Shown here piece after piece: positions 1 to 64,000 of a stretch of 64,000 nucleotides of DNA (within the stretch, counting starts at the first letter, position 1; the number at the start of each line of letters is the position of its first letter). The stretch is from NCBI GenBank assembly GCA_965208905.1, contig OZ242365.1, forward strand, positions 1,696,001-1,760,000, written 5' to 3'. Origin of the DNA: Nitrosopumilaceae archaeon. Its GTDB lineage: Archaea > Thermoproteota > Nitrososphaeria > Nitrososphaerales > Nitrosopumilaceae. The translations under genes and the position numbers were made by a program. The notes beneath the pieces were generated by a model. It worked only from the letters and a program-made list of their open reading frames with translations. It did not search any database and was not told the DNA's origin.

Positions 1-687
1 GCACCCGCCTGGATTTGCGGTACGACGCCACCGAACACAAGAACCACGTGCACGCTATCCTGACCAAATATCCGCTCAAGAGGCCCCCGAATATCTACAC
101 GGCCAAGGGTATGGAATGGCTGCAGACCGCACCCGTCCGGAACTACGACCGAATGGCGCTTGACTCCCACCTGTATATCCTTAATGCTACCGAGAGACGC
201 ATATCCCTGCTGGAAAAGGAGATCTGCAGGATAGCCATCTTTGACCCGCGGGCCCGTCTTATGATGACCATGCCCGGGGTGGGACCGGTCACCGCGGTGA
301 CCGTCCTGGCGGAGATAGGGGACACAGGCCGGTTCGCCAGGCCTGAGCAGCTGACCGCCTACGCGGGTCTGGTGCCGTCCCACAGGAACAGCGCAGACAC
401 AGTCCGGACCGGCGGCATCACCAAAGTCCGGATCCCGCTGGCTCAGGAACGCGGCCGTAGAGGCGGCGTTCGTGGCTGTCCGGCACGACCCATACCGCAA
501 GGGTAGATACGAGCGACTGGCCGCCAGGAGAGGCCCGCAGAAGGCTCGGGTCGCCGCGGCTCGGGAGATGCTAGAGGACATGTGGTACATGCTGACCAGG
601 AACGAACCATATAACCATCCCAACTAAACCATGACCAACCGCAAGATGACCAACGCCAGGCGCGTGGCCAACCGGGATATTGCCTAG
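1..687 (+). pseudogene. IS110-family transposase/recombinase, C-terminal part, frameshifted (~425) with in-frame stop (625-627)
   Basis: MPGVGPVTAVTVLAEIGDTGRF..AYAGLVPSHRNS..GGITK motif. A second frame continues SGSRWLRNAAVEAA..KARVAAAR..WYML, typical of the IS116/IS110/IS902 domain. 5' end is cut by the window edge. Confidence 0.9.
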
Positions 688-689
688 GG

Positions 690-935
690 TATACCGGTTC
701 GGGGGCGTTTCGCCGCCCCCTGCCCAGCGAGGGGCGGCTCAACGCCCTTTGTACCTCCCCGCCGTCTGGTTGCTCAAAAATAATGCAGTAGAAAGCCAAC
801 CATCTGCAACTTCACGGGGTTAACACCTGCCCTTTTCCCCGGGGACGCGTGGGGGATTCTGCGCACCATAATTTCCTATACGCCCGCAATCCACTTGGAA
901 CATACACTCAAACCACTTTGGATGGGGTTTACATA
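690..935 (+). ncRNA. Candidate structured non-coding end of IS110 (bridge/seek-RNA-like)
   Basis: GC-rich hairpins directly downstream of the transposase (GGGGGCG-TTTCGC-CGCCCCC; GGGCG-GCTCAA-CGCCC). IS110/IS1111 elements encode guide RNAs in their non-coding ends. Confidence 0.35.
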
Positions 936-1123
936 CTGTATAATGCCGTATTGGTGCCCCCATCTTGCAAAAAGATACTCTAATACTTAAAAATCAGACA
1001 GACCCATACCATTTGGACCGGATCAAATGTATTACCAACACATAACATCAATGGGTTTTAGCAACCCAAACACATGGAAGTTCCCAATGTTTTTAACTAT
1101 CTTCATCTTGACGCCGTCTGGGT

Positions 1124-2482
1124 TTACACATCCTTGACTTTCACCATGCCTGACATCCATGGGTGAACTAGATCAAAGTACGGATACTCGCCCACTTTCT
1201 CAAAGATATGGGAGAACTTGGCTCCGGGTGCGAACAGGCCGCTGTCGAACATGCCGTTCGGCCCTCCCTCCGTTAGCACACCACTGATAACCGTATGTGC
1301 GGCCACATCGTCATTTGTCCAAACTACCTCTACGCCAACATCCACGGTAATCGTATGTGGAACATAACACCCCTTCGTCTCCTCGCAGCCGGGCACCGAA
1401 GATCCTTCGGTGATGGTTACGTGCGCTGGCGACATGTGAGGTATAACTGGCCGTGCGGAATCGCCAAAGAATAACACAAAGTCATACGGGTTGAGTCCTG
1501 CACGATTTATCAAACTGATAGATTTTTGTATTCGGGCTTTGGTAGAGCCTAGATCCGTGTTAAGAAAGAGTTTGCCCGCCCCTCTTTTGGCAGTGAAAAC
1601 TCTTCCGTTCTGGTGTATTGGTTGAGTGTTAAGTATTGCGTTGTTTGGACCTATCGGCACAGGACAATGCGATTCATTAAGGTAATCTTTGCTGACCAGC
1701 CAGTTGGCCACACCAGACAACATGTCCACCCATGATTTCAGTTCTACTCTGCTACCATCCGGACATATCAACTCCTTAGGGTATCTCATACCTTTCGTGT
1801 ATTCTATGTCGGGTAGCTTGACATCACCATCTGGACGGATCAGCCTTGGTGCCGTAGCCGGCCTGTCGGTATCGGGGGTGGGTTTTTTGCGCTTTGCCGC
1901 GGGCACTGACCGCGCAGTGGTAGGGGCTAGAACATGGCCGCCGCCCACACGCTCCATCAGTACTACGCGTTTATCATACATCTGTATCTTGTATAGCTCC
2001 ACCGTGGAGTCATTCTCCGCTCCGAATATCTGGTATTTGTCGAACTCCGGCGCCATTATAATCGCGTACATTTTTTCCCAATCAAACGAATTCTTTTGGC
2101 GCGAATTGTCCTTCTTTTTCTTATACAGCAACACGAGATCAGCATTGTGCACCCTCATGGAGTTCAGGTAAGTCCTAGCCTGGTCTACCGCCCCTGCGCT
2201 ACGTTTGTTTTTGTACTCCAAGGCAACAAACGTGTTCAGGCCTGTGTCGAACGCGACGGTGTCGGGGCGAAGCTCGCCTCCGGCCATCTCTTGGAACTCT
2301 CTTGTTAGGAATACCAGGCCGGGAAACAGTTTCTCAATGTTGGCTTCGATCAACCTGTGCATCTGGTCTTCGTTATCAAATGCATAAGCCCTCAACTCAC
2401 CCAGGGTGGATTTGTCCGACAGCTCGAACATTCGAGTGTTGTGTGTATCACCGAAACGGTATCCTCTTGCCATTGGCACCAT
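1124..2482 (-). CDS. PD-(D/E)XK endonuclease-like domain fused to a C-terminal cupredoxin (plastocyanin-like) domain
   Basis: N-terminal RPDTVAFD..ALEYK motif; C-terminal WTNDDVAAHTV..FDSGLF..YPYFDLVHPWMSG thaumarchaeal blue-copper fold. Confidence 0.75.
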   Translation of the reverse strand: MVPMARGYRFGDTHNTRMFELSDKSTLGELRAYAFDNEDQMHRLIEANIEKLFPGLVFLTREFQEMAGGELRPDTVAFDTGLNTFVALEYKNKRSAGAVDQARTYLNSMRVHNADLVLLYKKKKDNSRQKNSFDWEKMYAIIMAPEFDKYQIFGAENDSTVELYKIQMYDKRVVLMERVGGGHVLAPTTARSVPAAKRKKPTPDTDRPATAPRLIRPDGDVKLPDIEYTKGMRYPKELICPDGSRVELKSWVDMLSGVANWLVSKDYLNESHCPVPIGPNNAILNTQPIHQNGRVFTAKRGAGKLFLNTDLGSTKARIQKSISLINRAGLNPYDFVLFFGDSARPVIPHMSPAHVTITEGSSVPGCEETKGCYVPHTITVDVGVEVVWTNDDVAAHTVISGVLTEGGPNGMFDSGLFAPGAKFSHIFEKVGEYPYFDLVHPWMSGMVKVKDV

Positions 2483-2518
2483 TTATGGCATCCGGGTTTT
2501 TATTGATTGTGTTGTTGG

Positions 2519-2704
2519 GGGGCTGGGAAGAAATGCTGACCTAGGGAAAGTGCTGACCTGAAGTGGGAAGAAGTGCTAACCTGACCTAGATTTCCACTCC
2601 GACCCCAATTTCCACTCCGCACACCTAATCACACCAGACCACCATTTCCACTCTGGGTCACATATTTCCCAACTTCTTCTAGGTCACCATATCTTCCCAG
2701 CCCC
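2519..2704. mobile_element. MITE with 26-bp imperfect TIRs (GGGGCTGGGAAG..TGACCTAG) and internal TTTCCACT boxes
   Basis: 2519-2544 ggggctgggaagaaatgctgacctag vs reverse complement of 2679-2704 ggggctgggaagatatggtgacctag. No TSD visible. Confidence 0.7.
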
Positions 2705-2736
2705 TTACAAAGACTTAACAGGTCCGCCTGTGATGT

Positions 2737-3396
2737 GTGATCATGGAGATTGTAAAATTCACCATACCAGACAATAAGGGCAGGCCTGTTCCGTTTACGA
2801 TAAAGGTGGATGTACCACGCGATACCATACGCGCTGCCATGGATGAGGTCATCCACATCTTTAAGGCCAAGGGCTACATGGCTGGTGAGTTCGCTTGGAG
2901 GCGTAAATTAGCCGCCCTCGTGATTGTGGAGCCTGAGGAATATTGTGGCCAAGAGGATAAGGTTGGTCGTTTACCGTTCGGGATAAGCAGTAGTCTGTAC
3001 GACAAGATCGACCAATGGTATCCATTCTGGGACATTGTGCCGTCGAATAGTCGTGGAGTATTACTCAAGTTGAAAGATGAGTGGCACAAGTCAATGAGGG
3101 ATTGGCTCAATGAACGGAATGAGAGATCCGTCCGGGAGGAAGAGGATATTATGCTCCGGGAAACGGACACATGGGAGGATCTGGACGAGATAGACAGGTT
3201 ATTGTCCAGTATACTAGAACATGCGTCAAAAATGAGCTCTGAGTTTGTTATAATATCGCGGTCACCAGATCGTGACATGTCTAAAGTGGTCAAGACATTG
3301 GACCACATGGCCACCCTTAAGTTGGAGGTGGAGCGGGCACAGATGATACTGCGCCGACTTGGTCGGTACAGAAAGGACGTGAACGCGTCCGCGTAA
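2737..3396 (+). CDS. Hypothetical protein (C-terminal helical/coiled-coil)
   Basis: 219-aa ORF with natural composition; no recognised motif. Confidence 0.6.
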   Translation: MIMEIVKFTIPDNKGRPVPFTIKVDVPRDTIRAAMDEVIHIFKAKGYMAGEFAWRRKLAALVIVEPEEYCGQEDKVGRLPFGISSSLYDKIDQWYPFWDIVPSNSRGVLLKLKDEWHKSMRDWLNERNERSVREEEDIMLRETDTWEDLDEIDRLLSSILEHASKMSSEFVIISRSPDRDMSKVVKTLDHMATLKLEVERAQMILRRLGRYRKDVNASA

Positions 3397-3454
3397 GGCC
3401 AACTTCGCACTTCCATGGAAGTACCTAATTCCAGACTACCGCATGTGGAAGGTG

Positions 3455-4498
3455 TGTATTATGTCGAAATTATTTCGCCTAGTCATCGGTGTCCCTCTCC
3501 ATCCATTCTAAGTCACTCTTCCTGACATCATCTGGTACTTTTTTGTTGTGAAATGCCTGTAGCGGGGTCTCGCCATTGTTTATGTCTAAAGACCAGTGCA
3601 GTCGCACCTCGTTGTAGTACGCGACAAACTCCGCTAGGCTGCCAAAATGACATAGTTCTTCTTCCAAGGTGCGGTGGAACCGTTCAAGCTTGCCGTTTGT
3701 TTGTGGGTGGTAGGGGCGGGTGTTGATCAACTCAATACCCCGGTCAAGCAGCTCTGCCTCAAATATAGTGGGGGTCCATGATTTTGCAGGAATCTTTCTT
3801 CTCACACCCACAAAGCACGATCCGTTGTCGGAGAGTATGGTGGCCGGGGTTCCAAACTCAACAATGCTATTTTGCAGGACTGTTACCGCGTTCTCGGATG
3901 TGGCCCCCTTGAATATCATGGCTCCAACCACACATCTTGACGCATCATCAAGATATGTGATTAATTGGTAGCCTTGAAAACGTGGATCTTTCATCGCATG
4001 CCAGTCCGTATGCCACATCGCATTGGAGTATCTGCGCTCATAGCGTATCCATTTACGCCTGCGCGATTTTGCTGCAGATAGAGTGACCATATTGTTTTCT
4101 TTCATGATTGTGTATACCGTTTTTTCACTTATTTGTATGCCCTTGTGATTTAAGTACTTGGTGATCCTTGTGACGCCTGCTGGCATTATACGATGTGCTG
4201 CTAGTACGACGTTGGTTTGCTCCTCGGTGGGAGGAATCTTGGGTCTGCCTGGCATTTGTAGTGTGGGAATCTTGCCCGTTGCACGATACATTGCCCAGAG
4301 TTGTTGTACGCGTCTCTGGCTAATCTTCATCTCTGTAGCAATGTGTGATGTACTACTACCTTTCCTGCATTGTCGAATGATATAATCTATCTGCTTCTGT
4401 GTCAGATTGACTCTCATGGGTTTGCGTGATCTATATAGACTAAAATATTCTTTGGTTGGCAGTCTAAAGTTAGGGCGAACTAATTTCCGCACAATAGA
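3455..4498 (-). mobile_element. Complete IS481-family element, 25-bp imperfect TIRs, 16-bp target duplication
   Basis: TIRs tgtattatgtcgaaattatttcgcc vs tctattgtgcggaaattagttcgcc (20/25). Direct repeat ccgcatgtggaaggtg at 3439-3454 and 4499-4514. Confidence 0.9.
3479..4417 (-). CDS. IS481-family DDE transposase
   Basis: HTH N-terminus; MWHTD..LDDASR..LSDNG..PYHPQTNGKLERFHRT rve core. Start taken at MRVNL, inside the TIRs. Confidence 0.92.
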   Translation of the reverse strand: MRVNLTQKQIDYIIRQCRKGSSTSHIATEMKISQRRVQQLWAMYRATGKIPTLQMPGRPKIPPTEEQTNVVLAAHRIMPAGVTRITKYLNHKGIQISEKTVYTIMKENNMVTLSAAKSRRRKWIRYERRYSNAMWHTDWHAMKDPRFQGYQLITYLDDASRCVVGAMIFKGATSENAVTVLQNSIVEFGTPATILSDNGSCFVGVRRKIPAKSWTPTIFEAELLDRGIELINTRPYHPQTNGKLERFHRTLEEELCHFGSLAEFVAYYNEVRLHWSLDINNGETPLQAFHNKKVPDDVRKSDLEWMERDTDD

Positions 4499-4684
4499 CC
4501 GCATGTGGAAGGTGCCAAGAACTTATGACCTGTACAAGACTGTCAAAAAAGTGACCTGAAATGGGAATGGTGGTCAACGCTTCTATTTCAACCCCTCTTC
4601 AATTATCAATGCCAACTCCCTAGTTTAACATGAAAATGTGATAGAACATACATGACGCACTTGCAATCCAGCCGGCGCAGTTCT

Positions 4685-5792
4685 CTAGCGGTTGTTCACT
4701 ATATCATCCCACGCGATCTTGTGCTCATATCGTATCGTGGGATCCTTCTCGACTAACGTCACATAGTTGGCCACAAATATCGCTGGCGTCCTGACGAGTC
4801 GTAGATAATACTTTAGCGTGTCAAGTACACCGTTCACTATGACTTGGCAACCATGCTCCCTCTTTATCCGTATCACCTCAGTGGTGATTTGTTCTACAGA
4901 TTCTCCCTCCACGGTAGTCAGCATGTAATATCGATCAATCTGTTGACTGCGGAACTTTTCGTATGCATTACGGATCATACTGACCGTAATTACTTGGCCG
5001 TGTTTGATCTCCACTGCCTCAAACACCGTATTACGTTCCGGATCTGTCACCTCAATGTCTCCTGTCGCGCCTGACTTGGAATCGGCGGAAGTATGTGATT
5101 CCAAAGGCAAAAGGAGTTTGTGTTTGTAACGTGACACTTCGCCACCCCCCCCCCCCGCCAACCATTTGCTGATATACTGCATATATTGCTAGGACGGGTA
5201 GTCGGGCTTTCCCTGATCCACCACGCTCAAAATGTTCGGTCAAATAGGATACGATTTCTCTTATGGTTAGATTCGTTGGCTTTGATAGCGCCACATTCTC
5301 CTTGTCCCTACGCTGTTTTAGCAACCAGAACATATACACAATCAGTGGTTCTGGACTAACTGTCCCCCGTTCAACACTATCTATAATTCTCAAGAACGCA
5401 TCTTTAATGCCCTTTCCTGATATTTTGCCCGGATAGTCCAAGGTGTATGGATGCGCTTGTTCAAACGATCTAGTGAGCCAGCCCGAACCACTTTTCATGT
5501 ATGGAAATCCATTCTTTGCAAGAAACGGGGTTACCTTGCTTGTATCTAGTCCCCTGCCAGAATAGCCGCCGGGCATCTCTGATCTGTGCAGTCGAATATC
5601 TTGTTTAATGTCTACGGATTTTTTGACCAATGATGTGAGTAATACAGTCATGGGGGAGGTGTTCCGCCACTGTACCAACACGCCAATATCCTCCATCACA
5701 CTTTCAGGAATGCCCAACTTTGGCACCCTATTCAACTTTATTCCGTCCCGCAGGCTACGCTCTAGTACCGCCTGATGTTTATCCAGACTCAT
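4685..5792 (-). pseudogene. Putative type II restriction endonuclease split by a frameshift in a G12 tract (5145-5156)
   Basis: ORFs 5052-5792 and 4685-5182 join at the G run. C-terminal half has a GDIEV..EAVEIKH PD-(D/E)XK motif. Overlaps the upstream MTase. Confidence 0.75.
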
Positions 5793-6774
5793 CTCCTATC
5801 CGTTCTTTTGCAGCGGCGCAGTATTCTGGGTTGATATCCATACCAATATAATGCCGTCCCATTGCCTTGGCCGCCACACCTGTACTACCGCTCCCAATAT
5901 ATGGATCAAGTACTACGGCTCCTGGTGGTGTCAACAATGCTATCAGCTCCTTAATGAGTTGTACAGGGTATATTGCAGGATGGCTATTCCATTTGAGGTT
6001 CTCGACATGGCATGTGATTGCATCTTTCTTCAGTGATGCACCATGCATGTGTATGATTGTGAAGCCCTGTTTTTGTATCTGAGAAAGGCGTCCTCCAGCA
6101 TTGCCACCGAACGGCAACGAGTGAATACCACGTACCTTCATCCTGAAGTCTGTAATCTTCCCACTCCGTACATCAGCAATGGCATTGTCTAGTGCCGCCA
6201 GCGCATTGGTCTTCTGTTCTCGGGTAAGGTCTGAGTCCTGTATAATCATCCTGTACCTATTGCCGAGTGAAGGGGACACGTTCGGGCGTGTTTTTGGTGG
6301 AGTACGCATGAATGAGTCCAAGTCATAATAATAATCTGGGCTTTTCACAAAGTGAAAAAATGGTTCCGTACTGCTGACTAATCGGCGCTTGTATTGCCTT
6401 GGTGTAGGATTGGTCTTGAACCATGTTATATCATTGACAAGGTAGACATTCCTAGTATCCATAATACGGATGGCGAACCGATATGGCACCAACAGTAGTC
6501 CTCCACCCGAATATTTGTCCCCCATGTTGAACACAATACTACCCCGGGGGTTGACCACCCTCACACACTCATCAAACACATCCAACATTGCATCAATGTA
6601 ATTATCCACACCATACTCATCACCGGCAGCACCCCCGGCTCCGGCCCGTTGATTGAAGTATGGTGGAGATGTGACAACCAAGTGTATGGTGTTATCGGGG
6701 ATCTGCCGTAGTAACCTGCAACTATTCCCACACTGTACCGTGTCAAGAAATGGTATGACTTGTGTCTCCTGCAT
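5779..6774 (-). CDS. Beta-class N4-cytosine/N6-adenine DNA methyltransferase
   Basis: VTSPPY catalytic motif N-terminal; HPAIYP and VLDPYIGSGST SAM-binding motif C-terminal. Confidence 0.93.
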   Translation of the reverse strand: MQETQVIPFLDTVQCGNSCRLLRQIPDNTIHLVVTSPPYFNQRAGAGGAAGDEYGVDNYIDAMLDVFDECVRVVNPRGSIVFNMGDKYSGGGLLLVPYRFAIRIMDTRNVYLVNDITWFKTNPTPRQYKRRLVSSTEPFFHFVKSPDYYYDLDSFMRTPPKTRPNVSPSLGNRYRMIIQDSDLTREQKTNALAALDNAIADVRSGKITDFRMKVRGIHSLPFGGNAGGRLSQIQKQGFTIIHMHGASLKKDAITCHVENLKWNSHPAIYPVQLIKELIALLTPPGAVVLDPYIGSGSTGVAAKAMGRHYIGMDINPEYCAAAKERIGDESG

Positions 6775-6851
6775 GATTTGTAATTTACAACCACTGTTTT
6801 TACGTGTATCGTAGACTCAACATATATCTGACAACGTACAGTTGATGTAAC

Positions 6852-7664
6852 ATGAAAATGGAAATGCTGAGCGATACCACTCTTGAAGAGGTGGCCAGAC
6901 TGCTAGCAGACTGTTGTACTGGATCATATATTACTGGCGTGTTCCACAACCAAAACATTCCGGATGAGTTGGGATACAACCAAACCAAGTGGAGGCGCCT
7001 ATACCATGCGTTCGTATCATCTCAAAACAAATATCAGTGCTCAAACCACACTTTTGCCGTGATCAAGGCCATTCTTGATCCGGTCCGGTTTAGAAATAAC
7101 CCTGATGGGTTTGAGAACATTCGCCGGGATCTAAACACCGTGCTAGCTTTCTCTGGTTTTGAGTACGGTGACGATAGGAATTTCAGAAGATGTACTACCG
7201 CTCAGACACTTACCGAGGCACAACGGCATGACACAATGCTGGTAAAACTGCAGGGGAGGAACATACACCAACGGGTGCTCGCCTATTGTAAAGCCGAACT
7301 CTTGCAGGACAACTACTTTCATGCTGTCTTTGAAGCATCCAAAGGATTGGCCGAGCATATCCGTGAAAAATCCGGAAGCGCCAAGGACGGCGCCGCTCTG
7401 GTCGACGAGGTTTTTACGGTGAAGAGTCCAATATTGGCATTTAACGATCTAAAGACTGAAACGGAGATAAGCGAGCACACCGGGTTTGCCGCCCTGCTGA
7501 AGGGGTGCTTTGCCGCCATCCGAAACCCGCGCGCCCACACACCGAGGATACATTGGGAGGGAGACGACAACGCGGCTGACTACCTTACACTGATCTCGTT
7601 GCTTCACCGTAAGATAGACAGCTGCCACAGGGTGAATGAGTCTGTCTTTAAGAATATGTTCTGA
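6852..7664 (+). CDS. TIGR02391-family protein (defence-associated)
   Basis: NYFHAVFEASK..DGAALVDEVF..GFAALLKG..AIRNPRAH signature with an RxxxxH motif. Confidence 0.85.
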   Translation: MKMEMLSDTTLEEVARLLADCCTGSYITGVFHNQNIPDELGYNQTKWRRLYHAFVSSQNKYQCSNHTFAVIKAILDPVRFRNNPDGFENIRRDLNTVLAFSGFEYGDDRNFRRCTTAQTLTEAQRHDTMLVKLQGRNIHQRVLAYCKAELLQDNYFHAVFEASKGLAEHIREKSGSAKDGAALVDEVFTVKSPILAFNDLKTETEISEHTGFAALLKGCFAAIRNPRAHTPRIHWEGDDNAADYLTLISLLHRKIDSCHRVNESVFKNMF

Positions 7665-7932
7665 GTTGAACTGGCAAGTTGACAGCGCCTAGAGTGAAAG
7701 TAAGTAAATTCGGGTTCACCGTGTGGAGAGCAGTAAGCGGACCCCTTTGTTTCCATGGGCTTCGAGCTTTCCAGAGTGGAAACAGGGGTAAAGTATTTCT
7801 ATTTCCGCTCCGCTAAAATAACCTCATTTCCACTCCGCACGCCTAATCACATCGAACCCCTATTTCCACTCTGGGTCACTTTTTTGACAGTTTTGTGCAA
7901 GTCATAGTTCTTGACACCTCCTTTTCCAGTCT
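7665..7932. repeat. Copy of the dispersed TTTCCACT/MITE repeat family
   Basis: 7826-7880 matches 2609-2660; 7855-7922 is an inverted match to 4506-4575. Confidence 0.7.
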
Positions 7933-8432
7933 TATGGGTCGCTCCTGGCTGGCTTGCCTAGCATCCCTTCCAACTTGTCGCACATCTCTTTGACCTCGTC
8001 CTGAAGGGATGTGTAGTTTGCGGGAATAGGTTTAGGGTCATGATCCTGCCATGAGACTATTCCTAATCTGTCCCTGTTGAACGATTCCAGATAAAGTGAG
8101 TACGTCTTTTTCGACAGCAAGTGCTGGGTTGAGCTGAAGTGGTTGCGTAGCCACTCGTAGTCGGTAGGACTATTCAAAACGTGCGTGCAGTTATTTATTT
8201 TCTTAAAGGCAGGATGGTTCACTGCTCTGTTGTTAGACTCCTTCAGGAACCGCCACAGTGAGGTGTATGCTCCAAGTCGGTCTTGGATGTGGGACTGCTC
8301 CTTTTCCTTTTCCTGTCTTTTCACGGAGCCGTTCGCAATCCACTCGCTACCCAGCACTCCTATAATGCTGCCCATTATGCCACTGATCAGGCTCATTATG
8401 ATCGTTATTAAATTGCCGTCCACTGTCAACAC
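7932..8432 (-). CDS. Hypothetical protein with N-terminal membrane anchor
   Basis: Hydrophobic LITIIMSLISGIMGSIIGVLG followed by a helical domain. Confidence 0.6.
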   Translation of the reverse strand: MLTVDGNLITIIMSLISGIMGSIIGVLGSEWIANGSVKRQEKEKEQSHIQDRLGAYTSLWRFLKESNNRAVNHPAFKKINNCTHVLNSPTDYEWLRNHFSSTQHLLSKKTYSLYLESFNRDRLGIVSWQDHDPKPIPANYTSLQDEVKEMCDKLEGMLGKPARSDP

Positions 8433-8534
8433 TCTTGGCTGTTCCAGCCGTCCTATGCATGTTGCGGTGTGAATGTTGGTGTATGCCCAGATTCCAGCCG
8501 TGCCGTTGCAATGTACCCGTAAGTTGTCTTAATA

Positions 8535-8993
8535 TTGAACAGGAAACAAATGTACGCCATGAGCAAAGACGATGGAGGCGGGCGAAATAGCCTGACCGAT
8601 GATGAGCAGCGCGTCATGGGTTACTTTGCCAAGGCGGGCGGCGATCGTACGATGGAGGAGATCGTGAGTGGTGTGGATAGGAATGTGTTCAATGCTGACG
8701 CTTTATTTGATGCGAATGTAGATCTTTACTATGACAGGGAAGACGTAGAGACCGCGGTGCATAGTTTGATTGAGAAGGGGTTGCTAAAAGAGGCAGAAGA
8801 TGAGAATGAAACTCGCTACCGCGCAAAGATAACCCGGACGCATGTGCACAACCGTGTTAGCGTAGCCGGAACCAAAACACGCCGGTTTTTGCCGAAGTTT
8901 GGTCGCGTCTGGAAGCCACTAGCGATGGTTCTTGGAATGGTGGCTGCGGTCGTTACGATAACGACTAGTCTATATTTCTTACTGAGTCCGTGA
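8535..8993 (+). CDS. Hypothetical wHTH-like protein with C-terminal TM helix
   Basis: LTDDEQRVM..VETAVHSLIEKGLL wHTH-like pattern; C-terminal hydrophobic stretch. Confidence 0.55.
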   Translation: MNRKQMYAMSKDDGGGRNSLTDDEQRVMGYFAKAGGDRTMEEIVSGVDRNVFNADALFDANVDLYYDREDVETAVHSLIEKGLLKEAEDENETRYRAKITRTHVHNRVSVAGTKTRRFLPKFGRVWKPLAMVLGMVAAVVTITTSLYFLLSP

Positions 8994-9292
8994 GCGGTGC
9001 CAAGCGTCGCCCGCGCCGGTACCTGTAGGCGAACAAGTTACGTGTGCTTCTGGCAATTCTTATCATCAGAGTCTATATCCGAGTCAGACTCTTTATCCTC
9101 AATAACCCTATCAGGGCGCGGTGGTCGGATTGTTCTCTTGCATGGATTATAGCGCCTGTATGTGTATGTGTTGATGATCTGCCTGCTAGTTCATGACTGA
9201 TCCTTGTCGGGACCATCACATTCGCCGGCAACGTATACATTGATGATAGCCTGCCAGTTCATGCCCACCTCATGCTGTCCCGTCACCCCGAG

Positions 9293-10105
9293 CTATAGGC
9301 CGTCCGCTGCCTGTCCTGACCATGGTACGCCTCGCTGCAATGCCTTAGCTATTTCGGCGTAAGATGCCAGATCTGGCTTCGTATCCGGAAACTGGTTGTA
9401 CGTTCGCCCGCCTATCTGCCGGCCACCGGATTTTGGCCTAGGTCCGCCCCACTGCTTGAAGAACACCCGTACGTTCTGGCGGATACACTGCTCAATAAGA
9501 TTCCGCACCCATTCTTCTTTGACCGCCCTGTATCTACGGCCGCTCTCCCCACCTATTATGGCCCAATCTATACTTTGCAGATCGACACCTTTTATGTCCT
9601 CAAGCAGTGGCTCAAAGCTGACAAAGCGCATGGAGCACTTTACCCTTCTCAGCTCGCGGATTCTCCAAGTAGTATCGTTGTCTTCAACACTCACTCCCAT
9701 CCATATGTGTTCTGGTATCTGTGACTTGAAGTAACCTTGGAACATCTTGGAGAACTCGTACATCTTCTGCGGGCGCTTGGTTAGTACTTGGTATATGTGC
9801 CAGTCCGCCTTTACCATCGTTAGAAAGCATCTTCCGATAAACTCCATCTCTACATCTTCGTGGAACAGGTCTGACATACTGTTGACGAAGACCTTGCGCG
9901 GCTTTTTCCAATGCATTGGTAGGTCTACCTCATCCTCGTGTTGGGTGAATACGAAATCATTCTTGTATTTTTTAAGTCCCATTGCCTTCAGTCGTTTGGA
10001 AAGTGTTGCAGCGTAGCAGTTTTGGCAACCTTGGGATATTTTGGTGCAACCTGTGGTGGGATTCCAAGTAGCTTCCGTCCATTCTATGCCAGAACTGTTA
10101 GCCAT
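9293..10105 (-). CDS. DUF5131 (phage Gp37/Gp68) family three-Cys-motif protein
   Basis: IEWTEATWNPTTGCTKISQGCQNCYA; FVNSMSDLFHE; QVLTKRP; SFEPLL; WAIIGGESG; FFKQWGG. Confidence 0.93.
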   Translation of the reverse strand: MANSSGIEWTEATWNPTTGCTKISQGCQNCYAATLSKRLKAMGLKKYKNDFVFTQHEDEVDLPMHWKKPRKVFVNSMSDLFHEDVEMEFIGRCFLTMVKADWHIYQVLTKRPQKMYEFSKMFQGYFKSQIPEHIWMGVSVEDNDTTWRIRELRRVKCSMRFVSFEPLLEDIKGVDLQSIDWAIIGGESGRRYRAVKEEWVRNLIEQCIRQNVRVFFKQWGGPRPKSGGRQIGGRTYNQFPDTKPDLASYAEIAKALQRGVPWSGQAADGL

Positions 10106-10323
10106 ACATGAATATTTGGTACCGATGTGGTTATTTAAGGTAGTGAATGCGGCAGTCATATGCAGTATTACTTTGTTCATACAATCCAGGATCACCTGTC
10201 TTGTGATATCAAGACATCATTACCAACATCCAAAGAACGGATCATCTTCAAAACAATTCATCAGGTGATAAGTCGACCAAGGTTTTTGAATGGTTATTAA
10301 CATGGATGAATAAATGAGTCGGT

Positions 10324-11295
10324 ATGGCAGTAAGCAATTTTGATTGGTTAGTAGATAAGTTGCAGGAGATTTCCAGATTTGGTCAGGAAATTAAAGACGA
10401 TGGGATCACAACAGACTATAATTACCATACTGCACTCAAGCTTATTACACTATATTACGTGTCAGATGTTTTTGCCCGCGTTGCAGGGAATAAGAAACGG
10501 GGAATTGAGGGATTTGATGGTGCGGTGTATGTTGATCTGTTTGCTGGTACGGGCCTTGTAAGAGTAGGAAGGGACAAAGACATCGTTGCTGGTTCTGCCG
10601 TATGCGTAGTCAAAAATGAAAGCTTGTTTTCCTATAGCATATTGGTGGAGAAAGACAAACAGCGACATAGTATTCTAAATAGTAGAATGGAAGGAGTCCT
10701 TCCTAAAGACAAGTTCCGTGTTATTAGAGGTGATTCTAATGAGGTAATTGGAGAAGTGATAAAAATCATAGAGGGGCAATTCAAGAACCCCATCGTACTG
10801 GTGTTCGTAGATCCGGAGGGCATGGAAATCCAATTTAGGACGCTGAAAGCACTAAGTGACAAATTCCGAAGTTGTGATTTCCTGATTAATGTTAACGCTC
10901 AGGGTGTACAACGTGTTGCTGGTCAAACCAAGCGAGGAATTCCGAACAGAGAAAGCGCCATAAAGGAATACCTAGAGGAAAATGTACAGACAGTCCTACA
11001 GGAATTGGCAGAGGGAAAACGCGTAGAGGAGAAGTACTCCGATCAGGTAAAGAATGTCCTAGGCAGGAGTGTTGGTGAGGTTATTAAGATTCAAGGTGAC
11101 GGTAGCAGGGCCGCATACTATCTCCTATGCTACACTAGGCAGACACACGGAGGTTCAACATACAGAAATGCATGGACGACACTCAAAAAAAGAATAGAAA
11201 GTCTTGACGGAAATAGTGTACGAAAAGCACTCGATCAGTTGAGTGGGAGGTCGACAACATTGGACCAATACTACGATAGTAAGATAGGGTCATAG
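10324..11295 (+). CDS. tcmP: Three-Cys-motif partner protein TcmP (SAM-binding methyltransferase-like)
   Basis: YVDLFAGTG..GS; LVFVDPEG motifs; divergent neighbour of DUF5131. Confidence 0.85.
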   Translation: MAVSNFDWLVDKLQEISRFGQEIKDDGITTDYNYHTALKLITLYYVSDVFARVAGNKKRGIEGFDGAVYVDLFAGTGLVRVGRDKDIVAGSAVCVVKNESLFSYSILVEKDKQRHSILNSRMEGVLPKDKFRVIRGDSNEVIGEVIKIIEGQFKNPIVLVFVDPEGMEIQFRTLKALSDKFRSCDFLINVNAQGVQRVAGQTKRGIPNRESAIKEYLEENVQTVLQELAEGKRVEEKYSDQVKNVLGRSVGEVIKIQGDGSRAAYYLLCYTRQTHGGSTYRNAWTTLKKRIESLDGNSVRKALDQLSGRSTTLDQYYDSKIGS

Positions 11296-11438
11296 CAGTT
11301 GCACGCCATGTGCTCATAACATCTCCCCCACACTGATGAAGTCTCTACACAAGGAGATTTTTGATTTTGAGTAAACGATTAATGCGGTCTTTGCGGGAGT
11401 AACACAAAATATACATAACCAATCTTCCAATAAAAAAC

Positions 11439-11921
11439 ATGGGTAATCGTAGTTCACTTCTAATCTCGGATCATATACTAAGACGTGCTCCTGACAAACG
11501 GTTAACACCATTTCACTTAATCAAAATGGTTGTCATAGCACATGGTCGTCACCTTGCCACTACAAATGAACCTCTGATAGCAGACCGAATAGAAGCATGG
11601 AAACATGGTCCTGTCATACCTGTACTGTACCATGAACTAAAAATCTATGGCGATGGCCTAGTGCCGACCCTCAGGTATTGTGGTACGCAGGTCAACGAAC
11701 CCATTCGCGATGAGTTCTTTGACACCCTACTGAGTGAGGAGGAACGGCGCATAATAGATGGGGTGGTTTATGATTATGGGGATTGGACGATGGGACAGTT
11801 ATACGAGTTATGCCACGCACCTGGCTCTCCATGGGACATCTGCTATACGGGTGAACTTGGAGTTGAGATACCCGACTATGTGCTTAAACAATACTATATG
11901 GAGGAATTACTCTCCAGCTAA
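11439..11921 (+). CDS. Panacea/SocA (DUF4065) antitoxin
   Basis: LTPFHLIKMV..AHG..IEAWKHGPVIPVLY..LCHAPGSPW. Confidence 0.88.
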   Translation: MGNRSSLLISDHILRRAPDKRLTPFHLIKMVVIAHGRHLATTNEPLIADRIEAWKHGPVIPVLYHELKIYGDGLVPTLRYCGTQVNEPIRDEFFDTLLSEEERRIIDGVVYDYGDWTMGQLYELCHAPGSPWDICYTGELGVEIPDYVLKQYYMEELLSS

Positions 11922-12232
11922 TGTCAAAGGCGCCAATTCGGGATGACCGTTTCCGGACACCTAGTCCCCCACCCCGAAGTGAGTTACCATCCAAGACTGA
12001 TAACCCCGGCACAGCCAAAGACGATATCCCAAAATGGATGAAGGTATTAGTAATCGTACATGTGGTTGCCACATATGGCATAATCATTGCACATGGGTTG
12101 GACTTTGTACCGTTTCATTTGGAAGAGGCACCCCTGACAGCCTTGGCTGCCACAGGAATAGGGTCGTCATTGGGGTTGGTAGCCAAGCAGATTACCAAGA
12201 TTGTTGGATTACATATGTTGAAGAAGAACTGA
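11921..12232 (+). CDS. Small two-TM membrane protein, candidate toxin partner of Panacea
   Basis: TAATG stop/start overlap with the Panacea gene; two hydrophobic helices. Confidence 0.55.
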   Translation: MSKAPIRDDRFRTPSPPPRSELPSKTDNPGTAKDDIPKWMKVLVIVHVVATYGIIIAHGLDFVPFHLEEAPLTALAATGIGSSLGLVAKQITKIVGLHMLKKN

Positions 12233-12420
12233 TCTGGCATCTAGGTTTGACAACGCCTTTTCTTGGAAACTGGGAAATTATAGGTACAGATTGTATAGTG
12301 GGAAATGGGATACATAACTAAAGGTGTCAAGACATGGTGACCGTAGCGTTCACACATATGCTCCCATGCCTCAAGATTGACTTTTACCGCCTTAAATACT
12401 GCCGATACGTTACCACACAA

Positions 12421-13722
12421 ATGAATTATAGAAAACAGAGAGGCATATTGATAACCAAAAAGAAAAACCAGATACACCGTGTAGATGATATGACATATGA
12501 GGTGTGTTCACAGACTGAACCCGGTGGCAAGTATACGTTGATACGTACATCCAGCAGCTGGGATTGTACATGCCCAGATGATGTCACATACTGCAAGCAC
12601 GCATATGCGCTGGAGGAATACCTTGGTGCAAAGGCGCGGGCCGACCGCGGCATGATGATACACCAGGCTAATAATCAGGTAGAACGTATATCACACGACC
12701 ACTATCTAGTCAAATCACAAAGTACTGATGAATCATACGAAGTACGAGACTTTGGCAGTGGTTGGATGTGTTCATGTCCGGACCACATTCATACAGGCAG
12801 TATGTGCAAACACATTCAAGCCGTACAATGGCATAATGGAGAACGTCAAATCATCGAAAGGCCGGACCAGACAGTCTGCAAGTATTGTGACTCACCGAAC
12901 ATAATCCGAAAGGGAGAACAGTGTGGCAAACGTCGGTTCAAATGCAAGGCGTGTGGTAAATACTTCACCAACAATCTTGGATTCGATGGAATGCGCAACT
13001 CACCAGAACACATTGTTGCCGCCGTAGATATGGTGTTCAGTGTATTGTCGTCACGTAAGGCAGCCAAATCCATACAACGTAAAGGTTGCACTGTCAACCA
13101 TGTCACGGTATACAACTGGTCAGTCAAATATGGTAGGTTGATGGAGACATTCTTTGATACAATTCGGCCACTGGTTGGTGAGTTGTGGCGCACTGATGAG
13201 GTGTACACAAGGATTCGGGGAAATAAACAGTACCTGTTTGCCATGCTGGATGCAGAGACTAGATACTGGATTGCAAAACAGGTCGCTACACACAAGGGTA
13301 CGGATGATGTTAGACCGATGTTCAAGAAAGCCAGACAGATTACCGGTAAAGTTCCGGCCAAACTCATATCTGATGGCGCATCCAACTTTGCCGAAGCACA
13401 CCATGACATGTATGCGCCTAAAAACTTCCTTTGGAAGGACTCTGTACATGAGTCCCACATTAGAATATCTGGCGATGTACACAACAACCAGATGGAGTCG
13501 TTCAACGGCAATACCATAAGAATGCGGGAGAAGGTGATACGTGGGCTGAAAAAAGAGGATTCTGCGATACTGTCCGGCCTACAGATATATCACAACCATG
13601 TGAGACCACATCTGGCGTTGAATGGCGATACGCCTGGTGAGGCTGCTGGGATATACATACAAGGTGAGGACAAGTGGCTTACAATCATTCAGGCCGCCGC
13701 CAAAGCGAAACATTTGGAGTAA
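12421..13722 (+). CDS. IS6-family (IS240-like) DDE transposase with two SWIM fingers and a Zn ribbon
   Basis: CTCPD..CKH and CSCPD..CKH; CKYC..CKAC; WRTDE..LDAETR..ISDG..NNQMESFN. Confidence 0.85.
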   Translation: MNYRKQRGILITKKKNQIHRVDDMTYEVCSQTEPGGKYTLIRTSSSWDCTCPDDVTYCKHAYALEEYLGAKARADRGMMIHQANNQVERISHDHYLVKSQSTDESYEVRDFGSGWMCSCPDHIHTGSMCKHIQAVQWHNGERQIIERPDQTVCKYCDSPNIIRKGEQCGKRRFKCKACGKYFTNNLGFDGMRNSPEHIVAAVDMVFSVLSSRKAAKSIQRKGCTVNHVTVYNWSVKYGRLMETFFDTIRPLVGELWRTDEVYTRIRGNKQYLFAMLDAETRYWIAKQVATHKGTDDVRPMFKKARQITGKVPAKLISDGASNFAEAHHDMYAPKNFLWKDSVHESHIRISGDVHNNQMESFNGNTIRMREKVIRGLKKEDSAILSGLQIYHNHVRPHLALNGDTPGEAAGIYIQGEDKWLTIIQAAAKAKHLE

Positions 13723-13774
13723 TTTTTGACTTTTTTTGTTGGGATATCACCGATCATGTGTTGCTGACTTGCTA

Positions 13775-13895
13775 TGTGAGCGGAGTGGAAACGGTGGTCC
13801 AGACTGTACAGTGGAAATAGAGGTCGGAGTGGAAACGTCGGTCGAGTTTCGCGCAGGCGCTATAACTGAACAGGCGCTGTTAACTGAACAGTTCA
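13775..13895. repeat. Copy of the TTTCCACT/MITE repeat family (inverted relative to 46670-46770)
   Basis: Reverse complement aligns with gaactgttcagttatagcgcctg..tttccac..tttccactgtacagt..gtttccac at 46671-46765. Confidence 0.75.
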
Positions 13896-14798
13896 CGATT
13901 CCACTTTATACTTTTCAGAGTCGTAATATTTCTTCAGAACTTCTCGTTTAAAGTACACAGGAATAAGGAAATGTGTAGGTCCATCACCTTCATTATATGA
14001 TGCTGTTATGTTATTTCCCTCTTCATCAACACCAACAATGAATTCATAATTTCCTGTACGGAAATCAAGAAGATGTTTGCACTTAGGATATGGGCGTACC
14101 AGATCTTTTCCCAACAACCGACTGAATGTTGGTCTTTTACCTATGTCATAGTCATCTACTGTGAGATCAAATACATAGTTAGAATCAACCAACTTGCGTA
14201 TCAAAGGTTCAATGCCGAGATCTACCAGCGATCGGTCACTGCGTACTCGGTTGTCATGCTGCCTGATCAGAACACGTTTTCTACATGCCAGATAGTTTCG
14301 TAGAAAAGTAGCGCGAATTTCAATTTTTTCGCGGTTTTCTTCATTTATAACTTTGGCTACATCTGTGGTTTCGCCTGCTCCGTCAACCGCCACGTATTTG
14401 CCTTCCTTTACGTCAAAATGTAGGTTGTAGAACAATATGAAGTTCTGGATGAGTTCAAATCTACTTGGCCACGTATCGTTCCAGTGCCTCATGAACGTAA
14501 AGGGCTCAATTCTTACATCACCATTCTTGCCAACATATTCCTCCGTCTGCTCCTCAACACGTATCTTTCCATCATCTTCCCAAACCTCGGTCTTTCCAAA
14601 GTCATTGTAAGCTAACCACTCACTGTTGGCCAGTAGGGCTTCAGGCGAGTCGGTTTCTGCCAAGACACTGGTCATGGAGAGGGATGTCTTCCAACCGTCA
14701 CGTTTAGCCACATCGTACTGCGCTACAGCAATCCAAGGTTCATTCATTGATCTATGCCTTAACCAATCACTAAATTCCAGTATATGTTTGGCGCTCAT
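13893..14798 (-). CDS. Uncharacterised protein, probably 3'-truncated at the repeat
   Basis: 301-aa ORF ends at LIPVYFKREVLKKYYDSEKYKVES, exactly at the repeat boundary. Confidence 0.55.
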   Translation of the reverse strand: MSAKHILEFSDWLRHRSMNEPWIAVAQYDVAKRDGWKTSLSMTSVLAETDSPEALLANSEWLAYNDFGKTEVWEDDGKIRVEEQTEEYVGKNGDVRIEPFTFMRHWNDTWPSRFELIQNFILFYNLHFDVKEGKYVAVDGAGETTDVAKVINEENREKIEIRATFLRNYLACRKRVLIRQHDNRVRSDRSLVDLGIEPLIRKLVDSNYVFDLTVDDYDIGKRPTFSRLLGKDLVRPYPKCKHLLDFRTGNYEFIVGVDEEGNNITASYNEGDGPTHFLIPVYFKREVLKKYYDSEKYKVES

Positions 14799-15245
14799 AC
14801 CTACGTGATGCCCTTACATTGAATATAACTCCTGTTAGAAATGTGAACTTCCATGTGTCAAGGATGGTTAACCAATCCTGACAGTGTCTAGGTAATGCTT
14901 TTTGGTCTGGGTCAATTATAGTATACTGTCTTATTTACAACGCGTGTCCGCAAACATGCGCGTGAGGTGGGAATATGGGCAACCACAAACCCCTCCAGAC
15001 CGCCACAACTTTCCCACCCAGCCCAGATTAACGACACATACCGTTAATCACATTGAAAAAAATTATTCGGGTGGTTGGTTGTTTACCCAGCCGGTCTTGC
15101 CAGACATGCTCTTACAGCTCGCGCAATCAACAGTCTGCGCCGCCAACATCTGTTGTACAACAGGCTGGCATCTCACGTTAACTTACCGGTTACTACACCA
15201 CCCCCACTGTAACCCATTAACGTATCCCATCACCAAGACAATACC

Positions 15246-15428
15246 ATGGAGAAGCCTCACTTTATCTGGTGGTTCGCGCACATAGTGCTGGGTGTGATTA
15301 CCGGACTTGTAGTCTACCTGCTATACAAGGAGAAGAACCCAGTAGCCGCGCGCAGACACCTAATCGGATCTGTAGTCATCATGATTGTGTTTAGCATATT
15401 CTTTCTGTCTCTCACATTTTTAGTCTAG
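15246..15428 (+). CDS. Small two-TM membrane protein
   Basis: Two hydrophobic helices; element-type promoter box 29 nt upstream. Confidence 0.7.
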   Translation: MEKPHFIWWFAHIVLGVITGLVVYLLYKEKNPVAARRHLIGSVVIMIVFSIFFLSLTFLV

Positions 15429-16408
15429 TATTTTGATATGCTGGATCCGTTAAGCACGGAGTGCCAGCGCGTGATACATTTTGGAAAGTCAGACCCGTCC
15501 TGCATGGCCAGTATGTCCCGTGTAGCAGGCCGCATAATCTTACCGCCGGGCAGCTCCAGCCTCATGCTTTCACCCATGCACCATCGGCAGAACACGGGTG
15601 CCATCGCGACGGCCTGCCCACCATGTATGCGGCGCAGCATGATTATCGCATCGGACGCATGCTTTTCGTCAAGTCCCCAGCGCTCGGTCAGCTCGTATAT
15701 CGGCTCAAAGCCGATTGCGCGGCTCAGTGTGCATTTGCATGCCTTCATTACCGCGCGTCCGCGCACGCTGCCAAATGTACCTGCAGCATATATGGTCACA
15801 CCCGTCTGGTGTACCGGACAAATATCAACGGGTACGGTCACGAGCACCACTATTCTGTCAACACTCACCTCAAATGCCGCATACTGTATGGTGTCATCAG
15901 GGAACGTATAGTCAATGCCTATGACCTCGCCGAGCAGGGCTCCCGCATACTCCCCGTTTATCGTGTGCAGTGGGTCGAACTGTGGATCCACGCTCATTGG
16001 ACGGCCCAGTATGGTACAGTATAGCCTCTGGACCTCCCCATTGTACAACTCCCACACGTGCCTAGAGTGCACATCAAGACCGGCCGCGCGAGCATCCTCC
16101 GGTACAAGCGGCAGCACGCCGGCCAGTACGCGTTCGGCGCGATGCTCGGCCAGTATGCGGGCGATGCACAGGCCATCCCCACTCATGGGCGGATGGTGTT
16201 CTGGCATTTGAACTCCCAACAGTCGTGTTATGTCGCGCACCCCGTATTCCACGAGTGCGTTGTTTAGTCCTGTCTGTGTATCCTCACTATTCAGTATTAG
16301 TCCACGGAACAGTTCACTGCGGTTTCTTATGCCGCGCTTGGCCATCAACTGGTGCATCATCTCAATCTCCGCATCATTCAGACTGAACGAGATTGGTATT
16401 CTACCCAT
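15425..16408 (-). CDS. RHH/CopG-like N-terminal domain protein with Cys-rich C-terminal region
   Basis: IPISFSL..RGIRNRSELFR; CPVH, CKC and CRWC motifs. Confidence 0.65.
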   Translation of the reverse strand: MGRIPISFSLNDAEIEMMHQLMAKRGIRNRSELFRGLILNSEDTQTGLNNALVEYGVRDITRLLGVQMPEHHPPMSGDGLCIARILAEHRAERVLAGVLPLVPEDARAAGLDVHSRHVWELYNGEVQRLYCTILGRPMSVDPQFDPLHTINGEYAGALLGEVIGIDYTFPDDTIQYAAFEVSVDRIVVLVTVPVDICPVHQTGVTIYAAGTFGSVRGRAVMKACKCTLSRAIGFEPIYELTERWGLDEKHASDAIIMLRRIHGGQAVAMAPVFCRWCMGESMRLELPGGKIMRPATRDILAMQDGSDFPKCITRWHSVLNGSSISKY

Positions 16409-16625
16409 TCGCCAACATCCCTCCTACCGGCTTGTCCGGCATCATCGCAGTGGGCGGTCCACCGCGCGAAGCGGCCAGCGCCTTGATAACAGCCTCCTGC
16501 AGCAGAATACGGATTAACTCATTCTGGTCTTTGATACCGCGTTTGTCCCTCAACAGGTCCATTCTCTCCAGATCTACTTCGGTGAGATACAGTGGTGTGG
16601 GACGCCGGAGGCTCTCAGGCATCAT
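16401..16625 (-). CDS. RHH/CopG-like DNA-binding protein
   Basis: TPLYLT..RGIKDQNELIRILLQEA. Confidence 0.65.
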   Translation of the reverse strand: MMPESLRRPTPLYLTEVDLERMDLLRDKRGIKDQNELIRILLQEAVIKALAASRGGPPTAMMPDKPVGGMLANG

Positions 16626-16950
16626 TTGCCGCCTCTCGCAGTATGACGCTGATTAACTGGCTATCGTTTTTGATCCCGCTCATCTCCTTCAACCATTCAA
16701 CCCTGCCCTCCGACATGCCGTCCAGACTGGCCAGCACATAACACGGCTTTTCGTCTGGCGGCCATCGTTTCCCGGGAGCATGCCGCATGCGCTCCATCTC
16801 ATCAGCCCCACCACTACAATAATACCACAGCAGGAAGCCCACACCCCAAGCGTTGGGCGTACCATCCCATGTGGTGCCCCGACGCGCGATGTTCCGGGCC
16901 AGCTCCTCATCTGATAACGACATGTCCAAGTCGCGCGGGTCAAACTCCAT
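16615..16950 (-). CDS. Protein with C-terminal RHH-like module
   Basis: SGIKNDSQLISVILREA; start MEFDP lies 28 nt from a promoter box. Confidence 0.6.
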   Translation of the reverse strand: MEFDPRDLDMSLSDEELARNIARRGTTWDGTPNAWGVGFLLWYYCSGGADEMERMRHAPGKRWPPDEKPCYVLASLDGMSEGRVEWLKEMSGIKNDSQLISVILREAANDA

Positions 16951-17026
16951 GCTTTGTATTGCTACGCATTCCATTTAAGGCGCTATATGGGTGTCCCCTT
17001 TTATACCGCCAATACGATACAATCAC

Positions 17027-17377
17027 ATGTTCGGGTGGGGCCGCAAGAAAAAACCAGAGAAAAAGCAGGAGAGCGGCCTGATGTACGCAGGCTCGCCGGC
17101 CACACAGCACAAGGAGGTCGACTTGGGTGAGACACACCATACATACAAGACAGAGGACGGCACGCTATACATGAGGGATACCGCCCTGCACCTGGTGACC
17201 GAGCAGGGCACCATCACTGCGCCATACCATACGATAGATGCATGGGAATATACCGGCAAGTCGTTCCGTGTGTGGTGGACTACATCCACACACAACTATA
17301 CGTTTGCATGCAGGCCTGAGATGTCGCCTGCAGAGGACCTGCAGAACATCATACACAAAAAAACATTTGGGATGTAA
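17027..17377 (+). CDS. PH/GRAM-like domain protein
   Basis: GTLYMRDTALHL beta pattern plus C-terminal helix. Confidence 0.5.
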   Translation: MFGWGRKKKPEKKQESGLMYAGSPATQHKEVDLGETHHTYKTEDGTLYMRDTALHLVTEQGTITAPYHTIDAWEYTGKSFRVWWTTSTHNYTFACRPEMSPAEDLQNIIHKKTFGM

Positions 17378-17381
17378 AAAA

Positions 17382-17876
17382 TTATACTTTCTTTGTAGTC
17401 CATACACCTGGTGCTACCTGACTCACCAGTTGCTGCCGCTGCGTAGTATTGTCCTTCTTTAATACCTCGACTATATCACCAGGTTTTACCGGCTCCTCGT
17501 ATACGCGTACACACCACTTTGGCTTACTGCCTGTGGGATTCTGCAAAAAGTGGTTGCGCTTCTGCGGCCTGAAGAGGTTCTCACCGACCGCCTCACCCAG
17601 TACGTGTTGTTGCTCGCCGTTCTTGCTGTTTACCGTTACGCGGTCTCCCTGCACATGCGGGGCCGTGGTCTGTATCAGCCATTCATCACCGGGTTTCGTA
17701 AAGTGGGCCTCCGCAGTCTCGGCAACCCACTCAAAGGCGAAATCATCACCCATGGGTACGGAGAGCTTTGCGCGCCGCGCCACGTTGCTTGTGTCCAGTA
17801 TCTCAATTATGTCGCCAGACTTTTTGTCGGGGGCATGTATGGTGAATATGTCATCATAGGACGTAATCGTTGCCAT
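17382..17876 (-). CDS. Hypothetical protein with three ~50-aa internal repeats
   Basis: KSGDIIEIL / VQGDRVTVNSKNG / KPGDIVEVLKKDN. Confidence 0.6.
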   Translation of the reverse strand: MATITSYDDIFTIHAPDKKSGDIIEILDTSNVARRAKLSVPMGDDFAFEWVAETAEAHFTKPGDEWLIQTTAPHVQGDRVTVNSKNGEQQHVLGEAVGENLFRPQKRNHFLQNPTGSKPKWCVRVYEEPVKPGDIVEVLKKDNTTQRQQLVSQVAPGVWTTKKV

Positions 17877-17955
17877 GCAATGTAACGTATCCATCGTATA
17901 TAAGGGGTAAAAACCACTGTAACCCTTTAACGCCCCCCGAAAATGGTTGTTAAGC

Positions 17956-18354
17956 ATGATTAAACGAGCGATGGGTGGCAAGGCTGAGGGCGCCGAGGAC
18001 CCACTTGTGGCGGCAAAGAACGTCATATTTACCCTGATTGTGCTGGCCGCATTGCTGTGGATGGCTGATTTGCTGCTCGGTGTAGACACAAGTGCCCCTA
18101 CTGGCCGTCAATACCAATGTACAGCTAGTGATGGTAGTACGTCGATTGTGACGGATGCCAACGACTGTAATGGGGTAACGAGACCAATCACACCTGATGA
18201 CAACCCAGACGCGCCCAGCGACCTACTCGGTGGAATTAAGGAGGCAGAAACACTGGCCGCCCAAGCCGTGGGGTCGATACTGTTCATCCTCAAAATCATT
18301 GTCACCGTGGCCGCAATCGCAGTCATCGGCGTGCTGCGAGTACGAACATACTAA
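17956..18354 (+). CDS. Two-TM membrane protein (possibly pilin-like)
   Basis: Two TM helices around a Cys-pair loop; promoter box 29 nt upstream. Confidence 0.65.
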   Translation: MIKRAMGGKAEGAEDPLVAAKNVIFTLIVLAALLWMADLLLGVDTSAPTGRQYQCTASDGSTSIVTDANDCNGVTRPITPDDNPDAPSDLLGGIKEAETLAAQAVGSILFILKIIVTVAAIAVIGVLRVRTY

Positions 18355-18417
18355 GAATTTTTCCCTGTTTTTTGAAACCCATATAGCGCCTTATATCGTA
18401 TGGTACAGTATGATGGC

Positions 18418-18639
18418 ATGAAACACACAGATGTAATAGACACTGCCCTGCAGATTGTCAATACGGGACGCACTGCGCACATATACTATGATGGTTCCCT
18501 GCAGTGTGGTGAGGAACCTGCAGGCAAGACGATACTGGTCCTCAGGCCTACAAGGCGCGTTAGCCGGCAAACACTCCTGGTTATGTTGACACACCGCCTG
18601 CGCATGAAGGGTATTAGCAATGGAAAGCCATGCGCTTGA
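18418..18639 (+). CDS. Hypothetical protein
   Basis: Start 27 nt after the CATATAGCGCCTTATA box; overlaps the next gene. Confidence 0.5.
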   Translation: MKHTDVIDTALQIVNTGRTAHIYYDGSLQCGEEPAGKTILVLRPTRRVSRQTLLVMLTHRLRMKGISNGKPCA

Positions 18640-18982
18640 TACGGTAGCCGGCTTGGTTGCCGGGCGGAATGCGTATGTGGCATCACCATATGGGGATGCA
18701 GATGCGCGGCGGTATGACAGATATGATGCAGTATTGCGCATGTGCGGCTATCTTATATCCGCCGGCGTGCGCGCATACTCACCCATAGTATACACACACC
18801 ACATACATGAGGCGGGCTACACGCCGCCGGATGGCTGGTATGAGTATGATCTGGGTATGTTGGGCATGTTTGATGTGCTGCTTGTATGCATGCTGCCAGG
18901 CTGGGAGGAGTCGCTTGGCGTACAGAAGGAGATTGCGCGCGCAAAGTCACTGCGCAAGCCAATACTATACGTGCGCGTCTAA
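18620..18982 (+). CDS. DUF1937 / nucleoside 2-deoxyribosyltransferase-like protein
   Basis: YVASPY..AYSPI..LPGWEESLGVQKEI..A motif. Confidence 0.8.
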   Translation: MESHALDTVAGLVAGRNAYVASPYGDADARRYDRYDAVLRMCGYLISAGVRAYSPIVYTHHIHEAGYTPPDGWYEYDLGMLGMFDVLLVCMLPGWEESLGVQKEIARAKSLRKPILYVRV

Positions 18983-21900
18983 TCATCCCCAATACCCAGC
19001 GTGCGCTTGTATTTTGTAATCACCAAAAACAGTACGGCTCCAACCACAATCGCCGGCATATACAGCCACAATACGCCACCAACCTCGTCTGTATCATATA
19101 CGGATATCTCCAGAGGTTCGGCGGCGGTAATCTCCGAGGACATCTCACCCCCATACACATTCCGTATGGTAACAACACCACCCTCCTCGTATGGTATAAT
19201 GCACGTGCTGCACGGCGTATCCACATCCTGCTTGATGCCGTCAATCAATACCTCGCGTACCGCACCAAATGTCTCAGGCGGTCGCACGTATATTGTGTCG
19301 GAGCGCTTGTTGTCCCGGCCCATATCCATATTGCCGACACCGTAATAGTCCACATATATCACGGTATTGTCTACACCCTCGCTTATCACATGCGTATCAT
19401 ATATCGGAATACCATTACAGCCGGGAGCCCCACCACCACTACATACTGCCTTGATGTGCAGTTTCTGCGGACCTACACTGGACATAACCGCCTCGTATGG
19501 CATGTCCAGTATGGAGAACGACTCTTCGGGCTCCTCACAGATAACATGTGGTACTAATTCACCCCCTATGCACTTGTAGTTTGTTGTGGTCTGTTTGCAT
19601 GCCTGCACACTCTGGCACGCGTAACTCCCCCCATCATTATAGTCCACATCCTGTACACTCACCCTCTTTATCTCATTATTCTCTACATTCTCGCAGCGTA
19701 GTATCCTGTTTGAACCTGCCTCCCACTGCAACTCATCCAAGGGTATGGGCTGCATCCCGTTGTCTGTCATGCGGCCATACATACCATCATATACATAAAC
19801 GACGCTCGGCTTCAGACCGGTTATATCATACGCTGCCGGAAACTCCCACTGCTTGTGTATGCCGTCCTGCGTAAACACATTCACGCACCTCTCATCCTGA
19901 TGTGCAATGCAGTCCTGTATGGAGTTGTCCCGCATACAATCCGACATGCGTTGTACTGTTTCAGGACATGATGTGTGGCCCGGTGTTACGTGCGGGGCCC
20001 ACAACCATTCAGTGCACTGCCCCCTGTGCTCCAGTATGCCCAATGTATCCAGCCACAGGCCGTTTCGGAACACCTCAACGGTAACATCGTCAACCCCACT
20101 CGCTACGGTCCATGGCTGGCCTGCCTCGCGCTTGGCCGCCGGTCCGTGCTTGGCGCCCTCGTAATCCTGTATAGTCATTGAGACGCCGGGCCTGTCCCTG
20201 CAGGACAGCCCATGCCAAAAGTCCCATATGGCCTCACCCCAGTCAAGGCTGAATATATTCAGTATGCTTCTGCCCTCGTCCCCGTCCACCATGCACTCGT
20301 GCATAATCATCTCGTGCGGTTCGGTTACGGGCCACATCTGTTCGGGGTATGCGGTTATGCGCAGTTCCACACCACCGCCGACCTCCCAGGGCACATCGCA
20401 CTGTACGCACGGTTGTATAGCCAGTACGCGCGCCACCGCATCATATTGTATGGTGCTTGGCGGAGTCTCCATTCCGGTTGCATGTGTTGTACCCCAGGAT
20501 TGTATTGTGCTGTTCCAGTATATGGTATCGGTGGGCCGTACATCACACGTACCACATACATCAAAGCGTATAACGCCCGTACCCGCGTGCAGCATCATCG
20601 TCGTATTACCAATACCGACATGTGATGGGGAGGATACGGGCCACTGCGGCGTGTACAACTCCAAGTCTCTTGATGTCTGGTGTGTATCCCGGGTAAACGA
20701 TATAGTCCCATATGGCGGCAGGCATGCGGGCGGCCAGTATTCATCAAATACCGGCTGGTACAGGGGCGGCATTGTCGCAGCGGAGGGTATTCGCTTTATG
20801 CTATCAAAGCTCTCAGGATCCTGGCATGTCTGATACTGTGTATGTGTATCGTATGTATCGCCAGCTGAGAGACACCATGGCTCCTGCACATCACAGTATC
20901 TATGCTCGCCATCCACAACATACGGTATTGCTATGTAATCACCAACCTTCTCAAAAGGCAGTATTGTATCATCCCTGATGCTATCAAACGATATGCCGTC
21001 TGCATCCACACTGCCATCAGGCGTAATGGTGCCGATAATAACAGCAGGATCGCAGTGTCCGTCGGGCCCGTCCTGTATGGTGTATGCATCGCTTAGACAC
21101 GCATCCAAATCATCACCACCATCCCGACCAAACTTTGCCCAGCAGTCCCCCACTGCATTAAACATCACGCCGGTACGATCCAGACACTTCCGTATGCCGT
21201 CCGATGTAAGCATATCCCAGTTGTCGGATATGTTGTTCCCGTCCAAGTCCGTACCCGATTCGACCACATCACAGATGTTGTTGTTGTCCGTATCCGTACA
21301 CGAGCAGTACAGACTGCCGTCCGATGTAAGCATGTTGCCCGGCCGCTCCACAACACCACCGAATGCCCCGGTTGTGGGCGTGTACGGCACATATACCAGC
21401 CGGTTGCTCCCGTCCCAGAACGGCTCCGGTGGGGTCGGCGAGAATTTTACCCCGCAGTCAGATTCCATGCATTCGCGCCAGTCATGTATGATATCACCGT
21501 TTATGGCCGGCTCATACATCCCTATGCTGAATCGCGCATGACACAGATAAGGGGTCGTAGTACCGCTCCCAATCTCGCTTGTATCGATAATTGGCGTCTG
21601 CACATCATATATGACACCCAAGTCAGTGCAGAGTGATACCATCACCTCATCTATCGTACGATATGACTCGCGCACGCACTGCGCGGTCGGTGATGCGCCG
21701 CACCACTGTATGACCATCTGCTCAAGGCGCTCATGCCCTCGTATGATATAATCATCCGGATATAAGAATGGCTGAAATACATCCTCGCATCTGCGATCAT
21801 GCTCCGGCTTGCACTCCCCGCCCCGATATACGCCACAATCCCTGTCCAGTATGCGTGAGAGTCCAATCGAGTGCTCGCACTGCACCGAATCCAACACATA

Positions 21901-23601
21901 GTGCTGTGGCATGTTGTCTGGCGAGCCTGAAAATATGCCCCTGTACGAGTAAGGAGTGACATCATCGCCGTATTGCGCAGCAAAGCCCGTCATGCCCCAG
22001 TCCTCGGGCTTTGGCTGGTTGACCTGCGCCCCTCCTTGGCTGGCTATCTGGTCCATCACACAATACGGTACAAAGTCCCTGTCCGTGCCGGGCGCATAGT
22101 CCCAGTTCAGGTATGGCGTGTCATGTGTTGTACATTCGCCATCAAGGCCGCACACGATATACTGGCCGGCAAGGCCGTCAAGCTTGGCACGCGTCTCCGG
22201 GTTGAGCGCCGACCACCTGCCCCACTCAAATGCTGCCGGCTCTGGTGGATATACCGTATATGATGATGGCGATACTCCGACAACGCCGTACGGCGCATCC
22301 TTGTCGGGGCACAACTCCCCCACTGTACGTCCCCACACATCGGTCGAGCCGGTCTGCCCGAATGGTACCGGCGCGCCATCCACATCATGTATGGTGCCAA
22401 CCGTACAGTAGTGCAACGTGTCGGATATTGTGCCATTAAAATCGACGATGACCGAGACCGGCCTGTCCATGGCTGTATCCCCACCCCAGGCAGTATTTGT
22501 GATGGCTGTTGTGTTTATCGCTGGGTTATACGTCGGGACAAACTGATAGGTGGTGTTGTATCCCTTTGTGATGTACTGGCCGTTATTCGTCATTGTGGCA
22601 GTAATCTGTACCGGGCCGCTCTGTCTGGCAGATATTACAAATAATGATTCGCCCTCGTCCAGTTTGCCTGGTACACCAGCCTCCGGTTCCTCCCACGGTA
22701 GGTTTTTTGCGTCTAGTTGTTGCGCACGATGCCCTATGTAGTCTGATGTACTATCAACCCCCGACAAGTCTATCCTGCATGTCTTCTCATTACAGTGAAA
22801 CTCCTCCACACTGCTTGTAGTGTCGTGTGTTATCTTTATTGTCTCATGCCTGTACGCGCCATACATCAGATTTGAGCCAACCTCCAGTGGTATGGCATCT
22901 TTGGGATAATTCGAGTAGTCTAAATTTGAGGCAGGATATCCCTCCATATCCAATATGTGATGCTCGTATATTGACGTCTCCCAGAAGGGGTTGCGGTATT
23001 GGAATCGCGGGTGTATTGTTGCGGTAGCCACCTGACAACCGTAAAGTGGATCATCAATCCCGCCGGTTACCGTGAATGCAGCACCGCCGGTAAGACCGCC
23101 CCCCTCCTGTATGCCGTTCTGGTGGGTGCGCGCACGTCCGTCTGAATCGTATTCGACAGTGTGAATGAAGCCATCATGTATGACACTGCCCGGCACCGGC
23201 TCGCTTGTTATTATCCTCATTTTCTGCGCGTATTGTATTGTCCCACTACCAGTACCGGCTACACCCCCAGAATCTCTGATGGAGTCCACCTCCGACCACC
23301 GGCCATCTGCCTTAGGTCCGTCTATCCCCATACCGCAGTTGCAATACTCGCCGATACTGTATCGTATACTCCCACCCACAGAGTCGCCGGGATACAGCGA
23401 TGGGTCATGCGGCGAGTTGTTTGTCGGAACAAACTCCCTACCGACATCATCCCCATACCATGAATACCACTGTGTTGCTCCCACCGTACAGGTAACCCCC
23501 CGAACCGTGACCGAGTCAGTCGCACTGTCGGATCCATCACCATACGCAATACCAACGACACAAAGTAGTGGTATTACACATGCTAGTCTGAGGCAACCCA
23601 G
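18979..23601 (-). CDS. Giant (~1540 aa) Cys-rich secreted, C-terminally membrane-anchored protein (adhesin-like)
   Basis: Open frame extends 39 codons upstream of 23484 and includes a signal-peptide-like stretch. DxDxN Ca-binding-like motifs; C-terminal TM followed by KYKR. Confidence 0.75.
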   Translation of the reverse strand: MGCLRLACVIPLLCVVGIAYGDGSDSATDSVTVRGVTCTVGATQWYSWYGDDVGREFVPTNNSPHDPSLYPGDSVGGSIRYSIGEYCNCGMGIDGPKADGRWSEVDSIRDSGGVAGTGSGTIQYAQKMRIITSEPVPGSVIHDGFIHTVEYDSDGRARTHQNGIQEGGGLTGGAAFTVTGGIDDPLYGCQVATATIHPRFQYRNPFWETSIYEHHILDMEGYPASNLDYSNYPKDAIPLEVGSNLMYGAYRHETIKITHDTTSSVEEFHCNEKTCRIDLSGVDSTSDYIGHRAQQLDAKNLPWEEPEAGVPGKLDEGESLFVISARQSGPVQITATMTNNGQYITKGYNTTYQFVPTYNPAINTTAITNTAWGGDTAMDRPVSVIVDFNGTISDTLHYCTVGTIHDVDGAPVPFGQTGSTDVWGRTVGELCPDKDAPYGVVGVSPSSYTVYPPEPAAFEWGRWSALNPETRAKLDGLAGQYIVCGLDGECTTHDTPYLNWDYAPGTDRDFVPYCVMDQIASQGGAQVNQPKPEDWGMTGFAAQYGDDVTPYSYRGIFSGSPDNMPQHYVLDSVQCEHSIGLSRILDRDCGVYRGGECKPEHDRRCEDVFQPFLYPDDYIIRGHERLEQMVIQWCGASPTAQCVRESYRTIDEVMVSLCTDLGVIYDVQTPIIDTSEIGSGTTTPYLCHARFSIGMYEPAINGDIIHDWRECMESDCGVKFSPTPPEPFWDGSNRLVYVPYTPTTGAFGGVVERPGNMLTSDGSLYCSCTDTDNNNICDVVESGTDLDGNNISDNWDMLTSDGIRKCLDRTGVMFNAVGDCWAKFGRDGGDDLDACLSDAYTIQDGPDGHCDPAVIIGTITPDGSVDADGISFDSIRDDTILPFEKVGDYIAIPYVVDGEHRYCDVQEPWCLSAGDTYDTHTQYQTCQDPESFDSIKRIPSAATMPPLYQPVFDEYWPPACLPPYGTISFTRDTHQTSRDLELYTPQWPVSSPSHVGIGNTTMMLHAGTGVIRFDVCGTCDVRPTDTIYWNSTIQSWGTTHATGMETPPSTIQYDAVARVLAIQPCVQCDVPWEVGGGVELRITAYPEQMWPVTEPHEMIMHECMVDGDEGRSILNIFSLDWGEAIWDFWHGLSCRDRPGVSMTIQDYEGAKHGPAAKREAGQPWTVASGVDDVTVEVFRNGLWLDTLGILEHRGQCTEWLWAPHVTPGHTSCPETVQRMSDCMRDNSIQDCIAHQDERCVNVFTQDGIHKQWEFPAAYDITGLKPSVVYVYDGMYGRMTDNGMQPIPLDELQWEAGSNRILRCENVENNEIKRVSVQDVDYNDGGSYACQSVQACKQTTTNYKCIGGELVPHVICEEPEESFSILDMPYEAVMSSVGPQKLHIKAVCSGGGAPGCNGIPIYDTHVISEGVDNTVIYVDYYGVGNMDMGRDNKRSDTIYVRPPETFGAVREVLIDGIKQDVDTPCSTCIIPYEEGGVVTIRNVYGGEMSSEITAAEPLEISVYDTDEVGGVLWLYMPAIVVGAVLFLVITKYKRTLGIGDD

Positions 23602-24086
23602 AGTACATCACCTGTATCCGTAACGAGTATGAGCGGGTCCGAACACGGCCAGGGGTCAACCCGCACCAGAACAGAATACTTGGAATCCAGCGTCTGGTTA
23701 TACAGGTTTATGCTGTTGCCGCCCCCATCCGTACATGACCATGAGGGACTGCACGACGCCACCCTTGTGTTGCCCAAATCAACATATGTGATGTTTGCAT
23801 GTATTGCACCGCCGTTCTGATCATACGCCTTGAACGGTATGTTGGTAGAAAAGTCCCCGTAATTCACCACCAAAAATGTCAGAGGCGTGCCAGCCTGACA
23901 TTCCCGGCTTGTTACGTCAAGCTGCTCTACCGCCTCTGCGCGCAGCCTGTCCATCCTGGAACGCGTATCATCGGTCATCACCAGGGCGCTCTCACTAAAC
24001 GCGCCAAGCATAATGGTGGCAACAACCGCAGTGGCGCCCAGTATTATGGTAGCCGAGACTATCTCGCCTACGCCATATAGCCTCAT
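23583..24086 (-). CDS. Archaeal type IV pilin-like protein
   Basis: MRLYG|VGEIVSATIILGATAVVA class III signal peptide. Confidence 0.75.
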   Translation of the reverse strand: MRLYGVGEIVSATIILGATAVVATIMLGAFSESALVMTDDTRSRMDRLRAEAVEQLDVTSRECQAGTPLTFLVVNYGDFSTNIPFKAYDQNGGAIHANITYVDLGNTRVASCSPSWSCTDGGGNSINLYNQTLDSKYSVLVRVDPWPCSDPLILVTDTGDVLWVASD

Positions 24087-24559
24087 CGAACCTCAACTAC
24101 CCCCGAGACCGAGTGCAGGGGGCCGCGTATTATATAGCCCAGCGTATCACCCCTCTCGGCATCAAAGCCCACATGTACCACACCCTCATATTGTACTTGT
24201 AATGCAGAGCCGGCCTGCTGTATAGTCTGACAGTCATGTATTGTATTGTTTCCCATTGCGCTTGCGCAGTCCGTGACAACCACCATGCCGGAATAGTCGC
24301 ATGTACTCCTGCCGTCTTTGGTCTCCAAACACAGATTGATGTCGCCCTCAAACTCAAGGGGCCCGCCAGGATACGTCATGGTAACATATATCCAAACCAA
24401 ATGCGAGGTGCCAAACCTGTCCCATGCCTCAACCCCCACATTCGATATCGCATATTCGCCGTATGTGTTGGCCGCATCTATCATTACCCCGGCCGCCACT
24501 ATGCCTGCCGCGCCCGCGCTAAGCATAATCAGCATCGAACCGGTAAGCTCTACTACCAT
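24083..24559 (-). CDS. Pilin-like protein with N-terminal hydrophobic helix
   Basis: MVVELTGSMLIMLSAGAAGIVAAG; ATGA overlap with the downstream pilin. Confidence 0.55.
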   Translation of the reverse strand: MVVELTGSMLIMLSAGAAGIVAAGVMIDAANTYGEYAISNVGVEAWDRFGTSHLVWIYVTMTYPGGPLEFEGDINLCLETKDGRSTCDYSGMVVVTDCASAMGNNTIHDCQTIQQAGSALQVQYEGVVHVGFDAERGDTLGYIIRGPLHSVSGVVEVR

Positions 24560-24633
24560 GATGTATAATGTGCGCGGGATACGTTTTTGGATTACACGTT
24601 TTGGTGTGGCCTGGTGTGGTTACTCCGAAATTA

Positions 24634-26061
24634 CTACTGGCTTTCTCTGCGCAGCTTTGCTATCTCTGCATCATACTTGCGCTGCATGTTCTCCAGGGCA
24701 TTGTCCTGCGCTGCGGCCAGCTGCTGTATCATGCCAGTCAGTGATTGTAATACATCCTGTGACATGCCGTCCGAGCTGGACTGCTTTTTTAATATATTCA
24801 GCAGGTCGGTGGCCGGCAACTCCCTCTGCTTCTTTAGCTCAAATATCTCCTGCCGCATTGAATCCCTCTCCTGTCTCATGTCGCTGATCTCGCGGGTTAG
24901 GCGCTCCAGTTTTCCATCTTTTTCGCTTTCAAGTTTCTGTATGTTGGACGACATTGTACGGTTGGATCGACGGAGCCGGTCAGCATCATCTATGGTCAAA
25001 TCCGGCACGACCTTGAGATATTCGGCGGCCATCTCCAACATCGATGTCTTGAAGTAGTTCTTGTCCAACGATACCAGTCCCGTATGCCCCATCATGTACT
25101 CTGTCCGTATAAGCGATGCAAGCGAGTCGCCCGACAGGGCTTCCTTGCATGTCTTGTTGAAGAACTTGCGAAAGCCGTGGACCAGCTGCGTCTCGAACCG
25201 GGCCCCCTTCTTGCTGCCCGGCTCACGCAACCCTGCCTTGGTGGCCATCTCACGCACCCGTTTGGCAATGGACGGTTCTGAGGCCTTCCGCGGCAGTAGT
25301 TTGGTGGCTAAAAACAGGTGGTCGTCGGGGCGGGGCTGCCGGCACATCATGTTGGCCCACGTGCGACCATACTCCAACATGGCGTTGTACGCCTCCGGGG
25401 TCGCAAAGGCAGTGTACTTTTCCGGAGAGCCTGCATAAACATCAAGCGCCACACATACTACATCCCCCCCATCAGACGGGTCGGCCGTCAGGCGCCCATC
25501 CTCCAAGTATATTGGCGTGAGGTTGCCCCATGTCATGTTGAGGCCACCCAGCCGTACACCGGAGCTGGCCAGCAGCAGTACAATGGCCCTGTCCATAGGG
25601 TCACGGGCATGTACCAGCATTGCCACTATCTCTTCCCTGGTCCACCCCTTGGTGTCCAGCACATTGTCCTTTTCGGGCAGCGTCGAATATACGCGCCTCC
25701 AGTTTATCGTAATATCGTTCATCTCCAACAGTTTGCGTATGGGCTTGAAGTATGTCTTGAAGGATGTGGGGTTGAGATAGTCTGTGTGGTCCTTGGGCAG
25801 CTCAGACCTGGCACGCAGTTTCCAAGACAGGCTAATCAAGAGATCCAGCATCCAGTCGGGGTTGTCCCTTCCGTATTGGACGAACTGCGCCACGCGCTCC
25901 TCAAAGTCGCCCTCCAGTATATCCTCAAGTATGTCGCAGGTTATGCGTCGCAGTGTCGCAGTATACTTGCGGCGCGTGGCCTCGGCCCTTATGCCGTGGC
26001 TGAACAGCTGCAGGGGCGTCATGCCTCCAGACTTGCCTATCTCCTCCCGAGTCAACTTCAT
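24634..26061 (-). CDS. Tyrosine recombinase/integrase with C-terminal coiled coil
   Basis: SSGVRLG (R), HGFRKF (HxxR), MMGH, KNYF (Y); directly downstream of the tRNA 3' end. Confidence 0.92.
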   Translation of the reverse strand: MKLTREEIGKSGGMTPLQLFSHGIRAEATRRKYTATLRRITCDILEDILEGDFEERVAQFVQYGRDNPDWMLDLLISLSWKLRARSELPKDHTDYLNPTSFKTYFKPIRKLLEMNDITINWRRVYSTLPEKDNVLDTKGWTREEIVAMLVHARDPMDRAIVLLLASSGVRLGGLNMTWGNLTPIYLEDGRLTADPSDGGDVVCVALDVYAGSPEKYTAFATPEAYNAMLEYGRTWANMMCRQPRPDDHLFLATKLLPRKASEPSIAKRVREMATKAGLREPGSKKGARFETQLVHGFRKFFNKTCKEALSGDSLASLIRTEYMMGHTGLVSLDKNYFKTSMLEMAAEYLKVVPDLTIDDADRLRRSNRTMSSNIQKLESEKDGKLERLTREISDMRQERDSMRQEIFELKKQRELPATDLLNILKKQSSSDGMSQDVLQSLTGMIQQLAAAQDNALENMQRKYDAEIAKLRRESQ

Positions 26062-26104
26062 GTCTTGTGTACAATGGAATCCTATTAAAGTTACCAAAAA
26101 GTAA

Positions 26105-26179
26105 TGGGCCCGGTGAGATTCGAACTCACGACCTTTCGATTATCAGTCGAACGCTCCAGCCAAGCTGAGCTACGAGCCC
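26105..26179 (-). tRNA. tRNA-Ile(GAT)
   Basis: GGGCTCG acceptor stem, TAGCTCAG, anticodon loop CTGATAA, GTTCGAATC T-loop, 3' CGGGCCCA. Confidence 0.97.
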
Positions 26180-26207
26180 TCTAATAAACCACCGTACAGT
26201 GACATTT

Positions 26208-26762
26208 TTAGGTTTCTTTCCACTTTATGGAACATCCGATGGATGGTTCAAAGTCTTTTTCGATGACATCGCCATACAACATGGTCTCGATATTGTTCGA
26301 CATCGTATCTGTGGTTACTTTGCCATCCGGACCATGACCATCATCCAATCTACCATGAAACACTAGTTTCTGATCTTCATTAAATAGAAAAGAGTCAGGA
26401 GTGCACATGGCGCCATACTTTTTGGCAACTTTTTGTGTGTCATCTACTAGATAATCAAATCCAAACTTTTTTTCTTTAGCAATCTTCTTCATGTTTTCAT
26501 AACTGTCTTCGGGATAATCTGTTGAGTCGTTACTGTTTATTCCAACCATGTGTATATGATCAGAGTATTTTCTGTATATCTCATTTAATGTGTCAATCTT
26601 TGCCTTTACGTATGGACAGTGATTGCACATAAAGACTACCAACAGTCCTTTTTTGAAGGTATATTCTATGTTGGAATGGGTTATACCATCTGTACCAAGT
26701 AACTCAAATTCAGGAGCCAACTCGCCGGTCTTTAGTGTGTTTTGAGATTCTAAAAGCACCAT
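26208..26762 (-). CDS. AhpC/TSA-type thioredoxin-fold protein
   Basis: FMCNHCPYV..GINSND..YPEDS..YGAMCTPD..GRLDD..SIGCSIKW. Confidence 0.92.
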   Translation of the reverse strand: MVLLESQNTLKTGELAPEFELLGTDGITHSNIEYTFKKGLLVVFMCNHCPYVKAKIDTLNEIYRKYSDHIHMVGINSNDSTDYPEDSYENMKKIAKEKKFGFDYLVDDTQKVAKKYGAMCTPDSFLFNEDQKLVFHGRLDDGHGPDGKVTTDTMSNNIETMLYGDVIEKDFEPSIGCSIKWKET

Positions 26763-26954
26763 TGTACAATATATGGAATGACAATTATAAAAATCCTTCA
26801 AGACTGTGGGTGGGAATTACACACATGGGTAGATGGCCACCAGATCTGCAGATGCAGCAACATATTATACGCCAGATTTGTCATTTACATCTGCATTGGA
26901 GAAGAATTTGGTATGTACAAGGTCGACTAGATGAACTGCCAACGAACGATATAC

Positions 26955-27065
26955 GGGGGGTGGAGATGGTGGTTCGGTTAGACTAAGCGTGCAGAGTAAA
27001 GATGCAGGTCAGAGTTGTGGAATGGAAATGCAGGTGGTGAACTGCCGTTTCCACTCCGAGAACCG
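26955..27065. repeat. Degenerate copy of the TTTCCACT repeat family
   Basis: gtggagatggtggttcgg..taagcgtgcagagt..tggaaat..gtttccactccga resembles the reverse complement of 7826-7870. Confidence 0.5.
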
Positions 27066-27181
27066 CGGCAATGTCCGGATGGCTAAGGTCAACAGGGAAC
27101 ACAACACGTGTTAGATTCAGATACGGTGGATAGACTACACGCCCTCATCACAAAGTTAACGGCTCCTCATCGGATCCGTCT

Positions 27182-28087
27182 TTAAATATTCTGATGTATC
27201 GTATTACACCACTGAATCAATTTAGAGACATCGGTGGTGGCCATCTCTGAGCCCAACAACTTTTTACCAGTATCACCACAGAATGCCAACCGTATATTTT
27301 TTGGCGTCTTTTTATGTATGGTACTTACGGCACTAGAGATAAAACGAAAGGCACTTAAATTTCCACCAAACACTATCAGTATCATAACTCCCGGCGTGCC
27401 CCGCCAAACCCGCCCTAGAAGTTTCTGCAGTTCCAGATCAAAGAATACGTCCATCACGCCGGAGACATCTCCCATATTATTAACATTCCACGCATCCGAA
27501 CGTAGAGATGCCGCAACAGACTGGCTTAAAATATCGTCTGTTGGCTCTGTATTCATCAGTATGCAGTTCTTTGTTTTATCCACATCTGATGAATCTCCTA
27601 GCGTATGCAAGGAACGTTTCAGTGTATCTTGAAGCAGCATCAACTCCAAACCGCCAATCTTTTGAGTCTCATACATGTGATTTATTGACTCAAATGCCGG
27701 CATTATGGTCTCTAAAATTAGTCTAGTTGGTGTCGCTCCTGAATAGACACAGTTTTCTAGCAGTCTTATGGCATCTTCAGCCCGGCCAGCTGTTATCATG
27801 TCCAGATATGCAGACTCCACTTTAAAGTAGTCCTGGGGGAATAGATAATCATCAAACCCCCTCTTCATATTCCATACAGTGACATTGCCCATTCTTTTGC
27901 CATACACTACGCCATGTTGCTCAAAGGATGTCAGATATCTACTTAATGTAATACGACTCATGCCCATCTTAGAGGCAAGCTCCACCCCCGACATACCAGC
28001 CTCAGACTCACTCAATATACGAATTAGTCTGCGGCGAACCTCATCTGTATCATAGCCACGTCCCATGCAATACATCACATTTACCAC
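27182..28087 (-). CDS. HTH transcriptional regulator with B12-binding-like domain (host-type gene)
   Basis: GMSGVELASKMGMSRITLSRYL HTH followed by a cobalamin-cap-like helical region. Confidence 0.75.
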   Translation of the reverse strand: MVNVMYCMGRGYDTDEVRRRLIRILSESEAGMSGVELASKMGMSRITLSRYLTSFEQHGVVYGKRMGNVTVWNMKRGFDDYLFPQDYFKVESAYLDMITAGRAEDAIRLLENCVYSGATPTRLILETIMPAFESINHMYETQKIGGLELMLLQDTLKRSLHTLGDSSDVDKTKNCILMNTEPTDDILSQSVAASLRSDAWNVNNMGDVSGVMDVFFDLELQKLLGRVWRGTPGVMILIVFGGNLSAFRFISSAVSTIHKKTPKNIRLAFCGDTGKKLLGSEMATTDVSKLIQWCNTIHQNI

Positions 28088-28349
28088 TTAAAAAAAGCAA
28101 TGTTGTGTGTTTGTCAACACTCCCATGTGTAAAGGATGAATAACACATCCTGACGGTACTGAGGTAATGCATAGTACTCGCCAAAAAAATGGAAAAACTC
28201 AGAATAAATTGATAGATATTACCGCCTCATCGCCTGTAGAGAGATGGTTGTGGAAGACGAACAAGCCTAAAGACATTATTGTTTGTAAAGAATAGTAATA
28301 CGGGCAGGCCGCTTCCGTCCCTGTGATAGTTCGGAGATACGTCAGGCCG

Positions 28350-29110
28350 CTATGGTACCAGCAGCCAGTCAAATATTTTGACTATTGGTATCTCACCGTT
28401 GCGTGTAATCTGCCTTATAGTATCCCGCATACTGTCCAGACCATCAAAGATGTCGGCGATGGCCACCCTTATTTCCCTCCACTCTATTAGATGGGGTTGA
28501 GCTGCGGGGTGTGGGGCGGCAGGTGCAGTATCTCTATGTCGCCACCCGAGTCGTCCAGACACTTTCGCATGGTTACGCCGGTGAGGGCGCTGGCGTTGTC
28601 CGCTATCATTTCCACCTTCCCATAACGTCGGTGCAGGTGTTTGATTAGCTCGACATAACTGGCGGCTGTCAGATTGTCATGAAACTGCAAATCCAGAGTA
28701 TCATCCCCAGGGCACCGATCATATGGATGGACCGCTTGATTGGGACCGTCTCCTTTCCTCCCCGGCGCTTTATTCCCCTGCGGGATACAGGCGAGTCGCG
28801 CAGGGTGGCTGCGTCAACTACCACTACCACGCGACCCTACGCCCCCCACCTGGATGTAGTTGCCCGTCCTTTCTTGATGAACTCCCTCTGCTCTTCTGGT
28901 GTGGCGCTGTTATACGGGGCAGGTCGTAGCTTTCTGACCGAGAATCCCAGTCGGTGCGCCAGCCGGATGGCCGACCTACTGCTGTACTGTACGCCGAACC
29001 GTTCCAGTATGTGTCTGGCAAGTATCTTGGCATTCCAACTGCCACGCACAAAGCCGCACTCGCGTGGCATCCCGTCTATGCCCCCTCCACTCGCGAAGGC
29101 GTGAGATCGT
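28350..29110 (-). pseudogene. IS630-family transposase remnant (multiple frameshifts)
   Basis: WNAKILA..RLGFSVRKLRP, IADNAS and LPPHTPQLNPI motifs lie in different frames. Confidence 0.85.
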
Positions 29111-29836
29111 CTAGCGGGGAGCACCGGAATTGACTAACGCATTAATTGTATCATATGTGTGCCTAGCCAGGGATACAGCAACATCTGCATCATCTTTGGT
29201 ATATTGACTGTCCGTATGGTACACATAGTCCCGCCAATAATTTACAGCATCAAAGTCAAGTGATATTGTACGATTTGGCAGCATACCATACAGTATACGT
29301 ACATCACGTGTACGCGGAAACCTCACGCCATTATACAGCAGATAGGATCTCAATGAATAATCTATCACAAGACTGTTATGAAAACACACCAGTCCGTAGT
29401 TTTTGCCTGTAGGTGTGATGTGCATCCTCGCCATATCTAGCCATTGCAGGGCACACCAGCCCAAGTCTGGCTCCTTTATCATGTAATCCAGTGGTTCAAC
29501 CTGATATAGTACTTGAACCCCATCAATACCCCGCAATACATCATGGATGGGCGAGCCATAGAGATTCGCATGCTTCCTTATACCTTCAATAGAGTAAGCG
29601 AATTTATTGATATCCTGTATGCCATCGGGGGCTTTTCGCGCCACATCCTTGACCATCATAATAATGTCAAGGGACCACTTGTCTGTGATGAAGAAGATGT
29701 CCAAGTCACTATCGGGCCGCTCGGTACCCCTCACCTGGGAGCCGAATATGGCAAGATATAGGAGTGTTGTGTTGGGATTTTCAAACGGTAGTGCATTGCG
29801 TATTGCTTCGACGGATGCGGTGGTTTGCCGGTTCAT
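29111..29836 (-). CDS. Minimal nucleotidyltransferase (MNT) - HEPN fusion
   Basis: FGSQVRG..SDLDI; C-terminal HEPN-like helices (FPRTRDV). Confidence 0.8.
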   Translation of the reverse strand: MNRQTTASVEAIRNALPFENPNTTLLYLAIFGSQVRGTERPDSDLDIFFITDKWSLDIIMMVKDVARKAPDGIQDINKFAYSIEGIRKHANLYGSPIHDVLRGIDGVQVLYQVEPLDYMIKEPDLGWCALQWLDMARMHITPTGKNYGLVCFHNSLVIDYSLRSYLLYNGVRFPRTRDVRILYGMLPNRTISLDFDAVNYWRDYVYHTDSQYTKDDADVAVSLARHTYDTINALVNSGAPR

Positions 29837-29930
29837 TCATTTTTTGGTGTATTGGTGCAATAAAAGAAGTACTTTAACTCCCCTCTAAATTCGGTCAGTG
29901 TCGTGATTTTGGAATCACACCGGTTTGTCG

Positions 29931-30665
29931 TCAAACATTTTTGGAATTTATCATTTTTTCGGTAGACTTGTATGCCTGCTTGGCCATGACTGCAACCATA
30001 CATGCCTCATCCTGCGACCAGTCACTTTCATTATCAAAATATTTGTCAGGTATGGTTGCGATAACATCAATGTCCAAAGGTGGGCGCCGCCCTGCCGGAA
30101 GTAAATTATACAGCACATGGAGGTCGCGCGCGAAGGGGAACTTTATCTTTTGCATACATAGGTTGGCGCGCAGTATATGGTCTATGACCTTCCACGCATA
30201 GAAACACACCATTCTTGGTTGCGACTCAGAATCAATTGTCTTTGAGAACATGTATACTTCTGCTGCCTTTAACCAACCCCTGGCGCTATTTGCGTAGTCG
30301 ATAGCATCGTGTAGTGGTATGTTAAACTCTGCTGACCGGTATAATGTTCTTGAACCATACCCACGCAATACACTATATTCAATCGTACCGTATACATTGA
30401 CATCCTTTAACAATTCTTCATCACATGTGTGTTGTATAATGGTGGCCATCTTTACACCACCTGGTATGCGCACTGTATTACGAATCACATTATGAGGTAA
30501 AGACTCTGGCGTTTTTACTACGTACAATATGTCCAAGTCACTATCGGGCCGCTCGGTACCCCTCACCTGGGAGCCGAATATCGCAAAGTATAACAGGCCT
30601 TCGGGAGGCTCGGCCAGTATATTCTGTTTGATGGATTGTACGGATACGGCGGCGCGTTTATTCAC
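29931..30665 (-). CDS. MNT - HEPN fusion, tandem paralogue
   Basis: FGSQVRG..SDLDI; FPFARDL HEPN-like motif. Confidence 0.8.
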   Translation of the reverse strand: MNKRAAVSVQSIKQNILAEPPEGLLYFAIFGSQVRGTERPDSDLDILYVVKTPESLPHNVIRNTVRIPGGVKMATIIQHTCDEELLKDVNVYGTIEYSVLRGYGSRTLYRSAEFNIPLHDAIDYANSARGWLKAAEVYMFSKTIDSESQPRMVCFYAWKVIDHILRANLCMQKIKFPFARDLHVLYNLLPAGRRPPLDIDVIATIPDKYFDNESDWSQDEACMVAVMAKQAYKSTEKMINSKNV

Positions 30666-31032
30666 TTCAATTACATCCTAGATCGAGTTTACGCTGCTCC
30701 AAAATATCCCGTGCCTCCTCTAAGTCACAACCGTAGTCTACACCATACTTTCCGGCTTCTCTGATTTCATCTAATGTCTTTTCTATACTAGCACAGTCAT
30801 CCACACCTTCGGTGAAATTCTTTATCACGTCAAATTCAACGGTTCTGGGAAATCAACGGGACATGACATGTAGTGGGAAATTAGGGACATGGTTGCGTAA
30901 TAGTTATTTGTACATTACACATGATATAATTTGCCGTATAGACTAGTAGTTAGTTTAATCATTACGTTACCTGCATTACGGCCTCTACAGGTAACATCTA
31001 AGTTTATAGCCTAACTTTCACACCTCCCATCA

Positions 31033-31490
31033 TTGAACCCAGTCGATATGGAGCATATTGAACTAAAGTATCTGAATGAAATCTCATGGTATCTTTCAAA
31101 TGAAAAGGACAAAATCATTAATCTTCTTCAGACAAAGGAGAGAATAAGAAATGACTGGAAAGACAAATTTGACAGAATAGAAAAAAAGAAACAGACTGGA
31201 GAAATGGCAAGGGGTTCTGAAAGGGTGTTTGGAATGTTATTCCCTAACACATGGCGGCCTAACAGCTCACCAATAGGCTCTGATTTTATGTTTGAGACGG
31301 TAGATGCAATCATTCACGTTGATATGAAAACTACACGTTATAGCAACAAAGCAGACCATAGAGGAAAGGTTCCGATAGGTAACAATCAAACGAGTTATAG
31401 TATAAACAACCCAAAGTGTGAATTTAAGGCAAACCTACCTACATTTTATACCATACATGATGAGAGAGAAATCAAAAAGATGTGTGTTAC
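31033..31490 (+). pseudogene. Type II restriction endonuclease (BglI-like), truncated by IS3
   Basis: GSER..SSPIGSDFMFET.DAIIHVDMKT..NQTSY motifs; the frame runs into the IS at 31491. Confidence 0.65.
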
Positions 31491-32737
31491 TGGTGGGGAC
31501 CCCGCTAGAATGAGAACACTCACGTTCATACAGCTTAAAGTCGTAATGGGAGGGATGATGCCATGGTAAGAACAAAGTTTACTCCAGACCAAAAGATCCA
31601 GATCGTTTTGGAATCAATCAAGACCAATATTGGCACGGCCGAGCTGTGCCGCAAGCACAACGTTCATCCCCAAACGTTTCAAGCCTGGCGGCAAAAGTTC
31701 ATGGACGCAGGCAAGTCCGGACTGACCCATCACGGAAAGAAGGATCCGATAAAGGCCATCAAAAAGGAGAACGGCGACCTAAAGCGAATCATAGGGGATC
31801 TGACAATCGCAAACGACGCTTTAAAAAAAACCTTGGAGGCAAGCAACGATTGAACGCGGTAAAAATCATGCAGGAACAACATTTGAGCCTGCGCAAGTCG
31901 CTAGGGTATGCGGGCGTATCCAGGCGCCAATGGTACTACAAACCCAAGCCCAGAGACATGGGATTGAATCCGGATATATTGAGCACTGTGCTAGATACGA
32001 GCAGAAAGAGGCCCACGTACGGCACACGGCGCATGGCGGCCCAGATAACGCGCGATACGGGAATTGTGGTGAACCGCAAGCAGATACAGCGGATATATCG
32101 CAAAATGGGCTACATCCAGCCACAAAATACCAAAAACGACATCATTCGAGCGGGTCAAAAGCTCTTCAAACCCAAAGCCCCACACCAGTTGTGGGAGACG
32201 GACATCACATACATCTGGTGCGGTATAGACGGCTGGTGCTACTGCTTCAACGTAATTGACTGCTTTACGCGCAAGTGGATCGCCTACGCGTTTGATGTCA
32301 ATGCCACACGAGACATTGCAATCACCTCAATCACCAACGCGGTTGCCGCAGAGAAACCTGACTGCTCACAATTACGATTGCGTACGGACAACGGCAACCA
32401 GTATACGAGCCGCGACTTTAGACATGCGGTTCAGGCCCTTGGCATCGGCAAACATGAATTCATCTACAAGAATACGCCGGAGCAGAACGGACATGTCGAA
32501 TCATTTCACAAGACGCTGAAAAAGGAATACATCTGGCCGCACGAGTTTGCGAACTATCAGGAGGCAGAGACGATCATTGCAAAGGCCTTTGTAGATTACA
32601 ACACCGAGAGGATTCATTCCTCTATCGGATACATGACACCAGTAGAATTTGCCGAACAGTTGGAGATGACAAATAAATGATGGAAGATGTATGTAAAATC
32701 ATGCCGAAAACAGTAACATTCTATGGGGTCCACTCCA
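31491..32737 (+). mobile_element. IS3-family element with -1 programmed frameshift (A8 run at 31823-31830)
   Basis: TG..CA ends with TIRs tggtggggaccccgctagaatg / tggagtggaccccatagaatg; orfA HTH plus orfB DDE; no TSD. Confidence 0.9.
31563..32680 (+). CDS. IS3-family OrfAB transposase (frameshift fusion)
   Basis: OrfA 31563-31853; OrfB WETDITY..IDCFTR..RTDNGNQY..NGHVESFHKTLK. Confidence 0.9.
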
Positions 32738-32789
32738 TGAGAAGTCACAAATCATAGAGTTTTTTTAGCGGGAATTTTATACAACCGAT

Positions 32790-33290
32790 GTGCGACCATC
32801 CATACCGGTGGGAAAGAGATTCTTGCCAGATGTAACAATACAACAACTGGAAAGTCTGCAAAACAGGTCTGAGAAATACAAGCGACATTATACTGCAGCC
32901 ATCAGACGAAAAGAAGGGCTGTCAATACGGGAGATAGCCGATGATGCCAATGTGAGTGTTAGCACTGTATCGATGTGGTTGCGAAACATGATGACGCGCG
33001 GCATTGGTGAGGATTATGAGGTCAAACTGGGTAGGCCACCAAAGTTTACGCCGGAACAACTGAATCAGTTGAGTGTCGACATGAGAGAATCCCCTGTACG
33101 GTATGGTCTGGATTCTGCCAGTTGGACATCTCCTGTCGTGGCACAGTATGCCCTTCAAAAGTTTAATGTTGAAATTACACCAGGTTCAATGCGTCGCATT
33201 CTGGTACGTAAACACATAGACTGGCCCGGTTCAGCAGAAGCGATGGGGGCACGGGAAAATGCCCTCAAACCAAATAAAAAAGAAAGATGA
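32790..33290 (+). CDS. IS630-derived HTH/winged-helix fragment (no DDE domain)
   Basis: GLSIREIA..STVSMW..GRPPKFT..W..PVV pattern. Confidence 0.7.
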   Translation: MRPSIPVGKRFLPDVTIQQLESLQNRSEKYKRHYTAAIRRKEGLSIREIADDANVSVSTVSMWLRNMMTRGIGEDYEVKLGRPPKFTPEQLNQLSVDMRESPVRYGLDSASWTSPVVAQYALQKFNVEITPGSMRRILVRKHIDWPGSAEAMGARENALKPNKKER

Positions 33291-34094
33291 TTAGCGTTGT
33301 GTGACACGTGTAGAGCGTGGGTCTGATATGGTGCTCGTGCTGCCGTCGGTGCCCGTCACGGTGATGTATAGTTCGGACGAGGCCGGAACTGTCCGCAGTA
33401 TGTCAAGGACGTCTGGGTTGGAACCGGATGAGATGCCAGTGACAACAATCCGGAATGATTTGGACGAGCCTGCGGTCAAGGTAACCAAGCTATTCTCATC
33501 AATACTCAGCCCTGTAATGGATATCGTGGCGCCGCCGACAGTGCCAACTAGAAAGTGGTAGGTATCGGTATTTGGTTCAGTCGCTGTATCAGTCGCAGGC
33601 GTACCTGCAACGGCTACTGCAGTCCAATCCAGATCGTTCGTGGTCGCAGTAGGCGCGGCAACGGCCGAATCAAGATCTAGAGCAGTCGGACTAAAGTCCG
33701 TTCCGTCGCCCTCCAAACCGGACAGGGTAAGCGTACCGTGCCCGGCGGCAATCGCGCCGTCCTCTATGTTGGCGAGCTGGGCAATGACCAGATCGCCGAC
33801 CGTAATCTCATCTATCGTAACAGATTCCATTATACCACTACCTAGATTCTTTATGTTGCCCGATATCACCAGACGGTTATCATTAGTATATGCGCTTACA
33901 GTCTCAATGACCAGCCTGTCCGTGCCGGTCAGAGAGCCGATATTATCGAATACTCCTCCCATGGCAGCGAACGTCATGGATGCCCCAATGCCGATTAGAA
34001 TCAGTGTTACTATCAGGCCTGATATGGCCGGGCGTCGCAGGTGTTTTTGATTGGCGCCGGCAGGGCCGCGCCAATGTTCTTGTATTTCTGTCAT
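33291..34094 (-). CDS. Archaeal type IV pilin-like protein
   Basis: KHLRRPA|ISGLIVTLILIGIGA class III signal; NIKNLGS beta motif. Confidence 0.8.
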   Translation of the reverse strand: MTEIQEHWRGPAGANQKHLRRPAISGLIVTLILIGIGASMTFAAMGGVFDNIGSLTGTDRLVIETVSAYTNDNRLVISGNIKNLGSGIMESVTIDEITVGDLVIAQLANIEDGAIAAGHGTLTLSGLEGDGTDFSPTALDLDSAVAAPTATTNDLDWTAVAVAGTPATDTATEPNTDTYHFLVGTVGGATISITGLSIDENSLVTLTAGSSKSFRIVVTGISSGSNPDVLDILRTVPASSELYITVTGTDGSTSTISDPRSTRVTQR

Positions 34095-34357
34095 TGCTAC
34101 CTAGCATATATGGGGGGCGTTAAAGGGTTACAGCGGTGGGGTGAGCCCCAGGACCAGTTGATGGCGTACGATACATTGTGGCTATTCCTGAGGGAGTGTA
34201 ACTGCTCCCCAGCGGCGTGATTACAACATAAATAATAGTTCTGCGTAGTTATATTATGGGAATTACACAAGAAGACTACGACCGCATACAGGCGAAGTTT
34301 GACAAATTGTATGAACATGTAGATGCCGCGCGTGCACATATCGCCAGGGCCAACGAA

Positions 34358-34588
34358 CTACTCTCCAAGTAACGCATCAATGTCTTTTTGAATATCGGCC
34401 TCCACTTCCTGCGCCAATTCCAGTTCCTCTACTGCTTCTCTTCGGGCAATATTGGCTGCAATAAATTCACCAAGCTTCTCTGCACAACTGTCATCCAATT
34501 CCTCACAGTTTGCCTCGGCTTCACGAACTATCCTGCGCGCGTCCTCCAACTGCGCATACAGCCGCTCAAGCAACTCTCTGTCTGCCAT
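34358..34588 (-). CDS. Small acidic coiled-coil protein
   Basis: Heptad pattern; promoter box 28 nt upstream. Confidence 0.65.
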   Translation of the reverse strand: MADRELLERLYAQLEDARRIVREAEANCEELDDSCAEKLGEFIAANIARREAVEELELAQEVEADIQKDIDALLGE

Positions 34589-34827
34589 ATTACCATATCA
34601 TGTGAGAGACGTTTAAAGGTTAAACACGTGAACTGTCACAAAATTGCGTGTAGGGCTTGATGGTGGAAACACCAACGATACGTTAGAGTGGTTTGATTAT
34701 GCAGAAACTCTAAGACTGATTATTACGGCGGCAGCACGGAATCATGCAGCCATGCGCGGAAAGTCCTGAAAGGCGAATGACAAACTCCGTCTTTTCCCTT
34801 TTATGCCGCCGCTACACTACACGTATA

Positions 34828-35448
34828 ATGATACCCCGTGCCATTCTCATTGAAGGCCACAAATACCGCACGCCCGGCGGCAACATATATCCCTCTGTAA
34901 CGACCATACTATCCAAGACCAGGAATACTGAGAGCATACGGCAGTGGCGTGATGATATAGGGCATTCGGTCGCCGACTACATCCTACAGCAAGCCGGTAT
35001 AATAGGTACGGAGACGCACCAGCTAAATGAAGATTATCTGTGTGGCAGGCCACAATACACATCAAAACTACTTGCACGGGCGCACCATGAGAATTTCAAA
35101 CCATACTTGAACAAAATAACCAACATCCTTGGCACCGAACTGCCCCTGTATTCAGACATGCTTGGTGTCGCGGGGACCGCAGACTGTATTGCCGCATACG
35201 ATGGTACGCTCAGTATAATCGACTACAAGACCAAACGTACCGCCCAGCAACCTGACTGGATTACCGACTATTACATACAGACTACTGCGTATGGTATAAT
35301 GCTTGAGGAGTTGGCCGGAATAACCATACGGCAGGGAGTCATTCTGGTATCTTCCGAGCAGGACACCATACAGGAGTTCATACTGGACGTGACACCATAC
35401 CGCGTACAATTCCTTGCGCGCCTTGAGCAATACAACAGAAACCTATGA
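34828..35448 (+). CDS. PD-(D/E)XK exonuclease (phage exonuclease/MGME1-like)
   Basis: YPSVTTIL..GTETH..E..AGTADC..IIDYKT..QTTAY. Confidence 0.9.
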   Translation: MIPRAILIEGHKYRTPGGNIYPSVTTILSKTRNTESIRQWRDDIGHSVADYILQQAGIIGTETHQLNEDYLCGRPQYTSKLLARAHHENFKPYLNKITNILGTELPLYSDMLGVAGTADCIAAYDGTLSIIDYKTKRTAQQPDWITDYYIQTTAYGIMLEELAGITIRQGVILVSSEQDTIQEFILDVTPYRVQFLARLEQYNRNL

Positions 35449-35694
35449 CTGGGCAGCGCGGGCACGCGCCTCACTAACTAATACGAATAGACCATAACCC
35501 GATACTGCGGCAGCAACAAGCAATATTATGCCGAGAATCGAAACCGGTACAACCCACTCATCACATACAGTTTCGAAAACACACGCCTCACCGAAGGTGA
35601 AAAATATAAACCCCATAAGGACAGTTGCGGTTCCACAAACACATGCAAACCCAACGGCAAGCACATACTTCACTAACTTATTACTAACCATCAT
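35443..35694 (-). CDS. Small membrane protein
   Basis: Two TM helices; similar to the adjacent gene (KYVLAVGFACVC vs SYVFFTGLVCAC). Confidence 0.6.
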   Translation of the reverse strand: MMVSNKLVKYVLAVGFACVCGTATVLMGFIFFTFGEACVFETVCDEWVVPVSILGIILLVAAAVSGYGLFVLVSEARARAAQS

Positions 35695-36080
35695 TTTAAT
35701 TTCCCCTTTGTTATCTTAAGCATCTGTGTATTACTGAATAATGTGTATGCACCCAAACCCAATGCGAGTAAAGAGACAAGCAATACCATACCTAGAATCA
35801 GCATTGGTGCGTACCACTCCTCACCTACAAAGAATAAAAGTACGGCGATGATACCCACGCCTATACCACCACACATCAACCCACTCCAACCATACATCAT
35901 GGTAGCAAAGAGTGAAAACATACCAATAATCAACAATGGAAATGCGCATAAAGCCCCATCGATTTCACATGCAACGACAAGCTCACTAACAACAAACGCC
36001 AAAAAAACAGTTGTGGTTACACACGCACATACTAACCCAGTGAAAAAGACATACGACAGAAATTGTCTACTAACCCTCAT
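35691..36080 (-). CDS. Four-TM membrane protein
   Basis: Hydrophobic throughout; ATGA-coupled to the RNR gene. Confidence 0.65.
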   Translation of the reverse strand: MRVSRQFLSYVFFTGLVCACVTTTVFLAFVVSELVVACEIDGALCAFPLLIIGMFSLFATMMYGWSGLMCGGIGVGIIAVLLFFVGEEWYAPMLILGMVLLVSLLALGLGAYTLFSNTQMLKITKGKLK

Positions 36081-38806
36081 GCCAAATACCGTCCCACCGC
36101 ATCCGAAGGCACCGGGTCATACTGCACATTACTGCTCTCCAAAACCTGCACATCCCTGGACGTATCCCTATACACCGTGATGCCCCTACACCCAAGCGAG
36201 TGTGCTAATACATACGCATTACGCACGTCCTGTATGGTACAGTTGGCAGCCATGTTTATCGTCTTTGATATGCTGTTGCCCATCCATCGCTGCCATGCAG
36301 CTTGTGCAAATACATGATCCGTCCAGTGTATCTGTCGCGCCGTACAATACACATCAGCATCAGGTATCATATCCTGTATCATAACCCCGCCGTTTGCCGC
36401 CACCTGTTGTATAATATCTGGGTGTTTCAGCGACAATACGGGACACCCGTAATGGAATGTGCCGACCGATACGGTCTTTGTGTATGCTAGTGAGAACACA
36501 GGTTCTATGCCGGAACTGCACCCGGCAATCATCGATATCGTACCAGTGGGGGCTATTGTAGTCGTCAATACGTTTCGTATACCGTGTCGTGTAATGTCCT
36601 GCTTTAGCACATCCCAATCCAGTGTGGCGCGATACTCCCACTCATGATATGGATAATCATCACCGGCAAACGGCAATTTTCCATCCACATATGCGGACTG
36701 CCCAAACAACGGGAATGGTCCGTGCGTTTTGGCCAATTGTACGGATTCGGCCATCGAATGATATGATATCCACTCGGCTATCCTGCCAAATATACGGTAT
36801 GCCCCGGCAGAATTATACGGTATACCAAGATGCATCAGCATGTCTGCAACACCCATCACGCCAAGTCCGATACGACGCGTCTCGTTGCTTGCCTTCTCTA
36901 TCTGTACGGTGGGGTGGCGCGTCATGTCTACAACACCGTCCAGCATCCTGGTGCATACACGTATGTCCTCGGCCAAATACTCCCAGTCCAAATCACCACC
37001 ATCAACATACATTGCCAGATTGATGGACCCAAGATTGCATGACTCGTTTGGGTATAGAGCCTGCTCACCACAATTCCCCGATAATATGTAGTCATCCTCA
37101 CCGCACTGCACAAAGTAGTTGTGCGTCTGGTGCACCAGACCGTTGTACACATCAGTCTTGCCGAGCCGTATAATACCCAGTACCGTATGATTCTTCCGGA
37201 ACAGTTTGCCAAACAGACCGCCCTTCTCCGTTTGTACACCGGGTGTTATACCCTCGGACGTCATAAAGCCCTCGGATCTCTTTTTCTCCTTTTTCTTCTT
37301 ACCCTTCCGAGCAACTAGATTCATCGGCAGTATCCCCGGTGTGGGATGACCAGTACCCTCCAGTTGTATCTCCTGTATCTCATTATGCTTGACGCTGACG
37401 CCCATGGTCTGCTCCCAGATGTCATCATCTTTGTATAGGCTGGCCACACTCATACCCGGTGTCAGGTTCTGCACCTCTATCTTCTCCAATTGTGCATCAC
37501 GTATGACGTATACGCTGTGTGTAGGCGTGCAGCGCAGCGCGGTACACTCACCGGTCTGTTCGGAACACAACACCAGACACACTACTTCTGTATTCTGCGC
37601 AGTAATGCCCGGATTCTCCATTATGCGGTATGATAATGAACCATCCTCCTCCCGTGTAACGACCTGTACCTGAGAGGGGCCCAGAGCCAGATCCCGAAAC
37701 GATACGGGTCCATCCTTTGTCAATACCTTCGTTTCGCCTCCCCAACACGGATTGGTGCTGCGCAGTGGCTCACCCCTGGCCTTCTGTAACACGTTGTGCT
37801 TGTTGATGTTATCGAAGAATATTACGCCCGGTTCCGCAGAACGGTGCGCAGATGCGGCAATCTGGTCAAGTATGTTGTTTGCATCACTCTCCCCATTCTG
37901 TATGTCGTCCCAGAACCGTACATCAGTCCCCACTGATATGTTAAAGTTTGTCAGAGCCTGCCCGTGTTTTGCCATGATGAATTTCATGATATCCTTGTGG
38001 TGTACATCAAGTATGCCCATATTGGCGGCGCGTCGCCGACCACCCTGCTTTATGATATCACTCACCCCATCAACAAATCTCATGAATGATATCGGCCCCG
38101 AGGCTGCGGATGCCGTACTTCCCACACGCGCACCTTCAGGCCGCAACGATGAGTAGTTTATGCCCACACCCCCACCTGACTGGAATATCAATGCGGTGTT
38201 TTTTACGGTGTCCATTATGCCGGGCAAATTATCAGGTATGTGAAGCACGAAACATGCAGAGAGCTGCCCCAGAGGAGTGCCCGCATTCATCAAGGCCGGC
38301 GAGTTCGGCATGAATCTCCTGTCCATCATTATGTTATGGTATTGTTGCACGGTCTCACTGAATGAATCCAAGTCGCCCTTCTTCTTCCACTGCTTTCCCC
38401 TGTACGGTATAGTATGGAATGGCGTAATCTTAAACCCATGTATCATATTGGGCGGCTCGATACCACCAAGTATGGGCATTGCCATACACACGGCGACACG
38501 CCCGAACATCTCATGCGGCGTCTCAGTTGGCTTGCCATCACCATCATGCAGAAAGTACCGCTGCTTTAGGACGTGTAGAGCGTTTGATGTAAACCCCGAC
38601 CTGTACGACTTGTATTTTATGGCCTGTGTGGGATATCCCCGCTGTATTAGTTGGTCGGTAACATAATCATGTATAGATACAGCAGAGTCCCGGGGGGCCG
38701 TGATGGCTATCTCTTCGGCCACCTCTATATCGCAGCCGGCCTGTTGCAGACTGTGTTGTAGTTTTTTGGCATCAAAGTCCTCGGTTGTTCCTGTACGTTT
38801 GAGCAT
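36077..38806 (-). CDS. nrdJ: Class II (AdoCbl-dependent) ribonucleotide reductase with ATP-cone and intein
   Basis: PNSPALMN, SACFV, QGGRRRAAN, TNPC/GE, ESCNLGS, TIAPTGTIS, SGIEP, SKTIN, YRD; no R2 gene in the window. Confidence 0.92.
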   Translation of the reverse strand: MLKRTGTTEDFDAKKLQHSLQQAGCDIEVAEEIAITAPRDSAVSIHDYVTDQLIQRGYPTQAIKYKSYRSGFTSNALHVLKQRYFLHDGDGKPTETPHEMFGRVAVCMAMPILGGIEPPNMIHGFKITPFHTIPYRGKQWKKKGDLDSFSETVQQYHNIMMDRRFMPNSPALMNAGTPLGQLSACFVLHIPDNLPGIMDTVKNTALIFQSGGGVGINYSSLRPEGARVGSTASAASGPISFMRFVDGVSDIIKQGGRRRAANMGILDVHHKDIMKFIMAKHGQALTNFNISVGTDVRFWDDIQNGESDANNILDQIAASAHRSAEPGVIFFDNINKHNVLQKARGEPLRSTNPCWGGETKVLTKDGPVSFRDLALGPSQVQVVTREEDGSLSYRIMENPGITAQNTEVVCLVLCSEQTGECTALRCTPTHSVYVIRDAQLEKIEVQNLTPGMSVASLYKDDDIWEQTMGVSVKHNEIQEIQLEGTGHPTPGILPMNLVARKGKKKKEKKRSEGFMTSEGITPGVQTEKGGLFGKLFRKNHTVLGIIRLGKTDVYNGLVHQTHNYFVQCGEDDYILSGNCGEQALYPNESCNLGSINLAMYVDGGDLDWEYLAEDIRVCTRMLDGVVDMTRHPTVQIEKASNETRRIGLGVMGVADMLMHLGIPYNSAGAYRIFGRIAEWISYHSMAESVQLAKTHGPFPLFGQSAYVDGKLPFAGDDYPYHEWEYRATLDWDVLKQDITRHGIRNVLTTTIAPTGTISMIAGCSSGIEPVFSLAYTKTVSVGTFHYGCPVLSLKHPDIIQQVAANGGVMIQDMIPDADVYCTARQIHWTDHVFAQAAWQRWMGNSISKTINMAANCTIQDVRNAYVLAHSLGCRGITVYRDTSRDVQVLESSNVQYDPVPSDAVGRYLA
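37073..37747 (-). mobile_element. Mini-intein (225 aa) in RNR at NP|CGE
   Basis: Starts CWGGETKV; block B CTPTH; ends VYNG..HNYF..ILSGN followed by extein Cys. Confidence 0.9.
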
Positions 38807-38900
38807 TGTCGCAAGGTACGCCGCATGATTCCATTTAAGGCGCTATATGGGTTATGGTATATCTTGGTGTTTTATGCTACCGACAGGCCGCGTGGTATAA

Positions 38901-39470
38901 TCAGTGAAGTAGGGAGCCCACCTTTTTTGGCTGTGTTACATATCTAAACAACGCGCCGGCAACCACTCCGGCCGCAACACCGCCAAGATGCGACACATAT
39001 GATACGCCCGGATCCCCAAAACCAATCATGCTTAGAACACCAAACAACGGCAGTACATTCAGTACCATCACGTAATATACGATGCTTCCTGCGCTGACGG
39101 TCCTATATACAATGGCGGCGCCGAACAGGCCTGATACTGCTGCGCTCGCCCCAATCAATGGAACATCAGTATACCACATATGCGCAACAGCCCCCACAAT
39201 ACCTGCCGTACAATACACAGGTATGATGTATAATCCTGCCTTCCCCTCCATACTGCGCCCAACAATCACCAGCATAAGCATATTGTACATCAGGTGTGCT
39301 ATACCTGCGTGACCGAACATGTATGTGATGATATTTGGAAAGAACTCATTATACGATACGGGCGTGCCGGCCAGCAATTGGTGTATTGTATGCAGGGCGT
39401 TCGGTGTGGTGTATACATAGGCGGCAAATATCAGTACGTTTAGTCCCAGCAGTGAGAGTGTGTATTTCAT
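38901..39470 (-). CDS. Rhomboid-family intramembrane serine protease
   Basis: HAGIAHLMYNM, GASAAV, SHLGG. Confidence 0.9.
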   Translation of the reverse strand: MKYTLSLLGLNVLIFAAYVYTTPNALHTIHQLLAGTPVSYNEFFPNIITYMFGHAGIAHLMYNMLMLVIVGRSMEGKAGLYIIPVYCTAGIVGAVAHMWYTDVPLIGASAAVSGLFGAAIVYRTVSAGSIVYYVMVLNVLPLFGVLSMIGFGDPGVSYVSHLGGVAAGVVAGALFRYVTQPKKVGSLLH

Positions 39471-39540
39471 GTTGATGTATTGTATTGATGGCATATAAGG
39501 AATGGATGGGATTCTATCCCAGATATTAAAAAACTAAATT

Positions 39541-39687
39541 TTAGGTTGGCTTTCCTAGTACTTCCAACGCATCACGCACAGCATCAACCCGCGCGCGCAG
39601 CGTATGGTATTTCTCCTCGGCCTTTTCCAACTGCTTCTCCAGGTTGACAAGCGTCTCCTGTAGTCCTCCTATGGTCTGCGGCTTCAT
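39541..39687 (-). CDS. 48-aa coiled-coil protein (not in the ORF track)
   Basis: MKPQTIGGLQETLVNLEKQLEKAEEKY..; CCTTTAACG box 28 nt upstream. Confidence 0.55.
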   Translation of the reverse strand: MKPQTIGGLQETLVNLEKQLEKAEEKYHTLRARVDAVRDALEVLGKPT

Positions 39688-39924
39688 TGTACAATATGTG
39701 CATCCGTGCCGTTAAAGGGTGTGATGATCACGCAACACACCAGTGATGTTGTTTGATGGCCCGTCATGACGAGAATTTTCACTCAAGCTCATCAAAAGCG
39801 AGATGGACGCGCTCCAGACGCTCATGCACTTCGTCAAGATCACCCTTCAGTCGTTCATACGTGGCATCATCCATGTTACACATTACACCATACGATAGAC
39901 GCCGACAATTGCACAGATCTCACA

Positions 39925-41571
39925 TCACCTGCATGTGGGTATGGCTCCCAGTTTGATGAGCTCTTGGGCCCGCGACTGGTTTTGGTGTATGGTGGCGCCG
40001 GTTAGGTCCGCGCCATTCAGGGTGGCGCCGGTCAGGTCAGCACCACACAAAACCGCATTGCGGAAGTCCGCACCCGTAAAGTTGATGTTGGCCAGTCCCG
40101 CCCCGCTCAGGTCCGCGCCACGCAGGTCCGCAAACGTCACGTCTGTGCCATTGAAGCGGACGGGGTATGATGTGATGGAAAGTTGTGGGGGCGTATCCGT
40201 TTGGGCGGAGCTTGTCAGGTCGATGTTTGTCAGGTTGGCGAGTAGCGGTATAATGTCTGAAAATGATAAAACGCCCGGATGGTTGCCTGAAAAGTCAACG
40301 CCTGAGAGATTTGCATTGCGCAGGTCTGCGCCCGACAGGTTTGTGTTGTGTATTAGTGCCCTCCAGAGGTTTGCATTGCTCAGGTTTGCATTGCTCAGAT
40401 CCGCACCGTCCAGATGTGACGTTAGACGGGCGCCCTCCAGATTCGCACCCCGCAGGTTTGCAGCAGACAGGTATGCATCGGTTAGGTTTGCAAACTTCAG
40501 GTTTGCGCCTTCCAGATTCGCATGCCACAGGCGTGCACTTGTCAGGCTCATGCCCTCCATGTTTGCGCCCCGCAGATCCGCACCCGCTAAAAATATCGAC
40601 AGTTCCACCTCCCGCAGATCCGTATCACGCAGATCCACCCCGCGCATGTTGGCGTGTGTCAGGTCCACCTCCCGCAGGTCTGTGTCCCGTAGATCTAAAT
40701 CCGAGAGAACTGCATGCGCCATGCTTGCCCCCCGCAGATCCGAAGAATCCAGAGTTGCCCCCCGCAGATCCGAAGAATCCAGAGTTGCCCCCCGCAGATC
40801 CGTTTTTGACACAAATGCTTCCCGCAGATCTGCTCCCTCTAAATTCACATCTTTCATGACCATCTCCCAAAATTGCACATCTGTCAGGTTAGCCCCCTTT
40901 AGGTTTGCCCCGGTCATGTATGCAACATCTGCATCCACTCTCACCAGATCCGCACCCTCCATATCCACACCTTCTAGGTTACTCTTGTATAGACGTGCTC
41001 CCGACAGGTCCGCCCCCCGCAGATCCGCATACTGCAAGTTTATATGTTTTAGATCCGCCCCCCGCAGACTCGCCCCCTGTAGGTTCACATATCGCAGATC
41101 AGTACTTCTGATGTCCATGTGACTCATGTCTGTACCGATGAGAATCGCACCCCGCAATTTTGTATCCGCCAGGTTGGCGCCCCGCAGATCCGCATCTGTC
41201 AGATCCGCGCCCTGTAGTGTGGCGCCTGTCAGGTTGGCGCCCCGCAGATCCGCATCTGTCAGATCCGCGCCCTGCAGTGTGGCGCCTGTCAGATCCGCGC
41301 CCTGTAGTGTGGCGCCTGTCAGGTTGGCGCCGCGCAGGTTGGCAAATGCCATGTTTGTGCCAGACATGTTTAAGTCCGTCCCGGTTGAGAGTATGGCATA
41401 CTGCAGGTCCGCTCCCCGCAGGTCCGCATAAGACAGGTCCGTCTCTGTCAGGTTGGCGCCGAATAGATCCGCACCCGCCAAATCCTCGGCAGCCATGGAG
41501 ACGGCAACAGTGCCCGTTGCAGCGGCGAACACGATTGCCAATAATACTGGAATATGTATATCATGCCTCAT
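39925..41571 (-). CDS. Secreted pentapeptide-repeat protein
   Basis: Signal peptide plus A(D/N)LxG repeats. Confidence 0.92.
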   Translation of the reverse strand: MRHDIHIPVLLAIVFAAATGTVAVSMAAEDLAGADLFGANLTETDLSYADLRGADLQYAILSTGTDLNMSGTNMAFANLRGANLTGATLQGADLTGATLQGADLTDADLRGANLTGATLQGADLTDADLRGANLADTKLRGAILIGTDMSHMDIRSTDLRYVNLQGASLRGADLKHINLQYADLRGADLSGARLYKSNLEGVDMEGADLVRVDADVAYMTGANLKGANLTDVQFWEMVMKDVNLEGADLREAFVSKTDLRGATLDSSDLRGATLDSSDLRGASMAHAVLSDLDLRDTDLREVDLTHANMRGVDLRDTDLREVELSIFLAGADLRGANMEGMSLTSARLWHANLEGANLKFANLTDAYLSAANLRGANLEGARLTSHLDGADLSNANLSNANLWRALIHNTNLSGADLRNANLSGVDFSGNHPGVLSFSDIIPLLANLTNIDLTSSAQTDTPPQLSITSYPVRFNGTDVTFADLRGADLSGAGLANINFTGADFRNAVLCGADLTGATLNGADLTGATIHQNQSRAQELIKLGAIPTCR

Positions 41572-44500
41572 TTATCTCACCGTGATTATCACCAGGTCTT
41601 GCGATATATACTGGCCATCAGATACAGTAAGGGATATTCCTAGAAGACTCACACCGCTCGGAACGGTAACTGTAACCGAAGAGCCCGTCGCGCCAGATAG
41701 TATTTGTGATGGGCCGATTTGGACCTCCCACGTATACGTTAATGTGTCATTGTCCGGGTCGGTGGATGCGGCCCCGCTTAGTGTTATTGTATCGCCCACA
41801 CCGGCGGCATGGTCTGGACCGGCGTTGGCGGTGGGGGCGCGGTTGGGGGGCTTTACCGTTATGGTGACCGTATCGGTGCTGCTGAACTCGCCGTCGGATA
41901 TTGTAAGCTCAAACGTAATGGCGGCCACGCTGTCGGGAGCCGTAAACGTGGGGGATTGTACGGTGGTATCGGACAGCTTTGTACCGGTTCCGGATGTCTC
42001 GTTCCACAGGTATGTCACGTCATCATTGTCCGGATCATATGACGCCGAGCCGTCCAAGGTTACCGTATCGCCGAACCGTACGGTCTGGTCTGCACCCGCA
42101 CTGGCCACGGGGGGCCGGTTCACCACGGTTATCGTGACCGTATCGGTGTCTGTATCATATCCGTCCGATACGGTCAGCTCGAAAGTCAGCATGCCGGCGC
42201 TGCTCGGCGCCGTGAATGTAGGCGATGATGCGGCATCATCCGAGAGGGCTACGGTCGGACCAGATGTCTGGTTCCACATGTATGATATTGTATCGCCGTC
42301 CGGGTCGGTAGATGCGAAACCGTCCAGCGTTACCGTATCGCCTAACCGCACTGTCTGGTCTGCACCCGCATCGGATGTGGGTGGATGGTTCACCACGGTT
42401 ATGGCAACCGCATCCGTATGGGACAGCCATCCGTCCGATGCGGTAATCTCAAATGTCATGGTGGCCATACTTGCGGGCGCCGCAAATGAGGGCGACAGCG
42501 CCGCATTGTCTGATAGAATGACTGCCGGCCCCGATGTCTGGTTCCATACATATGATATGGCATCACCGTCGGGATCCGATGCGGAGCCGTCCAGCGTTAT
42601 AATATGGCCGAACCCTGCTGTCCGGTCTGCCCCCGCGTCAACTACCGGTGGGTGGTTGGCCACATGTATGGAGACCGTATCGGCATCGGAGTATATGCCG
42701 TCCGACACGGTCAGCTCGAATGTTATGGATGTGGTGGCGTTTGGCGTGGTGAAAGCGGGCTTTGGTATCATATGGTCGGACAGCGAGACTGCAATGCCGG
42801 CCGTCTGGTTCCATACATATGATATGGCATCGCCGTCGGGATCCGATGCGGAGCCGTTCAGTTGTATGGTCTTGCCGTATCCGGCAGTCCGGTCTATGCC
42901 GGCATCAGACATAGGCGGGCGGTTGGGCGGCCTGAGCACGTCTATAACAACCAAGTCCTGCGAGGAGTCCCAGCCGTCATGTACGGTAAGCAGGATGCCC
43001 AGCAGTGTAGGGCCGGTGGGGGCGACAAAACTGACTTGCGCGCCATCCGGGTTGGTCAAACTCACCCTCGGCCCTGTCACCACATTCCACGAATATGACA
43101 ATATGTCGCCGTCCGCATCGGTGGATGCTGCCCCGCTCAATGTCATGTTCTCGCCCGACTGGGCGGTCCAGTCAGGTCCTGCATTGGCCACGGGGTGCCG
43201 GTTCACCACATTTATGGCGACTGCATCGACATCGGAATATTCGCCGTCTGATACGGTCAGCTCAAACGTAATGGCGGCCGCGCTATCCGGGGATGTGAAC
43301 GTCGGCGATGGCGCCGTACCATTGGATAGTGTTACGGGAGGACCCGCCGTCTGCCTCCACAAGTATGACAATACGTCGTTGTCAGGATCATGTGAGGCCG
43401 AGCCGTTCAGCGATACGGTTTGCAGGCGATGCACGGTCTGGTCCATACCCGCATTGGCGGTCGGAAACCCCGCCACCGTGACTGTAACCGTATCCGTACC
43501 GGCATCATACCCGTCTGATACGGTCAGCTCAAACGTAAACGTACCGACATTGTCCGGTGCCGTGAATGTCGAAGATGGCGACATGTTATCCGACAGAATT
43601 ACGGCCGGACCCGCCGTCTGCCTCCATGTGTGCGATATTGTTCCGTTATCGGGATCCGTAGATGCCGAACCATTCAGCCTTACCACATCACCAAACCGTA
43701 CTGTCTGGTCCACTCCGGCATCGGCAAGCGGATGCATGTTGGGCGCCACCGTGACCGTCCTATTCTGCCGTACGGCCTGATTGCCCGCATCATCTGTCAC
43801 ATCATAGTGTATGTGATATGTGCCTGCCTTGGTAGTGTTCAGCGTGCTGGTTACTATTACCTTGGATGTGATGTCGCCATCCACATTGTCGGTGGCGTTG
43901 TAACCTGATTCAACATATGCAGAATTGAACGGCATGGTTATGTCCACATCGCCCCACAACGTAATTGTCGGTGCGGTGATGTCCGGAACGGTCACACTCC
44001 CCAACGGGATGTATTTATGGCTTCCATCATTTAGGGTAACGCCCAGTGCATACGAGTACGTGCCGCCTTCCTCCACACCATGATCCTCGACTGCTATATC
44101 TTTGGTAGATGCACCCATATTTGCGTCGGTTGTTAATCGTGAGTGTGCCTCAGTACCTGCGGTATTGATAGTTACCACCACATCCGGATGGGTGCTGGTC
44201 GTAGTTTCCGATATGACCGCAACAACATCCCACGCAGCGTTGTTTTTGTGCTGTTGCGGTTTGGCAGAGTCGCCATGCGACGAGCTGGCATAGTCGGTTC
44301 CTCGGATAAGATTTATGATGTTGCAAAACACGCGGTTTCGTTCATCGTCGCCGTTGACGCATTTGAGAACCTCCACAGATGAGACATATAATATGAGATC
44401 CAGCCCTTCCGCACCAGGTCCGAGTTTTTTAATGCTAGCTTTAAATGTCGATTTTGGTTTTTTTGTATTTTGTTGTTCATCACTTTCAAATTTTATTTCA

Positions 44501-46626
44501 GGGAACTCGGCGGAGAAACCGTTAAACACGTTATATCCAACCTCGGTATTGGTTGACGCATCGTGTTCATCTTTGGCCGTCAATTCAAATATACCGCGCC
44601 CTGGGTCCAGTGCCATCAGACACACCGAACCGACAAGCGGACTGGGTCCACTGATGATGGTGTTACTGTTCTCATACTGCACATCGATGGAATCGCAGTC
44701 GACCAGATAAATTCTCTTTGGTTTTTCTGCAACTAAAATATCAAGAATGTCGTTGTTTACGTCAGTGCCGTTTAAACCAAATCTGGCCTCGCCAGCCAGG
44801 ATGCCGGTATACGTGTGGATTGGCGTGCTGTCCGTATGGTTGGTTACAAACTGGTGCAATTCAAAAAATTTCAGTATTTCATTGTTCAGTTTTTCGGTGA
44901 GATTCCGCAGGGAATATGTCCAGATCATTTCAGGCTGTTCCACATCAAGGTGGGGGGCTGCATTTACTTCAATGTCGATCATGGCAGTATCTGTTGCATT
45001 ATGTATGTCTGTAACGGTCAGTATGAACCGTACTACATCCAAGCCATGATCATCTTTGACCGTAAATGACGATACTGCCATATCAGAACCTGACAGGGTT
45101 ACGGTGGATGTGGGGTATTGTTCCCATGAATACGTCAGGGGATCGTTGTCAGGATCAGTGGATGTACTGCCGTTTAGGTACACCTTACCCGGGTTGACCG
45201 GTTGGGTGACTGAACCTATGTTGGCCATCGGGGGTCCGTTGACTCTAATTTTGACTGTGTCTGTGGCCGACTTGCCACCGGTATCATTGACAGTCAGCTT
45301 AAACAACAATGTGGATGGACCCTCCGGGGCTGTAAACGTCCGGGATTTGCCAGAACCGCTCAGCTGGACCGTATGGCCAGATGTTTGTTTCCATCCGTAT
45401 GACAGCGCATCCCCATCCTTATCGGAGCCCGTGCCACTCAACGTGACTGTGTCGCCGGCCTGTACAATCTGATCCAGGCCAGCGTTTGCCGTCGGAGTGT
45501 GATTAGTTGAGAGTTGAGGTTGTGTGACTGTTGCCGTACCCTTGAAGGACCAAGTAGTACTTACTAAGCAATATGGAAGTTCTGATGCATCGCTGGGCGT
45601 TCCATAACAGGGATGATCATTTAGATTCGACCATGCCGACCATGTTCCTTTTATGGGACTATTCCATGCCACAGGCCCAGCTATAGTTTTAGATTCTTTC
45701 TCACCTGCACCTACTTCGATATGCAACTTACCCGTGGTGCCACGTGGTTCGCCGCTTACACTCAATTTAGAGTATATTCCGCGGCCAGATACAGTTTCAT
45801 CAATTTCTTTGGTACCCGTACTAAAACCAATTGTGTCACTGCAGATAGCGCCTTGGCTGTAGCCTCGAAACGATGATAAACATACGAGTGCTCGCCAATA
45901 CCATGTTGAAGAGAGTGAACTGCCTGCCGAGGCGGCATCCTGACCATCGATTACGGCATCAGTAACAGGTTGGACATACACGCAGTTGGCACCACCACTC
46001 CCGCCGTTCAGTCTACAATACGTGGCCAGTTCTATGTCCACCCAGTATTCAATATCGGACTCCAACAGTTTGTTTGGTATACCTGCAATTGAGGCGGCCC
46101 TGTGCGTTATGGATACGATCTCGTCGGTCAACGGAGCCATGTCGCCCAGCTTTTGGTGTAGTGTTGCGTTTATGCCGCTGGCCGTATTTGGCATGTCAAA
46201 TGTATCGATTATATAATCATGGTACTTTTTCAGATATTGTGCCGTATTGTTGTCGTATGTGCCAAGGGCACGTTCCCTTGCAATGGCTAGTGCGGTCACG
46301 TGGTGTATGTCAATGCGGCCCTCCAGCAGAATTGCCGTATTAAACAGCTCCCGGTTCACCTCGTTCTGAAAGCGTTCAGACGGAATGGATTCGTCCTTGG
46401 CAAGCGTCCATGCCTCAAGGCGCTCATACACTGCAGTCATGTTTCTGGCATCCCAGTATGTGCCGGACGGTTTAATCAGGTATGTGTCAGGTATGGAGCC
46501 AGCGGCAATCACGCTTGTTCGCATATTGTCAAGTTCCGTACTGTTCGTGGCATATGCAGTATCATATACGCCCCACATTACACCGGCGACGGCTACAAAA
46601 ACTATCGCAGTAGGCGTGTTATCCAT
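41572..46626 (-). CDS. 1684-aa secreted protein with multiple PKD/Ig-like repeats
   Basis: Signal peptide; about 9 ANAGxDQ..LxGS.S.DPD..Y.W.Q..FELTVSDG repeats; DUF5011-like ATDNVDGD. Confidence 0.9.
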   Translation of the reverse strand: MDNTPTAIVFVAVAGVMWGVYDTAYATNSTELDNMRTSVIAAGSIPDTYLIKPSGTYWDARNMTAVYERLEAWTLAKDESIPSERFQNEVNRELFNTAILLEGRIDIHHVTALAIARERALGTYDNNTAQYLKKYHDYIIDTFDMPNTASGINATLHQKLGDMAPLTDEIVSITHRAASIAGIPNKLLESDIEYWVDIELATYCRLNGGSGGANCVYVQPVTDAVIDGQDAASAGSSLSSTWYWRALVCLSSFRGYSQGAICSDTIGFSTGTKEIDETVSGRGIYSKLSVSGEPRGTTGKLHIEVGAGEKESKTIAGPVAWNSPIKGTWSAWSNLNDHPCYGTPSDASELPYCLVSTTWSFKGTATVTQPQLSTNHTPTANAGLDQIVQAGDTVTLSGTGSDKDGDALSYGWKQTSGHTVQLSGSGKSRTFTAPEGPSTLLFKLTVNDTGGKSATDTVKIRVNGPPMANIGSVTQPVNPGKVYLNGSTSTDPDNDPLTYSWEQYPTSTVTLSGSDMAVSSFTVKDDHGLDVVRFILTVTDIHNATDTAMIDIEVNAAPHLDVEQPEMIWTYSLRNLTEKLNNEILKFFELHQFVTNHTDSTPIHTYTGILAGEARFGLNGTDVNNDILDILVAEKPKRIYLVDCDSIDVQYENSNTIISGPSPLVGSVCLMALDPGRGIFELTAKDEHDASTNTEVGYNVFNGFSAEFPEIKFESDEQQNTKKPKSTFKASIKKLGPGAEGLDLILYVSSVEVLKCVNGDDERNRVFCNIINLIRGTDYASSSHGDSAKPQQHKNNAAWDVVAVISETTTSTHPDVVVTINTAGTEAHSRLTTDANMGASTKDIAVEDHGVEEGGTYSYALGVTLNDGSHKYIPLGSVTVPDITAPTITLWGDVDITMPFNSAYVESGYNATDNVDGDITSKVIVTSTLNTTKAGTYHIHYDVTDDAGNQAVRQNRTVTVAPNMHPLADAGVDQTVRFGDVVRLNGSASTDPDNGTISHTWRQTAGPAVILSDNMSPSSTFTAPDNVGTFTFELTVSDGYDAGTDTVTVTVAGFPTANAGMDQTVHRLQTVSLNGSASHDPDNDVLSYLWRQTAGPPVTLSNGTAPSPTFTSPDSAAAITFELTVSDGEYSDVDAVAINVVNRHPVANAGPDWTAQSGENMTLSGAASTDADGDILSYSWNVVTGPRVSLTNPDGAQVSFVAPTGPTLLGILLTVHDGWDSSQDLVVIDVLRPPNRPPMSDAGIDRTAGYGKTIQLNGSASDPDGDAISYVWNQTAGIAVSLSDHMIPKPAFTTPNATTSITFELTVSDGIYSDADTVSIHVANHPPVVDAGADRTAGFGHIITLDGSASDPDGDAISYVWNQTSGPAVILSDNAALSPSFAAPASMATMTFEITASDGWLSHTDAVAITVVNHPPTSDAGADQTVRLGDTVTLDGFASTDPDGDTISYMWNQTSGPTVALSDDAASSPTFTAPSSAGMLTFELTVSDGYDTDTDTVTITVVNRPPVASAGADQTVRFGDTVTLDGSASYDPDNDDVTYLWNETSGTGTKLSDTTVQSPTFTAPDSVAAITFELTISDGEFSSTDTVTITVKPPNRAPTANAGPDHAAGVGDTITLSGAASTDPDNDTLTYTWEVQIGPSQILSGATGSSVTVTVPSGVSLLGISLTVSDGQYISQDLVIITVR

Positions 46627-46666
46627 ACGCCATCCAAGAGCTCATTATTTATAAAGATAGTAATTG

Positions 46667-46813
46667 GTTGGAACTGTTCAGTTATAGCGCCTGTGCGAAA
46701 CTTGGCGTACTGTTTCCACTTCAACCTTTATTTCCACTGTACAGTATGTACCGCCGTTTCCACCCTGTCACAAACTTTCCACTCTTTGCCAGGCTACCAT
46801 TTCTTCCCAGTCC
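46667..46813. repeat. Copy of the TTTCCACT/MITE repeat family
   Basis: Four TTTCCAC boxes; right end atttcttcccagtcc matches the TIR of 2519-2704. Confidence 0.7.
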
Positions 46814-46857
46814 AAACCCACAACCTCCCTTAAATGCCACCAATACGGTACTATACA

Positions 46858-47208
46858 ATGCCAAAACCAGGATACAAATCAATAACAATCCCCGAGGAGA
46901 TATACGACAGGTTCAAGTCGTACAAAGACAACGACAGCGACTATAGTCTCTCCAAGTATGTATCACACATGCTTGAAGAACGCATTATACAAGACGAAGT
47001 GTTTGCAAAGAATGCACCAATGTTAAAGAAGATAGGTATAGATGATGACCGCATCGTACTACGTGATAAAAAGAACAATCGTATAGTAGAGGTAGTCGTA
47101 AAAAACAACACACTGTACTGTGAGAGCTGCGAGAGTACGGAATGTCTGTGCTGCGGCTTCTGCTATGCATTACCTGAAACGTATAGTATGTTAAAACCCA
47201 CCCCCTAA
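46858..47208 (+). CDS. RHH/antitoxin-like N-terminus plus Cys-rich Zn finger
   Basis: YKSITIPEEIYDRF; YCESCESTECLCCGFC. Confidence 0.7.
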   Translation: MPKPGYKSITIPEEIYDRFKSYKDNDSDYSLSKYVSHMLEERIIQDEVFAKNAPMLKKIGIDDDRIVLRDKKNNRIVEVVVKNNTLYCESCESTECLCCGFCYALPETYSMLKPTP

Positions 47209-47221
47209 ACTTTTTTGTAAA

Positions 47222-48031
47222 TCAGGATGCATTCAGGTTGTGTATTGCATCCTGTATTATATCAGTGCGGTTCGGCACATCCCATGATGAAATCCAGGAA
47301 TGCTCCTCTATCTTGATGGCCGTTCCAAACTCCACATCTACACCTGAATTGATTGCATGTTTCAGCTGTGAAAGCGGTTCCAAATCGGCCGTACATATGA
47401 TGTCGGCAATGCGGGTTGCTTCTGGGTATAGGCGGTCATTAGACACGACATCATGTACTATACTGAACTTGTTTAGTGCGGCATCAGCGTTGATGAACTC
47501 GCCTGTTATCAGCAGGTATTTGGCGTCCTGCGAGCCTATCATGTGTACTAATCTTTGTGTTGCTCCCCAGCCCGGCACAAGCTGTATGTGGCGTATGTCT
47601 GGAAAGGCTAGACGGGCGTTCTCTGCGGCTATGCGTATATCACAAGCTAGAGCAACAGCGAGTCCATACGACAGGCAGTTGCCCTGTATTGCACATATGA
47701 CGGGCTGCCTTGTATTCTCTATGAGATTGCACAGTGTCGTACCGGCTCTATACCAACGTACAGCATCAGTTTTGGACATCATACGCATCTCATCAAGACT
47801 GGGTCCTGCTGAAAAATGAACTCCCTCGGCACTCAGTATGATACACCGTGTGTCATCATCAGACGATACGTCCTCAAACGCACCTGTCAATTGAGAGATT
47901 ACATCTTTGTTTAGTACGTTGCTGTGAGCAGCATTGTTTATTCTTATTGTGCTATATGGTTTGGATTTTGATGTTGTTACTACACCTGTAGGTATAGTAT
48001 CTGATGTGTCCTGTTTGTTGAATAGGTTCAT
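47222..48031 (-). CDS. Enoyl-CoA hydratase/crotonase-fold protein (divergent)
   Basis: FSAG, PVICAIQG, ALACDIRIA, PGWGATQRL. Confidence 0.85.
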   Translation of the reverse strand: MNLFNKQDTSDTIPTGVVTTSKSKPYSTIRINNAAHSNVLNKDVISQLTGAFEDVSSDDDTRCIILSAEGVHFSAGPSLDEMRMMSKTDAVRWYRAGTTLCNLIENTRQPVICAIQGNCLSYGLAVALACDIRIAAENARLAFPDIRHIQLVPGWGATQRLVHMIGSQDAKYLLITGEFINADAALNKFSIVHDVVSNDRLYPEATRIADIICTADLEPLSQLKHAINSGVDVEFGTAIKIEEHSWISSWDVPNRTDIIQDAIHNLNAS

Positions 48032-48151
48032 GGTATTGTATTGTGTGGGGGGCGATTAAAGGTTGTAATTAACGGTAGAAGGAGCTAATACCTTATGGTT
48101 ATAACGGTTTTAGGTATGAAATGTTGTTTTATAACGGTTTTAGGTATGAAA

Positions 48152-49144
48152 TTACCAGAGGTTGCCTGTTGCGTTTCGCGCTGCCGGTATAGCTGCAACG
48201 GGCGGGGGCGGTATCGTAGTATTCCGCAATAATGCCGAATAGATTTGTTTGATTCGCATATATGGCGTGTGTGTGGGGTTCTCGTGTATCTCGTCTGCCA
48301 GTTTCATCACTATTGGTATCATAGTGCGGCATTTGTGCAGCATCCCATATGGGTGGCCGCCAAGTACTGTTGGGCTTAGCGTCTGGTTCCACTTTGGCGG
48401 GGGAGGTGGTGGTGCGCGGATTGCGTTGTCGGCTTGTACGTATTGTGCCATGGGTTTTGATACATGGTACTGGTCAGGATGGTCGGCCAGCCAGTGCTCG
48501 GGGCCGTTCCAGTCGTGCCTGTCCAGCATGCCCTCGCCGGCCAGATGCCCCTTGCCTTGTATTATGTTTAGTATGCGGCGCTGCGCAGACTTCCAACTGT
48601 ACACGAGGTTTGTCGCATATACAAGCGCGTGGCGCTGTAGCATACGTACATAATATACAGGGGAAGGGCCGTTTGCATAGCCGTCGTACCGCAGAGCGGC
48701 CAGTATTATATTGGTATCCCTGGCGACCTTCTTGAACTCGTCAGTCTCCCGTTCGACGTGTACAGTGGTGTTGTCGTACCAGCGTATGTTATAGCGGGTG
48801 TTCCGCATTATGTTTGGCAGCTCCTGTATCGTATGGTATGCCGGCAGCGGATCGTCCGTATGCTGCATGTTGGTTACGACGCCTTCCTTCCAGAATTTTA
48901 TGGCCTCTGTCCACCAGATGTTTTTGGATGACCATTTTAATTGTCGTCCGTCCTGTATACGGATTGTGTCTTTTGACTGCACTGTTATGTCCTTTATGTT
49001 GGCAGACCACTCGGGGCCGTTGGCTGTCTGTATTACTATTCTGTGCGGGGTGATGTAGAGTGTGCCGTTCAGTTTTGTCTTTCCCGCCGAGCCGCGTCCC
49101 TCTACTGTCATGTGGAGCCATTCGTAGGGCTTGATGCGTATCAT
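48152..49144 (-). CDS. Hypothetical protein with N-terminal PH/GRAM-like region and Pro-rich stretches
   Basis: GTLYITPHRIVI; PPPPPP. Confidence 0.55.
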   Translation of the reverse strand: MIRIKPYEWLHMTVEGRGSAGKTKLNGTLYITPHRIVIQTANGPEWSANIKDITVQSKDTIRIQDGRQLKWSSKNIWWTEAIKFWKEGVVTNMQHTDDPLPAYHTIQELPNIMRNTRYNIRWYDNTTVHVERETDEFKKVARDTNIILAALRYDGYANGPSPVYYVRMLQRHALVYATNLVYSWKSAQRRILNIIQGKGHLAGEGMLDRHDWNGPEHWLADHPDQYHVSKPMAQYVQADNAIRAPPPPPPKWNQTLSPTVLGGHPYGMLHKCRTMIPIVMKLADEIHENPTHTPYMRIKQIYSALLRNTTIPPPPVAAIPAARNATGNLW

Positions 49145-49370
49145 GTGTGATGTATAGTAGCGGCGGTATAAAAGGAATGATTCAAAACGGAACTGGGAAG
49201 AAACGGTAATCTGGAGTAGAAACGTAGGTCGAGGTGGCGACAGGCGCCGCTATGGGACAGATACTGTACAGTGGAGCGCCACCGGCTGAGCATAACCACG
49301 TATTTGTATTGAAAAGGCATGCCGTAGTCGCATCACAGATATCATATAATACAATTGTGTCATATGCGTA

Positions 49371-50555
49371 ATGACTAAAAAGAACAAAAAACTTACCATC
49401 ATGGCGCTGGCATTGGTTATACCTATAGCGATATTACTGACCGCCAACCCTACACAAAATGGAGGCAGTTATGTACTATTCCAAAGTAGCTCTGAGGCCT
49501 CCGAAAACCCCGGCGACACCTTTGTGGCGCCGCCCGTAGTAGGGACCAACGCGCATGATGAATGGATAGAATGGTACAGGAACGCCGAATTTGACGGATT
49601 GGATTCATATACGCGCGACGCTGCATTGGTACTACACGATTTTGAGGTCATGTTCAGTCCGGACATGGAACATGATGCGTCATGGGAGGTGGTAGCGTTG
49701 CTGGCTCAAAAGGAGAGACTGGGTGACGGATACGCCCCTACAACCAACGAGGGCCTCATGCACGACTGGGTAATTGAACAGTATCAACCACCTCACACCA
49801 TACCTGAGATAGACGCGGCAGTATTGGCCATAGTTCTCACCGAAGATAATTTCCACTATGCAGAGAACGTTTACCAGACGATGACCGACGTCGCCAATAT
49901 TGGGTACGTGCCCAACGATCTTCGGGAACAGGACTGGGAATATTGGCATTGGGAGATGCATATAGCAGTGTGCGATCTCTTTTGGGAGGACTGCGATCCG
50001 GTACAACTACGCGAGGATTTAGCAAACAACCGTGAGCTGACTGCCGAAGAGATAGCAGCGATAGAAGAATATCAGAACAACAACATCCGGCATGGAGCCG
50101 TGGTCACGGTAGAGTACGACCAGTCTTCACTCCCCACGGCCTATGCGGCAGGAGTGAGAGTAGTTCCAAAGCAGAACGCAGCATACTTGAACCTATGGGC
50201 GGATACATGTACCCACCAAGACACGATTGGTTGCCAGTTTGACGACCGCGACAACGGCGTGGGATGGAACCGAGTGTCCGAATCATCCACCAACCATCAG
50301 GACAACCGAGGCGACTCCCCGCACACCAGTGACGATATACACTTTATGGCTTCGGTATCTGCATCCAACACATCCGACGTTCTCAGCCAGTACGTATACG
50401 TGACGGGTCAGTTTACACTGCCGAACGACACTACGTCCCTATCCAAGTATGGTATAACTGGTGCGGCAATTCAGGATGAATGGGACCCGTCGGGCAGCGA
50501 TCACACGTACGGCGCCGCAGCAAAAACCAACGCTGATAACACCTATGAGGACTGA
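49371..50555 (+). CDS. Secreted acidic protein sharing a domain with the N-terminus of the PKD giant protein
   Basis: Signal peptide; motif similarity described in findings. Confidence 0.75.
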   Translation: MTKKNKKLTIMALALVIPIAILLTANPTQNGGSYVLFQSSSEASENPGDTFVAPPVVGTNAHDEWIEWYRNAEFDGLDSYTRDAALVLHDFEVMFSPDMEHDASWEVVALLAQKERLGDGYAPTTNEGLMHDWVIEQYQPPHTIPEIDAAVLAIVLTEDNFHYAENVYQTMTDVANIGYVPNDLREQDWEYWHWEMHIAVCDLFWEDCDPVQLREDLANNRELTAEEIAAIEEYQNNNIRHGAVVTVEYDQSSLPTAYAAGVRVVPKQNAAYLNLWADTCTHQDTIGCQFDDRDNGVGWNRVSESSTNHQDNRGDSPHTSDDIHFMASVSASNTSDVLSQYVYVTGQFTLPNDTTSLSKYGITGAAIQDEWDPSGSDHTYGAAAKTNADNTYED

Positions 50556-50619
50556 CATATCATTCGTTTTTTATCCTTGGTGGCCTCGGGCCGCATATAG
50601 TGGGCAAGTGATCAACTCC

Positions 50620-50794
50620 GGGGACTGGGAAGAAACGCTGACCTGACCCATATTTTTACTCCAACCCCAATTTCCACTCTGCCAGATTAGGCCTCATCTC
50701 CACTCCGCACGCTTGATGTACAAAGACCTGTGTTTCCAGTCCGGGTCACAACTTTCTCAGCTGTACAACAGGTCACCATTTCTTTCCAGGCCCC
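50620..50794. mobile_element. MITE of the same family as 2519-2704
   Basis: TIRs ggggactgggaagaaacgctgacctg / caggtcaccatttctttccaggcccc; internal TTTCCACT boxes. Confidence 0.7.
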
Positions 50795-50847
50795 AGATAA
50801 ATGCACAGCACAACCGCATACTACAAAGACTGCGCACCGCCGGTATG

Positions 50848-50866
50848 CCATATAGCGCCTTAAAAG
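50848..50866 (+). promoter_or_regulatory. Element-type promoter box CCATATAGCGCCTTAAA, 28 nt before the TBP start
   Basis: The same motif occurs at 16974-16990(-), 18379-18395(+) and 38834-38850(-). Confidence 0.7.
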
Positions 50867-50887
50867 GTAGCGGTCATTGGACCACAC

Positions 50888-51415
50888 ATGATAAAGATAA
50901 ACGTGCGAAACGTGGTTGTGGGCGGTACGGTTGGCATGGGTGTGCCGATAGATGTGTTGTCGCGGCTGAGCGGCGCAATGTATGATCCTACCGAGTTTCC
51001 CGGCGTCAGGTTCCGCTTAAACGGCTGTACGGTAATGATATTCGGCACGGGCAAGGTGGTGGTTGTGGGCAGTGTAACCGGCGAGGATGCGTTTGATGCA
51101 ATAAACATGCTTGTAGGCAAGCTTGCCGGGAGCAACATACCCATAGGTATGGTAAAACGCAGGGTATGCAATGTGGTGTGTACCGCATCAATACGCGCAA
51201 GCCTTGATCTTGGGAGGGTGTCACGTATCATACCGCGCTCAATGTACGATCCGGAACACTTTCCCGGTATAATAATACGGCGGCAGAATCCCAAATGTAC
51301 CGTATTGCTGTTTGCGTCGGGCAATCTGGTGTGTGTTGGCGCCGACTCTGTGCAAAACGCATCTGATGCAGTAAACCAACTGTATGATGAATTGTGCAGG
51401 GGGAAGCAGTTGTGA
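50888..51415 (+). CDS. tbp: TATA-box-binding protein, divergent, element-encoded
   Basis: Two repeats: NVV..YDPTEFPG..IFGTGK and NVV..YDPEHFPG..LFASGN. Confidence 0.93.
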   Translation: MIKINVRNVVVGGTVGMGVPIDVLSRLSGAMYDPTEFPGVRFRLNGCTVMIFGTGKVVVVGSVTGEDAFDAINMLVGKLAGSNIPIGMVKRRVCNVVCTASIRASLDLGRVSRIIPRSMYDPEHFPGIIIRRQNPKCTVLLFASGNLVCVGADSVQNASDAVNQLYDELCRGKQL

Positions 51416-51663
51416 AGGTTACCATACGGTATTACTGCGCACGATGCAAAGACGCCTTTGCCGCATATTGCACCGTCCCTGATGCCATTGCACAGCACAG
51501 TGATGCGTGCAATGGTATAATGGAGTTTTCGGGCGCAGATAGCACAAGACTGCTGTACATGTGTTCTGTGTGCGGGCATACAAAAACGCTGTACGTACCG
51601 GATATTATACCGGCCATGGCATCAAGACACCATGGCTGCGGCGAGGAGTGTTTGCCGTCATGA
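51412..51663 (+). CDS. Small Zn-finger protein
   Basis: CARC..HSDAC..CSVC..HHGC; GTGA/ATGA coupling on both sides. Confidence 0.65.
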   Translation: MKVTIRYYCARCKDAFAAYCTVPDAIAQHSDACNGIMEFSGADSTRLLYMCSVCGHTKTLYVPDIIPAMASRHHGCGEECLPS

Positions 51664-52592
51664 AGATACAAAAGCGTGATGGCTCGTACGCAGAGTATGA
51701 TGAATCAAAGGTAGTGCAGGCGGTCATGAAGGCCGGGGTAGGTCCGCGCAAGGCTGCGGAACTGGCAAGGGACGTGACCAGGCGGCTGCGCAGGCCGCTT
51801 ACCGTCTCTAGGGTGGGTGATCTGACAGAAGACGCCATGCTAAAGGCAGGATTATACGCCGAATGCAGGCAATACATAGAGTATCGTGCCAAAAGGCGTC
51901 TTGAGAGGGAGAAGAGGGCGATAATTACGGGCGGGGTTGATGAGAACCTCAAGTATCTCAGGGCCTCAACGCTCAAGGTGTTGCGCGCTGCCGGTACAGA
52001 CATATCACATACCATACGTTCTATACGGCCAAAGTGCGAGGAGTTGATACTCTCTGGGATGTTCATACCGGACGACATCATAATACATGAGCGCGTGCCG
52101 TCCGGGCCGTACCGCATAACAATGCCGCACGGCATCAAAGACCAACTGCATACGCTGCAGTATGCAAACAAGTATGCGATATACGTGGACTGGAATCGTA
52201 CACCCCAGAAGTTTCGGGAACTATTCCGTTCTACATGCGCGTATACAGGCTGTTTAATACGTGAGGGGAGGTTTGGCGGCATGCTGGATATGTCGCGCAT
52301 ACCGCTTCATACATTGGGTGAGGTGTGTAAACAGGCGGCTGAATTTCTGTCCGCATGGGAGGGTGCATCCGGTCCCGGTATAATAATACCGCCCGGCATG
52401 GATCACAAAACAATACATGATGTGTTGTATGGTGTAGTGCCTGACCTTGAGCCTACGGGGATATATGGAAAACGTGATGATGTCTGGGGGGATACGCCAT
52501 ACAGGGGCGGGTGTCCCGTATGCGGGGGCAAACTATTACACATGGAGTCGTGTGTATCATGCGCATGCGGCTGGTCTGCGTGTGCAACCTAA
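51660..52592 (+). CDS. ATP-cone protein with degenerate RNR core and C-terminal RNR-type Zn ribbon
   Basis: MKIQKRDG..YDESKV..YIEYR ATP-cone; CPVCGG..ESCVSCACGWSAC. Confidence 0.8.
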   Translation: MKIQKRDGSYAEYDESKVVQAVMKAGVGPRKAAELARDVTRRLRRPLTVSRVGDLTEDAMLKAGLYAECRQYIEYRAKRRLEREKRAIITGGVDENLKYLRASTLKVLRAAGTDISHTIRSIRPKCEELILSGMFIPDDIIIHERVPSGPYRITMPHGIKDQLHTLQYANKYAIYVDWNRTPQKFRELFRSTCAYTGCLIREGRFGGMLDMSRIPLHTLGEVCKQAAEFLSAWEGASGPGIIIPPGMDHKTIHDVLYGVVPDLEPTGIYGKRDDVWGDTPYRGGCPVCGGKLLHMESCVSCACGWSACAT

Positions 52593-52777
52593 AGGCTTGT
52601 AAGGATGGGTGTTCTACAAATGACCAAAATATCCGGCATCATCTTGTGGGACAATGCTTTAGGGTGATTTATGAGCTGTGCAATAATTGGCGCGTATGTA
52701 CGGTAGGCTAGTCTCACGTTAATTTACCAATTTCCCCACAATACTCCCCTTAAACGTCACCGATACACATCATAACC

Positions 52778-53227
52778 ATGGAAGAGACTTCTAAGAGTGA
52801 TGATATATGTGATAAATTTATGCGCGTCGCCGACGAATCTAAGTGCTTTAAAGAGGCAGTCTATTGGGCGATTATGACTGCAGAGGCAAAAGAGTTCCTC
52901 GATACGATAGATGGGCTCCTAGATGGCGTAACAACATCAGCCAATGACTGGAAGTCATTCCTAAAACACAATGATGTTGGTGAGCTCCACAACATATTCG
53001 AATGTTCTGTGAATGAGTATGGTGGGGATGTCATTGATACAGTAGCAGAAGGCATTACTGTTTTTCTGGAGAAAGCGAAGGATGAGCAGCATTTAGAGAG
53101 GCTCTTGAGTGAAGAGTGGGATCCGTGTTCTGATGAACTCTTGGCACTTAAGAACAAATACAAGAGTGAATGTTCAAAGATATGTGAAGAGATAGCTGTG
53201 CACGCGCGCAGTCACTTCAACCTATAA
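52778..53227 (+). CDS. Hypothetical acidic helical protein
   Basis: 149-aa ORF; promoter box 28 nt upstream. Confidence 0.65.
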   Translation: MEETSKSDDICDKFMRVADESKCFKEAVYWAIMTAEAKEFLDTIDGLLDGVTTSANDWKSFLKHNDVGELHNIFECSVNEYGGDVIDTVAEGITVFLEKAKDEQHLERLLSEEWDPCSDELLALKNKYKSECSKICEEIAVHARSHFNL

Positions 53228-53419
53228 TTCTGTTAGGTAACACCACTGACTAAATGGATGGGTGGATGAACTATCCCAAATACAACACGTGTCCCAAGAC
53301 AGCGCGTATGTTGACAGCCTGCCGTACTGTATAGTTGGCAAATTGCCATGTGTGTGGGTCGTAACTGGAAAGATGGCTGCCCACACTGCGGATATGGTGG
53401 GTATGTTAGACTTGTAGAA

Positions 53420-54037
53420 TCAGGACTTGGCCTTCACGAATACCAGAGTCCTGCCGGCCACCTGCGCACCCGTATCATCATGTATGGTGATGCTTTTCTC
53501 ACCGACCATATCGTCAGGATATAGTACCAGATGTACCGTTCCATCCGTATCCGGGTGGGGCGTACTACACAGCACATCATCCATGCGAACCTCAAGGCGT
53601 TTGTCAAGCGGCATGTCTGAAGGTAGGCTCATGCGCAGCTCACGGGGTCGATCATATACGGTTATCTGCAATGATTCGTCGGGTGTAGGCTTGGCATCGG
53701 CCGTGTCCTGTACGGCGCGCGGCATGACATACTTTTTTGGCTTTGGGCCGGCCTTCGCTTCTTTGGGACCAAACATCCTAAACCGCATCATATGGTATAG
53801 ACGCATCTCATATCCCAACAGCGGCGGGCGGAACTTGGCAAACAAAAATGCCGCCAACAGAGGCCAGGGAGCCGCATATATGCCGGCTACCTGAACCGCA
53901 ATAAACATGCCCGGCAGGCCCGCGCCCACCAGTATGCCAAGCTGCAGTACGGTGACCCAGCCCAGTACCGGCAGGTGGAACATCTTTTGGTTTGGCAGTG
54001 TGGGTTTTTCATACCATTGGAAACGGGGCTCGGTCAT
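53420..54037 (-). CDS. PrgI/VirB3-like membrane protein
   Basis: LGWVTVLQLGIL two-TM pattern followed by AKFRP; last gene of the ATPase operon. Confidence 0.55.
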   Translation of the reverse strand: MTEPRFQWYEKPTLPNQKMFHLPVLGWVTVLQLGILVGAGLPGMFIAVQVAGIYAAPWPLLAAFLFAKFRPPLLGYEMRLYHMMRFRMFGPKEAKAGPKPKKYVMPRAVQDTADAKPTPDESLQITVYDRPRELRMSLPSDMPLDKRLEVRMDDVLCSTPHPDTDGTVHLVLYPDDMVGEKSITIHDDTGAQVAGRTLVFVKAKS

Positions 54038-54909
54038 GCCAACTCCTCCAGACGGTACTGTTTAACGTTGCCTGCCGCGCACCATATGTGGCATGCGGCC
54101 AGTCCAAACATAAAGGATCCCAATATTACATGCCATTGTATCGGTCCCGTACTGCCCAGCATAATGGATACGCCGACAATCGCCGCAAAATACCATATCG
54201 TGTGTAATGTGAGTGCCAGCCGTATGGTACACCGCCTAAACATGTATCGCATTATTACGTTGGCCTCGTATCGCATGAGGCGTCTCCCAAAACGCGCCGT
54301 GCTGTATACGTCTGCTGCATATGATATAATCATTGCAGCAACGCCGACGGGCCAAATCCCATCGTACATGGCGCATACAGCTACACCAATACCGCAGGGT
54401 ATCACACACCACACCCATGTTGGCCGGCCAACATACATCACCGCGGCGCTGGCCAGCGCTCCGATTACCGTACCATATTTGAGTCCCATCAAGCCGACTG
54501 AATATATGTCGTACAATCCCAACGACTCGCGCGACTTTGCCAGGTTTGCCCGCCATAGATCTTCCGCGAGGGGAGGCACTATTCCATCACAGTTGGCGCC
54601 GCCGGGCACCATACATTGCACGTAGCATATGCCGTCCCTGTAGGAATACTGTATACCGTCGGATGGTTCGGGGCACATTATATCGCCCCTCCATATTGGC
54701 GGTACCATAAATATCTCCATGGGCATCTCAGATACCGCCTGCACTGCCAGCGGTACACACCAGACAACCAGCACGCCGAACACAAAGAACACGACAATAT
54801 TGCCCAGGGTGCCGGCCTTCTCTCCCTGGCCTGTTACATATCTCTTGTACATCTGGCCACCCCCACAAGGCCCAAAATCATGAATACTATAACAACCAGT
54901 ATGCTCCAC
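54034..54909 (-). CDS. Multi-TM membrane protein (C-terminal DUF5658-like)
   Basis: ADVYST..EANVIMR motif; many TM helices. Confidence 0.6.
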   Translation of the reverse strand: MEHTGCYSIHDFGPCGGGQMYKRYVTGQGEKAGTLGNIVVFFVFGVLVVWCVPLAVQAVSEMPMEIFMVPPIWRGDIMCPEPSDGIQYSYRDGICYVQCMVPGGANCDGIVPPLAEDLWRANLAKSRESLGLYDIYSVGLMGLKYGTVIGALASAAVMYVGRPTWVWCVIPCGIGVAVCAMYDGIWPVGVAAMIISYAADVYSTARFGRRLMRYEANVIMRYMFRRCTIRLALTLHTIWYFAAIVGVSIMLGSTGPIQWHVILGSFMFGLAACHIWCAAGNVKQYRLEELA

Positions 54910-55097
54910 TGTATGGTCTCCCAGACCAGCGGGTCGCCTCCAAAGATGCTGGTCAGGTCATCCTTCGTCATATAATTATACAGGTACGGCGCGGCCGCAA
55001 GTATCACGCCCAGTACTATTGCCCTCGATAGCAGTTTTCGTATCTTCTCGGCTATCTCCACATTGTTGGATTCATCACCAATAGAACGATGATACAC
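54834..55097 (-). CDS. Small two-TM protein (VirB2-like candidate)
   Basis: Two hydrophobic helices; position within the secretion operon. Confidence 0.45.
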   Translation of the reverse strand: MYHRSIGDESNNVEIAEKIRKLLSRAIVLGVILAAAPYLYNYMTKDDLTSIFGGDPLVWETIQWSILVVIVFMILGLVGVARCTRDM

Positions 55098-57307
55098 TAT
55101 ACATTCGCCTCCGGACTCTTGTGTATTCTCCCACTCTTTCTGTATATTGTACCGGCCTCCTCCAGGCGCTGCATCGTACCGGCTATCTCACTATTCTCGT
55201 ATGTGCCGTGCATGTGACTCTGTAGTGTAGATATCGGCAGTCCGCCCTTGGGTATCATGTGCAGTATTTTTGACTCTATGTCATCAGTACTTTGCGTGTA
55301 TTCGCAGAATTTTAACGGGTTGGCGGGCCTGAACCCGGGAGGTATAGGTATGGACTTTCCTGCCAGTATGGCATCATATGTAATGACACTGACATGATAT
55401 GCAGTATGATCAACACCCATCTCGGCAAGCTGGCTTTTGACATGCTGTGCGTCACGTTCATTATACACCAAAAACCACACCGTACAATCAGGACTCTTCT
55501 TCCAGTTTTTGTACACCTGGCCCGGTTTTCCCGGCTTGTTTGGGTGACGCGCGGGGCCGGTCTCCACCTCTATGGCAACACGATTGCCCCAGCGCTGCAC
55601 ATCCGGATTCCCCTCGGGGCCGGTAGCGGGCTCGCATACCTCCAGATCAGCCATCTGTGATGCAGTATCGCCTACATCCATCTTTGTGTAGTAGCCGCGC
55701 CTCGTATAGTTGTCATGCAGTGCCTTTATGGTGCGTATGTGCCGCTCACCGCCGGCCCGTCCCTTCAGGGCGGCCACATCAAAGTGCTTGTTTATGCATT
55801 CAGCCCTTAAGGTGTAAATTGTATCATTGTGTCTGGATACCGCATCCACCACGCCATCGCGCCGCAGGTGCTCCAGACGCTGTGCTATGGTGCGCTTCTC
55901 CACATCAAAATGCCGAACCGCCTCATGTATGTCATGTATGCCCAGGCCGTCCGGATTATGGTACAGTATGGACATTATACACATATCCAGAGGCTTGACA
56001 TCGTATGCGTGCGCGGGATCATTTGTATATTTGGCCATGTCGACATCCACGCCATATGTAGCCAGCGAAAAGTCCACTATTTCGTCCAGTGTTGCATGGT
56101 GTACGACCGCATCATCCATGTTGCGCGTGCGCATCAGACTGCCGTGTACGTCGCCTGACGGCACCCCCATGTGGAAGCTCATGTGGAACTTGGGAATCTT
56201 TGTCAGTACCTCCGGCCTGTCTATGCCCATCTTTGGCGCAACCCTCTTGGCGGTATCCATCGTACAGTTGCTTACGATATACAGGGAGCAGTTTCCAAGC
56301 ATGGCGGCCGCATCATCCTTGTCTATGCTTTCAAGTTGCTGTGTTGCCAGCGTCATGCGTATGCCCCACTTTCTTACCTGTTGGAGCATCTCCTTGAGTT
56401 TGGTCGAATCTATCATCTGCATCTCGTCCACGTACAGGTAGAATTGCTTTGGCTTGACGTTTTGCGGGCGGGACTGCGCAAGCTTGGCGGCCGCAGTAGT
56501 CATCATCGTCAGCAAAAACGTGGTGAACAGCGTCCTCTCTATATCGTTGGAGCAGCCGGCCCCGTCAAATATCAGTATGCCGTGATTGTCCAACAGTTTC
56601 TGCATGTTGAATGCCGTACCGCCCTCAAAGAATGGCCCCACTGCGGGGTTCGATACTATGGGAGTCAGTTTGTTGTCTACTGCCGGGACCGCATCCTTTG
56701 CCTGCTTTGGAAATACCTTGTCCCAGAACAACAGGTTGTCCTGTATGTTGACGTCCGCCAGTACGATATCACGTTCGGACTCATCCAGTATTATTTTGTG
56801 CAGCAGGTCCATGCCGCCCCGACCAGACGCTATTATGCTTACGGCCGCCGCGGTCAGTATCTGCTGCATGCGCGGCCCGTCCGTCCCGAATGCCTTCAGC
56901 AAGGTTTCCGTAAAGGCCGTCGCCGCAGTTGCTGGCGAGTCACCATTCGGCTCAAGCGGGTTTATCGGCACTGCCTTTCCGGTGCGTTTCAGCTGATCCG
57001 GCGATATGTACACAAGATGGTTTGCGCGCCATTCTGGTATTCGCTGCGCAGCCCAGGCCGCCAGGTCGTGGTGCGGATCCAGTATGGCAACACCATCACC
57101 GCGTATGAGATTCTGGCGTATCAGCATCTTCAACACAGTACTCTTGCCAAAACCGCTGGAGCCCAGTATCATCGCGTGCAGCCGGTGCTTTTCGGGTATG
57201 CATATGGTATCGGCCGGTATGTTGGGATCATACCTGTCATGCGTATACCCTATGGCCGTCAGCCCATCGGGTATGGGATTACTCCCCGGCGGGACGATGC
57301 TACTCAT
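55097..57307 (-). CDS. VirD4/HerA-like coupling ATPase with C-terminal wHTH and PD-(D/E)XK-like domain
   Basis: Walker A GSSGFGKS, ILDPH, Walker B YVDEMQ, RKWG, LATQ; later ADL..AIEVE. Confidence 0.85.
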   Translation of the reverse strand: MSSIVPPGSNPIPDGLTAIGYTHDRYDPNIPADTICIPEKHRLHAMILGSSGFGKSTVLKMLIRQNLIRGDGVAILDPHHDLAAWAAQRIPEWRANHLVYISPDQLKRTGKAVPINPLEPNGDSPATAATAFTETLLKAFGTDGPRMQQILTAAAVSIIASGRGGMDLLHKIILDESERDIVLADVNIQDNLLFWDKVFPKQAKDAVPAVDNKLTPIVSNPAVGPFFEGGTAFNMQKLLDNHGILIFDGAGCSNDIERTLFTTFLLTMMTTAAAKLAQSRPQNVKPKQFYLYVDEMQMIDSTKLKEMLQQVRKWGIRMTLATQQLESIDKDDAAAMLGNCSLYIVSNCTMDTAKRVAPKMGIDRPEVLTKIPKFHMSFHMGVPSGDVHGSLMRTRNMDDAVVHHATLDEIVDFSLATYGVDVDMAKYTNDPAHAYDVKPLDMCIMSILYHNPDGLGIHDIHEAVRHFDVEKRTIAQRLEHLRRDGVVDAVSRHNDTIYTLRAECINKHFDVAALKGRAGGERHIRTIKALHDNYTRRGYYTKMDVGDTASQMADLEVCEPATGPEGNPDVQRWGNRVAIEVETGPARHPNKPGKPGQVYKNWKKSPDCTVWFLVYNERDAQHVKSQLAEMGVDHTAYHVSVITYDAILAGKSIPIPPGFRPANPLKFCEYTQSTDDIESKILHMIPKGGLPISTLQSHMHGTYENSEIAGTMQRLEEAGTIYRKSGRIHKSPEANV

Positions 57308-59375
57308 AATACCTCCCCAGTATGCTGAATACCGACTGTACGTCATTGGCGTCATGTATGATGCACTCCTCCAGCAACTCTTCGCGGCGTTTCATGTCGG
57401 CGGCGGGGTTTTGAACGTTGTTCCTAAAGCACGCCTCCGTATATTGCTGCGTATTCAGCATGTTCTTTGCTTCATGGAACGAGTCGTCCTGCAATGAATA
57501 GGTGAATATCTCTTTTAGTACGGGCTTGCCGTCTATGCCCGGCGTTACCTCGGTTATGTTTCGAACGCGGCGTTTGGATATGCCGGATATGCGGACCTCG
57601 GTAACATATACTATAAACCCCAGCAGGGCGAGTTCCGCATGGGATACGCCGCCCAGTTCCATGCGGGTAAGCGCGCCCAGGGGCGTGTTGGCATGGAAAG
57701 TCGTATTGTGCGTTACGACGCCATCCCCGTGCGTAAAGTTGCCCGTTGACTTTACCTCTATGTCGTATAGTGTGGTGCCCAGCGAGGGTATCTCCACGGA
57801 TTGTATGGTACGCCACTCATATGTATTCTGTATTGCGTGGTATCGCTCGGGTATTATATGGCATTCCCGTACAAACTCCTCCGGGCCGGATAATGCGAAC
57901 TGCCTTAAATCCGCTACCCTTTGCCTTGCAAGCAGTTTTCCGCCGTCCGCATCAAGCGGTATGGCCATCTCGTCTCCGTTTGATACATGTGTAGCCACAT
58001 CCCGGTACAGTCCACATATTACGGGTATCGAGTCGCCAATCTTTACATCGGATGCATGTATCACGCCCCTCTCCGTAATCATGGGATGGTGCGCATGTAC
58101 AGTGCAGGTGGCCCCGCCCGCGGTTATGCGCCTCCAGTCATCCTTTCCGTGCTTTACGATTGTGCCGGTTATGGGGTGCCAGTCACATTTGCCGCCCTCC
58201 ATTGAGTATGCGTATAGCGTCTCGCCGTCCCGGAACCGCTCTATTACATTTCGTATGGTATCATATGATATGGTGGAGCCGTTTTTTACAGGCATCATCT
58301 CGTTGGGCGGCAGACACAAGCCGCCGTGCCCGGTGCCCATGGATTGAAACAGGTACTTGGCATCGGCCACATCCCTTATCTCGCCCACTATCTCATAGTC
58401 GGGCTTCTGCGTGAGTGACTGGTCTATCAGTTTTTGAATGGTAACGTCGTGCTCTGAACCAACTATCGATGTGGTCTTTTTTGTGTGATATCGTACCCAG
58501 TCCTCGTGCGGTATCTGCAGCTCCAGAGAGTCCTCTATGGTTAAAATGCGCCAGCGCGGATGCATCATGGTTGTAAGTGCGGACAACAGCGTGGTCTTGC
58601 CCGAACCCGTAGTGCCTATTACCAGCCCGGCGGCGCGCGCATTGAGCAGCGACCACAGATATGCGCACATTCTGGGCGTCAGCGTATTGCCCTTCATCAT
58701 GTGTGTAATTACATACGGATTTTCCGGGAATTTTCTTATGGCTATTGTGCTGCCGGGCTCGGATACCACACTCTTGAAGGTCGCCGATATACGCGACTTG
58801 TCCTGCAGATACGTGACGGCTCCCGGCTTTGCCACGGTGGGCTCGTTTCCGGTGGGCCTGAACATCCTTGATATGAATGTGGCCATAGCCGCGTCGGTAC
58901 GAAACAGTACGTTCGTCTTTAGTGAGTGGAACCTGTTGCTGTGTACTTTGTGTTTTATGTATGCGGGCCTGCCGGGAGCGGAGACTAGTATGTCCTCTAT
59001 ATGCGGATCCGTCATCAAAGGGTGCAGTATGCCGTATCCGGTAACATCTCGGGATATGTAGTATTTGAGCGCATGAAACAACCCATCAAGTTCGCGCTTT
59101 TCGTATATCTTCATGCCAACATCCCAGAACCGCTTCTTTACTATACGTTCCAGTTCTGCGGGCGTCTTGTTCTTGACGTCCAGTACCATACTCTCCCACA
59201 TCTTCTGTATAATGCGCGTGTATGCTTTACCGGCGGCTTCTGAGAATGGCGGCTCGGTTACCAGATAGCGGCCATCCGCCGTCACCCGTACCGAGACCAT
59301 GCCGTCGGCCACGGTATACTGGTCGATTATCTCGAAATCTTCAACATCAACGCTGGTGTGGTGTATGGTATCCAT
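57300..59375 (-). CDS. VirB11/CpaF/FlaI-type secretion ATPase with intein
   Basis: DPHIEDI, IRKF, GTTGSGKTT, TIEDSLEL, PD..VGEIR, TGHG..TFHA. Confidence 0.92.
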   Translation of the reverse strand: MDTIHHTSVDVEDFEIIDQYTVADGMVSVRVTADGRYLVTEPPFSEAAGKAYTRIIQKMWESMVLDVKNKTPAELERIVKKRFWDVGMKIYEKRELDGLFHALKYYISRDVTGYGILHPLMTDPHIEDILVSAPGRPAYIKHKVHSNRFHSLKTNVLFRTDAAMATFISRMFRPTGNEPTVAKPGAVTYLQDKSRISATFKSVVSEPGSTIAIRKFPENPYVITHMMKGNTLTPRMCAYLWSLLNARAAGLVIGTTGSGKTTLLSALTTMMHPRWRILTIEDSLELQIPHEDWVRYHTKKTTSIVGSEHDVTIQKLIDQSLTQKPDYEIVGEIRDVADAKYLFQSMGTGHGGLCLPPNEMMPVKNGSTISYDTIRNVIERFRDGETLYAYSMEGGKCDWHPITGTIVKHGKDDWRRITAGGATCTVHAHHPMITERGVIHASDVKIGDSIPVICGLYRDVATHVSNGDEMAIPLDADGGKLLARQRVADLRQFALSGPEEFVRECHIIPERYHAIQNTYEWRTIQSVEIPSLGTTLYDIEVKSTGNFTHGDGVVTHNTTFHANTPLGALTRMELGGVSHAELALLGFIVYVTEVRISGISKRRVRNITEVTPGIDGKPVLKEIFTYSLQDDSFHEAKNMLNTQQYTEACFRNNVQNPAADMKRREELLEECIIHDANDVQSVFSILGRYYE
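57705..58316 (-). mobile_element. Mini-intein (204 aa) in the secretion ATPase at GHGGL|TTFH
   Basis: Starts CLPPNE; ends LYDIEV..GNF..VVTHN followed by Thr. Confidence 0.9.
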
Positions 59376-59516
59376 ACTATATTGTATGACCAGGGGGCGT
59401 TAATGGATTACAGTGGGTATGCCGGACCCGCACCGCTGGGTTAACCTAACGAGGAAGTATGACCCCGCCCGGCTGACTATATCATGCATGGTGCAATTTA
59501 AGGCTCCATATGACAT

Positions 59517-60105
59517 GGGGCTGTTAAGTTACTGTGACCCACCGGATGGTGTTAAATCTGTGACCTAGGGTGGTTAGACCTGGGGCTGTAACATCTAACA
59601 TCACATGAGATGGTGTAATATGCGTCACCATTTGTCCAAAATACATAAATAAAGTAACTACCACCATGAGTATTATGTCAGATGACGGAGATTATGTGGA
59701 TAAGAAAGATGTTGAGAGGCGTAGAAAGGAAATAGAGGAATACGCAAAGAACGATCAGCGACGCAAAATCGTCTACGATGAAGATTTATAAACCACAATC
59801 CCTACTATACAATATGGATGATATACAGAGAAAGAGGAAGGTAGATACATACTTTACGACAGGTACCCCCACTGGTCCCTACAAGGCGACATATGAGGAC
59901 AGTCTAAAGGAGATAAGGAACCCATTTGCGTTGGATAAAACCAAAGGTGCTCCGGGCTTTCCGCGAACACGTTAGAAATTTCTAGTTTTCAAATCACGTA
60001 AAACTCCTTGGGTTTTTCCACCCTACCCCTTTTCATCTTTAAAGAGATCCTGTCCGGGTCACAGATTTAACACCATCCGGTGGGTCACAGTAACTTAACA
60101 GCCCC
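59517..60105. mobile_element. Non-autonomous transposon: perfect 49-bp TIRs (GGGGCTG..), 8-bp TSD TATGACAT
   Basis: 59517-59565 is the reverse complement of 60057-60105; TSD at 59509-59516 and 60106-60113. Confidence 0.93.
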
Positions 60106-60165
60106 TATGACATAACGCTAAATCTCGTTAATTCCTTAAACGTCACCGAACACATACCATACCAA

Positions 60166-60414
60166 ATGGGCTGCATAACAACCAAGCATATAGGACGGGC
60201 CGATTATGTTTACGTGGAGTGGTACGCCAACGGTATACACAGGACAAAGTCATGCGGTAATGCGGCCAGGCCGGAGAGTTTCCGGCGTGCTCGTCAGGTG
60301 CTGGTTGATGTTATGCGCGAACGTATAGCGGCGATGGAGTCGCAGGTTGACCAAATGATTATAGACGCCGAAATCGGGGCGGTAAACGGCCAGGCTGATG
60401 AATCCCCTCCTTAA
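60166..60414 (+). CDS. Hypothetical protein
   Basis: YVYVEWY..TKSCG beta-rich N-terminus plus coiled coil; promoter box 30 nt upstream. Confidence 0.6.
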   Translation: MGCITTKHIGRADYVYVEWYANGIHRTKSCGNAARPESFRRARQVLVDVMRERIAAMESQVDQMIIDAEIGAVNGQADESPP

Positions 60415-60616
60415 ATGCAATGAATGCCATACGATACACATGTCGACAATGGAAGTACCGCGTCCCGATACGGATGCCTCACGGCCGCCGCGCTACACAC
60501 TATCACAGATTCTGGCCAATATCACATCACATACGGTAATACTTGATGCCAAAGACGATGCAGGTGCCATAACAATGGCTGAACTATACATGATGCGTCT
60601 AAGTCCTGGTGCTTGA
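60398..60616 (+). CDS. Small CxxC protein running into the repeat array
   Basis: LKCNECH; overlaps the previous gene. Confidence 0.45.
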   Translation: MNPLLKCNECHTIHMSTMEVPRPDTDASRPPRYTLSQILANITSHTVILDAKDDAGAITMAELYMMRLSPGA

Positions 60617-61645
60617 CTAGTCGAGTATGGCCAGTCGATAAGACGCTGCATGGTTGACTAGTCATGTTGTATGTATCATGTATGATGCGTCTAAGTCCTG
60701 GTGCTTGACGTCATGTATAATGCATCATGACTAGTCGAGTATGGGTAGTCGATAAGATGCTGCATGGCCAGGGTTAAGGCGCCATACTGTTGACTAGTCA
60801 TGCATGGTAGTGGCATGGCGTCATGTTACCAGGGTTAAGGCGCCATACGGTTGACTAGTCATGTTGTATGTTGCATGTATCATGTGTCATGCGTCTAAGT
60901 CCTGGTGCTTGACGTCATGTATCATGGGTAGTCGATAAGATGCTGCATGGCCAGGGTTAAGACGTAACACGGTTGACTAGTCATGTTGTATGTTGCATGC
61001 AGTATGTATCATACATCATGACTAGTCATGTATGGTAGTTGTATGGCGCCGGCATGCGACCAGTCGATAAGGCGCTGCATGGCCAGGGTTAAGACGTAAC
61101 ACGGTTGACTAGTCATGTTGTATGTTGCATGCAGTATGTATCATACATCATGACTAGTCAAGTATGGTAGTGGCATGACGTCATGTGGCCAGTCGATAAG
61201 ACGCTGCATGGCCAGGGTTAAGGCGCCATACGGTTGACTAGTCATGTTGTATACATGATGCGTCTAAGTCCTGGTGCTTGACTAGTCGAGTATGGTAGTG
61301 GCATGGCGCCGGCATGCGGCCAGTCGATAAGGCGCCATACGGTTGACTAGTCATGTTGCATATATCATGCATGATGCGTCTAAGTCCTGGTGCTTGACTA
61401 GTCATGTGTCATGGCCAGTCGATAAGACGCTGCATGGCCAGGGTTAAGGCGCCATACGGTTGACTAGTCATGTTGCATATATCATGTATAATGCATGATG
61501 CGTCTAAGTCCTGTTGGTTGACTAGTCATGTATGGTTGTTGTATTATATGACTAGTCATGTATCATGCGTCTAAGTCCGGGTGCTTGACGTCATGCATCA
61601 TGTATAATGCATCATGACTAGTCGAGTATGGTAGTGGTATGGCCG
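60590..61645. repeat. Non-coding modular repeat array, block 1
   Basis: Shuffled modules TGCGTCTAAGTCCTGGTGC, AGTCGATAAGACGCTGCATGG and CCAGGGTTAAGGCGCCATACGG, separated by ~17 GACTAGTC and CATG-rich linkers. Confidence 0.92.
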
Positions 61646-61667
61646 ATTGTTGTATGTTTTAAAAAAA

Positions 61668-63437
61668 CTATGGGTAACCAATAGCGTTAGTAAGATCGGC
61701 GTCCAGTAAATTGGCGTCCAGTAAGTTGGCTAACGTTAGGTTGGCTTCCTGTAAGTTGGCATCCCGTAGGTTGGCTCTATGTAGGTTGGTACCAACTAGG
61801 TTGGCGCCTACTAGGTCGGCGCCGTATAGGTTGGCGAACTGTAGGTCGGCGCCCAGTAGGTTGGCTAAAAATAGGTTGGCGCCTACTAGGTCGGCGCCGT
61901 ATAGGTTGGCATCATGTAGTATGGCGTACTGTAGGTTAGATTCTTGTAGGTTGACATCATGCATGTTGGCATCATATAGGTTGGCTCCCTGTAGGTTGGC
62001 TTCCAGTAGGTTGGCTCCCAGTAGGTTGGCTTCCTGTAGTATGGCATTCTGTAGGTCGGCGTAGAATAGGTTGGCGCCCTGTAGGTTGGCATCATATAGT
62101 ATGGCGCCCAATAATATGGCGCCCTGTAGGTTGGCGTTCTGTAGTATGGCATTCTGTAGGTTGGCGTTCTGTAGTATGGCATTCTGTAGGTTGGCGCCAT
62201 CTAGTGCGGCACCCCGTAGGTAGGCGCCCTGTAGGTCGGCATCAACTAGGTTGGTATTCCGTAGGTTGGCGCGCCGTAGGTCGGCTAAAGATAGTGTGGC
62301 GCCGGCTAGGTCGGCGTTCCGTAGGTTGGCGCCCTGTAGGTCAGCACCGTGTAGTTTAGCGCTCCGTAGGCTAGCGCCCTGTAGGTTGGCATCAACTAGG
62401 TCGGCGCCGTATAGGTTGGCGAACTGTAGGTCGGCGCCCAGTAGGTTGGCTAAAAATAGGTTGGCGCCTACTAGGTCGGCGCCGTATAGGTTGGCATCAT
62501 GTAGTATGGCGTACTGTAGGTTAGATTCTTGTAGGTTGACATCATGCATGTTGGCATCATATAGGTTGGCTCCCTGTAGGTTGGCTTCCTGTAGGTTGGC
62601 TCCCAGTAGGTTGGCTTCCTGTAGGTTGGCTTCCTGTAGTATGGCATTCTGTAGGTCGGCGTAGAATAGGTTGGCGCCCTGTAGGTTGGCATCATATAGT
62701 ATGGCGCCCAATAATATGGCGCCCTGTAGGTTGGCGTTCTGTAGTATGGCATTCTGTAGGTTGGCGTTCTGTAGTATGGCATTCTGTAGGTTGGCGCCAT
62801 CTAGTGCGGCACCCCGTAGGTAGGCGCCCTGTAGGTCGGCATCAACTAGGTTGGTATTCCGTAGGTTGGCGCGCCGTAGGTCGGCTAAAGATAGTGTGGC
62901 GCCGGCTAGGTCGGCGTTCCGTAGGTTGGCGCCCTGTAGGTCAGCACCGTGTAGTTTAGCGCTCCGTAGGCTAGCGCCCTGTAGGTTGGCATCAACTAGG
63001 TCGGCGCCGGCTAGGATGGCGCTCCGTAGGCTAGCGCCCTGTAGGTCGGCGTTCCGTAGGTTGGCGCCCTGTAGGTTGGCGAGGTTTAGTGTAGCGCCCT
63101 GTAGTTTAGCGCCCTCTAAGTTGGCGCCCTGTAGGTCGGCTAAAAATAGGTTGACATCCTGTAGGTTGGCGTCCGCTAGGTCGGCACCCTGTAGGTTGGC
63201 GTCCGCTAGGTCGGCACCCTGTAGGTTGGCGTTCTGTAGTATGGCACCCTGTAGGTTGACTTCATATAGGTTGGCGTTCTGTAGTATGGCGCCCGTTAGA
63301 TTAAAGCCGGCCATATTGGCGCCGGCAAAGTTCCGATTCTGTAAATCCTGGAATGAAAGATCTTCATGTGCGACTGCAGCCGGCCATGCAGACACAATAA
63401 GAATGAATGATAACAATAACAACAAGTAACCATTCAT
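61668..63437 (-). CDS. Secreted pentapeptide-repeat protein with ~600-bp internal tandem duplication
   Basis: MNGYLLLLLSF signal peptide; ANLQG repeats; 62041-62400 is identical to 62641-63000. Confidence 0.92.
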   Translation of the reverse strand: MNGYLLLLLSFILIVSAWPAAVAHEDLSFQDLQNRNFAGANMAGFNLTGAILQNANLYEVNLQGAILQNANLQGADLADANLQGADLADANLQDVNLFLADLQGANLEGAKLQGATLNLANLQGANLRNADLQGASLRSAILAGADLVDANLQGASLRSAKLHGADLQGANLRNADLAGATLSLADLRRANLRNTNLVDADLQGAYLRGAALDGANLQNAILQNANLQNAILQNANLQGAILLGAILYDANLQGANLFYADLQNAILQEANLQEANLLGANLQEANLQGANLYDANMHDVNLQESNLQYAILHDANLYGADLVGANLFLANLLGADLQFANLYGADLVDANLQGASLRSAKLHGADLQGANLRNADLAGATLSLADLRRANLRNTNLVDADLQGAYLRGAALDGANLQNAILQNANLQNAILQNANLQGAILLGAILYDANLQGANLFYADLQNAILQEANLLGANLLEANLQGANLYDANMHDVNLQESNLQYAILHDANLYGADLVGANLFLANLLGADLQFANLYGADLVGANLVGTNLHRANLRDANLQEANLTLANLLDANLLDADLTNAIGYP

Positions 63438-63477
63438 GTGTTTACGTCTGGCGTTGTGGTTATAGTTGTTTGTGGTG

Positions 63478-63882
63478 CATGGTTGACTAGTCATGTATCA
63501 TGGGTAGTCGATAAGACGCTGCATGGCCAGGGTTAAGGCGCCATACGGTTGACTAGTCATGCATCATGCAGCATGGCCAGTCGATAAGATACTGCATGGT
63601 TGACTAGTCATGTTGCATGTATCATGCATGATGCGTCTAAGTCCTGTTGGTTGACTAGTCATATTGCATGTATCATGTATCATGCATGATGCGTCTAAGT
63701 CATGTATGGTTGACTAGTCGAGTATGGCCAGTCGATAAGACGCTGCATGGCCAGGGTTAAGGCGCCATATGGTTGACTAGTCATGTATCATGTATAATGC
63801 ATCATGACTAGTCGAGTATGGTAGTGGCATGGCGGCCTGCATGCAGCCAGGGTTAAGATGCCATACTGTTGACTAGTCATAC
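63478..63882. repeat. Non-coding modular repeat array, block 2
   Basis: Same modules and orientation as block 1; ~8 more GACTAGTC. Confidence 0.9.
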
Positions 63883-64000
63883 AAGTCCAAGAGGCGGCTT
63901 GTGGAGAACGGCAAATATGAGTTGAACCGCGACAACACCACAATACACACAATACATGTGGGCTCATATTCGGATGACTAGTTGCCGGTCTAACCTTCCC

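Follow-up and report, generated by a model that had tools for sequence, protein, structure and literature searches.

A divergent accessory TBP and a promoter style restricted to mobile DNA in a conjugative-type island of a Nitrosopumilaceae archaeon

Introduction

The locus described here has its precedents in TBPs carried on haloarchaeal replicons and in TFIIB homologues encoded by thaumarchaeal conjugative elements. In Halobacterium sp. NRC-1, four tbp genes are located on pNRC100 and one on pNRC200, and TBP–TFB combinations have been proposed to recognise different promoter classes; the sections of that work dealing with these paralogues report mostly chromosomal targets and describe no replicon-specific promoter dialect (PMC2121645). 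For the thaumarchaeal ICEs, the authors suggested in their remarks on the TFIIB homologues that these could alter promoter specificity (PMC6563490, PMC5797428). Neither article uses the terms "TBP" or "TATA" in its main text, and element promoters are undescribed there, "promoter" being absent from the main text of PMC6563490 and appearing once in that of PMC5797428, in the TFIIB remark. A TBP (arCOG01764) is listed without comment for the integrated element NitAQ6f-E1 in the 2019 supplement (Krupovic et al. 2019). The rudiviruses SIRV1/2 carry a conserved GTC motif downstream of an ordinary TATA/BRE promoter and, in the review section concerned, are presumed to rely on the TBP and TFB of the host, encoding neither themselves (PMC5569661).

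The window analysed here, a 64,000-nucleotide stretch, contains an extra TBP gene, TBP-C. As in Halobacterium, where the passages cited place extra TBP genes on accessory replicons, the factor is carried by accessory DNA; unlike those paralogues, TBP-C belongs to an integrated island of conjugative type, is found together with a promoter style restricted to mobile DNA, and has a basic DNA-face residue without counterpart in 148 of 149 other TBPs. The thaumarchaeal ICEs, as presented in the parts concerned (Krupovic et al. 2019; Abby et al. 2018), offer the closer likeness, in that a mobile element from the same phylum comes with its own general transcription factor, and VirB4/TraG-type and FlaI-type ATPases are present in the window too. 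Here, however, the factor is a TBP rather than a TFB, and the window blocks contain no TFB. Two ICE traits given in the relevant part of PMC6563490, an element TFIIB homologue and an integrase with flanking att repeats at a tRNA gene, were not found in the window. The likeness to SIRV1/2, as that review section describes them, lies in a mobile element adding a conserved short motif to its promoters, and the difference in the TBP encoded here.

The window shares features with two further systems. In bacteria, phage and plasmid sigma factors are promoter-recognition subunits supplied by a mobile element that marks its own genes with matching promoters. TBP-C would work in the same manner if the explanation favoured below is true, although it belongs to another protein family and machinery, the core element is not replaced but only its flanks, and the case is read here from sequence. 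Eukaryotic TRF/TBPL proteins are cellular TBP paralogues with changed DNA-contact residues that serve promoter subsets. They resemble TBP-D, a second TBP of the island lacking both repeat-2 Phe; unlike these cellular genes, the gene here belongs to a mobile element, and TBP-C keeps all its Phe.

Composition of the island

The window is part of a conjugative-type mobile DNA patchwork of about 200 kb (genome 1.59-1.79 Mb). The first-pass annotation had treated 15203-60166 as one element; this span instead comprises two blocks, split by a tRNA-Ile segment (window 26091-28112, 96% identical to the sister genome G153) and an IS3 element, and its pieces lie at no fewer than four loci in the closest relative.

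24634..26061, - strand: possible tyrosine recombinase, 475 aa, adjoining tRNA-Ile; host-like box AACTTTAATAGG
26105..26179, - strand: tRNA-Ile(GAU), start of the conserved, host-like segment separating the two blocks of the element
31563..32680, + strand: IS3-family transposase pair (HTH_Tnp_1 and rve), right end of the host-like segment
36077..38806, - strand: ribonucleotide reductase (RNR) large chain, 909 aa (PF02867, E 3.8e-120)
41572..46626, - strand: PKD/Ig-repeat surface protein, 1684 aa; host-like box CTTTATAAATAA
49371..50555, + strand: 394-aa protein of no known family; host-like box ATCATATAATAC
55097..57355, - strand: VirB4/TraG/HerA-like conjugation ATPase, 752 aa (Pfam, NCBIfam)
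57300..59375, - strand: FlaI/VirB11-type secretion ATPase, 691 aa, with an intein-like insert (PF00437, Intein_splicing, NF058587)

The internal sequence of the IS3 pair is multi-copy in the genome, and the possible recombinase has a weak partial XerA match only (E 8.9e-5). Searches of the tRNA region with 14-mers and local alignment found no att repeats. In PMC6563490 the traits defining a thaumarchaeal ICE include a pair of VirB4/TrbE-like and VirD4/TraG-like ATPases. The 752-aa ATPase matches both TraG/TrwB and VirB4 models weakly, and the window yielded no second gene of VirB4/VirD4 type. Orthologues of the 752-aa ATPase (at least 62% identity) are confined to those genomes of the genus in which a C-family TBP is present too. 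The gene of an RHH protein occupies 16401-16625, and 15425-16408 gives a weak RHH match.

Within the window coordinates there is no match to TFB (PF00382, PF08271). The adjoining island DNA encodes four TFB homologues (genome 1612872, 1666194, 1670146 and 1689973), of which the closest precedes the window by about 5 kb. TBP-D is located in the same island, just outside the window; this second, aberrant TBP is unrelated to the TBP-C family, and it too has Arg at the yeast I103 position, and both its repeat-2 Phe are lost (Tyr and His).

Promoter style of the element genes

The 19 start codons for which a shared TATA-like box had been listed all carry it on the strand given, and a further box of the same kind, absent from that list, precedes 24559(-).

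50843..50887, + strand: class B promoter of the TBP operon, CCATATAGCGCCTTAAAAGG
38807..38851, - strand: class B promoter of the RNR gene; same class at the RNR orthologues of G153 and G401
16951..16995, - strand: class B promoter of gene 16615-16950
18373..18417, + strand: class B promoter of gene 18418-18639
15201..15245, + strand: class A promoter, CTGTAACCCATTAACG
17911..17955, + strand: class A promoter
34095..34139, - strand: class A promoter of gene 33291-34094; near-identical copy at genome 1778431
59376..59420, - strand: class A promoter of the FlaI/VirB11-like ATPase operon; orthologues in G401, G316 keep TAACCCATTAAC / TAACCAATTTAC
24560..24604, - strand: class A-like promoter, GTGTAATCCAAAAACG
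34589..34633, - strand: CC-TTTAAACG promoter
39688..39732, - strand: CCC-TTTAACG promoter
46813..46857, + strand: CCC-TTAAATG promoter, CCAATAC downstream
48032..48076, - strand: CC-TTTAATCG promoter of an enoyl-CoA hydratase-like gene
52733..52777, + strand: CCCC-TTAAACG promoter, CCGATAC downstream
60121..60165, + strand: CC-TTAAACG promoter; RNA contigs over 59816-60274
16982..17026, + strand: CCCC-TTTTATACC promoter, back to back with the class B promoter 16951-16995
17877..17921, - strand: CCCC-TTATATAC promoter, back to back with the class A promoter 17911-17955
34783..34827, + strand: CCC-TTTTATGCC promoter of a PD-(D/E)XK/Cas4-like nuclease gene
39471..39515, - strand: CC-TTATATGCC promoter of a rhomboid gene
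49145..49189, - strand: CC-TTTTATACC promoter of the 330-aa gene 48152-49144

The promoters within classes A and B have strings of 16-18 nt in common. The class A string CTGTAA[CT]CC[TA]TTAACG occurs eight times in the 2.21-Mb genome, four of them in the window (15207(+), 17917(+), 34133(-) and 59413(-)), and the class B string CCATATAGCGCCTTA[AT]A seven times, again with four in the window (16990(-), 18379(+), 38850(-) and 50848(+)); a simple calculation puts the chance expectation for an 18-mer with two two-fold positions at about 0.0003 occurrences. At least two promoter classes are conserved, AACCCWTTAACG and GCGCC-TTAAAW/TTTTAA-GG. The spacing first described is borne out: of the 20 promoters, 18 have their TTA at -26 to -30, that of 38806 has it at -32, and the box at 24559 lacks TTA. 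The contrasting host-like boxes before the integrase-like gene (26061) and the PKD gene (46626) are likewise present.

Element promoters consist of an ordinary TTWAW core, a CC clamp on its 5' side, and (C/T)G with a C-rich stretch on its 3' side. Since both the core and its place (-29..-24, leaderless) are the same as in the host, the term "non-canonical" is too strong. The flanks, of which the first-pass annotation described the upstream one as C-rich in place of a purine-rich BRE, do differ, with CC at -2/-1, G at +6, C-rich sequence downstream and none of the host's A-rich BRE; core and spacing are ordinary. When 292 host promoters were compared with 44 promoters of mobile regions, genes being chosen by region only, flank differences appeared at -2, -1, +5, +6, +10..12 and +15 (p down to 2e-7), and also at -5. 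The CC and the G at +6 are common to all four classes and to unrelated genes. Longer strings recur within the four promoter sub-families, so operator sites or a history of copying may account for part of the information content.

Scored with a host PWM, element promoters have a median of 4.7 against 7.2 for the 291 host promoters with a core, 88% of which outscore the element median (p 8e-7), and their longest A/T run is 6 against 8. Compared with all 1227 host upstream regions, the medians are 4.7 and 4.9 (p 0.99); element promoters are thus no worse than these, and host TBP could read them.

RNA contigs span 49385-50647 over the 394-aa gene, where they are the deepest of the stretch examined, and 48677-49129 over the C-clamped gene 48152-49144, ending 15-22 nt short of its ATG. 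RNA contigs are absent for most element genes and present for genes with host-like boxes, a weak hint rather than countable evidence.

Distribution across the genome and its relatives

The promoter class is restricted to mobile DNA and element genes. A PWM trained on the window gave 78 genome matches with an ATG-started ORF of at least 45 codons 25-32 nt on (28 at a control offset); 45 fell within two regions, 555-600 kb and 1.59-1.79 Mb, that together account for 11% of its length, and 12 of the remaining 33 are promoters of two multi-copy transposase genes. A model built from the 20 window promoters placed 39 of its 42 matches to this genome in the same two regions. Independently of the PWM, CC directly before TTWAW at -34..-25 was counted in 31 of 1250 host genes and 8 of 23 called element genes. 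Overall, the style is rare in the remaining genome; its occurrences concentrate in four regions of mobile DNA and, in sister genomes, in the islands homologous to them.

The homologous island of G316 (65% G+C) has 19 matches in 169 kb, against one in 200 kb of control DNA from that genome. Promoter class is retained by orthologous genes in G153 as well as in G401 and G316, where protein identity is 44-72%; the class is kept across divergence and a G+C shift. G153 has a TBP-C-family gene and 11 promoter-model matches. The model, trained at 46-53% G+C, under-detects in high-G+C genomes, with two matches in G316. G401 has a C-family TBP with no model match and one PWM match in each of two 40-kb stretches, its boxes being recognised by eye only. 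Around conjugation ATPases of a different type (30-31% identity), 40-kb flanks contain one, zero and zero matches in G270, G117 and G153, and the style is therefore not a general trait of conjugative modules. Among genomes of the genus, the window-type ATPase and promoter-model matches track accessory TBPs, a co-occurrence expected from linkage on one element family in genomes that are kin.

The accessory TBP

50888..51415, + strand: accessory TBP (TBP-C), 175 aa; V60 and V150 at the Thr positions, Arg41 at the yeast I103 position

TBP-C consists of two tandem TBP repeats (Pfam PF00352, E 8.6e-38), and its best solved relatives are archaeal TBPs (1ais, 1d3u and 1pcz, E 5e-32). Two minor-groove Asn and four kinking Phe have DNA-contact roles in TBP. 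A list of yeast null mutants partly backs these roles; in the entries of Table 1 concerned, I103K, T124N/R and T215R abolish DNA binding (PMC2265533). The motifs GKVVVVG and GNLVCVG read as first annotated, and both Asn and all four Phe are kept; across the 17 members aligned, N8, N95, F37, F52, F125, F142 and E123 are invariant. The acidic E-P-E stirrup is kept, with His in place of host Gln beside it in all members of the family, and repeat 1 has a two-residue deletion before the strand "GCTVMIF". With a dN/dS of 0.185 against G153, the gene is under purifying selection.

At the yeast T124 position, the 18 family members have Val in 17 and Ala in one, and at T215 Val in 17 and Ile in one. 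The replacement of Thr by Val is indeed foreign to ordinary TBPs of the class, 24 of 25 from other genera being T/T, but it is not rare among divergent TBPs generally: among 149 other representatives, Thr or Ser occupies both positions in 85, is missing at one in 45 and at both in 19 (in P. woesei TBP they are Thr and Ser). At the central base pairs, which these positions read, host and element boxes alike are A/T, and this counts against the explanation favoured below. A sharper family signature, new here, is the basic residue on the DNA-facing sheet at the yeast I103 position: Arg in 13, Lys in four and Gln in one of the 18, against Val in 67, Ile in 56, Thr in 11 and Arg in one of the 149 others, that is, Arg or Lys in 17/18 versus 1/149.

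In the phylogeny, the family is set on a long branch of its own (100/99), which lies apart from the 27 cellular TBPs of the class. All ten genomes of the genus have two canonical TBPs each, and six have accessory TBPs; TBP-C is a divergent, accessory and selected gene. As the first-pass annotation had noted, it sits under one of the element boxes, the class B promoter at 50843-50887. A G/C-clamped box precedes all six accessory TBP genes examined, GCC-TTTTAA/TTAAAA-GG being found also before those of G153 and G401 and before TBP-D, and TTTTATAG variants in G335 and G316.

Possible readers of the element promoters

We tentatively favour, at somewhat less than even chances, the explanation that the accessory TBP of this element family activates its own G/C-clamped promoters through host RNA polymerase. 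As read from sequence, host TBP and TFB would fire the short, BRE-less boxes weakly, that of the TBP operon included; the accessory TBP would then outdo host TBP in binding the G/C-clamped boxes, whose G/C at the 3' end would be read by the basic residue in its N-terminal repeat. Acting with a TFB (that of the host would be enough in G153), it would recruit host RNA polymerase, with self-reinforcing, element-wide activation as the outcome. The extra TBP and the promoter style suggest that mobile DNA may steer the cell's transcription machinery toward itself. Of the private transcription system first proposed, the mobile-restricted promoter style and the divergent, selected TBP stand; the system cannot be strictly private, since the promoter of TBP-C belongs to the same class and host factors must be able to fire it first. 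Transcription in situ of the C-clamped gene 48152-49144 also counts against activation by TBP-C. The upstream CC and the C-rich downstream positions are where TFB, rather than TBP, is expected to touch DNA. With much of the distinctive flank signal at such positions and four TFB genes in the island, reading by TBP loses support, and the island TFBs and the second TBP could equally carry the specificity.

It is rather unlikely, though a serious competitor, that host TBP and TFB read all promoters, the flanks being copy history or operator sites of element regulators (candidates are the RHH/CopG-like proteins and the ATP-cone protein of the blocks) and the accessory TBP having a narrower role. 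TBP-C may, for example, control only class B genes (its own operon and RNR) with the nucleotide-sensing ATP-cone protein, or host genes. Core and spacing identical to the host, indistinguishable scores against all host upstream regions, the in situ transcript of a C-clamped gene and the RHH proteins at 16401-16625 and, weakly, 15425-16408 fit host reading, and class A and B strings of 16-18 nt exceed what a TBP/TFB footprint needs. For the narrower role speak the common class B promoters and joint conservation of TBP, RNR and the ATP-cone protein, and Halobacterium TbpD on pNRC100, which in the section concerned regulates mostly chromosomal genes (PMC2121645). Host reading fits less well with CC and G at +6 extending beyond the long-string sub-families to all four classes and unrelated genes, with promoters weak next to core-bearing host promoters, and with a basic DNA-face residue in both accessory TBPs, which asks for a non-host DNA target. 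Specificity residing in island TFB homologues, which would read the C-rich stretches at the BRE place and downstream with the accessory TBPs as co-adapted partners, appears improbable. It draws on the four island TFBs, one about 5 kb from the window, on the G316 island with five TFB matches beside four TBP genes, on the differences at -5, -2, -1 and +10..+15, outside the central TBP contacts, and on the stirrup His found throughout the family; in the parts of the literature concerned, all described thaumarchaeal ICEs encode TFIIB homologues (PMC6563490), for which altered promoter specificity was proposed (PMC5797428). The two window blocks nevertheless lack a TFB, and G153 has the TBP, the operon and 11 promoter-model matches with only five TFBs, all host-type and matching by length the non-island TFBs of the present genome, while the other conjugative type, with a TFB adjoining the ATPase in G270, lacks the promoter style. 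Very improbable, finally, is an accessory TBP acting as a negative factor that sits on the boxes without productive TFB/RNAP recruitment, keeping the integrated element quiet, or titrates host TFB. The stirrup His for Gln, the repeat 1 deletion and the scarcity of RNA contigs over most element genes but not those with host-like boxes (weak and not countable) are compatible with it, as is TBP-D without both repeat-2 Phe, the same kind of Phe loss as in TBP-related factors that no longer bind TATA. A repressor, however, would not need the whole saddle, whereas TBP-C keeps under purifying selection the four Phe, both Asn and the acidic stirrup that an initiation-competent TBP needs.

Operon partners of TBP-C

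51394..51663, + strand: 89-aa Cys-rich (Zn-ribbon-like) protein, operon gene 2, overlapping the TBP stop
51660..52592, + strand: 310-aa ATP-cone protein, operon gene 3 (PF03477, E 4.7e-13)

In this element family the TBP gene heads a three-gene operon that is conserved. The 89-aa protein has weak Zn-ribbon Pfam matches only, and its gene directly follows TBP in G153 (94%), G316 (51%) and G401 (47%). The 310-aa protein comprises an N-terminal ATP-cone, to which its matches to solved structures are confined, a middle part of no known family and a C-terminal Cys cluster; its predicted model has a pLDDT of 64.4, with residues 147-204 and 266-310 mostly below 50. It has 15 full-length relatives at 56-92% identity, several of them on contigs of the same size as those carrying TBP-family members.

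Promoter boxes and their flanks

The genome under study (G000) is a single contig of 2.21 Mb with 45.6% G+C, in which a codon-usage score followed by greedy selection yielded a rough set of 2009 genes covering 80% of the genome; several element starts are mis-called, so counts based on these calls understate the element. All 19 start codons to which the first-pass annotation had assigned a shared TATA-like box carry one on the correct strand; in agreement with that description, 18 promoters have the TTA at -26 to -30 and one has it at -32. A 20th box of the same kind lies upstream of 24559 (-). Two long box strings occur 8 and 7 times genome-wide, including four times each inside the window at the genes reported for them. 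Host-like boxes were confirmed for the integrase-like and PKD genes, and one also precedes the gene at 49371 (394 aa).

The core and its placement are shared with the host. In 1355 upstream regions that have an ATG start and no fewer than 45 nt of non-coding sequence, T is over-represented at -29 to -27 and A at -26 to -24 and -35 to -32; expectation maximization gave aAAnnyTTAWATA for these regions and CCTTWAAyGyCnCC for 29 element upstream regions. Most host genes are therefore leaderless as well, and their box stands at the same position, so neither spacing nor core is distinctive of the element. The description of the element promoters as non-canonical thus holds for the flanks and fails for core and spacing. 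The flanks were compared in genes picked by genome region only, with TTWAW at -31 to -26 (292 host and 44 mobile-region promoters). C occupies box position -2 in 0.61 of mobile-region versus 0.20 of host promoters (p 2e-7) and position -1 in 0.55 versus 0.27; position -5 has A in 0.48 of host and C in 0.39 of mobile-region promoters; and G at position +6 reaches 0.43 versus 0.14 (p 6e-6). Further differences fall at +5, +10 to +12 and +15, and many element promoters carry CC(A/G)(A/C)TAC about 8 nt downstream of the box.

Scored with a host PWM, the 20 element promoters have a median of 4.7, against 4.9 for the full set of 1227 host upstream regions lying outside mobile DNA (p 0.99) and 3.5 for shuffled controls. 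The 291 host promoters with the core in place reach 7.2 (p 8e-7), 88% of them scoring above the element median, and their longest A/T run is 8, compared with 6 in element promoters. Taken together, the two comparisons indicate that element promoters look like usable but weak host promoters.

Restriction to mobile DNA

A PWM trained on the window found 55 genome sites at 14 bits or more, 14 of them within window 15.2-60.5 kb where 1.1 would be expected by length, an enrichment that is circular because of the training set. At 10.5 bits or more it found 491 sites; in 78 of these, an ATG that opens a frame of 45 codons or longer lies 25-32 nt downstream, compared with 28 at a control offset. The motif is concentrated in mobile DNA: 45 of the 78 lie in two mobile regions, genome 555-600 kb and 1.59-1.79 Mb, which make up 11% of the genome, and 19 belong to the window's element. 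Among the 33 sites elsewhere, 12 are promoters of two multi-copy transposase genes. For whole-genome counts we used a sequence model built from 20 window promoters, IUPAC patterns being too coarse for the purpose; 39 of its 42 sites in G000 are in these two regions, and of the three outside them, two belong to the transposase genes just mentioned. These transposase genes (450/451 aa and 433 aa) have boxes of the CCTTAAATA type followed by ATACCG/GATACG, for example at genome 104345, 339721, 457459, 1102275 and 1258658, all outside the window.

Organization of the island

The mobile DNA extends beyond the window. The 1.59-1.696 Mb interval encodes restriction-modification proteins, a TraG/VirB4-like ATPase, a prepilin peptidase, TadC, transposases and four TFB homologues (genome 1612872, 1666194, 1670146 and 1689973). 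The window's first 15 kb likewise consist of mobile DNA and contain two transposases, a DNA methylase, DUF5131 and a SocA antitoxin. Pfam and NCBIfam further assign to the window a VirB4/TraG/HerA-like ATPase, a FlaI/VirB11-type ATPase, a ribonucleotide reductase (RNR), a Cas4-like nuclease, a rhomboid protein, an enoyl-CoA hydratase, PKD and pentapeptide repeat proteins, and a weak XerA-like protein adjoining tRNA-Ile. The FlaI/VirB11-type ATPase (57300-59375, -) has an intein-like insert, with Intein_splicing at residues 373-557 and a weak match to the RNAP A'' intein region. Rfam detected only tRNA-Ile over the window, and PHROGs added nothing beyond an exonuclease name for 34828-35448.

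The interval 15203-60166, previously taken as one element, is better described as two blocks of a mosaic. Between them lies a conserved segment, closed by an IS3, in which 26091-28112 (tRNA-Ile, the AhpC gene and part of a wHTH/B12-domain gene) is 96% identical to the same-genus genome G153. The mobile parts of the window are 79-94% identical to G153 at no fewer than four separate loci. A search for att repeats of the tRNA-Ile region, using exact 14-mers over genome 1.55-1.83 Mb and local alignment within the window, found none.

Accessory TBPs

Four TBP genes are present in the genome:

678178-678747, genome: canonical TBP
2045589-2046149, genome: canonical TBP
50888-51415 (+), window: accessory TBP-C, 175 aa
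1630858-1631376, genome (L006:1489-2007, L056:858-1376; outside the window): accessory TBP-D

The canonical genes carry the GKMVCTG and GKLVCTG motifs and host-like boxes. TBP-C has 17 relatives at 51-91% identity, which an exhaustive search returned as one 50% cluster (E 2e-61), the next match standing at 8e-38. No relative was found in a scan of viral contigs or in a metagenome scan with the family alignment, whose matches were canonical TBPs of at most 39% identity; a scan of genome contigs placed the family at two loci only (90% and 54% identity), the other 78 being canonical TBPs. In a maximum-likelihood tree of 54 rows, a branch of length 1.12 (support 100/99) separates the 18 members of the family from all other rows. 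The 27 cellular TBPs of the class group in a single clade (97/87) that also takes in two database relatives, and the branch of TBP-D is very long. The tree is rooted at the midpoint only, and long branches meet in it.

Threonines of the yeast T124/T215 type take part in reading the central base pairs of the box. They were located through the residues in Table 1 of PMC2265533, fitted position by position to the archaeal sequence; the P. woesei TBP has Thr in repeat 1 and Ser in repeat 2. The TBP-C family has Val in 17 of 18 members in each repeat, the exceptions being one Ala in repeat 1 and one Ile in repeat 2. The replacement, already pointed out in TBP-C, is not common in ordinary TBPs of the class: 24 of 25 from other genera are T/T and one is T/V. 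In 85 of the 149 other TBP representatives most similar to the query, both positions are Thr or Ser; 45 have such a residue at a single position and 19 lack it altogether. As far as these sequences go, Thr-to-Val replacement is unusual among cellular TBPs of the class, but not among divergent paralogues at large.

A second, sharper signature distinguishes the family. The yeast I103 position, on the same strand face as Phe99 and Arg105, is Arg41 in TBP-C and is Arg in 13 members, Lys in four and Gln in one; the 149 other TBPs have mostly Val (67), Ile (56) or Thr (11), with a single Arg. The N-terminal repeat of TBP lies over the 3' half of the box, where the conserved (C/T)G of the element boxes is found, and we infer a tie between the Arg41-side repeat and this dinucleotide. 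The family keeps N8, N95, F37, F52, F125 and F142, and in its E-P-E stirrup E121 is nearly invariant and E123 invariant; His124, Gln in host TBPs, is likewise invariant. The dN/dS between G000 and G153 is 0.185 for TBP-C. The yeast substitutions I103K, T124N/R and T215R appear as nulls for DNA binding in Table 1 of PMC2265533.

TBP-D is 28% identical to TBP-C and has two known close relatives (92%). Its Thr positions hold Ala/Val, the two Phe of repeat 2 are replaced by Tyr and His, and the I103 position is Arg, as in both relatives. Two small ORFs separate its gene from a TraG/VirB4-like ATPase gene downstream, and its own box is CTCCTTAAAAGGG.

The TBP operon

Directly after TBP-C, and overlapping its stop codon, is a gene for an 89-aa Cys-rich protein, kept in G153, G316 and G401. 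The third product, of 310 aa, has an N-terminal ATP-cone and a C-terminal Cys cluster; its dN/dS (G000 versus G153) is 0.189, and its relatives occur on contigs of the same size as those with TBP-family members. A profile search of solved structures matched the ATP-cone part alone, and the predicted structure averages a pLDDT of 64.4, most of residues 147-204 and 266-310 falling below 50. The RNR gene and the TBP operon share a class B promoter, one of the conserved long-string sub-families, in G000, G153 and G401.

Distribution in sister genomes

Among 401 genomes of the class, matches to TBP-C of at least 54% identity were confined to four of the same genus: G153 (90%), G335 (55%), G316 (55%) and G070 (95% over residues 1-80, with an internal stop). 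Two canonical TBPs occur in all ten genomes of the genus and accessory TBPs in six; that of G401 is V/V at the Thr positions, with Arg at the I103 position. A conjugation ATPase of the window type (at least 62% identity) is present in G000, G153, G401, G316 and G335 only. The promoter model had 42 matches in G000, 15 in G070, 11 in G153, five in G335, two in G316, one in G113 and none in G258, G270, G401 or G117. Since ORF calls in the high-G+C genomes are too noisy for a host consensus, these were judged by densities of PWM matches.

Table. PWM matches in sister genomes
G316 island (2.315-2.484 Mb, 65% G+C): 19 in 169 kb
G316 control DNA (58-64% G+C): 1 in 200 kb
G316 TBP flanks: 3 in 40 kb; control: 0 in 60 kb
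G153 TBP flanks: 5 in 40 kb; control: 2 in 60 kb
G335 TBP flanks: 4 in 40 kb; control: 0 in 60 kb
G401 contig with window-type ATPase: 1 in 40 kb
40-kb flanks of the other ATPase type (30-31% identity): G270, 1; G117, 0; G153, 0

Given the contrast between the G316 island and its host DNA, we reject the view that the C/G flanks are a mere by-product of the island's higher G+C, and given the counts beside the other ATPase type we reject a style common to all conjugative modules of the genus. By eye, G401 has AACCCATTAAC and CGCCTTTTAAGGGAG boxes, the latter preceding its TBP, RNR and 806-aa genes, and orthologous genes keep their promoter class across G000, G153, G401 and G316. The G316 island (G316:C1:2315001-2483853; L064-L070, L043, L044; genome about 60% G+C) holds four TBP genes (V/V, V/V, T/A and canonical T/T) and five TFB matches. 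Because the genomes are kin and these features are linked on one element family, their co-occurrence is compatible with a functional tie but is no proof of one.

The V/V pair of G316 stands head to head at 2443135-2444378, and the canonical copy lies at 2387075-2387656. In G153 one canonical TBP gene is apparently split (G153:C1:1324293-1324807), its repeats occupying two open frames (154 and 126 aa) with a gap of about 100 nt where about 30 is usual, possibly through an assembly error. G+C varies by some 15-20 points within the genus, from 45-47% in stretches of G000, G153 and G401 to 58-64% in the G316 and G335 controls.

Possible roles of the element TBP

The sequence facts behind the first-pass annotation are right, and stronger than sequence alone could show, owing to the Arg/Lys signature, the conserved operon, the second aberrant TBP and conservation across a 20-point shift in G+C. 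Its proposal that the element TBP reads the element promoters is plausible to us, though somewhat short of an even chance, and the mechanism is an inference. The promoters may instead be read by the host, with the TBP serving another role, a possibility we consider real but on the whole unlikely. Specificity might also be borne by a TFB: TFIIB homologues are reported from all thaumarchaeal ICEs (PMC6563490) and "could alter the promoter specificity" (PMC5797428), and the island has four of its own. G153, however, has the TBP and only five TFBs, length-matched to the non-island TFBs of G000, and we regard this explanation as improbable. A negative role for the TBP seems slightly more improbable still.

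If the element TBP does read these promoters, a larger and more doubtful proposal may be put forward, namely an orthogonal basal-transcription module owned by the conjugative-type islands of one Nitrosopumilaceae genus. The minor-groove Arg/Lys of the N-terminal repeat, with Val for both central Thr, would retune the TBP towards short G/C-clamped boxes (CC-W5-6-G); the conserved Cys-rich and ATP-cone partners would gate it by nucleotide level; and the replication, dNTP-supply and transfer genes of the island would form a self-activating regulon that host TBP reads only weakly. Such a module would do in archaea what a phage sigma factor does in bacteria, with TBP as its point of action.

Archaeal viruses appear to use host TBP and TFB, and plasmids are generally regarded likewise, according to a review (PMC5569661). 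Promoter choice by alternative TBPs is unsettled even in haloarchaea; in Halobacterium NRC-1, five of six tbp genes are on pNRC100/200 (PMC2121645). Literature searches on mobile-element TBPs in archaea brought up no pertinent report. "TBP" and "TATA" are absent from the main texts of PMC6563490 and PMC5797428, and the 2019 supplement of the former shows one TBP inside one integrated element, uncommented. The present case offers a small, naturally paired set, with an accessory TBP bearing a nearly unique basic DNA-face residue, some 20 promoters on each element that fall into two to four classes, and two canonical host TBPs as built-in controls. Whether a TBP paralogue defines a promoter class thereby becomes directly testable by binding, transcription and point mutants. 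The case is also relevant to the silencing and activation of conjugative elements in archaea of the Nitrosopumilaceae type, and may explain how they function in hosts of 46% and of 60-65% G+C within one genus.

Transcripts and repeated sequences

Near-identical RNA contigs were found in four metatranscriptome runs of one study, labelled "sponge metagenome":

48677-49129: C-clamped gene
49385-50647: gene with a host-like box, the deepest contig
50642-50815
59686-60274

As assembled contigs, these give neither start sites nor levels; the TBP operon and most C-clamped genes lie outside them, which is uninformative on expression. The contig over 50642-50815 is free of mismatches and spans one copy of a 79-nt dispersed repeat (50696-50774, 2608-2686 and 7826-7904; copies 61-78% alike, with many in G153), about 110 nt upstream of the TBP-C gene.

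A conserved unit of about 75 nt occurs in four copies, each directly upstream of another promoter:

59398-59479 (-), window
L054:1875-1956 (+)
L055:5245-5326 (-)
L056:5670-5751 (-)

Each has an element-type box CCTTAAATGCAACC and, some 16 nt on, GCCGGGCGGGGT, which can pair with GCCCGGC about 45 nt further. The 7-bp stem is invariant and hence shows no covariation; the unit might represent a small RNA, or else a site acting as DNA, for example an origin of transfer. Dense nested repeats, with units of 38-119 nt around GGTTGACTAGTCATG and GCCAGGGTTAAGGCGCCATAC, occupy 60577-61650 and 63480-63880 and flank the 608-aa pentapeptide-repeat gene at 61668-63494.

Follow-up and report, generated by a model that had tools for sequence, protein, structure and literature searches.

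Gene content of the flagged stretch

The window, the whole stretch of 64,000 nucleotides that was analysed, belongs to the 2.2-Mb genome (G000) of a sponge-associated ammonia-oxidising archaeon of the Nitrosopumilaceae. An earlier note on this DNA had flagged 15246–60616 as a large integrative element split around a host tRNA block. It listed an integrase, pilin-like genes, a giant adhesin, an ATPase operon, a ribonucleotide reductase (RNR), an exonuclease and DUF1937, TBP, rhomboid and crotonase genes, and each of these was found in its place. The left half contains the following features (window positions; genome positions are named as such).

15246–15428 (+): two-helix membrane protein, 60 aa (59% homologue in the G009 element)
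15425–16408 (−), 16615–16974 (−), 16991–17377 (+), 17382–18089 (−): four small conserved genes, no function assigned
18400–18639 (+): 79-aa gene (homologues in G009, 48%, and G001, 45%)
18620–18982 (+): DUF1937 / nucleoside 2-deoxyribosyltransferase-like protein (PF09152, 8.6e-10; phrog_355, 1.3e-12)
18979–23484 (−): surface protein, 1501 aa, anchored in the membrane by its C-terminus and encoded downstream of the two pilin-like genes
23583–24086 and 24083–24559 (−): two pilin-like genes (47% and 44% homologues adjoin the giant gene in G009)

The four small genes gave no significant family match; homologues (31%, 50% and 51%) stand side by side at 2349.5–2351.8 kb in the G009 element. The 1501-aa protein found no match in Pfam, NCBIfam, PHROGs or Atlas and has a 47% homologue across 1594 columns in the same element. 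The right half comprises:

33291–34094 (−): third pilin-like gene, with an N-terminal 'RRPAISGLIVTLILIGI' signal (homologues beside the RNR block in G009, 71%, and G003, 46%)
34744–35448 (+): PD-(D/E)XK / Cas4-like exonuclease (phrog_298, 4.5e-55; PDDEXK_1, 2.6e-6; 58% homologue in the G009 element)
36077–38806 (−): accessory class II (B12) RNR (TIGR02504, 597 bits; cut-off 400)
38901–39494 (−): rhomboid protease (Pfam, 9.6e-21; 52% homologue in the G009 element)
39925–48263 (−): 8.3-kb cassette with a pentapeptide-repeat protein, the 1684-aa PKD protein and a 124-aa gene
41572–46626 (−): PKD surface protein, 1684 aa (Pfam, 3.5e-138)
47222–48031 (−): enoyl-CoA hydratase, crotonase fold (ECH_1, 8.4e-33)
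50888–51415 (+): TBP (8.6e-38)
about 51660–52592 (+): ATP-cone protein (ATP-cone, 5.6e-13)
53420–54037, 54034–54909 and 54834–55097 (−): three membrane proteins, 3' of the ATPase genes
55097–57355 (−): VirD4/TrwB-like coupling-type ATPase with a C-terminal extension of ~370 aa
57300–59375 (−): FlaI/PilB-type pilus assembly ATPase (T2SSE, 5.6e-25; NCBIfam FlaI, 2.4e-58, and BasE, 5.2e-50)
59509–60114: MITE-like insertion with 58-nt terminal inverted repeats
60166–60616 (+): two small ORFs (87% DNA identity to genome 584967–585428, in a tRNA-Lys element)

This RNR carries an intein and is accessory to the host's own enzyme, which is encoded at genome 550563–553220 and is of a type present in all relatives. 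The RNR intein (225 aa, 37073–37747) lies in the NPCGE site and matches Intein_splicing at E = 0.012 only; that of the FlaI-type ATPase (204 aa, 57705–58316) does so at 2.3e-6 on the insert by itself. The TBP and ATP-cone genes are also adjacent in G009 (54% and 65%), and a database search for the ATP-cone family returned only 17 matches. Enoyl-CoA hydratase has a 61% homologue in the G009 element and a 38% paralogue elsewhere in G000. The combination of RNR and TBP on one element, expected to be unusual, recurs as conserved cargo of an element family (in G009; accessory RNR in 4/9 genus genomes).

The three pilin-like genes were recognized by eye from N-terminal class-III-type hydrophobic segments, and neither they nor the VirB3/VirB6 equivalents have HMM support. 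In the operon previously read as VirB11–VirD4–PrgI-like, a VirD4-like ATPase is confirmed: TrwB_AAD_bind (45 bits; cut-off 20.5) and TraG-D_C (28.5 bits) both exceed their cut-offs, the best PDB sequence match is TrwB, and homologues at 59–92% occur in G005, G003, G009 and G001 (two copies). VirB11 holds at the level of the FlaI/VirB11 superfamily and not as VirB11 proper, the best NCBIfam match being FlaI, and the PrgI-like assignment is not supported, PF12666 (PrgI, VirB3-like) giving a non-significant E of 0.54 alone. The three membrane proteins have homologues (69–73% and 41–47%) in equal order in G009 and G003.

The enclosing island and its promoter motifs

Neither 15246 nor 60616 is an end of the element; both lie in the interior of a GC-rich island of ~190 kb (genome ~1589–1781 kb; 8.7% of the genome), which encloses the window and has the flagged stretch as its central part. 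Its GC content is 50.2%, against 45.2% in the host, and is patchy within the window (43% to 58%). A k-mer comparison, suggested earlier, gave a tetranucleotide distance of 0.012 between the halves and of 0.025 and 0.020 between each half and the host; the halves resemble each other and both are outliers.

The VirB4 gene that the earlier note proposed to seek by extending the contig has a VirB4-like counterpart in the island outside the window, where a TadC/UpsF-type platform protein (NCBIfam UpsF, 6.3e-44), MCM, PriL and TFIIB are also encoded; Rad50/Mre11/HerA/NurA, RadA and TopoVI are present there as second copies. The informational extras of the island comprise two TBP, at least three TFIIB, MCM, PriL, Hjc, RadA and TopoVI A and B, besides the Rad50–Mre11–HerA–NurA set; host paralogues of the cargo elsewhere in the genome show 27–55% identity. 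Accessory TopoVI-B occurs in one of the nine genus genomes, and the RadA of the island is confined to G000. The PHROGs scan detected an anti-restriction homologue of a type typical of conjugative elements. ParB and prepilin peptidase were not seen in Pfam scans of island ORFs, and Pfam and PHROGs searches of 118 ORFs (38 + 80) gave no relaxase, a gene that the earlier note had not recognised either.

Large viruses often carry RNR, Cas4-like exonucleases, nucleoside deoxyribosyltransferase-like proteins, inteins and tRNAs of their own. If the island were a prophage or a giant virus-like element, with structural genes too divergent for profile searches, then its RNR, exonuclease, TBP and inteins, as well as the possibly element-borne extra tRNAs, would be virus-type cargo; about half of the conserved ORFs lack a family. 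However, Pfam and PHROGs searches of the same 118 ORFs found no capsid, portal or tail family and no terminase, nor other virion genes that would make this an ordinary provirus. The only rows labelled 'terminase large subunit' (phrog_2666; E = 1.8e-9, 1.4e-4 and 8.9e-12) were rejected as such, being weak matches to the P-loop segments of three ATPases, the VirD4-like, the FlaI-like and the VirB4-like one. With a full pilus and VirB4/VirD4 set and the anti-restriction homologue also against it, we regard a viral origin as very improbable, and the former labels 'virus-like' and 'hybrid' find nothing in support beyond the DNA-metabolism cargo.

Two upstream motifs mark genes of the island:

15208–15228 (+): second upstream motif TGTAACCCATTAACGTATCCC, before the 60-aa membrane protein
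16976–16990 (−): island promoter motif CCATATAGCGCCTTA, before 16615–16974 (−)
18379–18393 (+): island promoter motif, before the 79-aa gene
38836–38850 (−): island promoter motif, before RNR
50848–50862 (+): island promoter motif, before TBP

The last four sites are the exact occurrences of the 15-mer CCATATAGCGCCTTA in the window and bear out the claim that the same promoter signature lies on both sides of the tRNA/host block. Allowing three mismatches, the window holds 22 matches against 1.84 expected, a number reached by 0/100 shuffles. The island accounts for all seven exact matches in the genome, for 12 of 13 with at most one mismatch and for 20 of 23 with at most two, and the motif is spread through all of it (1608 to 1777 kb). 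In a subset of island genes CCATATAGCGCC is followed by a TATA-like box, 22–40 nt upstream of the ATG. G005 also carries the CCATATAGCGCCTTA motif; with at most two mismatches it is absent from the compared loci of G009, G003 and G001, and the G009 RNR and TBP genes are preceded by a GCGCC-plus-TATA analogue. TGTAACCCATTAACGTATCCC recurs before the pilin-like operon (24576–24596) and again at genome 1598686. It has four matches in the genome, three in the island and one in the tRNA-Lys element.

Integration site, host islet and related elements

The halves are separated by the following features:

24634–26097 (−): tyrosine recombinase (integrase), 487 aa, beginning right past the tRNA 3' end
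26091–28112: host islet with tRNA-Ile(GAT), AhpC at 26208–26801 (−) and an HTH/B12-binding regulator at 27182–28087 (−)
26105–26179 (−): tRNA-Ile(GAT), the sole tRNA of the window and the sole tRNA-Ile GAT of the genome
28172–33290: mobile clutter (repeated module, two nucleotidyltransferase/HEPN genes, IS, HTH gene)
28172–29076: repeated module, 96% identical to genome 2100619–2101524, beside an integrase fragment
29111–30665: two nucleotidyltransferase/HEPN genes (Pfam)
31033–32680: IS (transposase with 12 further copies, at least 99.4%)
32790–33290: HTH gene (Pfam)

The integrase has no Pfam match and XerA alone in NCBIfam (E = 9.7e-5). Its AF2 model (pLDDT 66.7) matches XerA 5hxy best (E = 1.1e-5), as well as Cre, XerH and lambda Int, and R182, R310, H338 and Y348 are invariant across eight homologues (alignment A1). 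Besides the homologue at tRNA-Lys in G000 itself, others adjoin tRNA genes in G009, in G006 and, at two places, in G001; the recombinase gene of the element family always directly follows a tRNA gene.

The host block, formerly drawn at 26–33 kb, shrinks to a true host islet of ~2 kb (GC 42%), set by a G005 match to exactly 26091–28112 at 96% identity and by conservation in the genus, tRNA and AhpC being kept in 9/9 genomes. Rearrangement by IS and MITE activity, as the earlier note envisaged, is supported in that the insertions are real. The terminal repeats of the MITE-like segment (59509–59565 and 60057–60114) are 96.6% complementary, and the segment is missing in the otherwise collinear G005 locus, where the two small ORFs have the FlaI gene on one side and the accessory TopoVI genes on the other. 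The position of the conserved islet between the halves could not be derived from a single inversion.

The att repeats sought for the window copy did not emerge: no second tRNA-Ile 3' end (attR) marks a far end, and the only other copy of the tRNA-Ile 3'-end 14-mer is an inverted remnant 378 kb off, fused to an integrase fragment. Relatives are bounded by att repeats of 14–18 nt from tRNA 3' ends and span 39 to 143 kb: the tRNA-Val element of G009 (14-nt repeats 143 kb apart, contiguous, without internal tRNA and terminating in the same integrase beside the tRNA), the tRNA-Lys element of G000 (14-nt direct repeats, 39.1 kb) and the tRNA-Val element of G001 (18-nt direct repeats, 48 kb). The family occupies four different tRNA genes, with att repeats, and this indicates repeated site-specific integration. 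Among ORFs of at least 100 aa, the best G000 match lies in the island for 49 of 114 from the G009 element, elsewhere for 15 and nowhere for 50; for 36 flanking ORFs the numbers are 0, 17 and 19. The element matches cover both halves (15–26 kb and 33–60 kb). With both in one tRNA/integrase-bounded region of G009, a shared motif and alike tetranucleotides, the halves represent one element family. The earlier proposal of one large element or family, later rearranged, stands for the family; the window copy, for which no attR was found, is probably mainly one element.

Interpretation and comparison with known systems

The island may instead be an accretion hotspot, in which several independent but related elements and transposons inserted over time near tRNA-Ile and other targets and exchanged modules by recombination, the halves never having formed one mobile unit in this genome. 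The missing attR, the internal host islet, the patchy GC and the size range of the family fit this scenario, as do two further tRNA genes in the island outside the window (Rfam), which could be other host islets and could thus mark separate insertions. So do the 39-kb relative at tRNA-Lys, which shares the 8.3-kb cassette (91% DNA identity to genome 562150–569277), and integrase/att remnants at 2100, 2174 and 1401 kb. However, integrase, VirB4-like, VirD4-like, FlaI-like, TadC-like, MCM and accessory RNR genes occur once each in the island, not in several sets, the private motif runs across its whole length, and G009 holds a near-equal gene set in one att-bounded block. We consider accretion, including its claim about the halves, unlikely.

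Still less probable is a secondary replicon, once a megaplasmid or chromid, that has integrated and become fixed and whose pilus and ATPases serve host adhesion or DNA uptake in the sponge. It would suit the replication, repair and transcription genes alongside large surface proteins (PKD, 1501-aa, pentapeptide), the dispersal of conjugation genes over ~120 kb of the island, the 15–26 kb part found at 90–97% identity adjoining the same tRNA core in independent sponge and marine metagenomes, and weak NCBIfam matches of the VirB4-like/VirD4-like proteins to Ced DNA-import ATPases (CedD, E = 6.5e-5; CedB, 2.7e-4). These scores lie far under the cut-offs of 600–700 bits, however, and the patchy distribution in the genus (four of nine genomes have close homologues of the VirD4-like protein, and four the accessory type of RNR) and the four different tRNA sites with att repeats argue against this reading.

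Our preferred reading, with a probability of about 0.7, is that the island is mainly one giant thaumarchaeal ICE-type integrative element that has been rearranged and interrupted by many IS and MITE insertions. For the window copy, where no attR was found, we infer one element rather than accretion from its relatives. With a 2-kb host islet inside it and its conjugation genes scattered over 120 kb, this copy has probably lost the ability to move as a unit. Such an element would excise from and integrate at tRNA 3' ends, replicate using its own MCM and primase parts, and pass from cell to cell through a relaxase-free type-IV-pilus-plus-VirB4/VirD4 apparatus, a route also put forward for other conjugative elements of archaea. 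Its private promoters may be read by the TBP and TFIIB that it encodes.

The Ced/Ted DNA-import systems of Thermoproteota, like the island, place a HerA/VirB4-type ATPase beside small membrane proteins; the Ced cut-offs are not approached, and the island context is an integrase-bounded mobile element. Archaeal type IV pili (Ups, bindosome, archaellum) provide the best NCBIfam matches of the two pilus core proteins (FlaI, BasE, UpsF), whereas the island scores lie far under equivalog cut-offs, its pilus core genes occupy two separate loci at a distance of 63 kb, and they sit on a mobile island beside VirB4-like/VirD4-like ATPases. Sulfolobales conjugative plasmids of the pNOB8 type are much smaller than the island and are not known to have such a FlaI/TadC pilus set or informational-gene cargo. 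According to one source, they share with the island VirB4/TrbE-like and VirD4/TraG-like proteins, the lack of a relaxase and a tRNA-targeting integrase (Krupovic et al., 2019; PMC6563490).

The closest likeness is to thaumarchaeal ICEs (e.g. NitEve-E6, NCAV2-E1/E2), which reach 140 kb and carry copper-protein and restriction-modification cargo. In the same source they resemble the island in tRNA 3'-end integration, short att sites, a tyrosine integrase, a VirB4-like and VirD4-like pair, a FlaI-type ATPase, a TadC-type protein, pilins, TFIIB and the lack of a relaxase, whereas the ParB and prepilin peptidase reported for them (PMC6563490) were not found by Pfam among the island ORFs. To this set the island adds class II RNR, TopoVI A/B, Rad50/Mre11/HerA/NurA and RadA, none of which is named in the searched, possibly incomplete version of its supplementary gene tables, where TBP appears a single time, in a cryptic element (PMC6563490). 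The island further differs in its restricted promoter motif, its sponge-associated Nitrosopumilaceae host and its rearrangement around a host islet. On the best reading, this kind of element has already been described, and the unusual part of the island is the information-processing cargo together with the private promoter signature.

Extent of the island and the host islet

In this single-contig genome of 2,214,775 bp (45.6% GC), of which the window is bases 1696001-1760000, GC and tetranucleotide profiles pick out ~1590-1770 kb, at about 50% GC, as an atypical stretch; beyond it the host genes for proteasome alpha and MetH reappear at ~1782 kb. The window therefore lies within an island of ~190 kb, comprising 8.7% of the genome, and positions 15246 and 60616, which the earlier note had taken as the limits of one element, are not its ends. 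ORFs of the window were scanned against Pfam (68 ORFs), NCBIfam (38) and PHROGs (38), and those outside it against Pfam and NCBIfam (106 ORFs on its left, 25 on its right). Every item named in that note is present in the window.

Features of the island (window positions unless marked as genome)
3479-4504, 12334-13722 and 31646-32680, transposase loci
11439-12232 (+), SocA/Panacea-domain gene followed by a 103-aa ORF
15063-15182 (-), small Cys-rich gene or gene fragment with the C-terminal tail GKTGWVNNQPP
26091-28112, host islet (tRNA-Ile, AhpC, regulator)
50888-51415 (+), TBP gene
51660-52592 (+), ATP-cone protein
53420-55097, conserved membrane proteins
55097-57355, VirD4-like gene
57300-59375, FlaI-type ATPase
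59509-60114, MITE
60166-60616, two small ORFs
60585-61643 and 63480-63880, tandem arrays of 117-132-nt units
60590-65637, repeats, pentapeptide gene and TnpB
genome 1589908, 1592133, 1599408, 1612526, 1631915 and 1641656, further members of the GKTGWVNNQPP-tail family
genome 1601461-1609043, second Rad50-Mre11-HerA-NurA-like operon and second RadA
genome 1630858-1631376, second TBP gene
genome 1632452-1634287, VirB4-like gene
genome 1664528-1664599 and 1672832-1672903, tRNA genes
genome 1679452-1681347, T2SSF/UpsF-like (TadC-type) gene
genome 1761694-1764314, accessory TopoVI A and B

The host block between the left half (15-26 kb) and the right half (33-60 kb) is only 2 kb long, smaller than had been supposed. 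Its tRNA-Ile and AhpC genes are kept in all nine genus genomes, the tRNA is the sole tRNA-Ile(GAT) of the genome, and in the stretches compared the closest relative, G005, is 96% identical across exactly this interval and differs on both flanks. The remainder of 28-33 kb is made up of mobile and other genes, namely an HTH gene, two nucleotidyltransferase/HEPN genes, an IS of which the genome has 12 further copies, and a module that recurs at 2100 kb next to an integrase fragment. In tetranucleotide composition the two halves resemble each other (distance 0.012) and stand well away from the mean of the host, at 0.025 and 0.020 (95th percentile of same-size host pieces, 0.020). Single-inversion models for the position of the islet inside the island do not fit the gene order; the neighbours of AhpC in G009, another genus relative, map to ~1352-1358 kb of the present genome (G000), and the host backbones are thus too rearranged for the history to be reconstructed.

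Contigs from the probable source run cover 15072-26113 and 26150-28258 with no contradiction. Contig depths are 9.5-10.5 at 15-26 kb, 8.9 at 33.4-33.9 kb and 13.8 at the islet, per-contig figures that cannot rank the parts, and 29.2-31 kb is without cover in runs X5-X7, which proves nothing; as these are contigs, little can be concluded from depth or gaps. Versions of 15.2-26.1 kb at 90-97% identity occur in three independent sponge or marine metagenomes, on contigs that end at the tRNA core. A contig joint running from 24610 back to 15078 was considered as a circle junction and is explained by short repeats, which genome 1598.7-1599.4 kb also contains at a spacing of about 700 nt. One contig of the probable source run matches from 26102 (tRNA-Ile) rightwards and has a different, AT-rich left side; it may come from another locus or from a co-occurring strain whose site is empty.

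Several smaller features were also seen. The two island tRNA genes (Rfam 38.7 and 56.4 bits, the second with a CAT anticodon) could be element cargo or further host islets. The SocA/Panacea-domain gene and its 103-aa neighbour, inside the island and outside 15246-60616, look like a toxin-antitoxin pair. At least seven copies of the GKTGWVNNQPP-tail family were seen, all in the island. The genome carries a heavy IS load, including two rve-type transposases with 13 and 12 further near-identical copies, and an IS6/IS240-type transposase with a SWIM finger is present.

Integration sites and unity of the two halves

The integrase abuts tRNA-Ile. It has no Pfam match, and single-sequence and profile searches of the PDB returned no recombinase; only a fold search with its AF2 model (pLDDT 66.7) did so, returning tyrosine recombinases exclusively (best XerA, E = 1.1e-5), and residues R182, R310, H338 and Y348 are invariant across eight homologues. 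Related elements are bounded by att-type repeats of tRNA 3' ends, of 14, 14 and 18 nt. In G009 the integrase of an element at 2312.8-2456.0 kb directly adjoins tRNA-Val(TAC), a 14-nt direct copy of the 3' end of this tRNA lies 143 kb off, and no tRNA was found inside the block. A tRNA-Lys(CTT) element of G000 itself (genome 557710-596849, 39.1 kb) is bounded by 14-nt repeats, and a 48-kb tRNA-Val(GAC) element of the genus relative G001 has an 18-nt repeat and a VirD4-like gene 7 kb from the integrase. The integrase of the tRNA-Lys element is 59% identical to that of the window, with which the element also has the 8.3-kb PKD/pentapeptide cassette in common (91% DNA identity); the element yielded no paralogue of the VirD4-like or FlaI-like genes.

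For the tRNA-Ile copy, a search of G000 at 12-20 nt with 0-2 mismatches gave no second att end and otherwise chance-level matches. The only other copy of the terminal 14-mer of tRNA-Ile lies in an inverted remnant at genome 2100156. In this remnant (2100156-2101524) the 14-mer with a further 28 nt is accompanied by residues 1-156 of an integrase and by a copy of window 28172-29076 at 96% identity; an IS lies directly against the core, and the whole resembles a junction left by an older or tandem element. Matches of 34 nt to tRNA-Ile beside integrases in G001 and G006, considered as att copies, are full tRNA-Val(GAC) genes.

The proposal that the two halves belong to one element family is borne out by G009, which has homologues of both within its att-bounded block. 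From the left half it holds the genes at 15246, 15425, 16991, 17382 and 18400, the 1501-aa gene, both pilin-like genes and the integrase; from the right half, the pilin-like gene at 33291, the exonuclease, RNR, rhomboid, ECH, the genes at 46834 and 48152, TBP, the ATP-cone protein, two membrane proteins and the VirD4-like and FlaI-like genes; and from the remaining island, the VirB4-like gene (77%), MCM, TFIIB, the TadC cluster, the PriL-like gene and MmeI. The best G000 match of the 114 ORFs in the block falls in the island for 49 and elsewhere for 15, and 50 have none; none of 36 flank ORFs matches the island. In the genus relative G003 the RNR, the two membrane proteins and the VirD4-like and FlaI-like genes are adjacent, with the TadC cluster 12 kb off.

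In G005 the two small ORFs connect the FlaI gene with the accessory TopoVI genes in a contiguous run. The MITE and the block at 60590-65637, both missing from this collinear locus, are therefore insertions in G000, as the suggested rearrangement by mobile DNA would have it. The tandem arrays flank a 608-aa pentapeptide-repeat gene and their units carry degenerate copies of the promoter motif; this entire block is missing at the G005 locus. The patchy distribution and four different tRNA targets speak for mobility only indirectly.

Accessory informational genes and an island-restricted promoter motif

The window RNR is a class II NrdJ (TIGR02504, 597 bits against a cut-off of 400) with an intein at residues 354-578 that interrupts the NPCGE loop; its removal restores NP/CGE. 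The genome has a host-type RNR at 550563-553220, a type that occurs in every relative searched with a match and is about 55% identical to the window protein. The window type (64-91% identity) occurs in four of nine other genus genomes and is broken or stop-interrupted in three of these four carriers (G005, G008 and G009). The host TopoVI set is found at 55-58 kb; the accessory one lies just right of the window, and one of nine genus genomes has its B subunit. Outside the window the island also holds Rad50, Mre11, HerA, NurA-like, RadA, Hjc, MCM and PriL-like genes, a second TBP, an MmeI system, several restriction and defence systems, and three TFIIB genes (Pfam) plus a partial one. Host copies of these information genes exist elsewhere in the genome at 27-55% identity, with the exception of RadA, whose island copy is 89% identical to the host protein and unique to G000. 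The RNR and the other 'core' genes of the island are accessory copies, and annotation of the region should not take its RNR, TopoVI, RadA, MCM or TBP for the working copies of the host.

The window has four exact copies of the 15-mer CCATATAGCGCCTTA, two of them in the left half and the others before the RNR and TBP genes, and at up to three mismatches there are 22 window matches against 1.84 expected; the same signature thus marks both sides of the host block, as the earlier note had it. Genome-wide, the island contains all seven exact copies, 12 of 13 at up to one mismatch and 20 of 23 at up to two. The motif, which is found almost only on the element, precedes the RNR, RadA, the NurA-HerA-Mre11-Rad50 operon and the element's own TBP gene. 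It continues into a TATA-like AAAT or TATA, and an ATG follows 22-39 nt after it at the NurA-like operon, a protease gene, a 212-aa gene, the RNR, TBP and the pentapeptide gene (variant motif), a spacing that fits promoters of leaderless archaeal transcripts. At RadA and the genes at 16615 and 18400 the first in-frame ATG comes as close as 1-6 nt behind the motif, and a putative start is placed 25-38 nt downstream. The Rad50 operon and RadA stand back to back with the motif before each, at 1608002 (-) and 1608029 (+); the host counterparts are found at 1201-1207 kb and 2194 kb. In G005 the motif precedes the RNR piece. In G009 k-mer counting recovered no motif, because of the 65% GC, and inspection by eye of 13 upstream regions gave a GCGCC-plus-TATA analogue before the RNR and two TBP genes.

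These observations raise the possibility, tentative and in our estimate unlikely at roughly three chances in ten, that the element runs a private transcription system, in which its own TBP (8.6e-38 on direct translation) and TFIIB paralogues would read an extended promoter consisting of CCATATAGCGCC and a TATA box. Such an element could switch on a complete programme of DNA supply, repair and replication independently of the host. The ATP-cone protein, which always adjoins the TBP gene in G000 and G009, may be a nucleotide sensor for such a programme. Its uncharacterised C-terminal domain ends in a cysteine cluster, and a search of 5.8 billion proteins gave only 17 relatives, all 56-92% identical. 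The AF2 model has low confidence over the C-terminal two thirds, and profile comparison with RNR and PDB matches cover the ATP-cone only. The island-restricted promoter offers a testable handle on whether archaeal mobile elements run private regulons via their own TBP and TFB.

Putative transfer genes and comparison with thaumarchaeal ICEs

The gene labelled VirB11 in the earlier note is a FlaI/PilB-type pilus ATPase (NCBIfam FlaI 2.4e-58 versus VirB11 about 1e-17) with an intein at residues 354-557, and the label PrgI-like has only a non-significant Pfam match (E = 0.54) among the membrane proteins behind it. The VirD4-like protein has a TrwB-type nucleotide-binding domain above Pfam cut-offs; its best PDB match, TrwB, has E = 5e-4 over about 40 residues only, and no N-terminal hydrophobic segment is visible when the sequence is read directly. 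Beyond the window, where the earlier note advised looking for VirB4, a VirB4-like ATPase is present (conju_CD1110 3.5e-31, AAA_10, TraG P-loop). Large secreted proteins and pilin-like genes lie beside the TadC-type gene, and the signals of the pilin-like genes in the window were read by eye; the 1501-aa surface protein has no usable Atlas match. In agreement with the original reading, PHROGs and Pfam profiles detected no capsid, portal or packaging terminase in 118 ORFs, and Pfam, NCBIfam and PHROGs scans no relaxase family; weak PHROGs 'terminase' rows reflect the P-loops of the VirB4-like, VirD4-like and FlaI-like proteins.

The element would integrate and excise at tRNA genes and replicate with support of its own, and the TBP and TFIIB of the island would use its promoter motif. 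The G000 copy is probably immobilised, given that it has no detectable attR and that its genes for transfer are scattered across ~120 kb to both sides of the host islet. Most of what is known of mobile elements in ammonia-oxidising archaea comes from soil and free-living strains. To these the present data add Nitrosopumilaceae, taken as sponge-associated, whose ICE-type elements measure 140-190 kb, or about 8% of the genome; such elements would move second copies of core genes for replication, repair, nucleotide supply and transcription.

A literature search, including a term search of 10.1101/2025.08.23.671958, gave no earlier description closer than the thaumarchaeal ICEs of PMC6563490. RNR, TopoVI, Rad50 and RadA do not appear in the main text or supplementary gene tables examined of that work, and TBP appears once in its tables, on a cryptic element. 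Its ICEs usually carry TFIIB beside ParB and feature VirB6/VirB3-type membrane proteins, pilins and a prepilin peptidase; the island has TFIIB, but ParB was not matched in any scan of the window and flanking island ORFs, nor Peptidase_A24 in the Pfam scans of these ORFs. Relaxase-free transfer through a pilus and a VirB4/VirD4 apparatus, proposed there for thaumarchaeal ICEs and Sulfolobus plasmids, would also serve the island. New are the host lineage, the informational cargo, the two inteins and the island-restricted promoter. With the ICEs described in PMC6563490 the island shares its target, integrase, ATPase pair, pilus parts, TFIIB, size (theirs reaching 140 kb) and the lack of a relaxase, and it is best read as one of the thaumarchaeal ICE kind.

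Follow-up and report, generated by a model that had tools for sequence, protein, structure and literature searches.

A strain-specific insertion in a Nitrosopumilaceae archaeon carries two non-coding mosaic arrays of palindromes and promoter-like boxes

Two kilobase-scale non-coding arrays, in which a mobile-element promoter recurs in shuffled and degenerate form, surround one gene for a secreted pentapeptide-repeat protein in the chromosome of an ammonia-oxidising archaeon. They are one mosaic split in two, and together with the enclosed gene they constitute a strain-specific insertion, a cassette found only in this strain among the collections searched. A preliminary description of the window (the 64,000-nt stretch of contig OZ242365.1 analysed here) had recognised the two blocks; it overlooked the insertion and missed a related array at a second locus of the genome.

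Anatomy and insertion of the arrays

The left (1,065 nt) and right (408 nt) arrays amount to 1,473 nt, and they lie around the pentapeptide gene where about 1.5 kb of non-coding blocks had been reported (Table 1). The palindrome GACTAGTC occurs 17 times in the left array and eight times in the right; these 25 copies, against an expectation of 0.0 from 300 dinucleotide shuffles, represent half of the 50 copies in the whole genome (2.21 Mb). GACGTC takes its place at four more unit borders, and the one single-substitution variant of GACTAGTC in the arrays lies away from the borders. The other motifs described as dense also exceeded their shuffle means: CATG (71 versus 22.9), TGGCCA (12 versus 0.5), GGCGCC (9 versus 0.1), GACGTC (4 versus 0.1) and ATGCAT (10 versus 3.3). 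For GGCGCC the enrichment holds within the arrays, whereas most of the 37 sites between 60590 and 63882 sit inside the gene. In total, 6-bp palindromes cover a fraction of 0.296 of array bases, compared with 0.129 in shuffles. None of the six reading frames stays open: each has 5-28 stop codons per array, and the longest run without a stop is 56 codons, in keeping with the reported lack of ORFs of 60 aa or more; the periodicity of the arrays is 7, not 3.

An array unit pairs the palindrome TGAC(TA)GTCA with a BRE/TATA-like box, which comes after it at a constant distance of 20-22 nt. In the 18 palindromes with a box, TTA lies at 22 nt in boxes B and C (10 cases), and in box A at 20 nt, or at 18 nt where the palindrome has the short GACGTC form (eight cases). 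The three box types are paralogous, with more than half of the letters differing between types. CATG-heptad runs of 2-5 heptads and hairpin units are interspersed among the array units, spacer segments show a lag-7 match of 0.58, and unit spacing is irregular (22-87 nt). None of 200 shuffles was as stable as the first hairpin unit. All 31 module cores (A 9, B 9, C 7, D 6) were found on the minus strand and none on the plus, bearing out the single orientation noted earlier. The variable module order likewise stood in the assembled sequence, with four module types plus CATG-heptad runs replacing the three modules proposed, and the quoted minus-strand strings were located: CCGTATGGCGCCTTAA four times and CCATATGGCGCCTTAA once. 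Longer tandem rows are also present, of 132 nt (x3.1) and 117 nt (x3.0) in the left array and of 58 nt (x1.9), and the copies of these higher-order repeats are 85-95% identical, the best tandem rows matching at 80-92%. The module words are absent elsewhere in the genome. Because the array copies are young, the invariance of the palindrome may come from recency or gene conversion rather than from selection.

Table 1. Coordinates of the features discussed, numbered within the window
Feature	Position	Strand	Remarks
Exact promoter box CCATATAGCGCCTTAA	50848..50863	+	40 nt upstream of element TBP gene
Divergent TBP paralogue	50888..51412	+	mobile-element region; Pfam 8.6e-38
Box-like site TCATATGGAGCCTTAA	59498..59513	-	3 mismatches; upstream of secretion-ATPase gene cluster
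Small ORF broken by insertion	60398..60616	+	intact paralogue of 89 aa at G000:C1:584863-585132, minus strand
Direct repeat ATACA, left copy	60587..60591		5 bp at insertion border; single ATACA in paralogous empty site
Left array	60592-61656	-	21 units, borders GACTAGTC (17) or GACGTC (4); modules A/B/C/D and heptad runs
Hairpin unit, copy 1	60973..61028		two GACTAGTC around a near-palindromic CATG-rich stretch; DNA fold -17.7 kcal/mol, z -6.6
Hairpin unit, copy 2	61105..61161		DNA fold -18.7 kcal/mol, z -7.4; inverted repeats I1 and I11
Run of seven T	61661..61667	-	straight after pentapeptide stop codon; likely archaeal terminator
Pentapeptide-repeat protein gene	61668..63437	-	589 aa; Pfam Pentapeptide 1.8e-175; only gene of insertion
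TATA-like AACTATAA	63460..63467	-	begins 30 nt 5' of ATG at 63437 (by eye)
Right array	63477-63884	-	408 nt including terminal ATACA copy; 8 units with GACTAGTC borders; orientation as left array
Box C copy CCATATGGCGCCTTAA	63757..63772	-	1 mismatch to element promoter box
Direct repeat ATACA, right copy	63880..63884		5 bp at insertion border

Both arrays and the pentapeptide gene form a single 3,293-bp insertion (60592-63884). Its flanks (60128-60590 and 63885-63973) align at 87% identity to G000:C1:584877-585428, a paralogous site that is empty and continuous through ...TTATACAAGTCC.... The site is also empty in a related strain (run X5), where a 1,256-nt contig departs from the window at 60590 and proceeds with the letters of 63885-63914, with one mismatch. 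If the duplication is counted as 4 bp, the tips of the insertion read TG...CA; by eye there are no inverted termini beyond TGA. The insertion contains no gene for a transposase, a DNA-binding protein or a rep protein, and Pfam detected no Y1 transposase, resolvase or phage-type integrase in the genome, while Y1_Tnp did match control genomes. Three insertion sequences of the rve type are abundant in the genome, and their ends are unlike the cassette tips. A DDE transposon was considered given the 5-bp direct repeat and rejected, there being neither a transposase nor inverted termini beyond TGA; an IS200/IS605-derived element (PATE), with subterminal hairpins on which a Y1 transposase acts, was likewise set aside, as hairpins are present but Y1_Tnp has no match in the genome. 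At a hypothetical circle junction, the full 60 nt align to the internal unit 61220-61286 with a score of 44; random internal joins average 38, and 90% of them span the joint too.

In run X1, 98 of 211 contigs compared matched 58000-61680 at at least 99% identity and covered 30 of 30 bins, array bins included. Contigs from the source sample carry array-like junction strings together with unique flank foreign to this genome (six of seven tested strings had 0 matches). Contigs of RNA run X7 cover 59686-60274 only and none lies on the left array, a contig-level result from an RNA strain that may lack the insertion and hence uninformative on array transcription. Four RNA runs contain 0.07-0.10 of the sampled words.

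The pentapeptide protein has an N-terminal hydrophobic signal-like segment, and its gene bears an internal duplication (61737-62684 versus 62322-63284, 88% identity over 968 nt). The 5' region of the gene is unique in the genome, and no repeated flanks were found at pentapeptide homologues in five loci of relatives. The gene was rejected as a copy of its window paralogue (only 37% identity). AACTATAA is likely the promoter of this gene, and its geometry is similar to that of the 11 box promoters described below.

Promoter likeness and a sister array

Box C agrees at 14-15 of 16 positions with a promoter present at 11 sites in a mobile-element-rich region, substantiating the promoter likeness first noticed for CCATATGGCGCCTTAA, which differs by one mismatch from the element promoter CCATATAGCGCCTTAA. 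Allowing one mismatch, the 16-mer box has 11 sites in the genome, of which 10 are outside the arrays (nine within 1.608-1.747 Mb and one at 2.13 Mb); at nine of these 10 an ATG is found by eye ~25-30 nt 3' of TTAA. An additional box-like site lies at 1.776 Mb. With up to two mismatches there are 18 sites in the genome versus ~1 expected by our own calculation, and CCATATAGCGCCTTAA itself is exact at three window sites, rising to 14 at up to three mismatches (0.5 expected). The element-encoded TBP that had been invoked does exist, and its own promoter bears the box. One 150-kb region holds two TBP and four TFB paralogues, the second TBP lying at G000:C1:1630852-1631373 and the TFB genes at 1.61-1.69 Mb. 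The array modules fail archaeal BRE/TATA promoter geometry: their cores are TTAACC, TTATCG and TTAGAC (TTA plus three mixed bases) versus TTAAAT, and no ORF start lies ~25-30 nt downstream of them. Rfam found no RNA family in the window except one tRNA.

A related array exists in another integrated element of the genome (G000:C1:476119-477300), where 4.4 copies of a 238-nt unit, 100% identical to each other, stand next to a partial unit that has diverged. This sister array and the window arrays have in common GCACCAGGACYTAGACG (16/17), CCGGACTWAGACGCATG (16/17), GCATGACGTCATG and GCCATGCTGCATGATG, and all 13 genomic copies of GGACYTAGACG fall in the window arrays and the sister array. The sister array lies immediately 5' of an Arc/RHH-like gene (G000:C1:475635-476087), and its sub-repeats duplicate the promoter of that gene. 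For the proposed link to RHH proteins this gives one clue: the adjoining gene has a match to a PHROG Arc-like repressor (E 2.4e-5, one library), whereas Pfam finds no RHH in its product and the RHH_1 matches in the window are below cut-off. For the Arc-like protein no relatives and no PDB sequence match were found, and its AlphaFold2 model from a single sequence (mean pLDDT 46.5) is too poor to use. A D5/P4-type primase-helicase gene lies 1.7 kb from the sister array, and no ParA was identified nearby. At loci of distant primase-helicase homologues, one of seven has a non-coding repeat (37-nt unit x4.8) and six have none; no relatives of the primase-helicase were found in IMG/VR. The neighbourhoods of the window and sister arrays have no proteins in common.

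A search for similar arrays in related metagenome-assembled genomes had been suggested, and searches of relatives returned none: no homologous array in 40 relatives, no cluster in nine congeners, and no more than two copies of a 13-mer, present 15 times here, in any other of 200 family genomes. Neither IMG/VR, plasmids and phages nor metagenome contigs (searched with a 20-mer) yielded the array, and no account of such arrays was found in the open-access papers searched. Loci with triple GACTAGTC (68 in GTDB genomes and nine in IMG/VR) were rejected as related arrays, as all 77 lack the array modules apart from the palindrome; two IMG/VR matches to the box B pattern are chance matches inside coding sequence.

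Comparison with known repeat systems

The arrays resemble CRISPR in that a short palindromic sequence recurs in non-coding DNA. However, the stretches between palindromes are repeated modules and there are no unique spacers, as the preliminary description had argued when it set CRISPR aside. The real CRISPR array of the genome has 128 repeats of an unrelated sequence, and its 127 spacers include no match to the insertion. BIME/REP elements of enterobacteria are mosaics of palindromic units, distributed genome-wide in alternating orientation and tied to RAYT transposases. The window arrays are likewise intergenic mosaics of palindromic units and other short motifs in variable order, but they occur at two loci, in one orientation, in a genome without Y1 transposase.

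The iteron origin of phage P4 (ori/crr) is bound by its primase-helicase. Repeated cis sites, and a D5/P4-type gene close to the sister array, recall such origins; by contrast, a rep gene is missing from the insertion, its units are unevenly spaced, and most of the distant primase-helicase loci are devoid of an array. The insertion has no AT-rich unwinding region, its only A/T run being the 7-nt likely terminator, and there is no GC-skew turn at the locus. The earlier suggestion of an iteron origin is not supported.

R1 parC and TP228 parH are RHH centromere/operator arrays. Omega, the RHH protein of pSM19035, binds rows of 7-10 heptads that overlap promoters (PMC9499535). As in pSM19035 parS, we find 7-bp runs and short boxes over promoter regions, in consistent orientation and on mobile DNA, and the sister array directly precedes an Arc/RHH-like gene. 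Unlike these sites, which are contiguous repeats of ~50-100 bp, the arrays here extend over 0.4-1.2 kb and have just 2-5 heptads in a run, and the insertion has neither a ParA/ParM partner gene nor an RHH gene.

Borg tandem repeats lie in non-coding regions and are recent, perfect and genome-specific, with partial repeats alongside (PMC9879509). Our arrays share with them their setting, non-coding repeats on archaeal mobile DNA, and unit lengths not divisible by three. The sister array fits a Borg-like perfect tandem repeat, with at least three mismatch-free head-to-tail units and partial repeats alongside. In contrast, the window arrays mix four module types in no constant order instead of repeating a perfect unit head to tail, are not A-rich, follow a palindrome-plus-box grammar, and reside in a 3.3-kb insertion in the chromosome of an ammonia-oxidising archaeon.

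Origin, possible function and significance

The reading we favour, and hold tentatively, is that the array represents amplified, degenerate promoter/operator DNA of resident mobile elements, which would serve in cis as a platform where DNA-binding proteins encoded by the elements bind at many sites. Candidate binders would be a dimeric protein of the RHH kind on palindromes and heptads, and a divergent element TBP/TFB set on the boxes; the locus may be centromere-like or sponge-like, on a small non-autonomous cassette that might have integrated at a staggered cut, or as a circle that recombined through short homology. Several observations count against the platform reading: the insertion has no DNA-binding protein gene, the box cores are poor TATA boxes, spacing varies from 22 to 87 nt, no homologous array occurs in the other genomes searched, a single one of seven distant primase-helicase loci has a non-coding repeat, and the Arc-like call comes from one library. 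The main rival, somewhat less likely, is satellite-like DNA that evolves fast and has no function: seeds from promoter regions would have been multiplied by replication slippage and unequal crossing-over, as proposed for Borg tandem repeats, and the arrays tolerated as passengers. The higher-order tandem repeats, the heptad microsatellite runs, the perfect sister array with its diverged partial unit and the absence of arrays from every other genome searched are what such DNA would predict, and the Borg repeats are similar. Yet the box types, more than half different, keep an equal distance to an unmutated palindrome, identical 11-17-nt cores persist in two otherwise different arrays, and every module copy has one orientation.

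Active promoter banks are an unlikely explanation, in which the right array would boost or regulate the pentapeptide gene and the left would give rise to short or antisense transcripts running towards the broken ORF. All boxes are oriented as the gene, and box C is 1-2 of 16 letters from working-looking promoters; however, the TATA-like cores are degenerate, neither ATG nor ORF lies at promoter distance, the gene's own TATA-like site intervenes between array and ATG, and Rfam detected just the tRNA. We regard it as quite improbable that the arrays serve in cis as the ends of a mobile cassette, where a transposase or recombinase would bind at many sites and mobilise the enclosed gene. The direct repeat, the empty sites, the TG...CA tips and the foreign array-like junctions of the source sample agree with mobility; terminal inverted repeats are lacking, the arrays are direct rather than inverted, none of the enzymes sought by Pfam was found in the genome, the rve-type ends differ, and the array length is well above that of any known transposon end. 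It is very improbable that the arrays result from misassembly or from the decay of a coding repeat: such repeats are hard to assemble and the enclosed gene is repetitive too, but the X1 contigs cover every bin, module words are confined to these arrays, and closed frames and a period of seven speak against decayed coding sequence. Extending the platform reading, the locus could exemplify a novel type of archaeal mobile cassette that is non-autonomous, and its kilobase array of degenerate promoter/operator units would be a decoy titrating the transcription factors (divergent TBP/TFB or RHH) of co-resident elements, or a promoter-derived centromere. We consider this rather improbable; if true, the array would be a weapon or a hitch-hiking device in element conflicts inside the symbiont.

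Mobile elements of ammonia-oxidising archaea often carry their own basal transcription factor genes. TFIIB homologues are described in all integrative-conjugative elements identified in PMC6563490. The locus provides a natural, concentrated set of candidate sites for element transcription factors, related to the promoter of one TBP gene. Because these sites are on a cassette that one strain has and another lacks, they could be tested by ordinary binding and transcription assays. Moreover, the locus adds a different lineage and a mosaic architecture to what has been observed of fast-evolving non-coding repeats on archaeal mobile DNA.

Setting and anatomy of the arrays

The host genome, a single contig of 2.21 Mb with 45.6% G+C in which the window takes up G000:C1:1696001-1760000, belongs to an ammonia-oxidising archaeon (archaeal AmoA at E 1.7e-116, TBP and TFB genes, and topoisomerase VI immediately beyond the downstream end of the window), and parts of the stretch are present in sponge-metagenome runs. 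Mobile-element DNA, including several insertion sequences, occupies the right half of the window.

Positions of the array locus and associated features (window coordinates, or genome contig where prefixed G000:C1)
Feature	Position	Strand	Remarks
Ribonucleotide reductase gene	36077-38806		exact promoter box upstream
Divergent TBP gene	50888-51412		in mobile-element region
TraG/TrwB-like ATPase	55097-57355
T2SSE-type secretion ATPase	57300-59375	minus	691 aa; intein-like insert
600-bp segment	59505-60104
Inverted repeats of this segment	59506-59565, 60058-60118		~55 bp
Insertion flanks	60128-60590, 63885-63973
Paralogue of flanks	G000:C1:584877-585428		87% identical
Small ORF	60398-60616		truncated by insertion; paralogue intact, 89 aa
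ATACA	60587-60591, 63880-63884
Left array	60592-61656
Pentapeptide gene	61668-63437	minus	589 aa
Duplication in pentapeptide gene	61737-62684, 62322-63284		88% identity, 968 nt
Right array	63477-63884
TnpB-only insertion sequence	64170-65641		~18 genome copies; beyond insertion, then topoisomerase VI
CRISPR array	G000:C1:981218-990483		128 repeats, 36-37 nt
Sister array	G000:C1:476119-477300		238-nt unit x4.4, 100% identity

The two arrays together measure 1,473 nt. As the preliminary description had proposed, they are rich in GACTAGTC palindromes (25, against 0.0 in shuffles, and half of the 50 genome copies) and in CATG (71, against 22.9 expected from shuffles); bases inside 6-bp palindromes make up 30%, against 13% expected. 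The single orientation also held, with all 31 detected module copies on the minus strand (A 9, B 9, C 7, D 6) and none on the plus strand. Module words are confined to the arrays within the genome: GCGTCTAAGTCC in 8 of 8 copies, AGTCGATAAG in 10 of 10 and GGTTAAGGCGCC in 6 of 6. Tandem repetition also occurs at a higher order, with lengths of 132, 117 and 58 nt, and two units are 56-nt hairpins (fold z-scores -6.6 and -7.4). A 7-nt periodicity, with a lag-7 match of 0.37 where shuffles give 0.26, stems from the CATG-rich spacer segments (0.58), the modules themselves giving 0.23-0.24 (A, B, D) and 0.38 (C).

In the sense direction of the pentapeptide gene, the minus strand, each unit opens with GAC(TA)GTCAA. 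There are 25 exact copies of the palindrome and four precise TA-less copies, and no single-substitution variants were found at unit boundaries in the arrays. In 18 cases the TTA of a box stands at a fixed distance from the palindrome: in 10 of them (boxes B and C) it is 22 nt, and in the other eight (box A) 20 nt, or 18 nt where the palindrome has the short GACGTC form. Boxes A, B and C align with each other and with the promoter box, their TTA being preceded by GCACCAGGAC (A), CCATGCAGCGTC (B), CCGTATGGCGCC (C) and CCATATAGCGCC (promoter box), with TATA-like cores TTAGAC, TTATCG, TTAACC and TTAAAT, respectively.

Insertion of the arrays with a pentapeptide gene

Both arrays and the pentapeptide gene constitute one insertion. 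The paralogous site is uninterrupted through ...TTATACAAGTCC... and holds ATACA once, against twice in the window. The comparison with sequencing runs used contigs, not raw reads, and covered the left part of this locus. In run X5, from a related strain (five of seven placed contigs 95-99% alike), a 1,256-nt contig spans 60238-60590 and then continues as 63885-63914 but for one letter. Contigs from runs X6 and X1 likewise cease to match at 60590, and long parts of them are unplaced; the X5 contig alone was counted as an empty site. Both arrays share one orientation, so a hypothetical circular form of the cassette would join them into one continuous 1.47-kb array, which is compatible with the data. 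The target to the right of the insertion reads AGTCCAAGAGGCGGCTTG, resembling plus-strand box A (AGTCCTGGTGCTTG; by eye), which would suit short-homology recombination.

The insertion's only gene encodes a pentapeptide-repeat protein with a signal-like N-terminus, and has its own TATA-like site; seven T in a row follow its stop codon. Pentapeptide-repeat proteins of this sort occur widely in the genus (seven of nine congeners), none of them close (the best is 55% identical), and repeated flanks were absent at the five loci examined in relatives.

The empty paralogous site belongs to a different element (G000:C1:580001-590000), whose products include a 708-aa protein in which an HUH-like motif, HFHIIAAGY, is visible and a RelE-like small protein (both by eye); it also has a long ORF resembling a type I restriction subunit. 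The 600-bp segment left of the insertion looks like an invertible or MITE-like element: it is missing in run X5, where a contig jumps from 59504 to 60105, and run X6 has an opposite-strand joint at 59512/60106. It holds two tiny ORFs (41 and 65 aa), and the sole RNA contigs placed (run X7) span 59686-60274.

Elsewhere, residues 372-556 of the T2SSE-type ATPase match Pfam Intein_splicing below cut-off (E 3.7e-5); the insert of this conjugation-type ATPase is likely an intein. High activity marks three insertion-sequence families in the window (3455-4499, 31491-32738 and 64170-65641) and genome-wide: rve-type elements of 1,044 bp (~15 copies, at least 99.8% identity) and 1,247 bp (~13 copies), and the TnpB-only element of ~1,470 bp, for which Pfam found no Y1 or serine transposase in the genome. 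A MITE-like 171-bp element with 30-bp inverted ends has eight identical copies (L112:4681-4851 and seven other genome sites), with diverged copies in two congeners. Of the CRISPR spacers, 126 of 127 match nothing else in the genome; one gives an 18-nt match at 109,872.

Promoter box, sister array and distribution

The promoter box CCATATAGCGCCTTAA matches the genome exactly at five positions; allowing one mismatch gives 11 sites and allowing two gives 18, where by our calculation chance would give about one. Of the 11, ten fall outside the arrays, and in nine of these ten an ATG follows the TTAA by ~25-30 nt (by eye), the geometry of a leaderless archaeal promoter. The sites concentrate at 1.608-1.747 Mb, with one at 2.13 Mb and an extra box-like site at 1.776 Mb; those in the window stand ahead of the genes for TBP and ribonucleotide reductase and of two small ORFs. 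Within G000:C1:1608000-1776500, which includes the window, one region of ~150 kb carries the box promoters together with two of the genome's four TBP genes, both divergent, and four of its nine TFB genes. The sites, their geometry and this clustering show that the element promoter and element TBP of the preliminary description are real; for the RHH proteins it named beside them, the window gave sub-threshold matches only.

Genome-wide scans for local repeats (33 regions) and CATG density (13 regions) gave one further non-coding locus of this kind, the sister array. Four segments of 13-17 nt are common to it and the window arrays, for the most part on opposite strands. Of the 13 genome copies of GGACYTAGACG, five are in the sister array and eight in the window arrays; each of nine congeners has at most two, equal to the control-pattern rate. 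The sister array lies inside another strain-specific element, 1.7 kb from a D5_N/DUF5906 primase-helicase gene. Directly downstream is a gene for a 151-aa orphan protein whose N-terminus matches the PHROG 582 'Arc-like repressor' (E 2.4e-5; no Pfam match). Sub-repeats of the sister array copy the promoter region of this gene, so that both arrays are amplified promoter/operator DNA. The two array neighbourhoods have no proteins in common.

Similar arrays in relatives, for which the preliminary description had suggested a search, did not emerge: no homologous array was found among 40, and TTGACTAGTCATG, with 15 copies here, has at most two in others among 200 family genomes. Searches of IMG/VR, of plasmids and phages, and of JGI metagenome contigs (with a 20-mer) did not find the arrays; many of the genomes searched are draft assemblies, possibly without repeats. 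Contigs of X1, the probable source sample, contain junction strings of array-like sequence, and a single unique flank, that this genome lacks (six of seven strings had no hit in it), showing that other array contexts exist in that sample. Generic palindrome patterns retrieved analogous, unrelated arrays punctuated by TGACTAGTCA on an archaeal MAG contig (L018/L019) and on metagenome contigs (L089/L090, L093/L087); on Hymenobacter plasmid-like contigs the palindrome cluster adjoins a Rep_3-type initiator. The TGACTAGTCA palindrome may recur on mobile DNA as a site for protein binding.

Candidate roles of the arrays

The main rival to a binding role is a functionless, fast-evolving amplification, as described for Borg tandem repeats (PMC9879509). 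Young copies and an absence of any conservation agree well with this account, which we consider possible and rank below a binding platform. The remaining readings rank lower. That the arrays act as promoter banks seems improbable. We give still less credence to transposon or recombination ends: the insertion has no terminal inverted repeats, three abundant rve-type insertion sequences have ends unrelated to its tips, and a Pfam search of the genome found no Y1 transposase, no resolvase and no phage-type integrase. An artefact or decayed coding sequence is very improbable; the arrays proved non-coding as first described, the longest open stretch in any frame being 56 codons.

Our tentative preference is that the arrays are a putative cis-acting platform binding several proteins at many sites. 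In support of this, three diverged boxes stand at a constant distance from a palindrome that has not mutated, two arrays that otherwise differ have kept the cores in common, and the sister array is placed where RHH operators and centromeres usually are. A precedent is pSM19035, in which heptad runs at promoters are bound by an RHH protein (PMC9499535).
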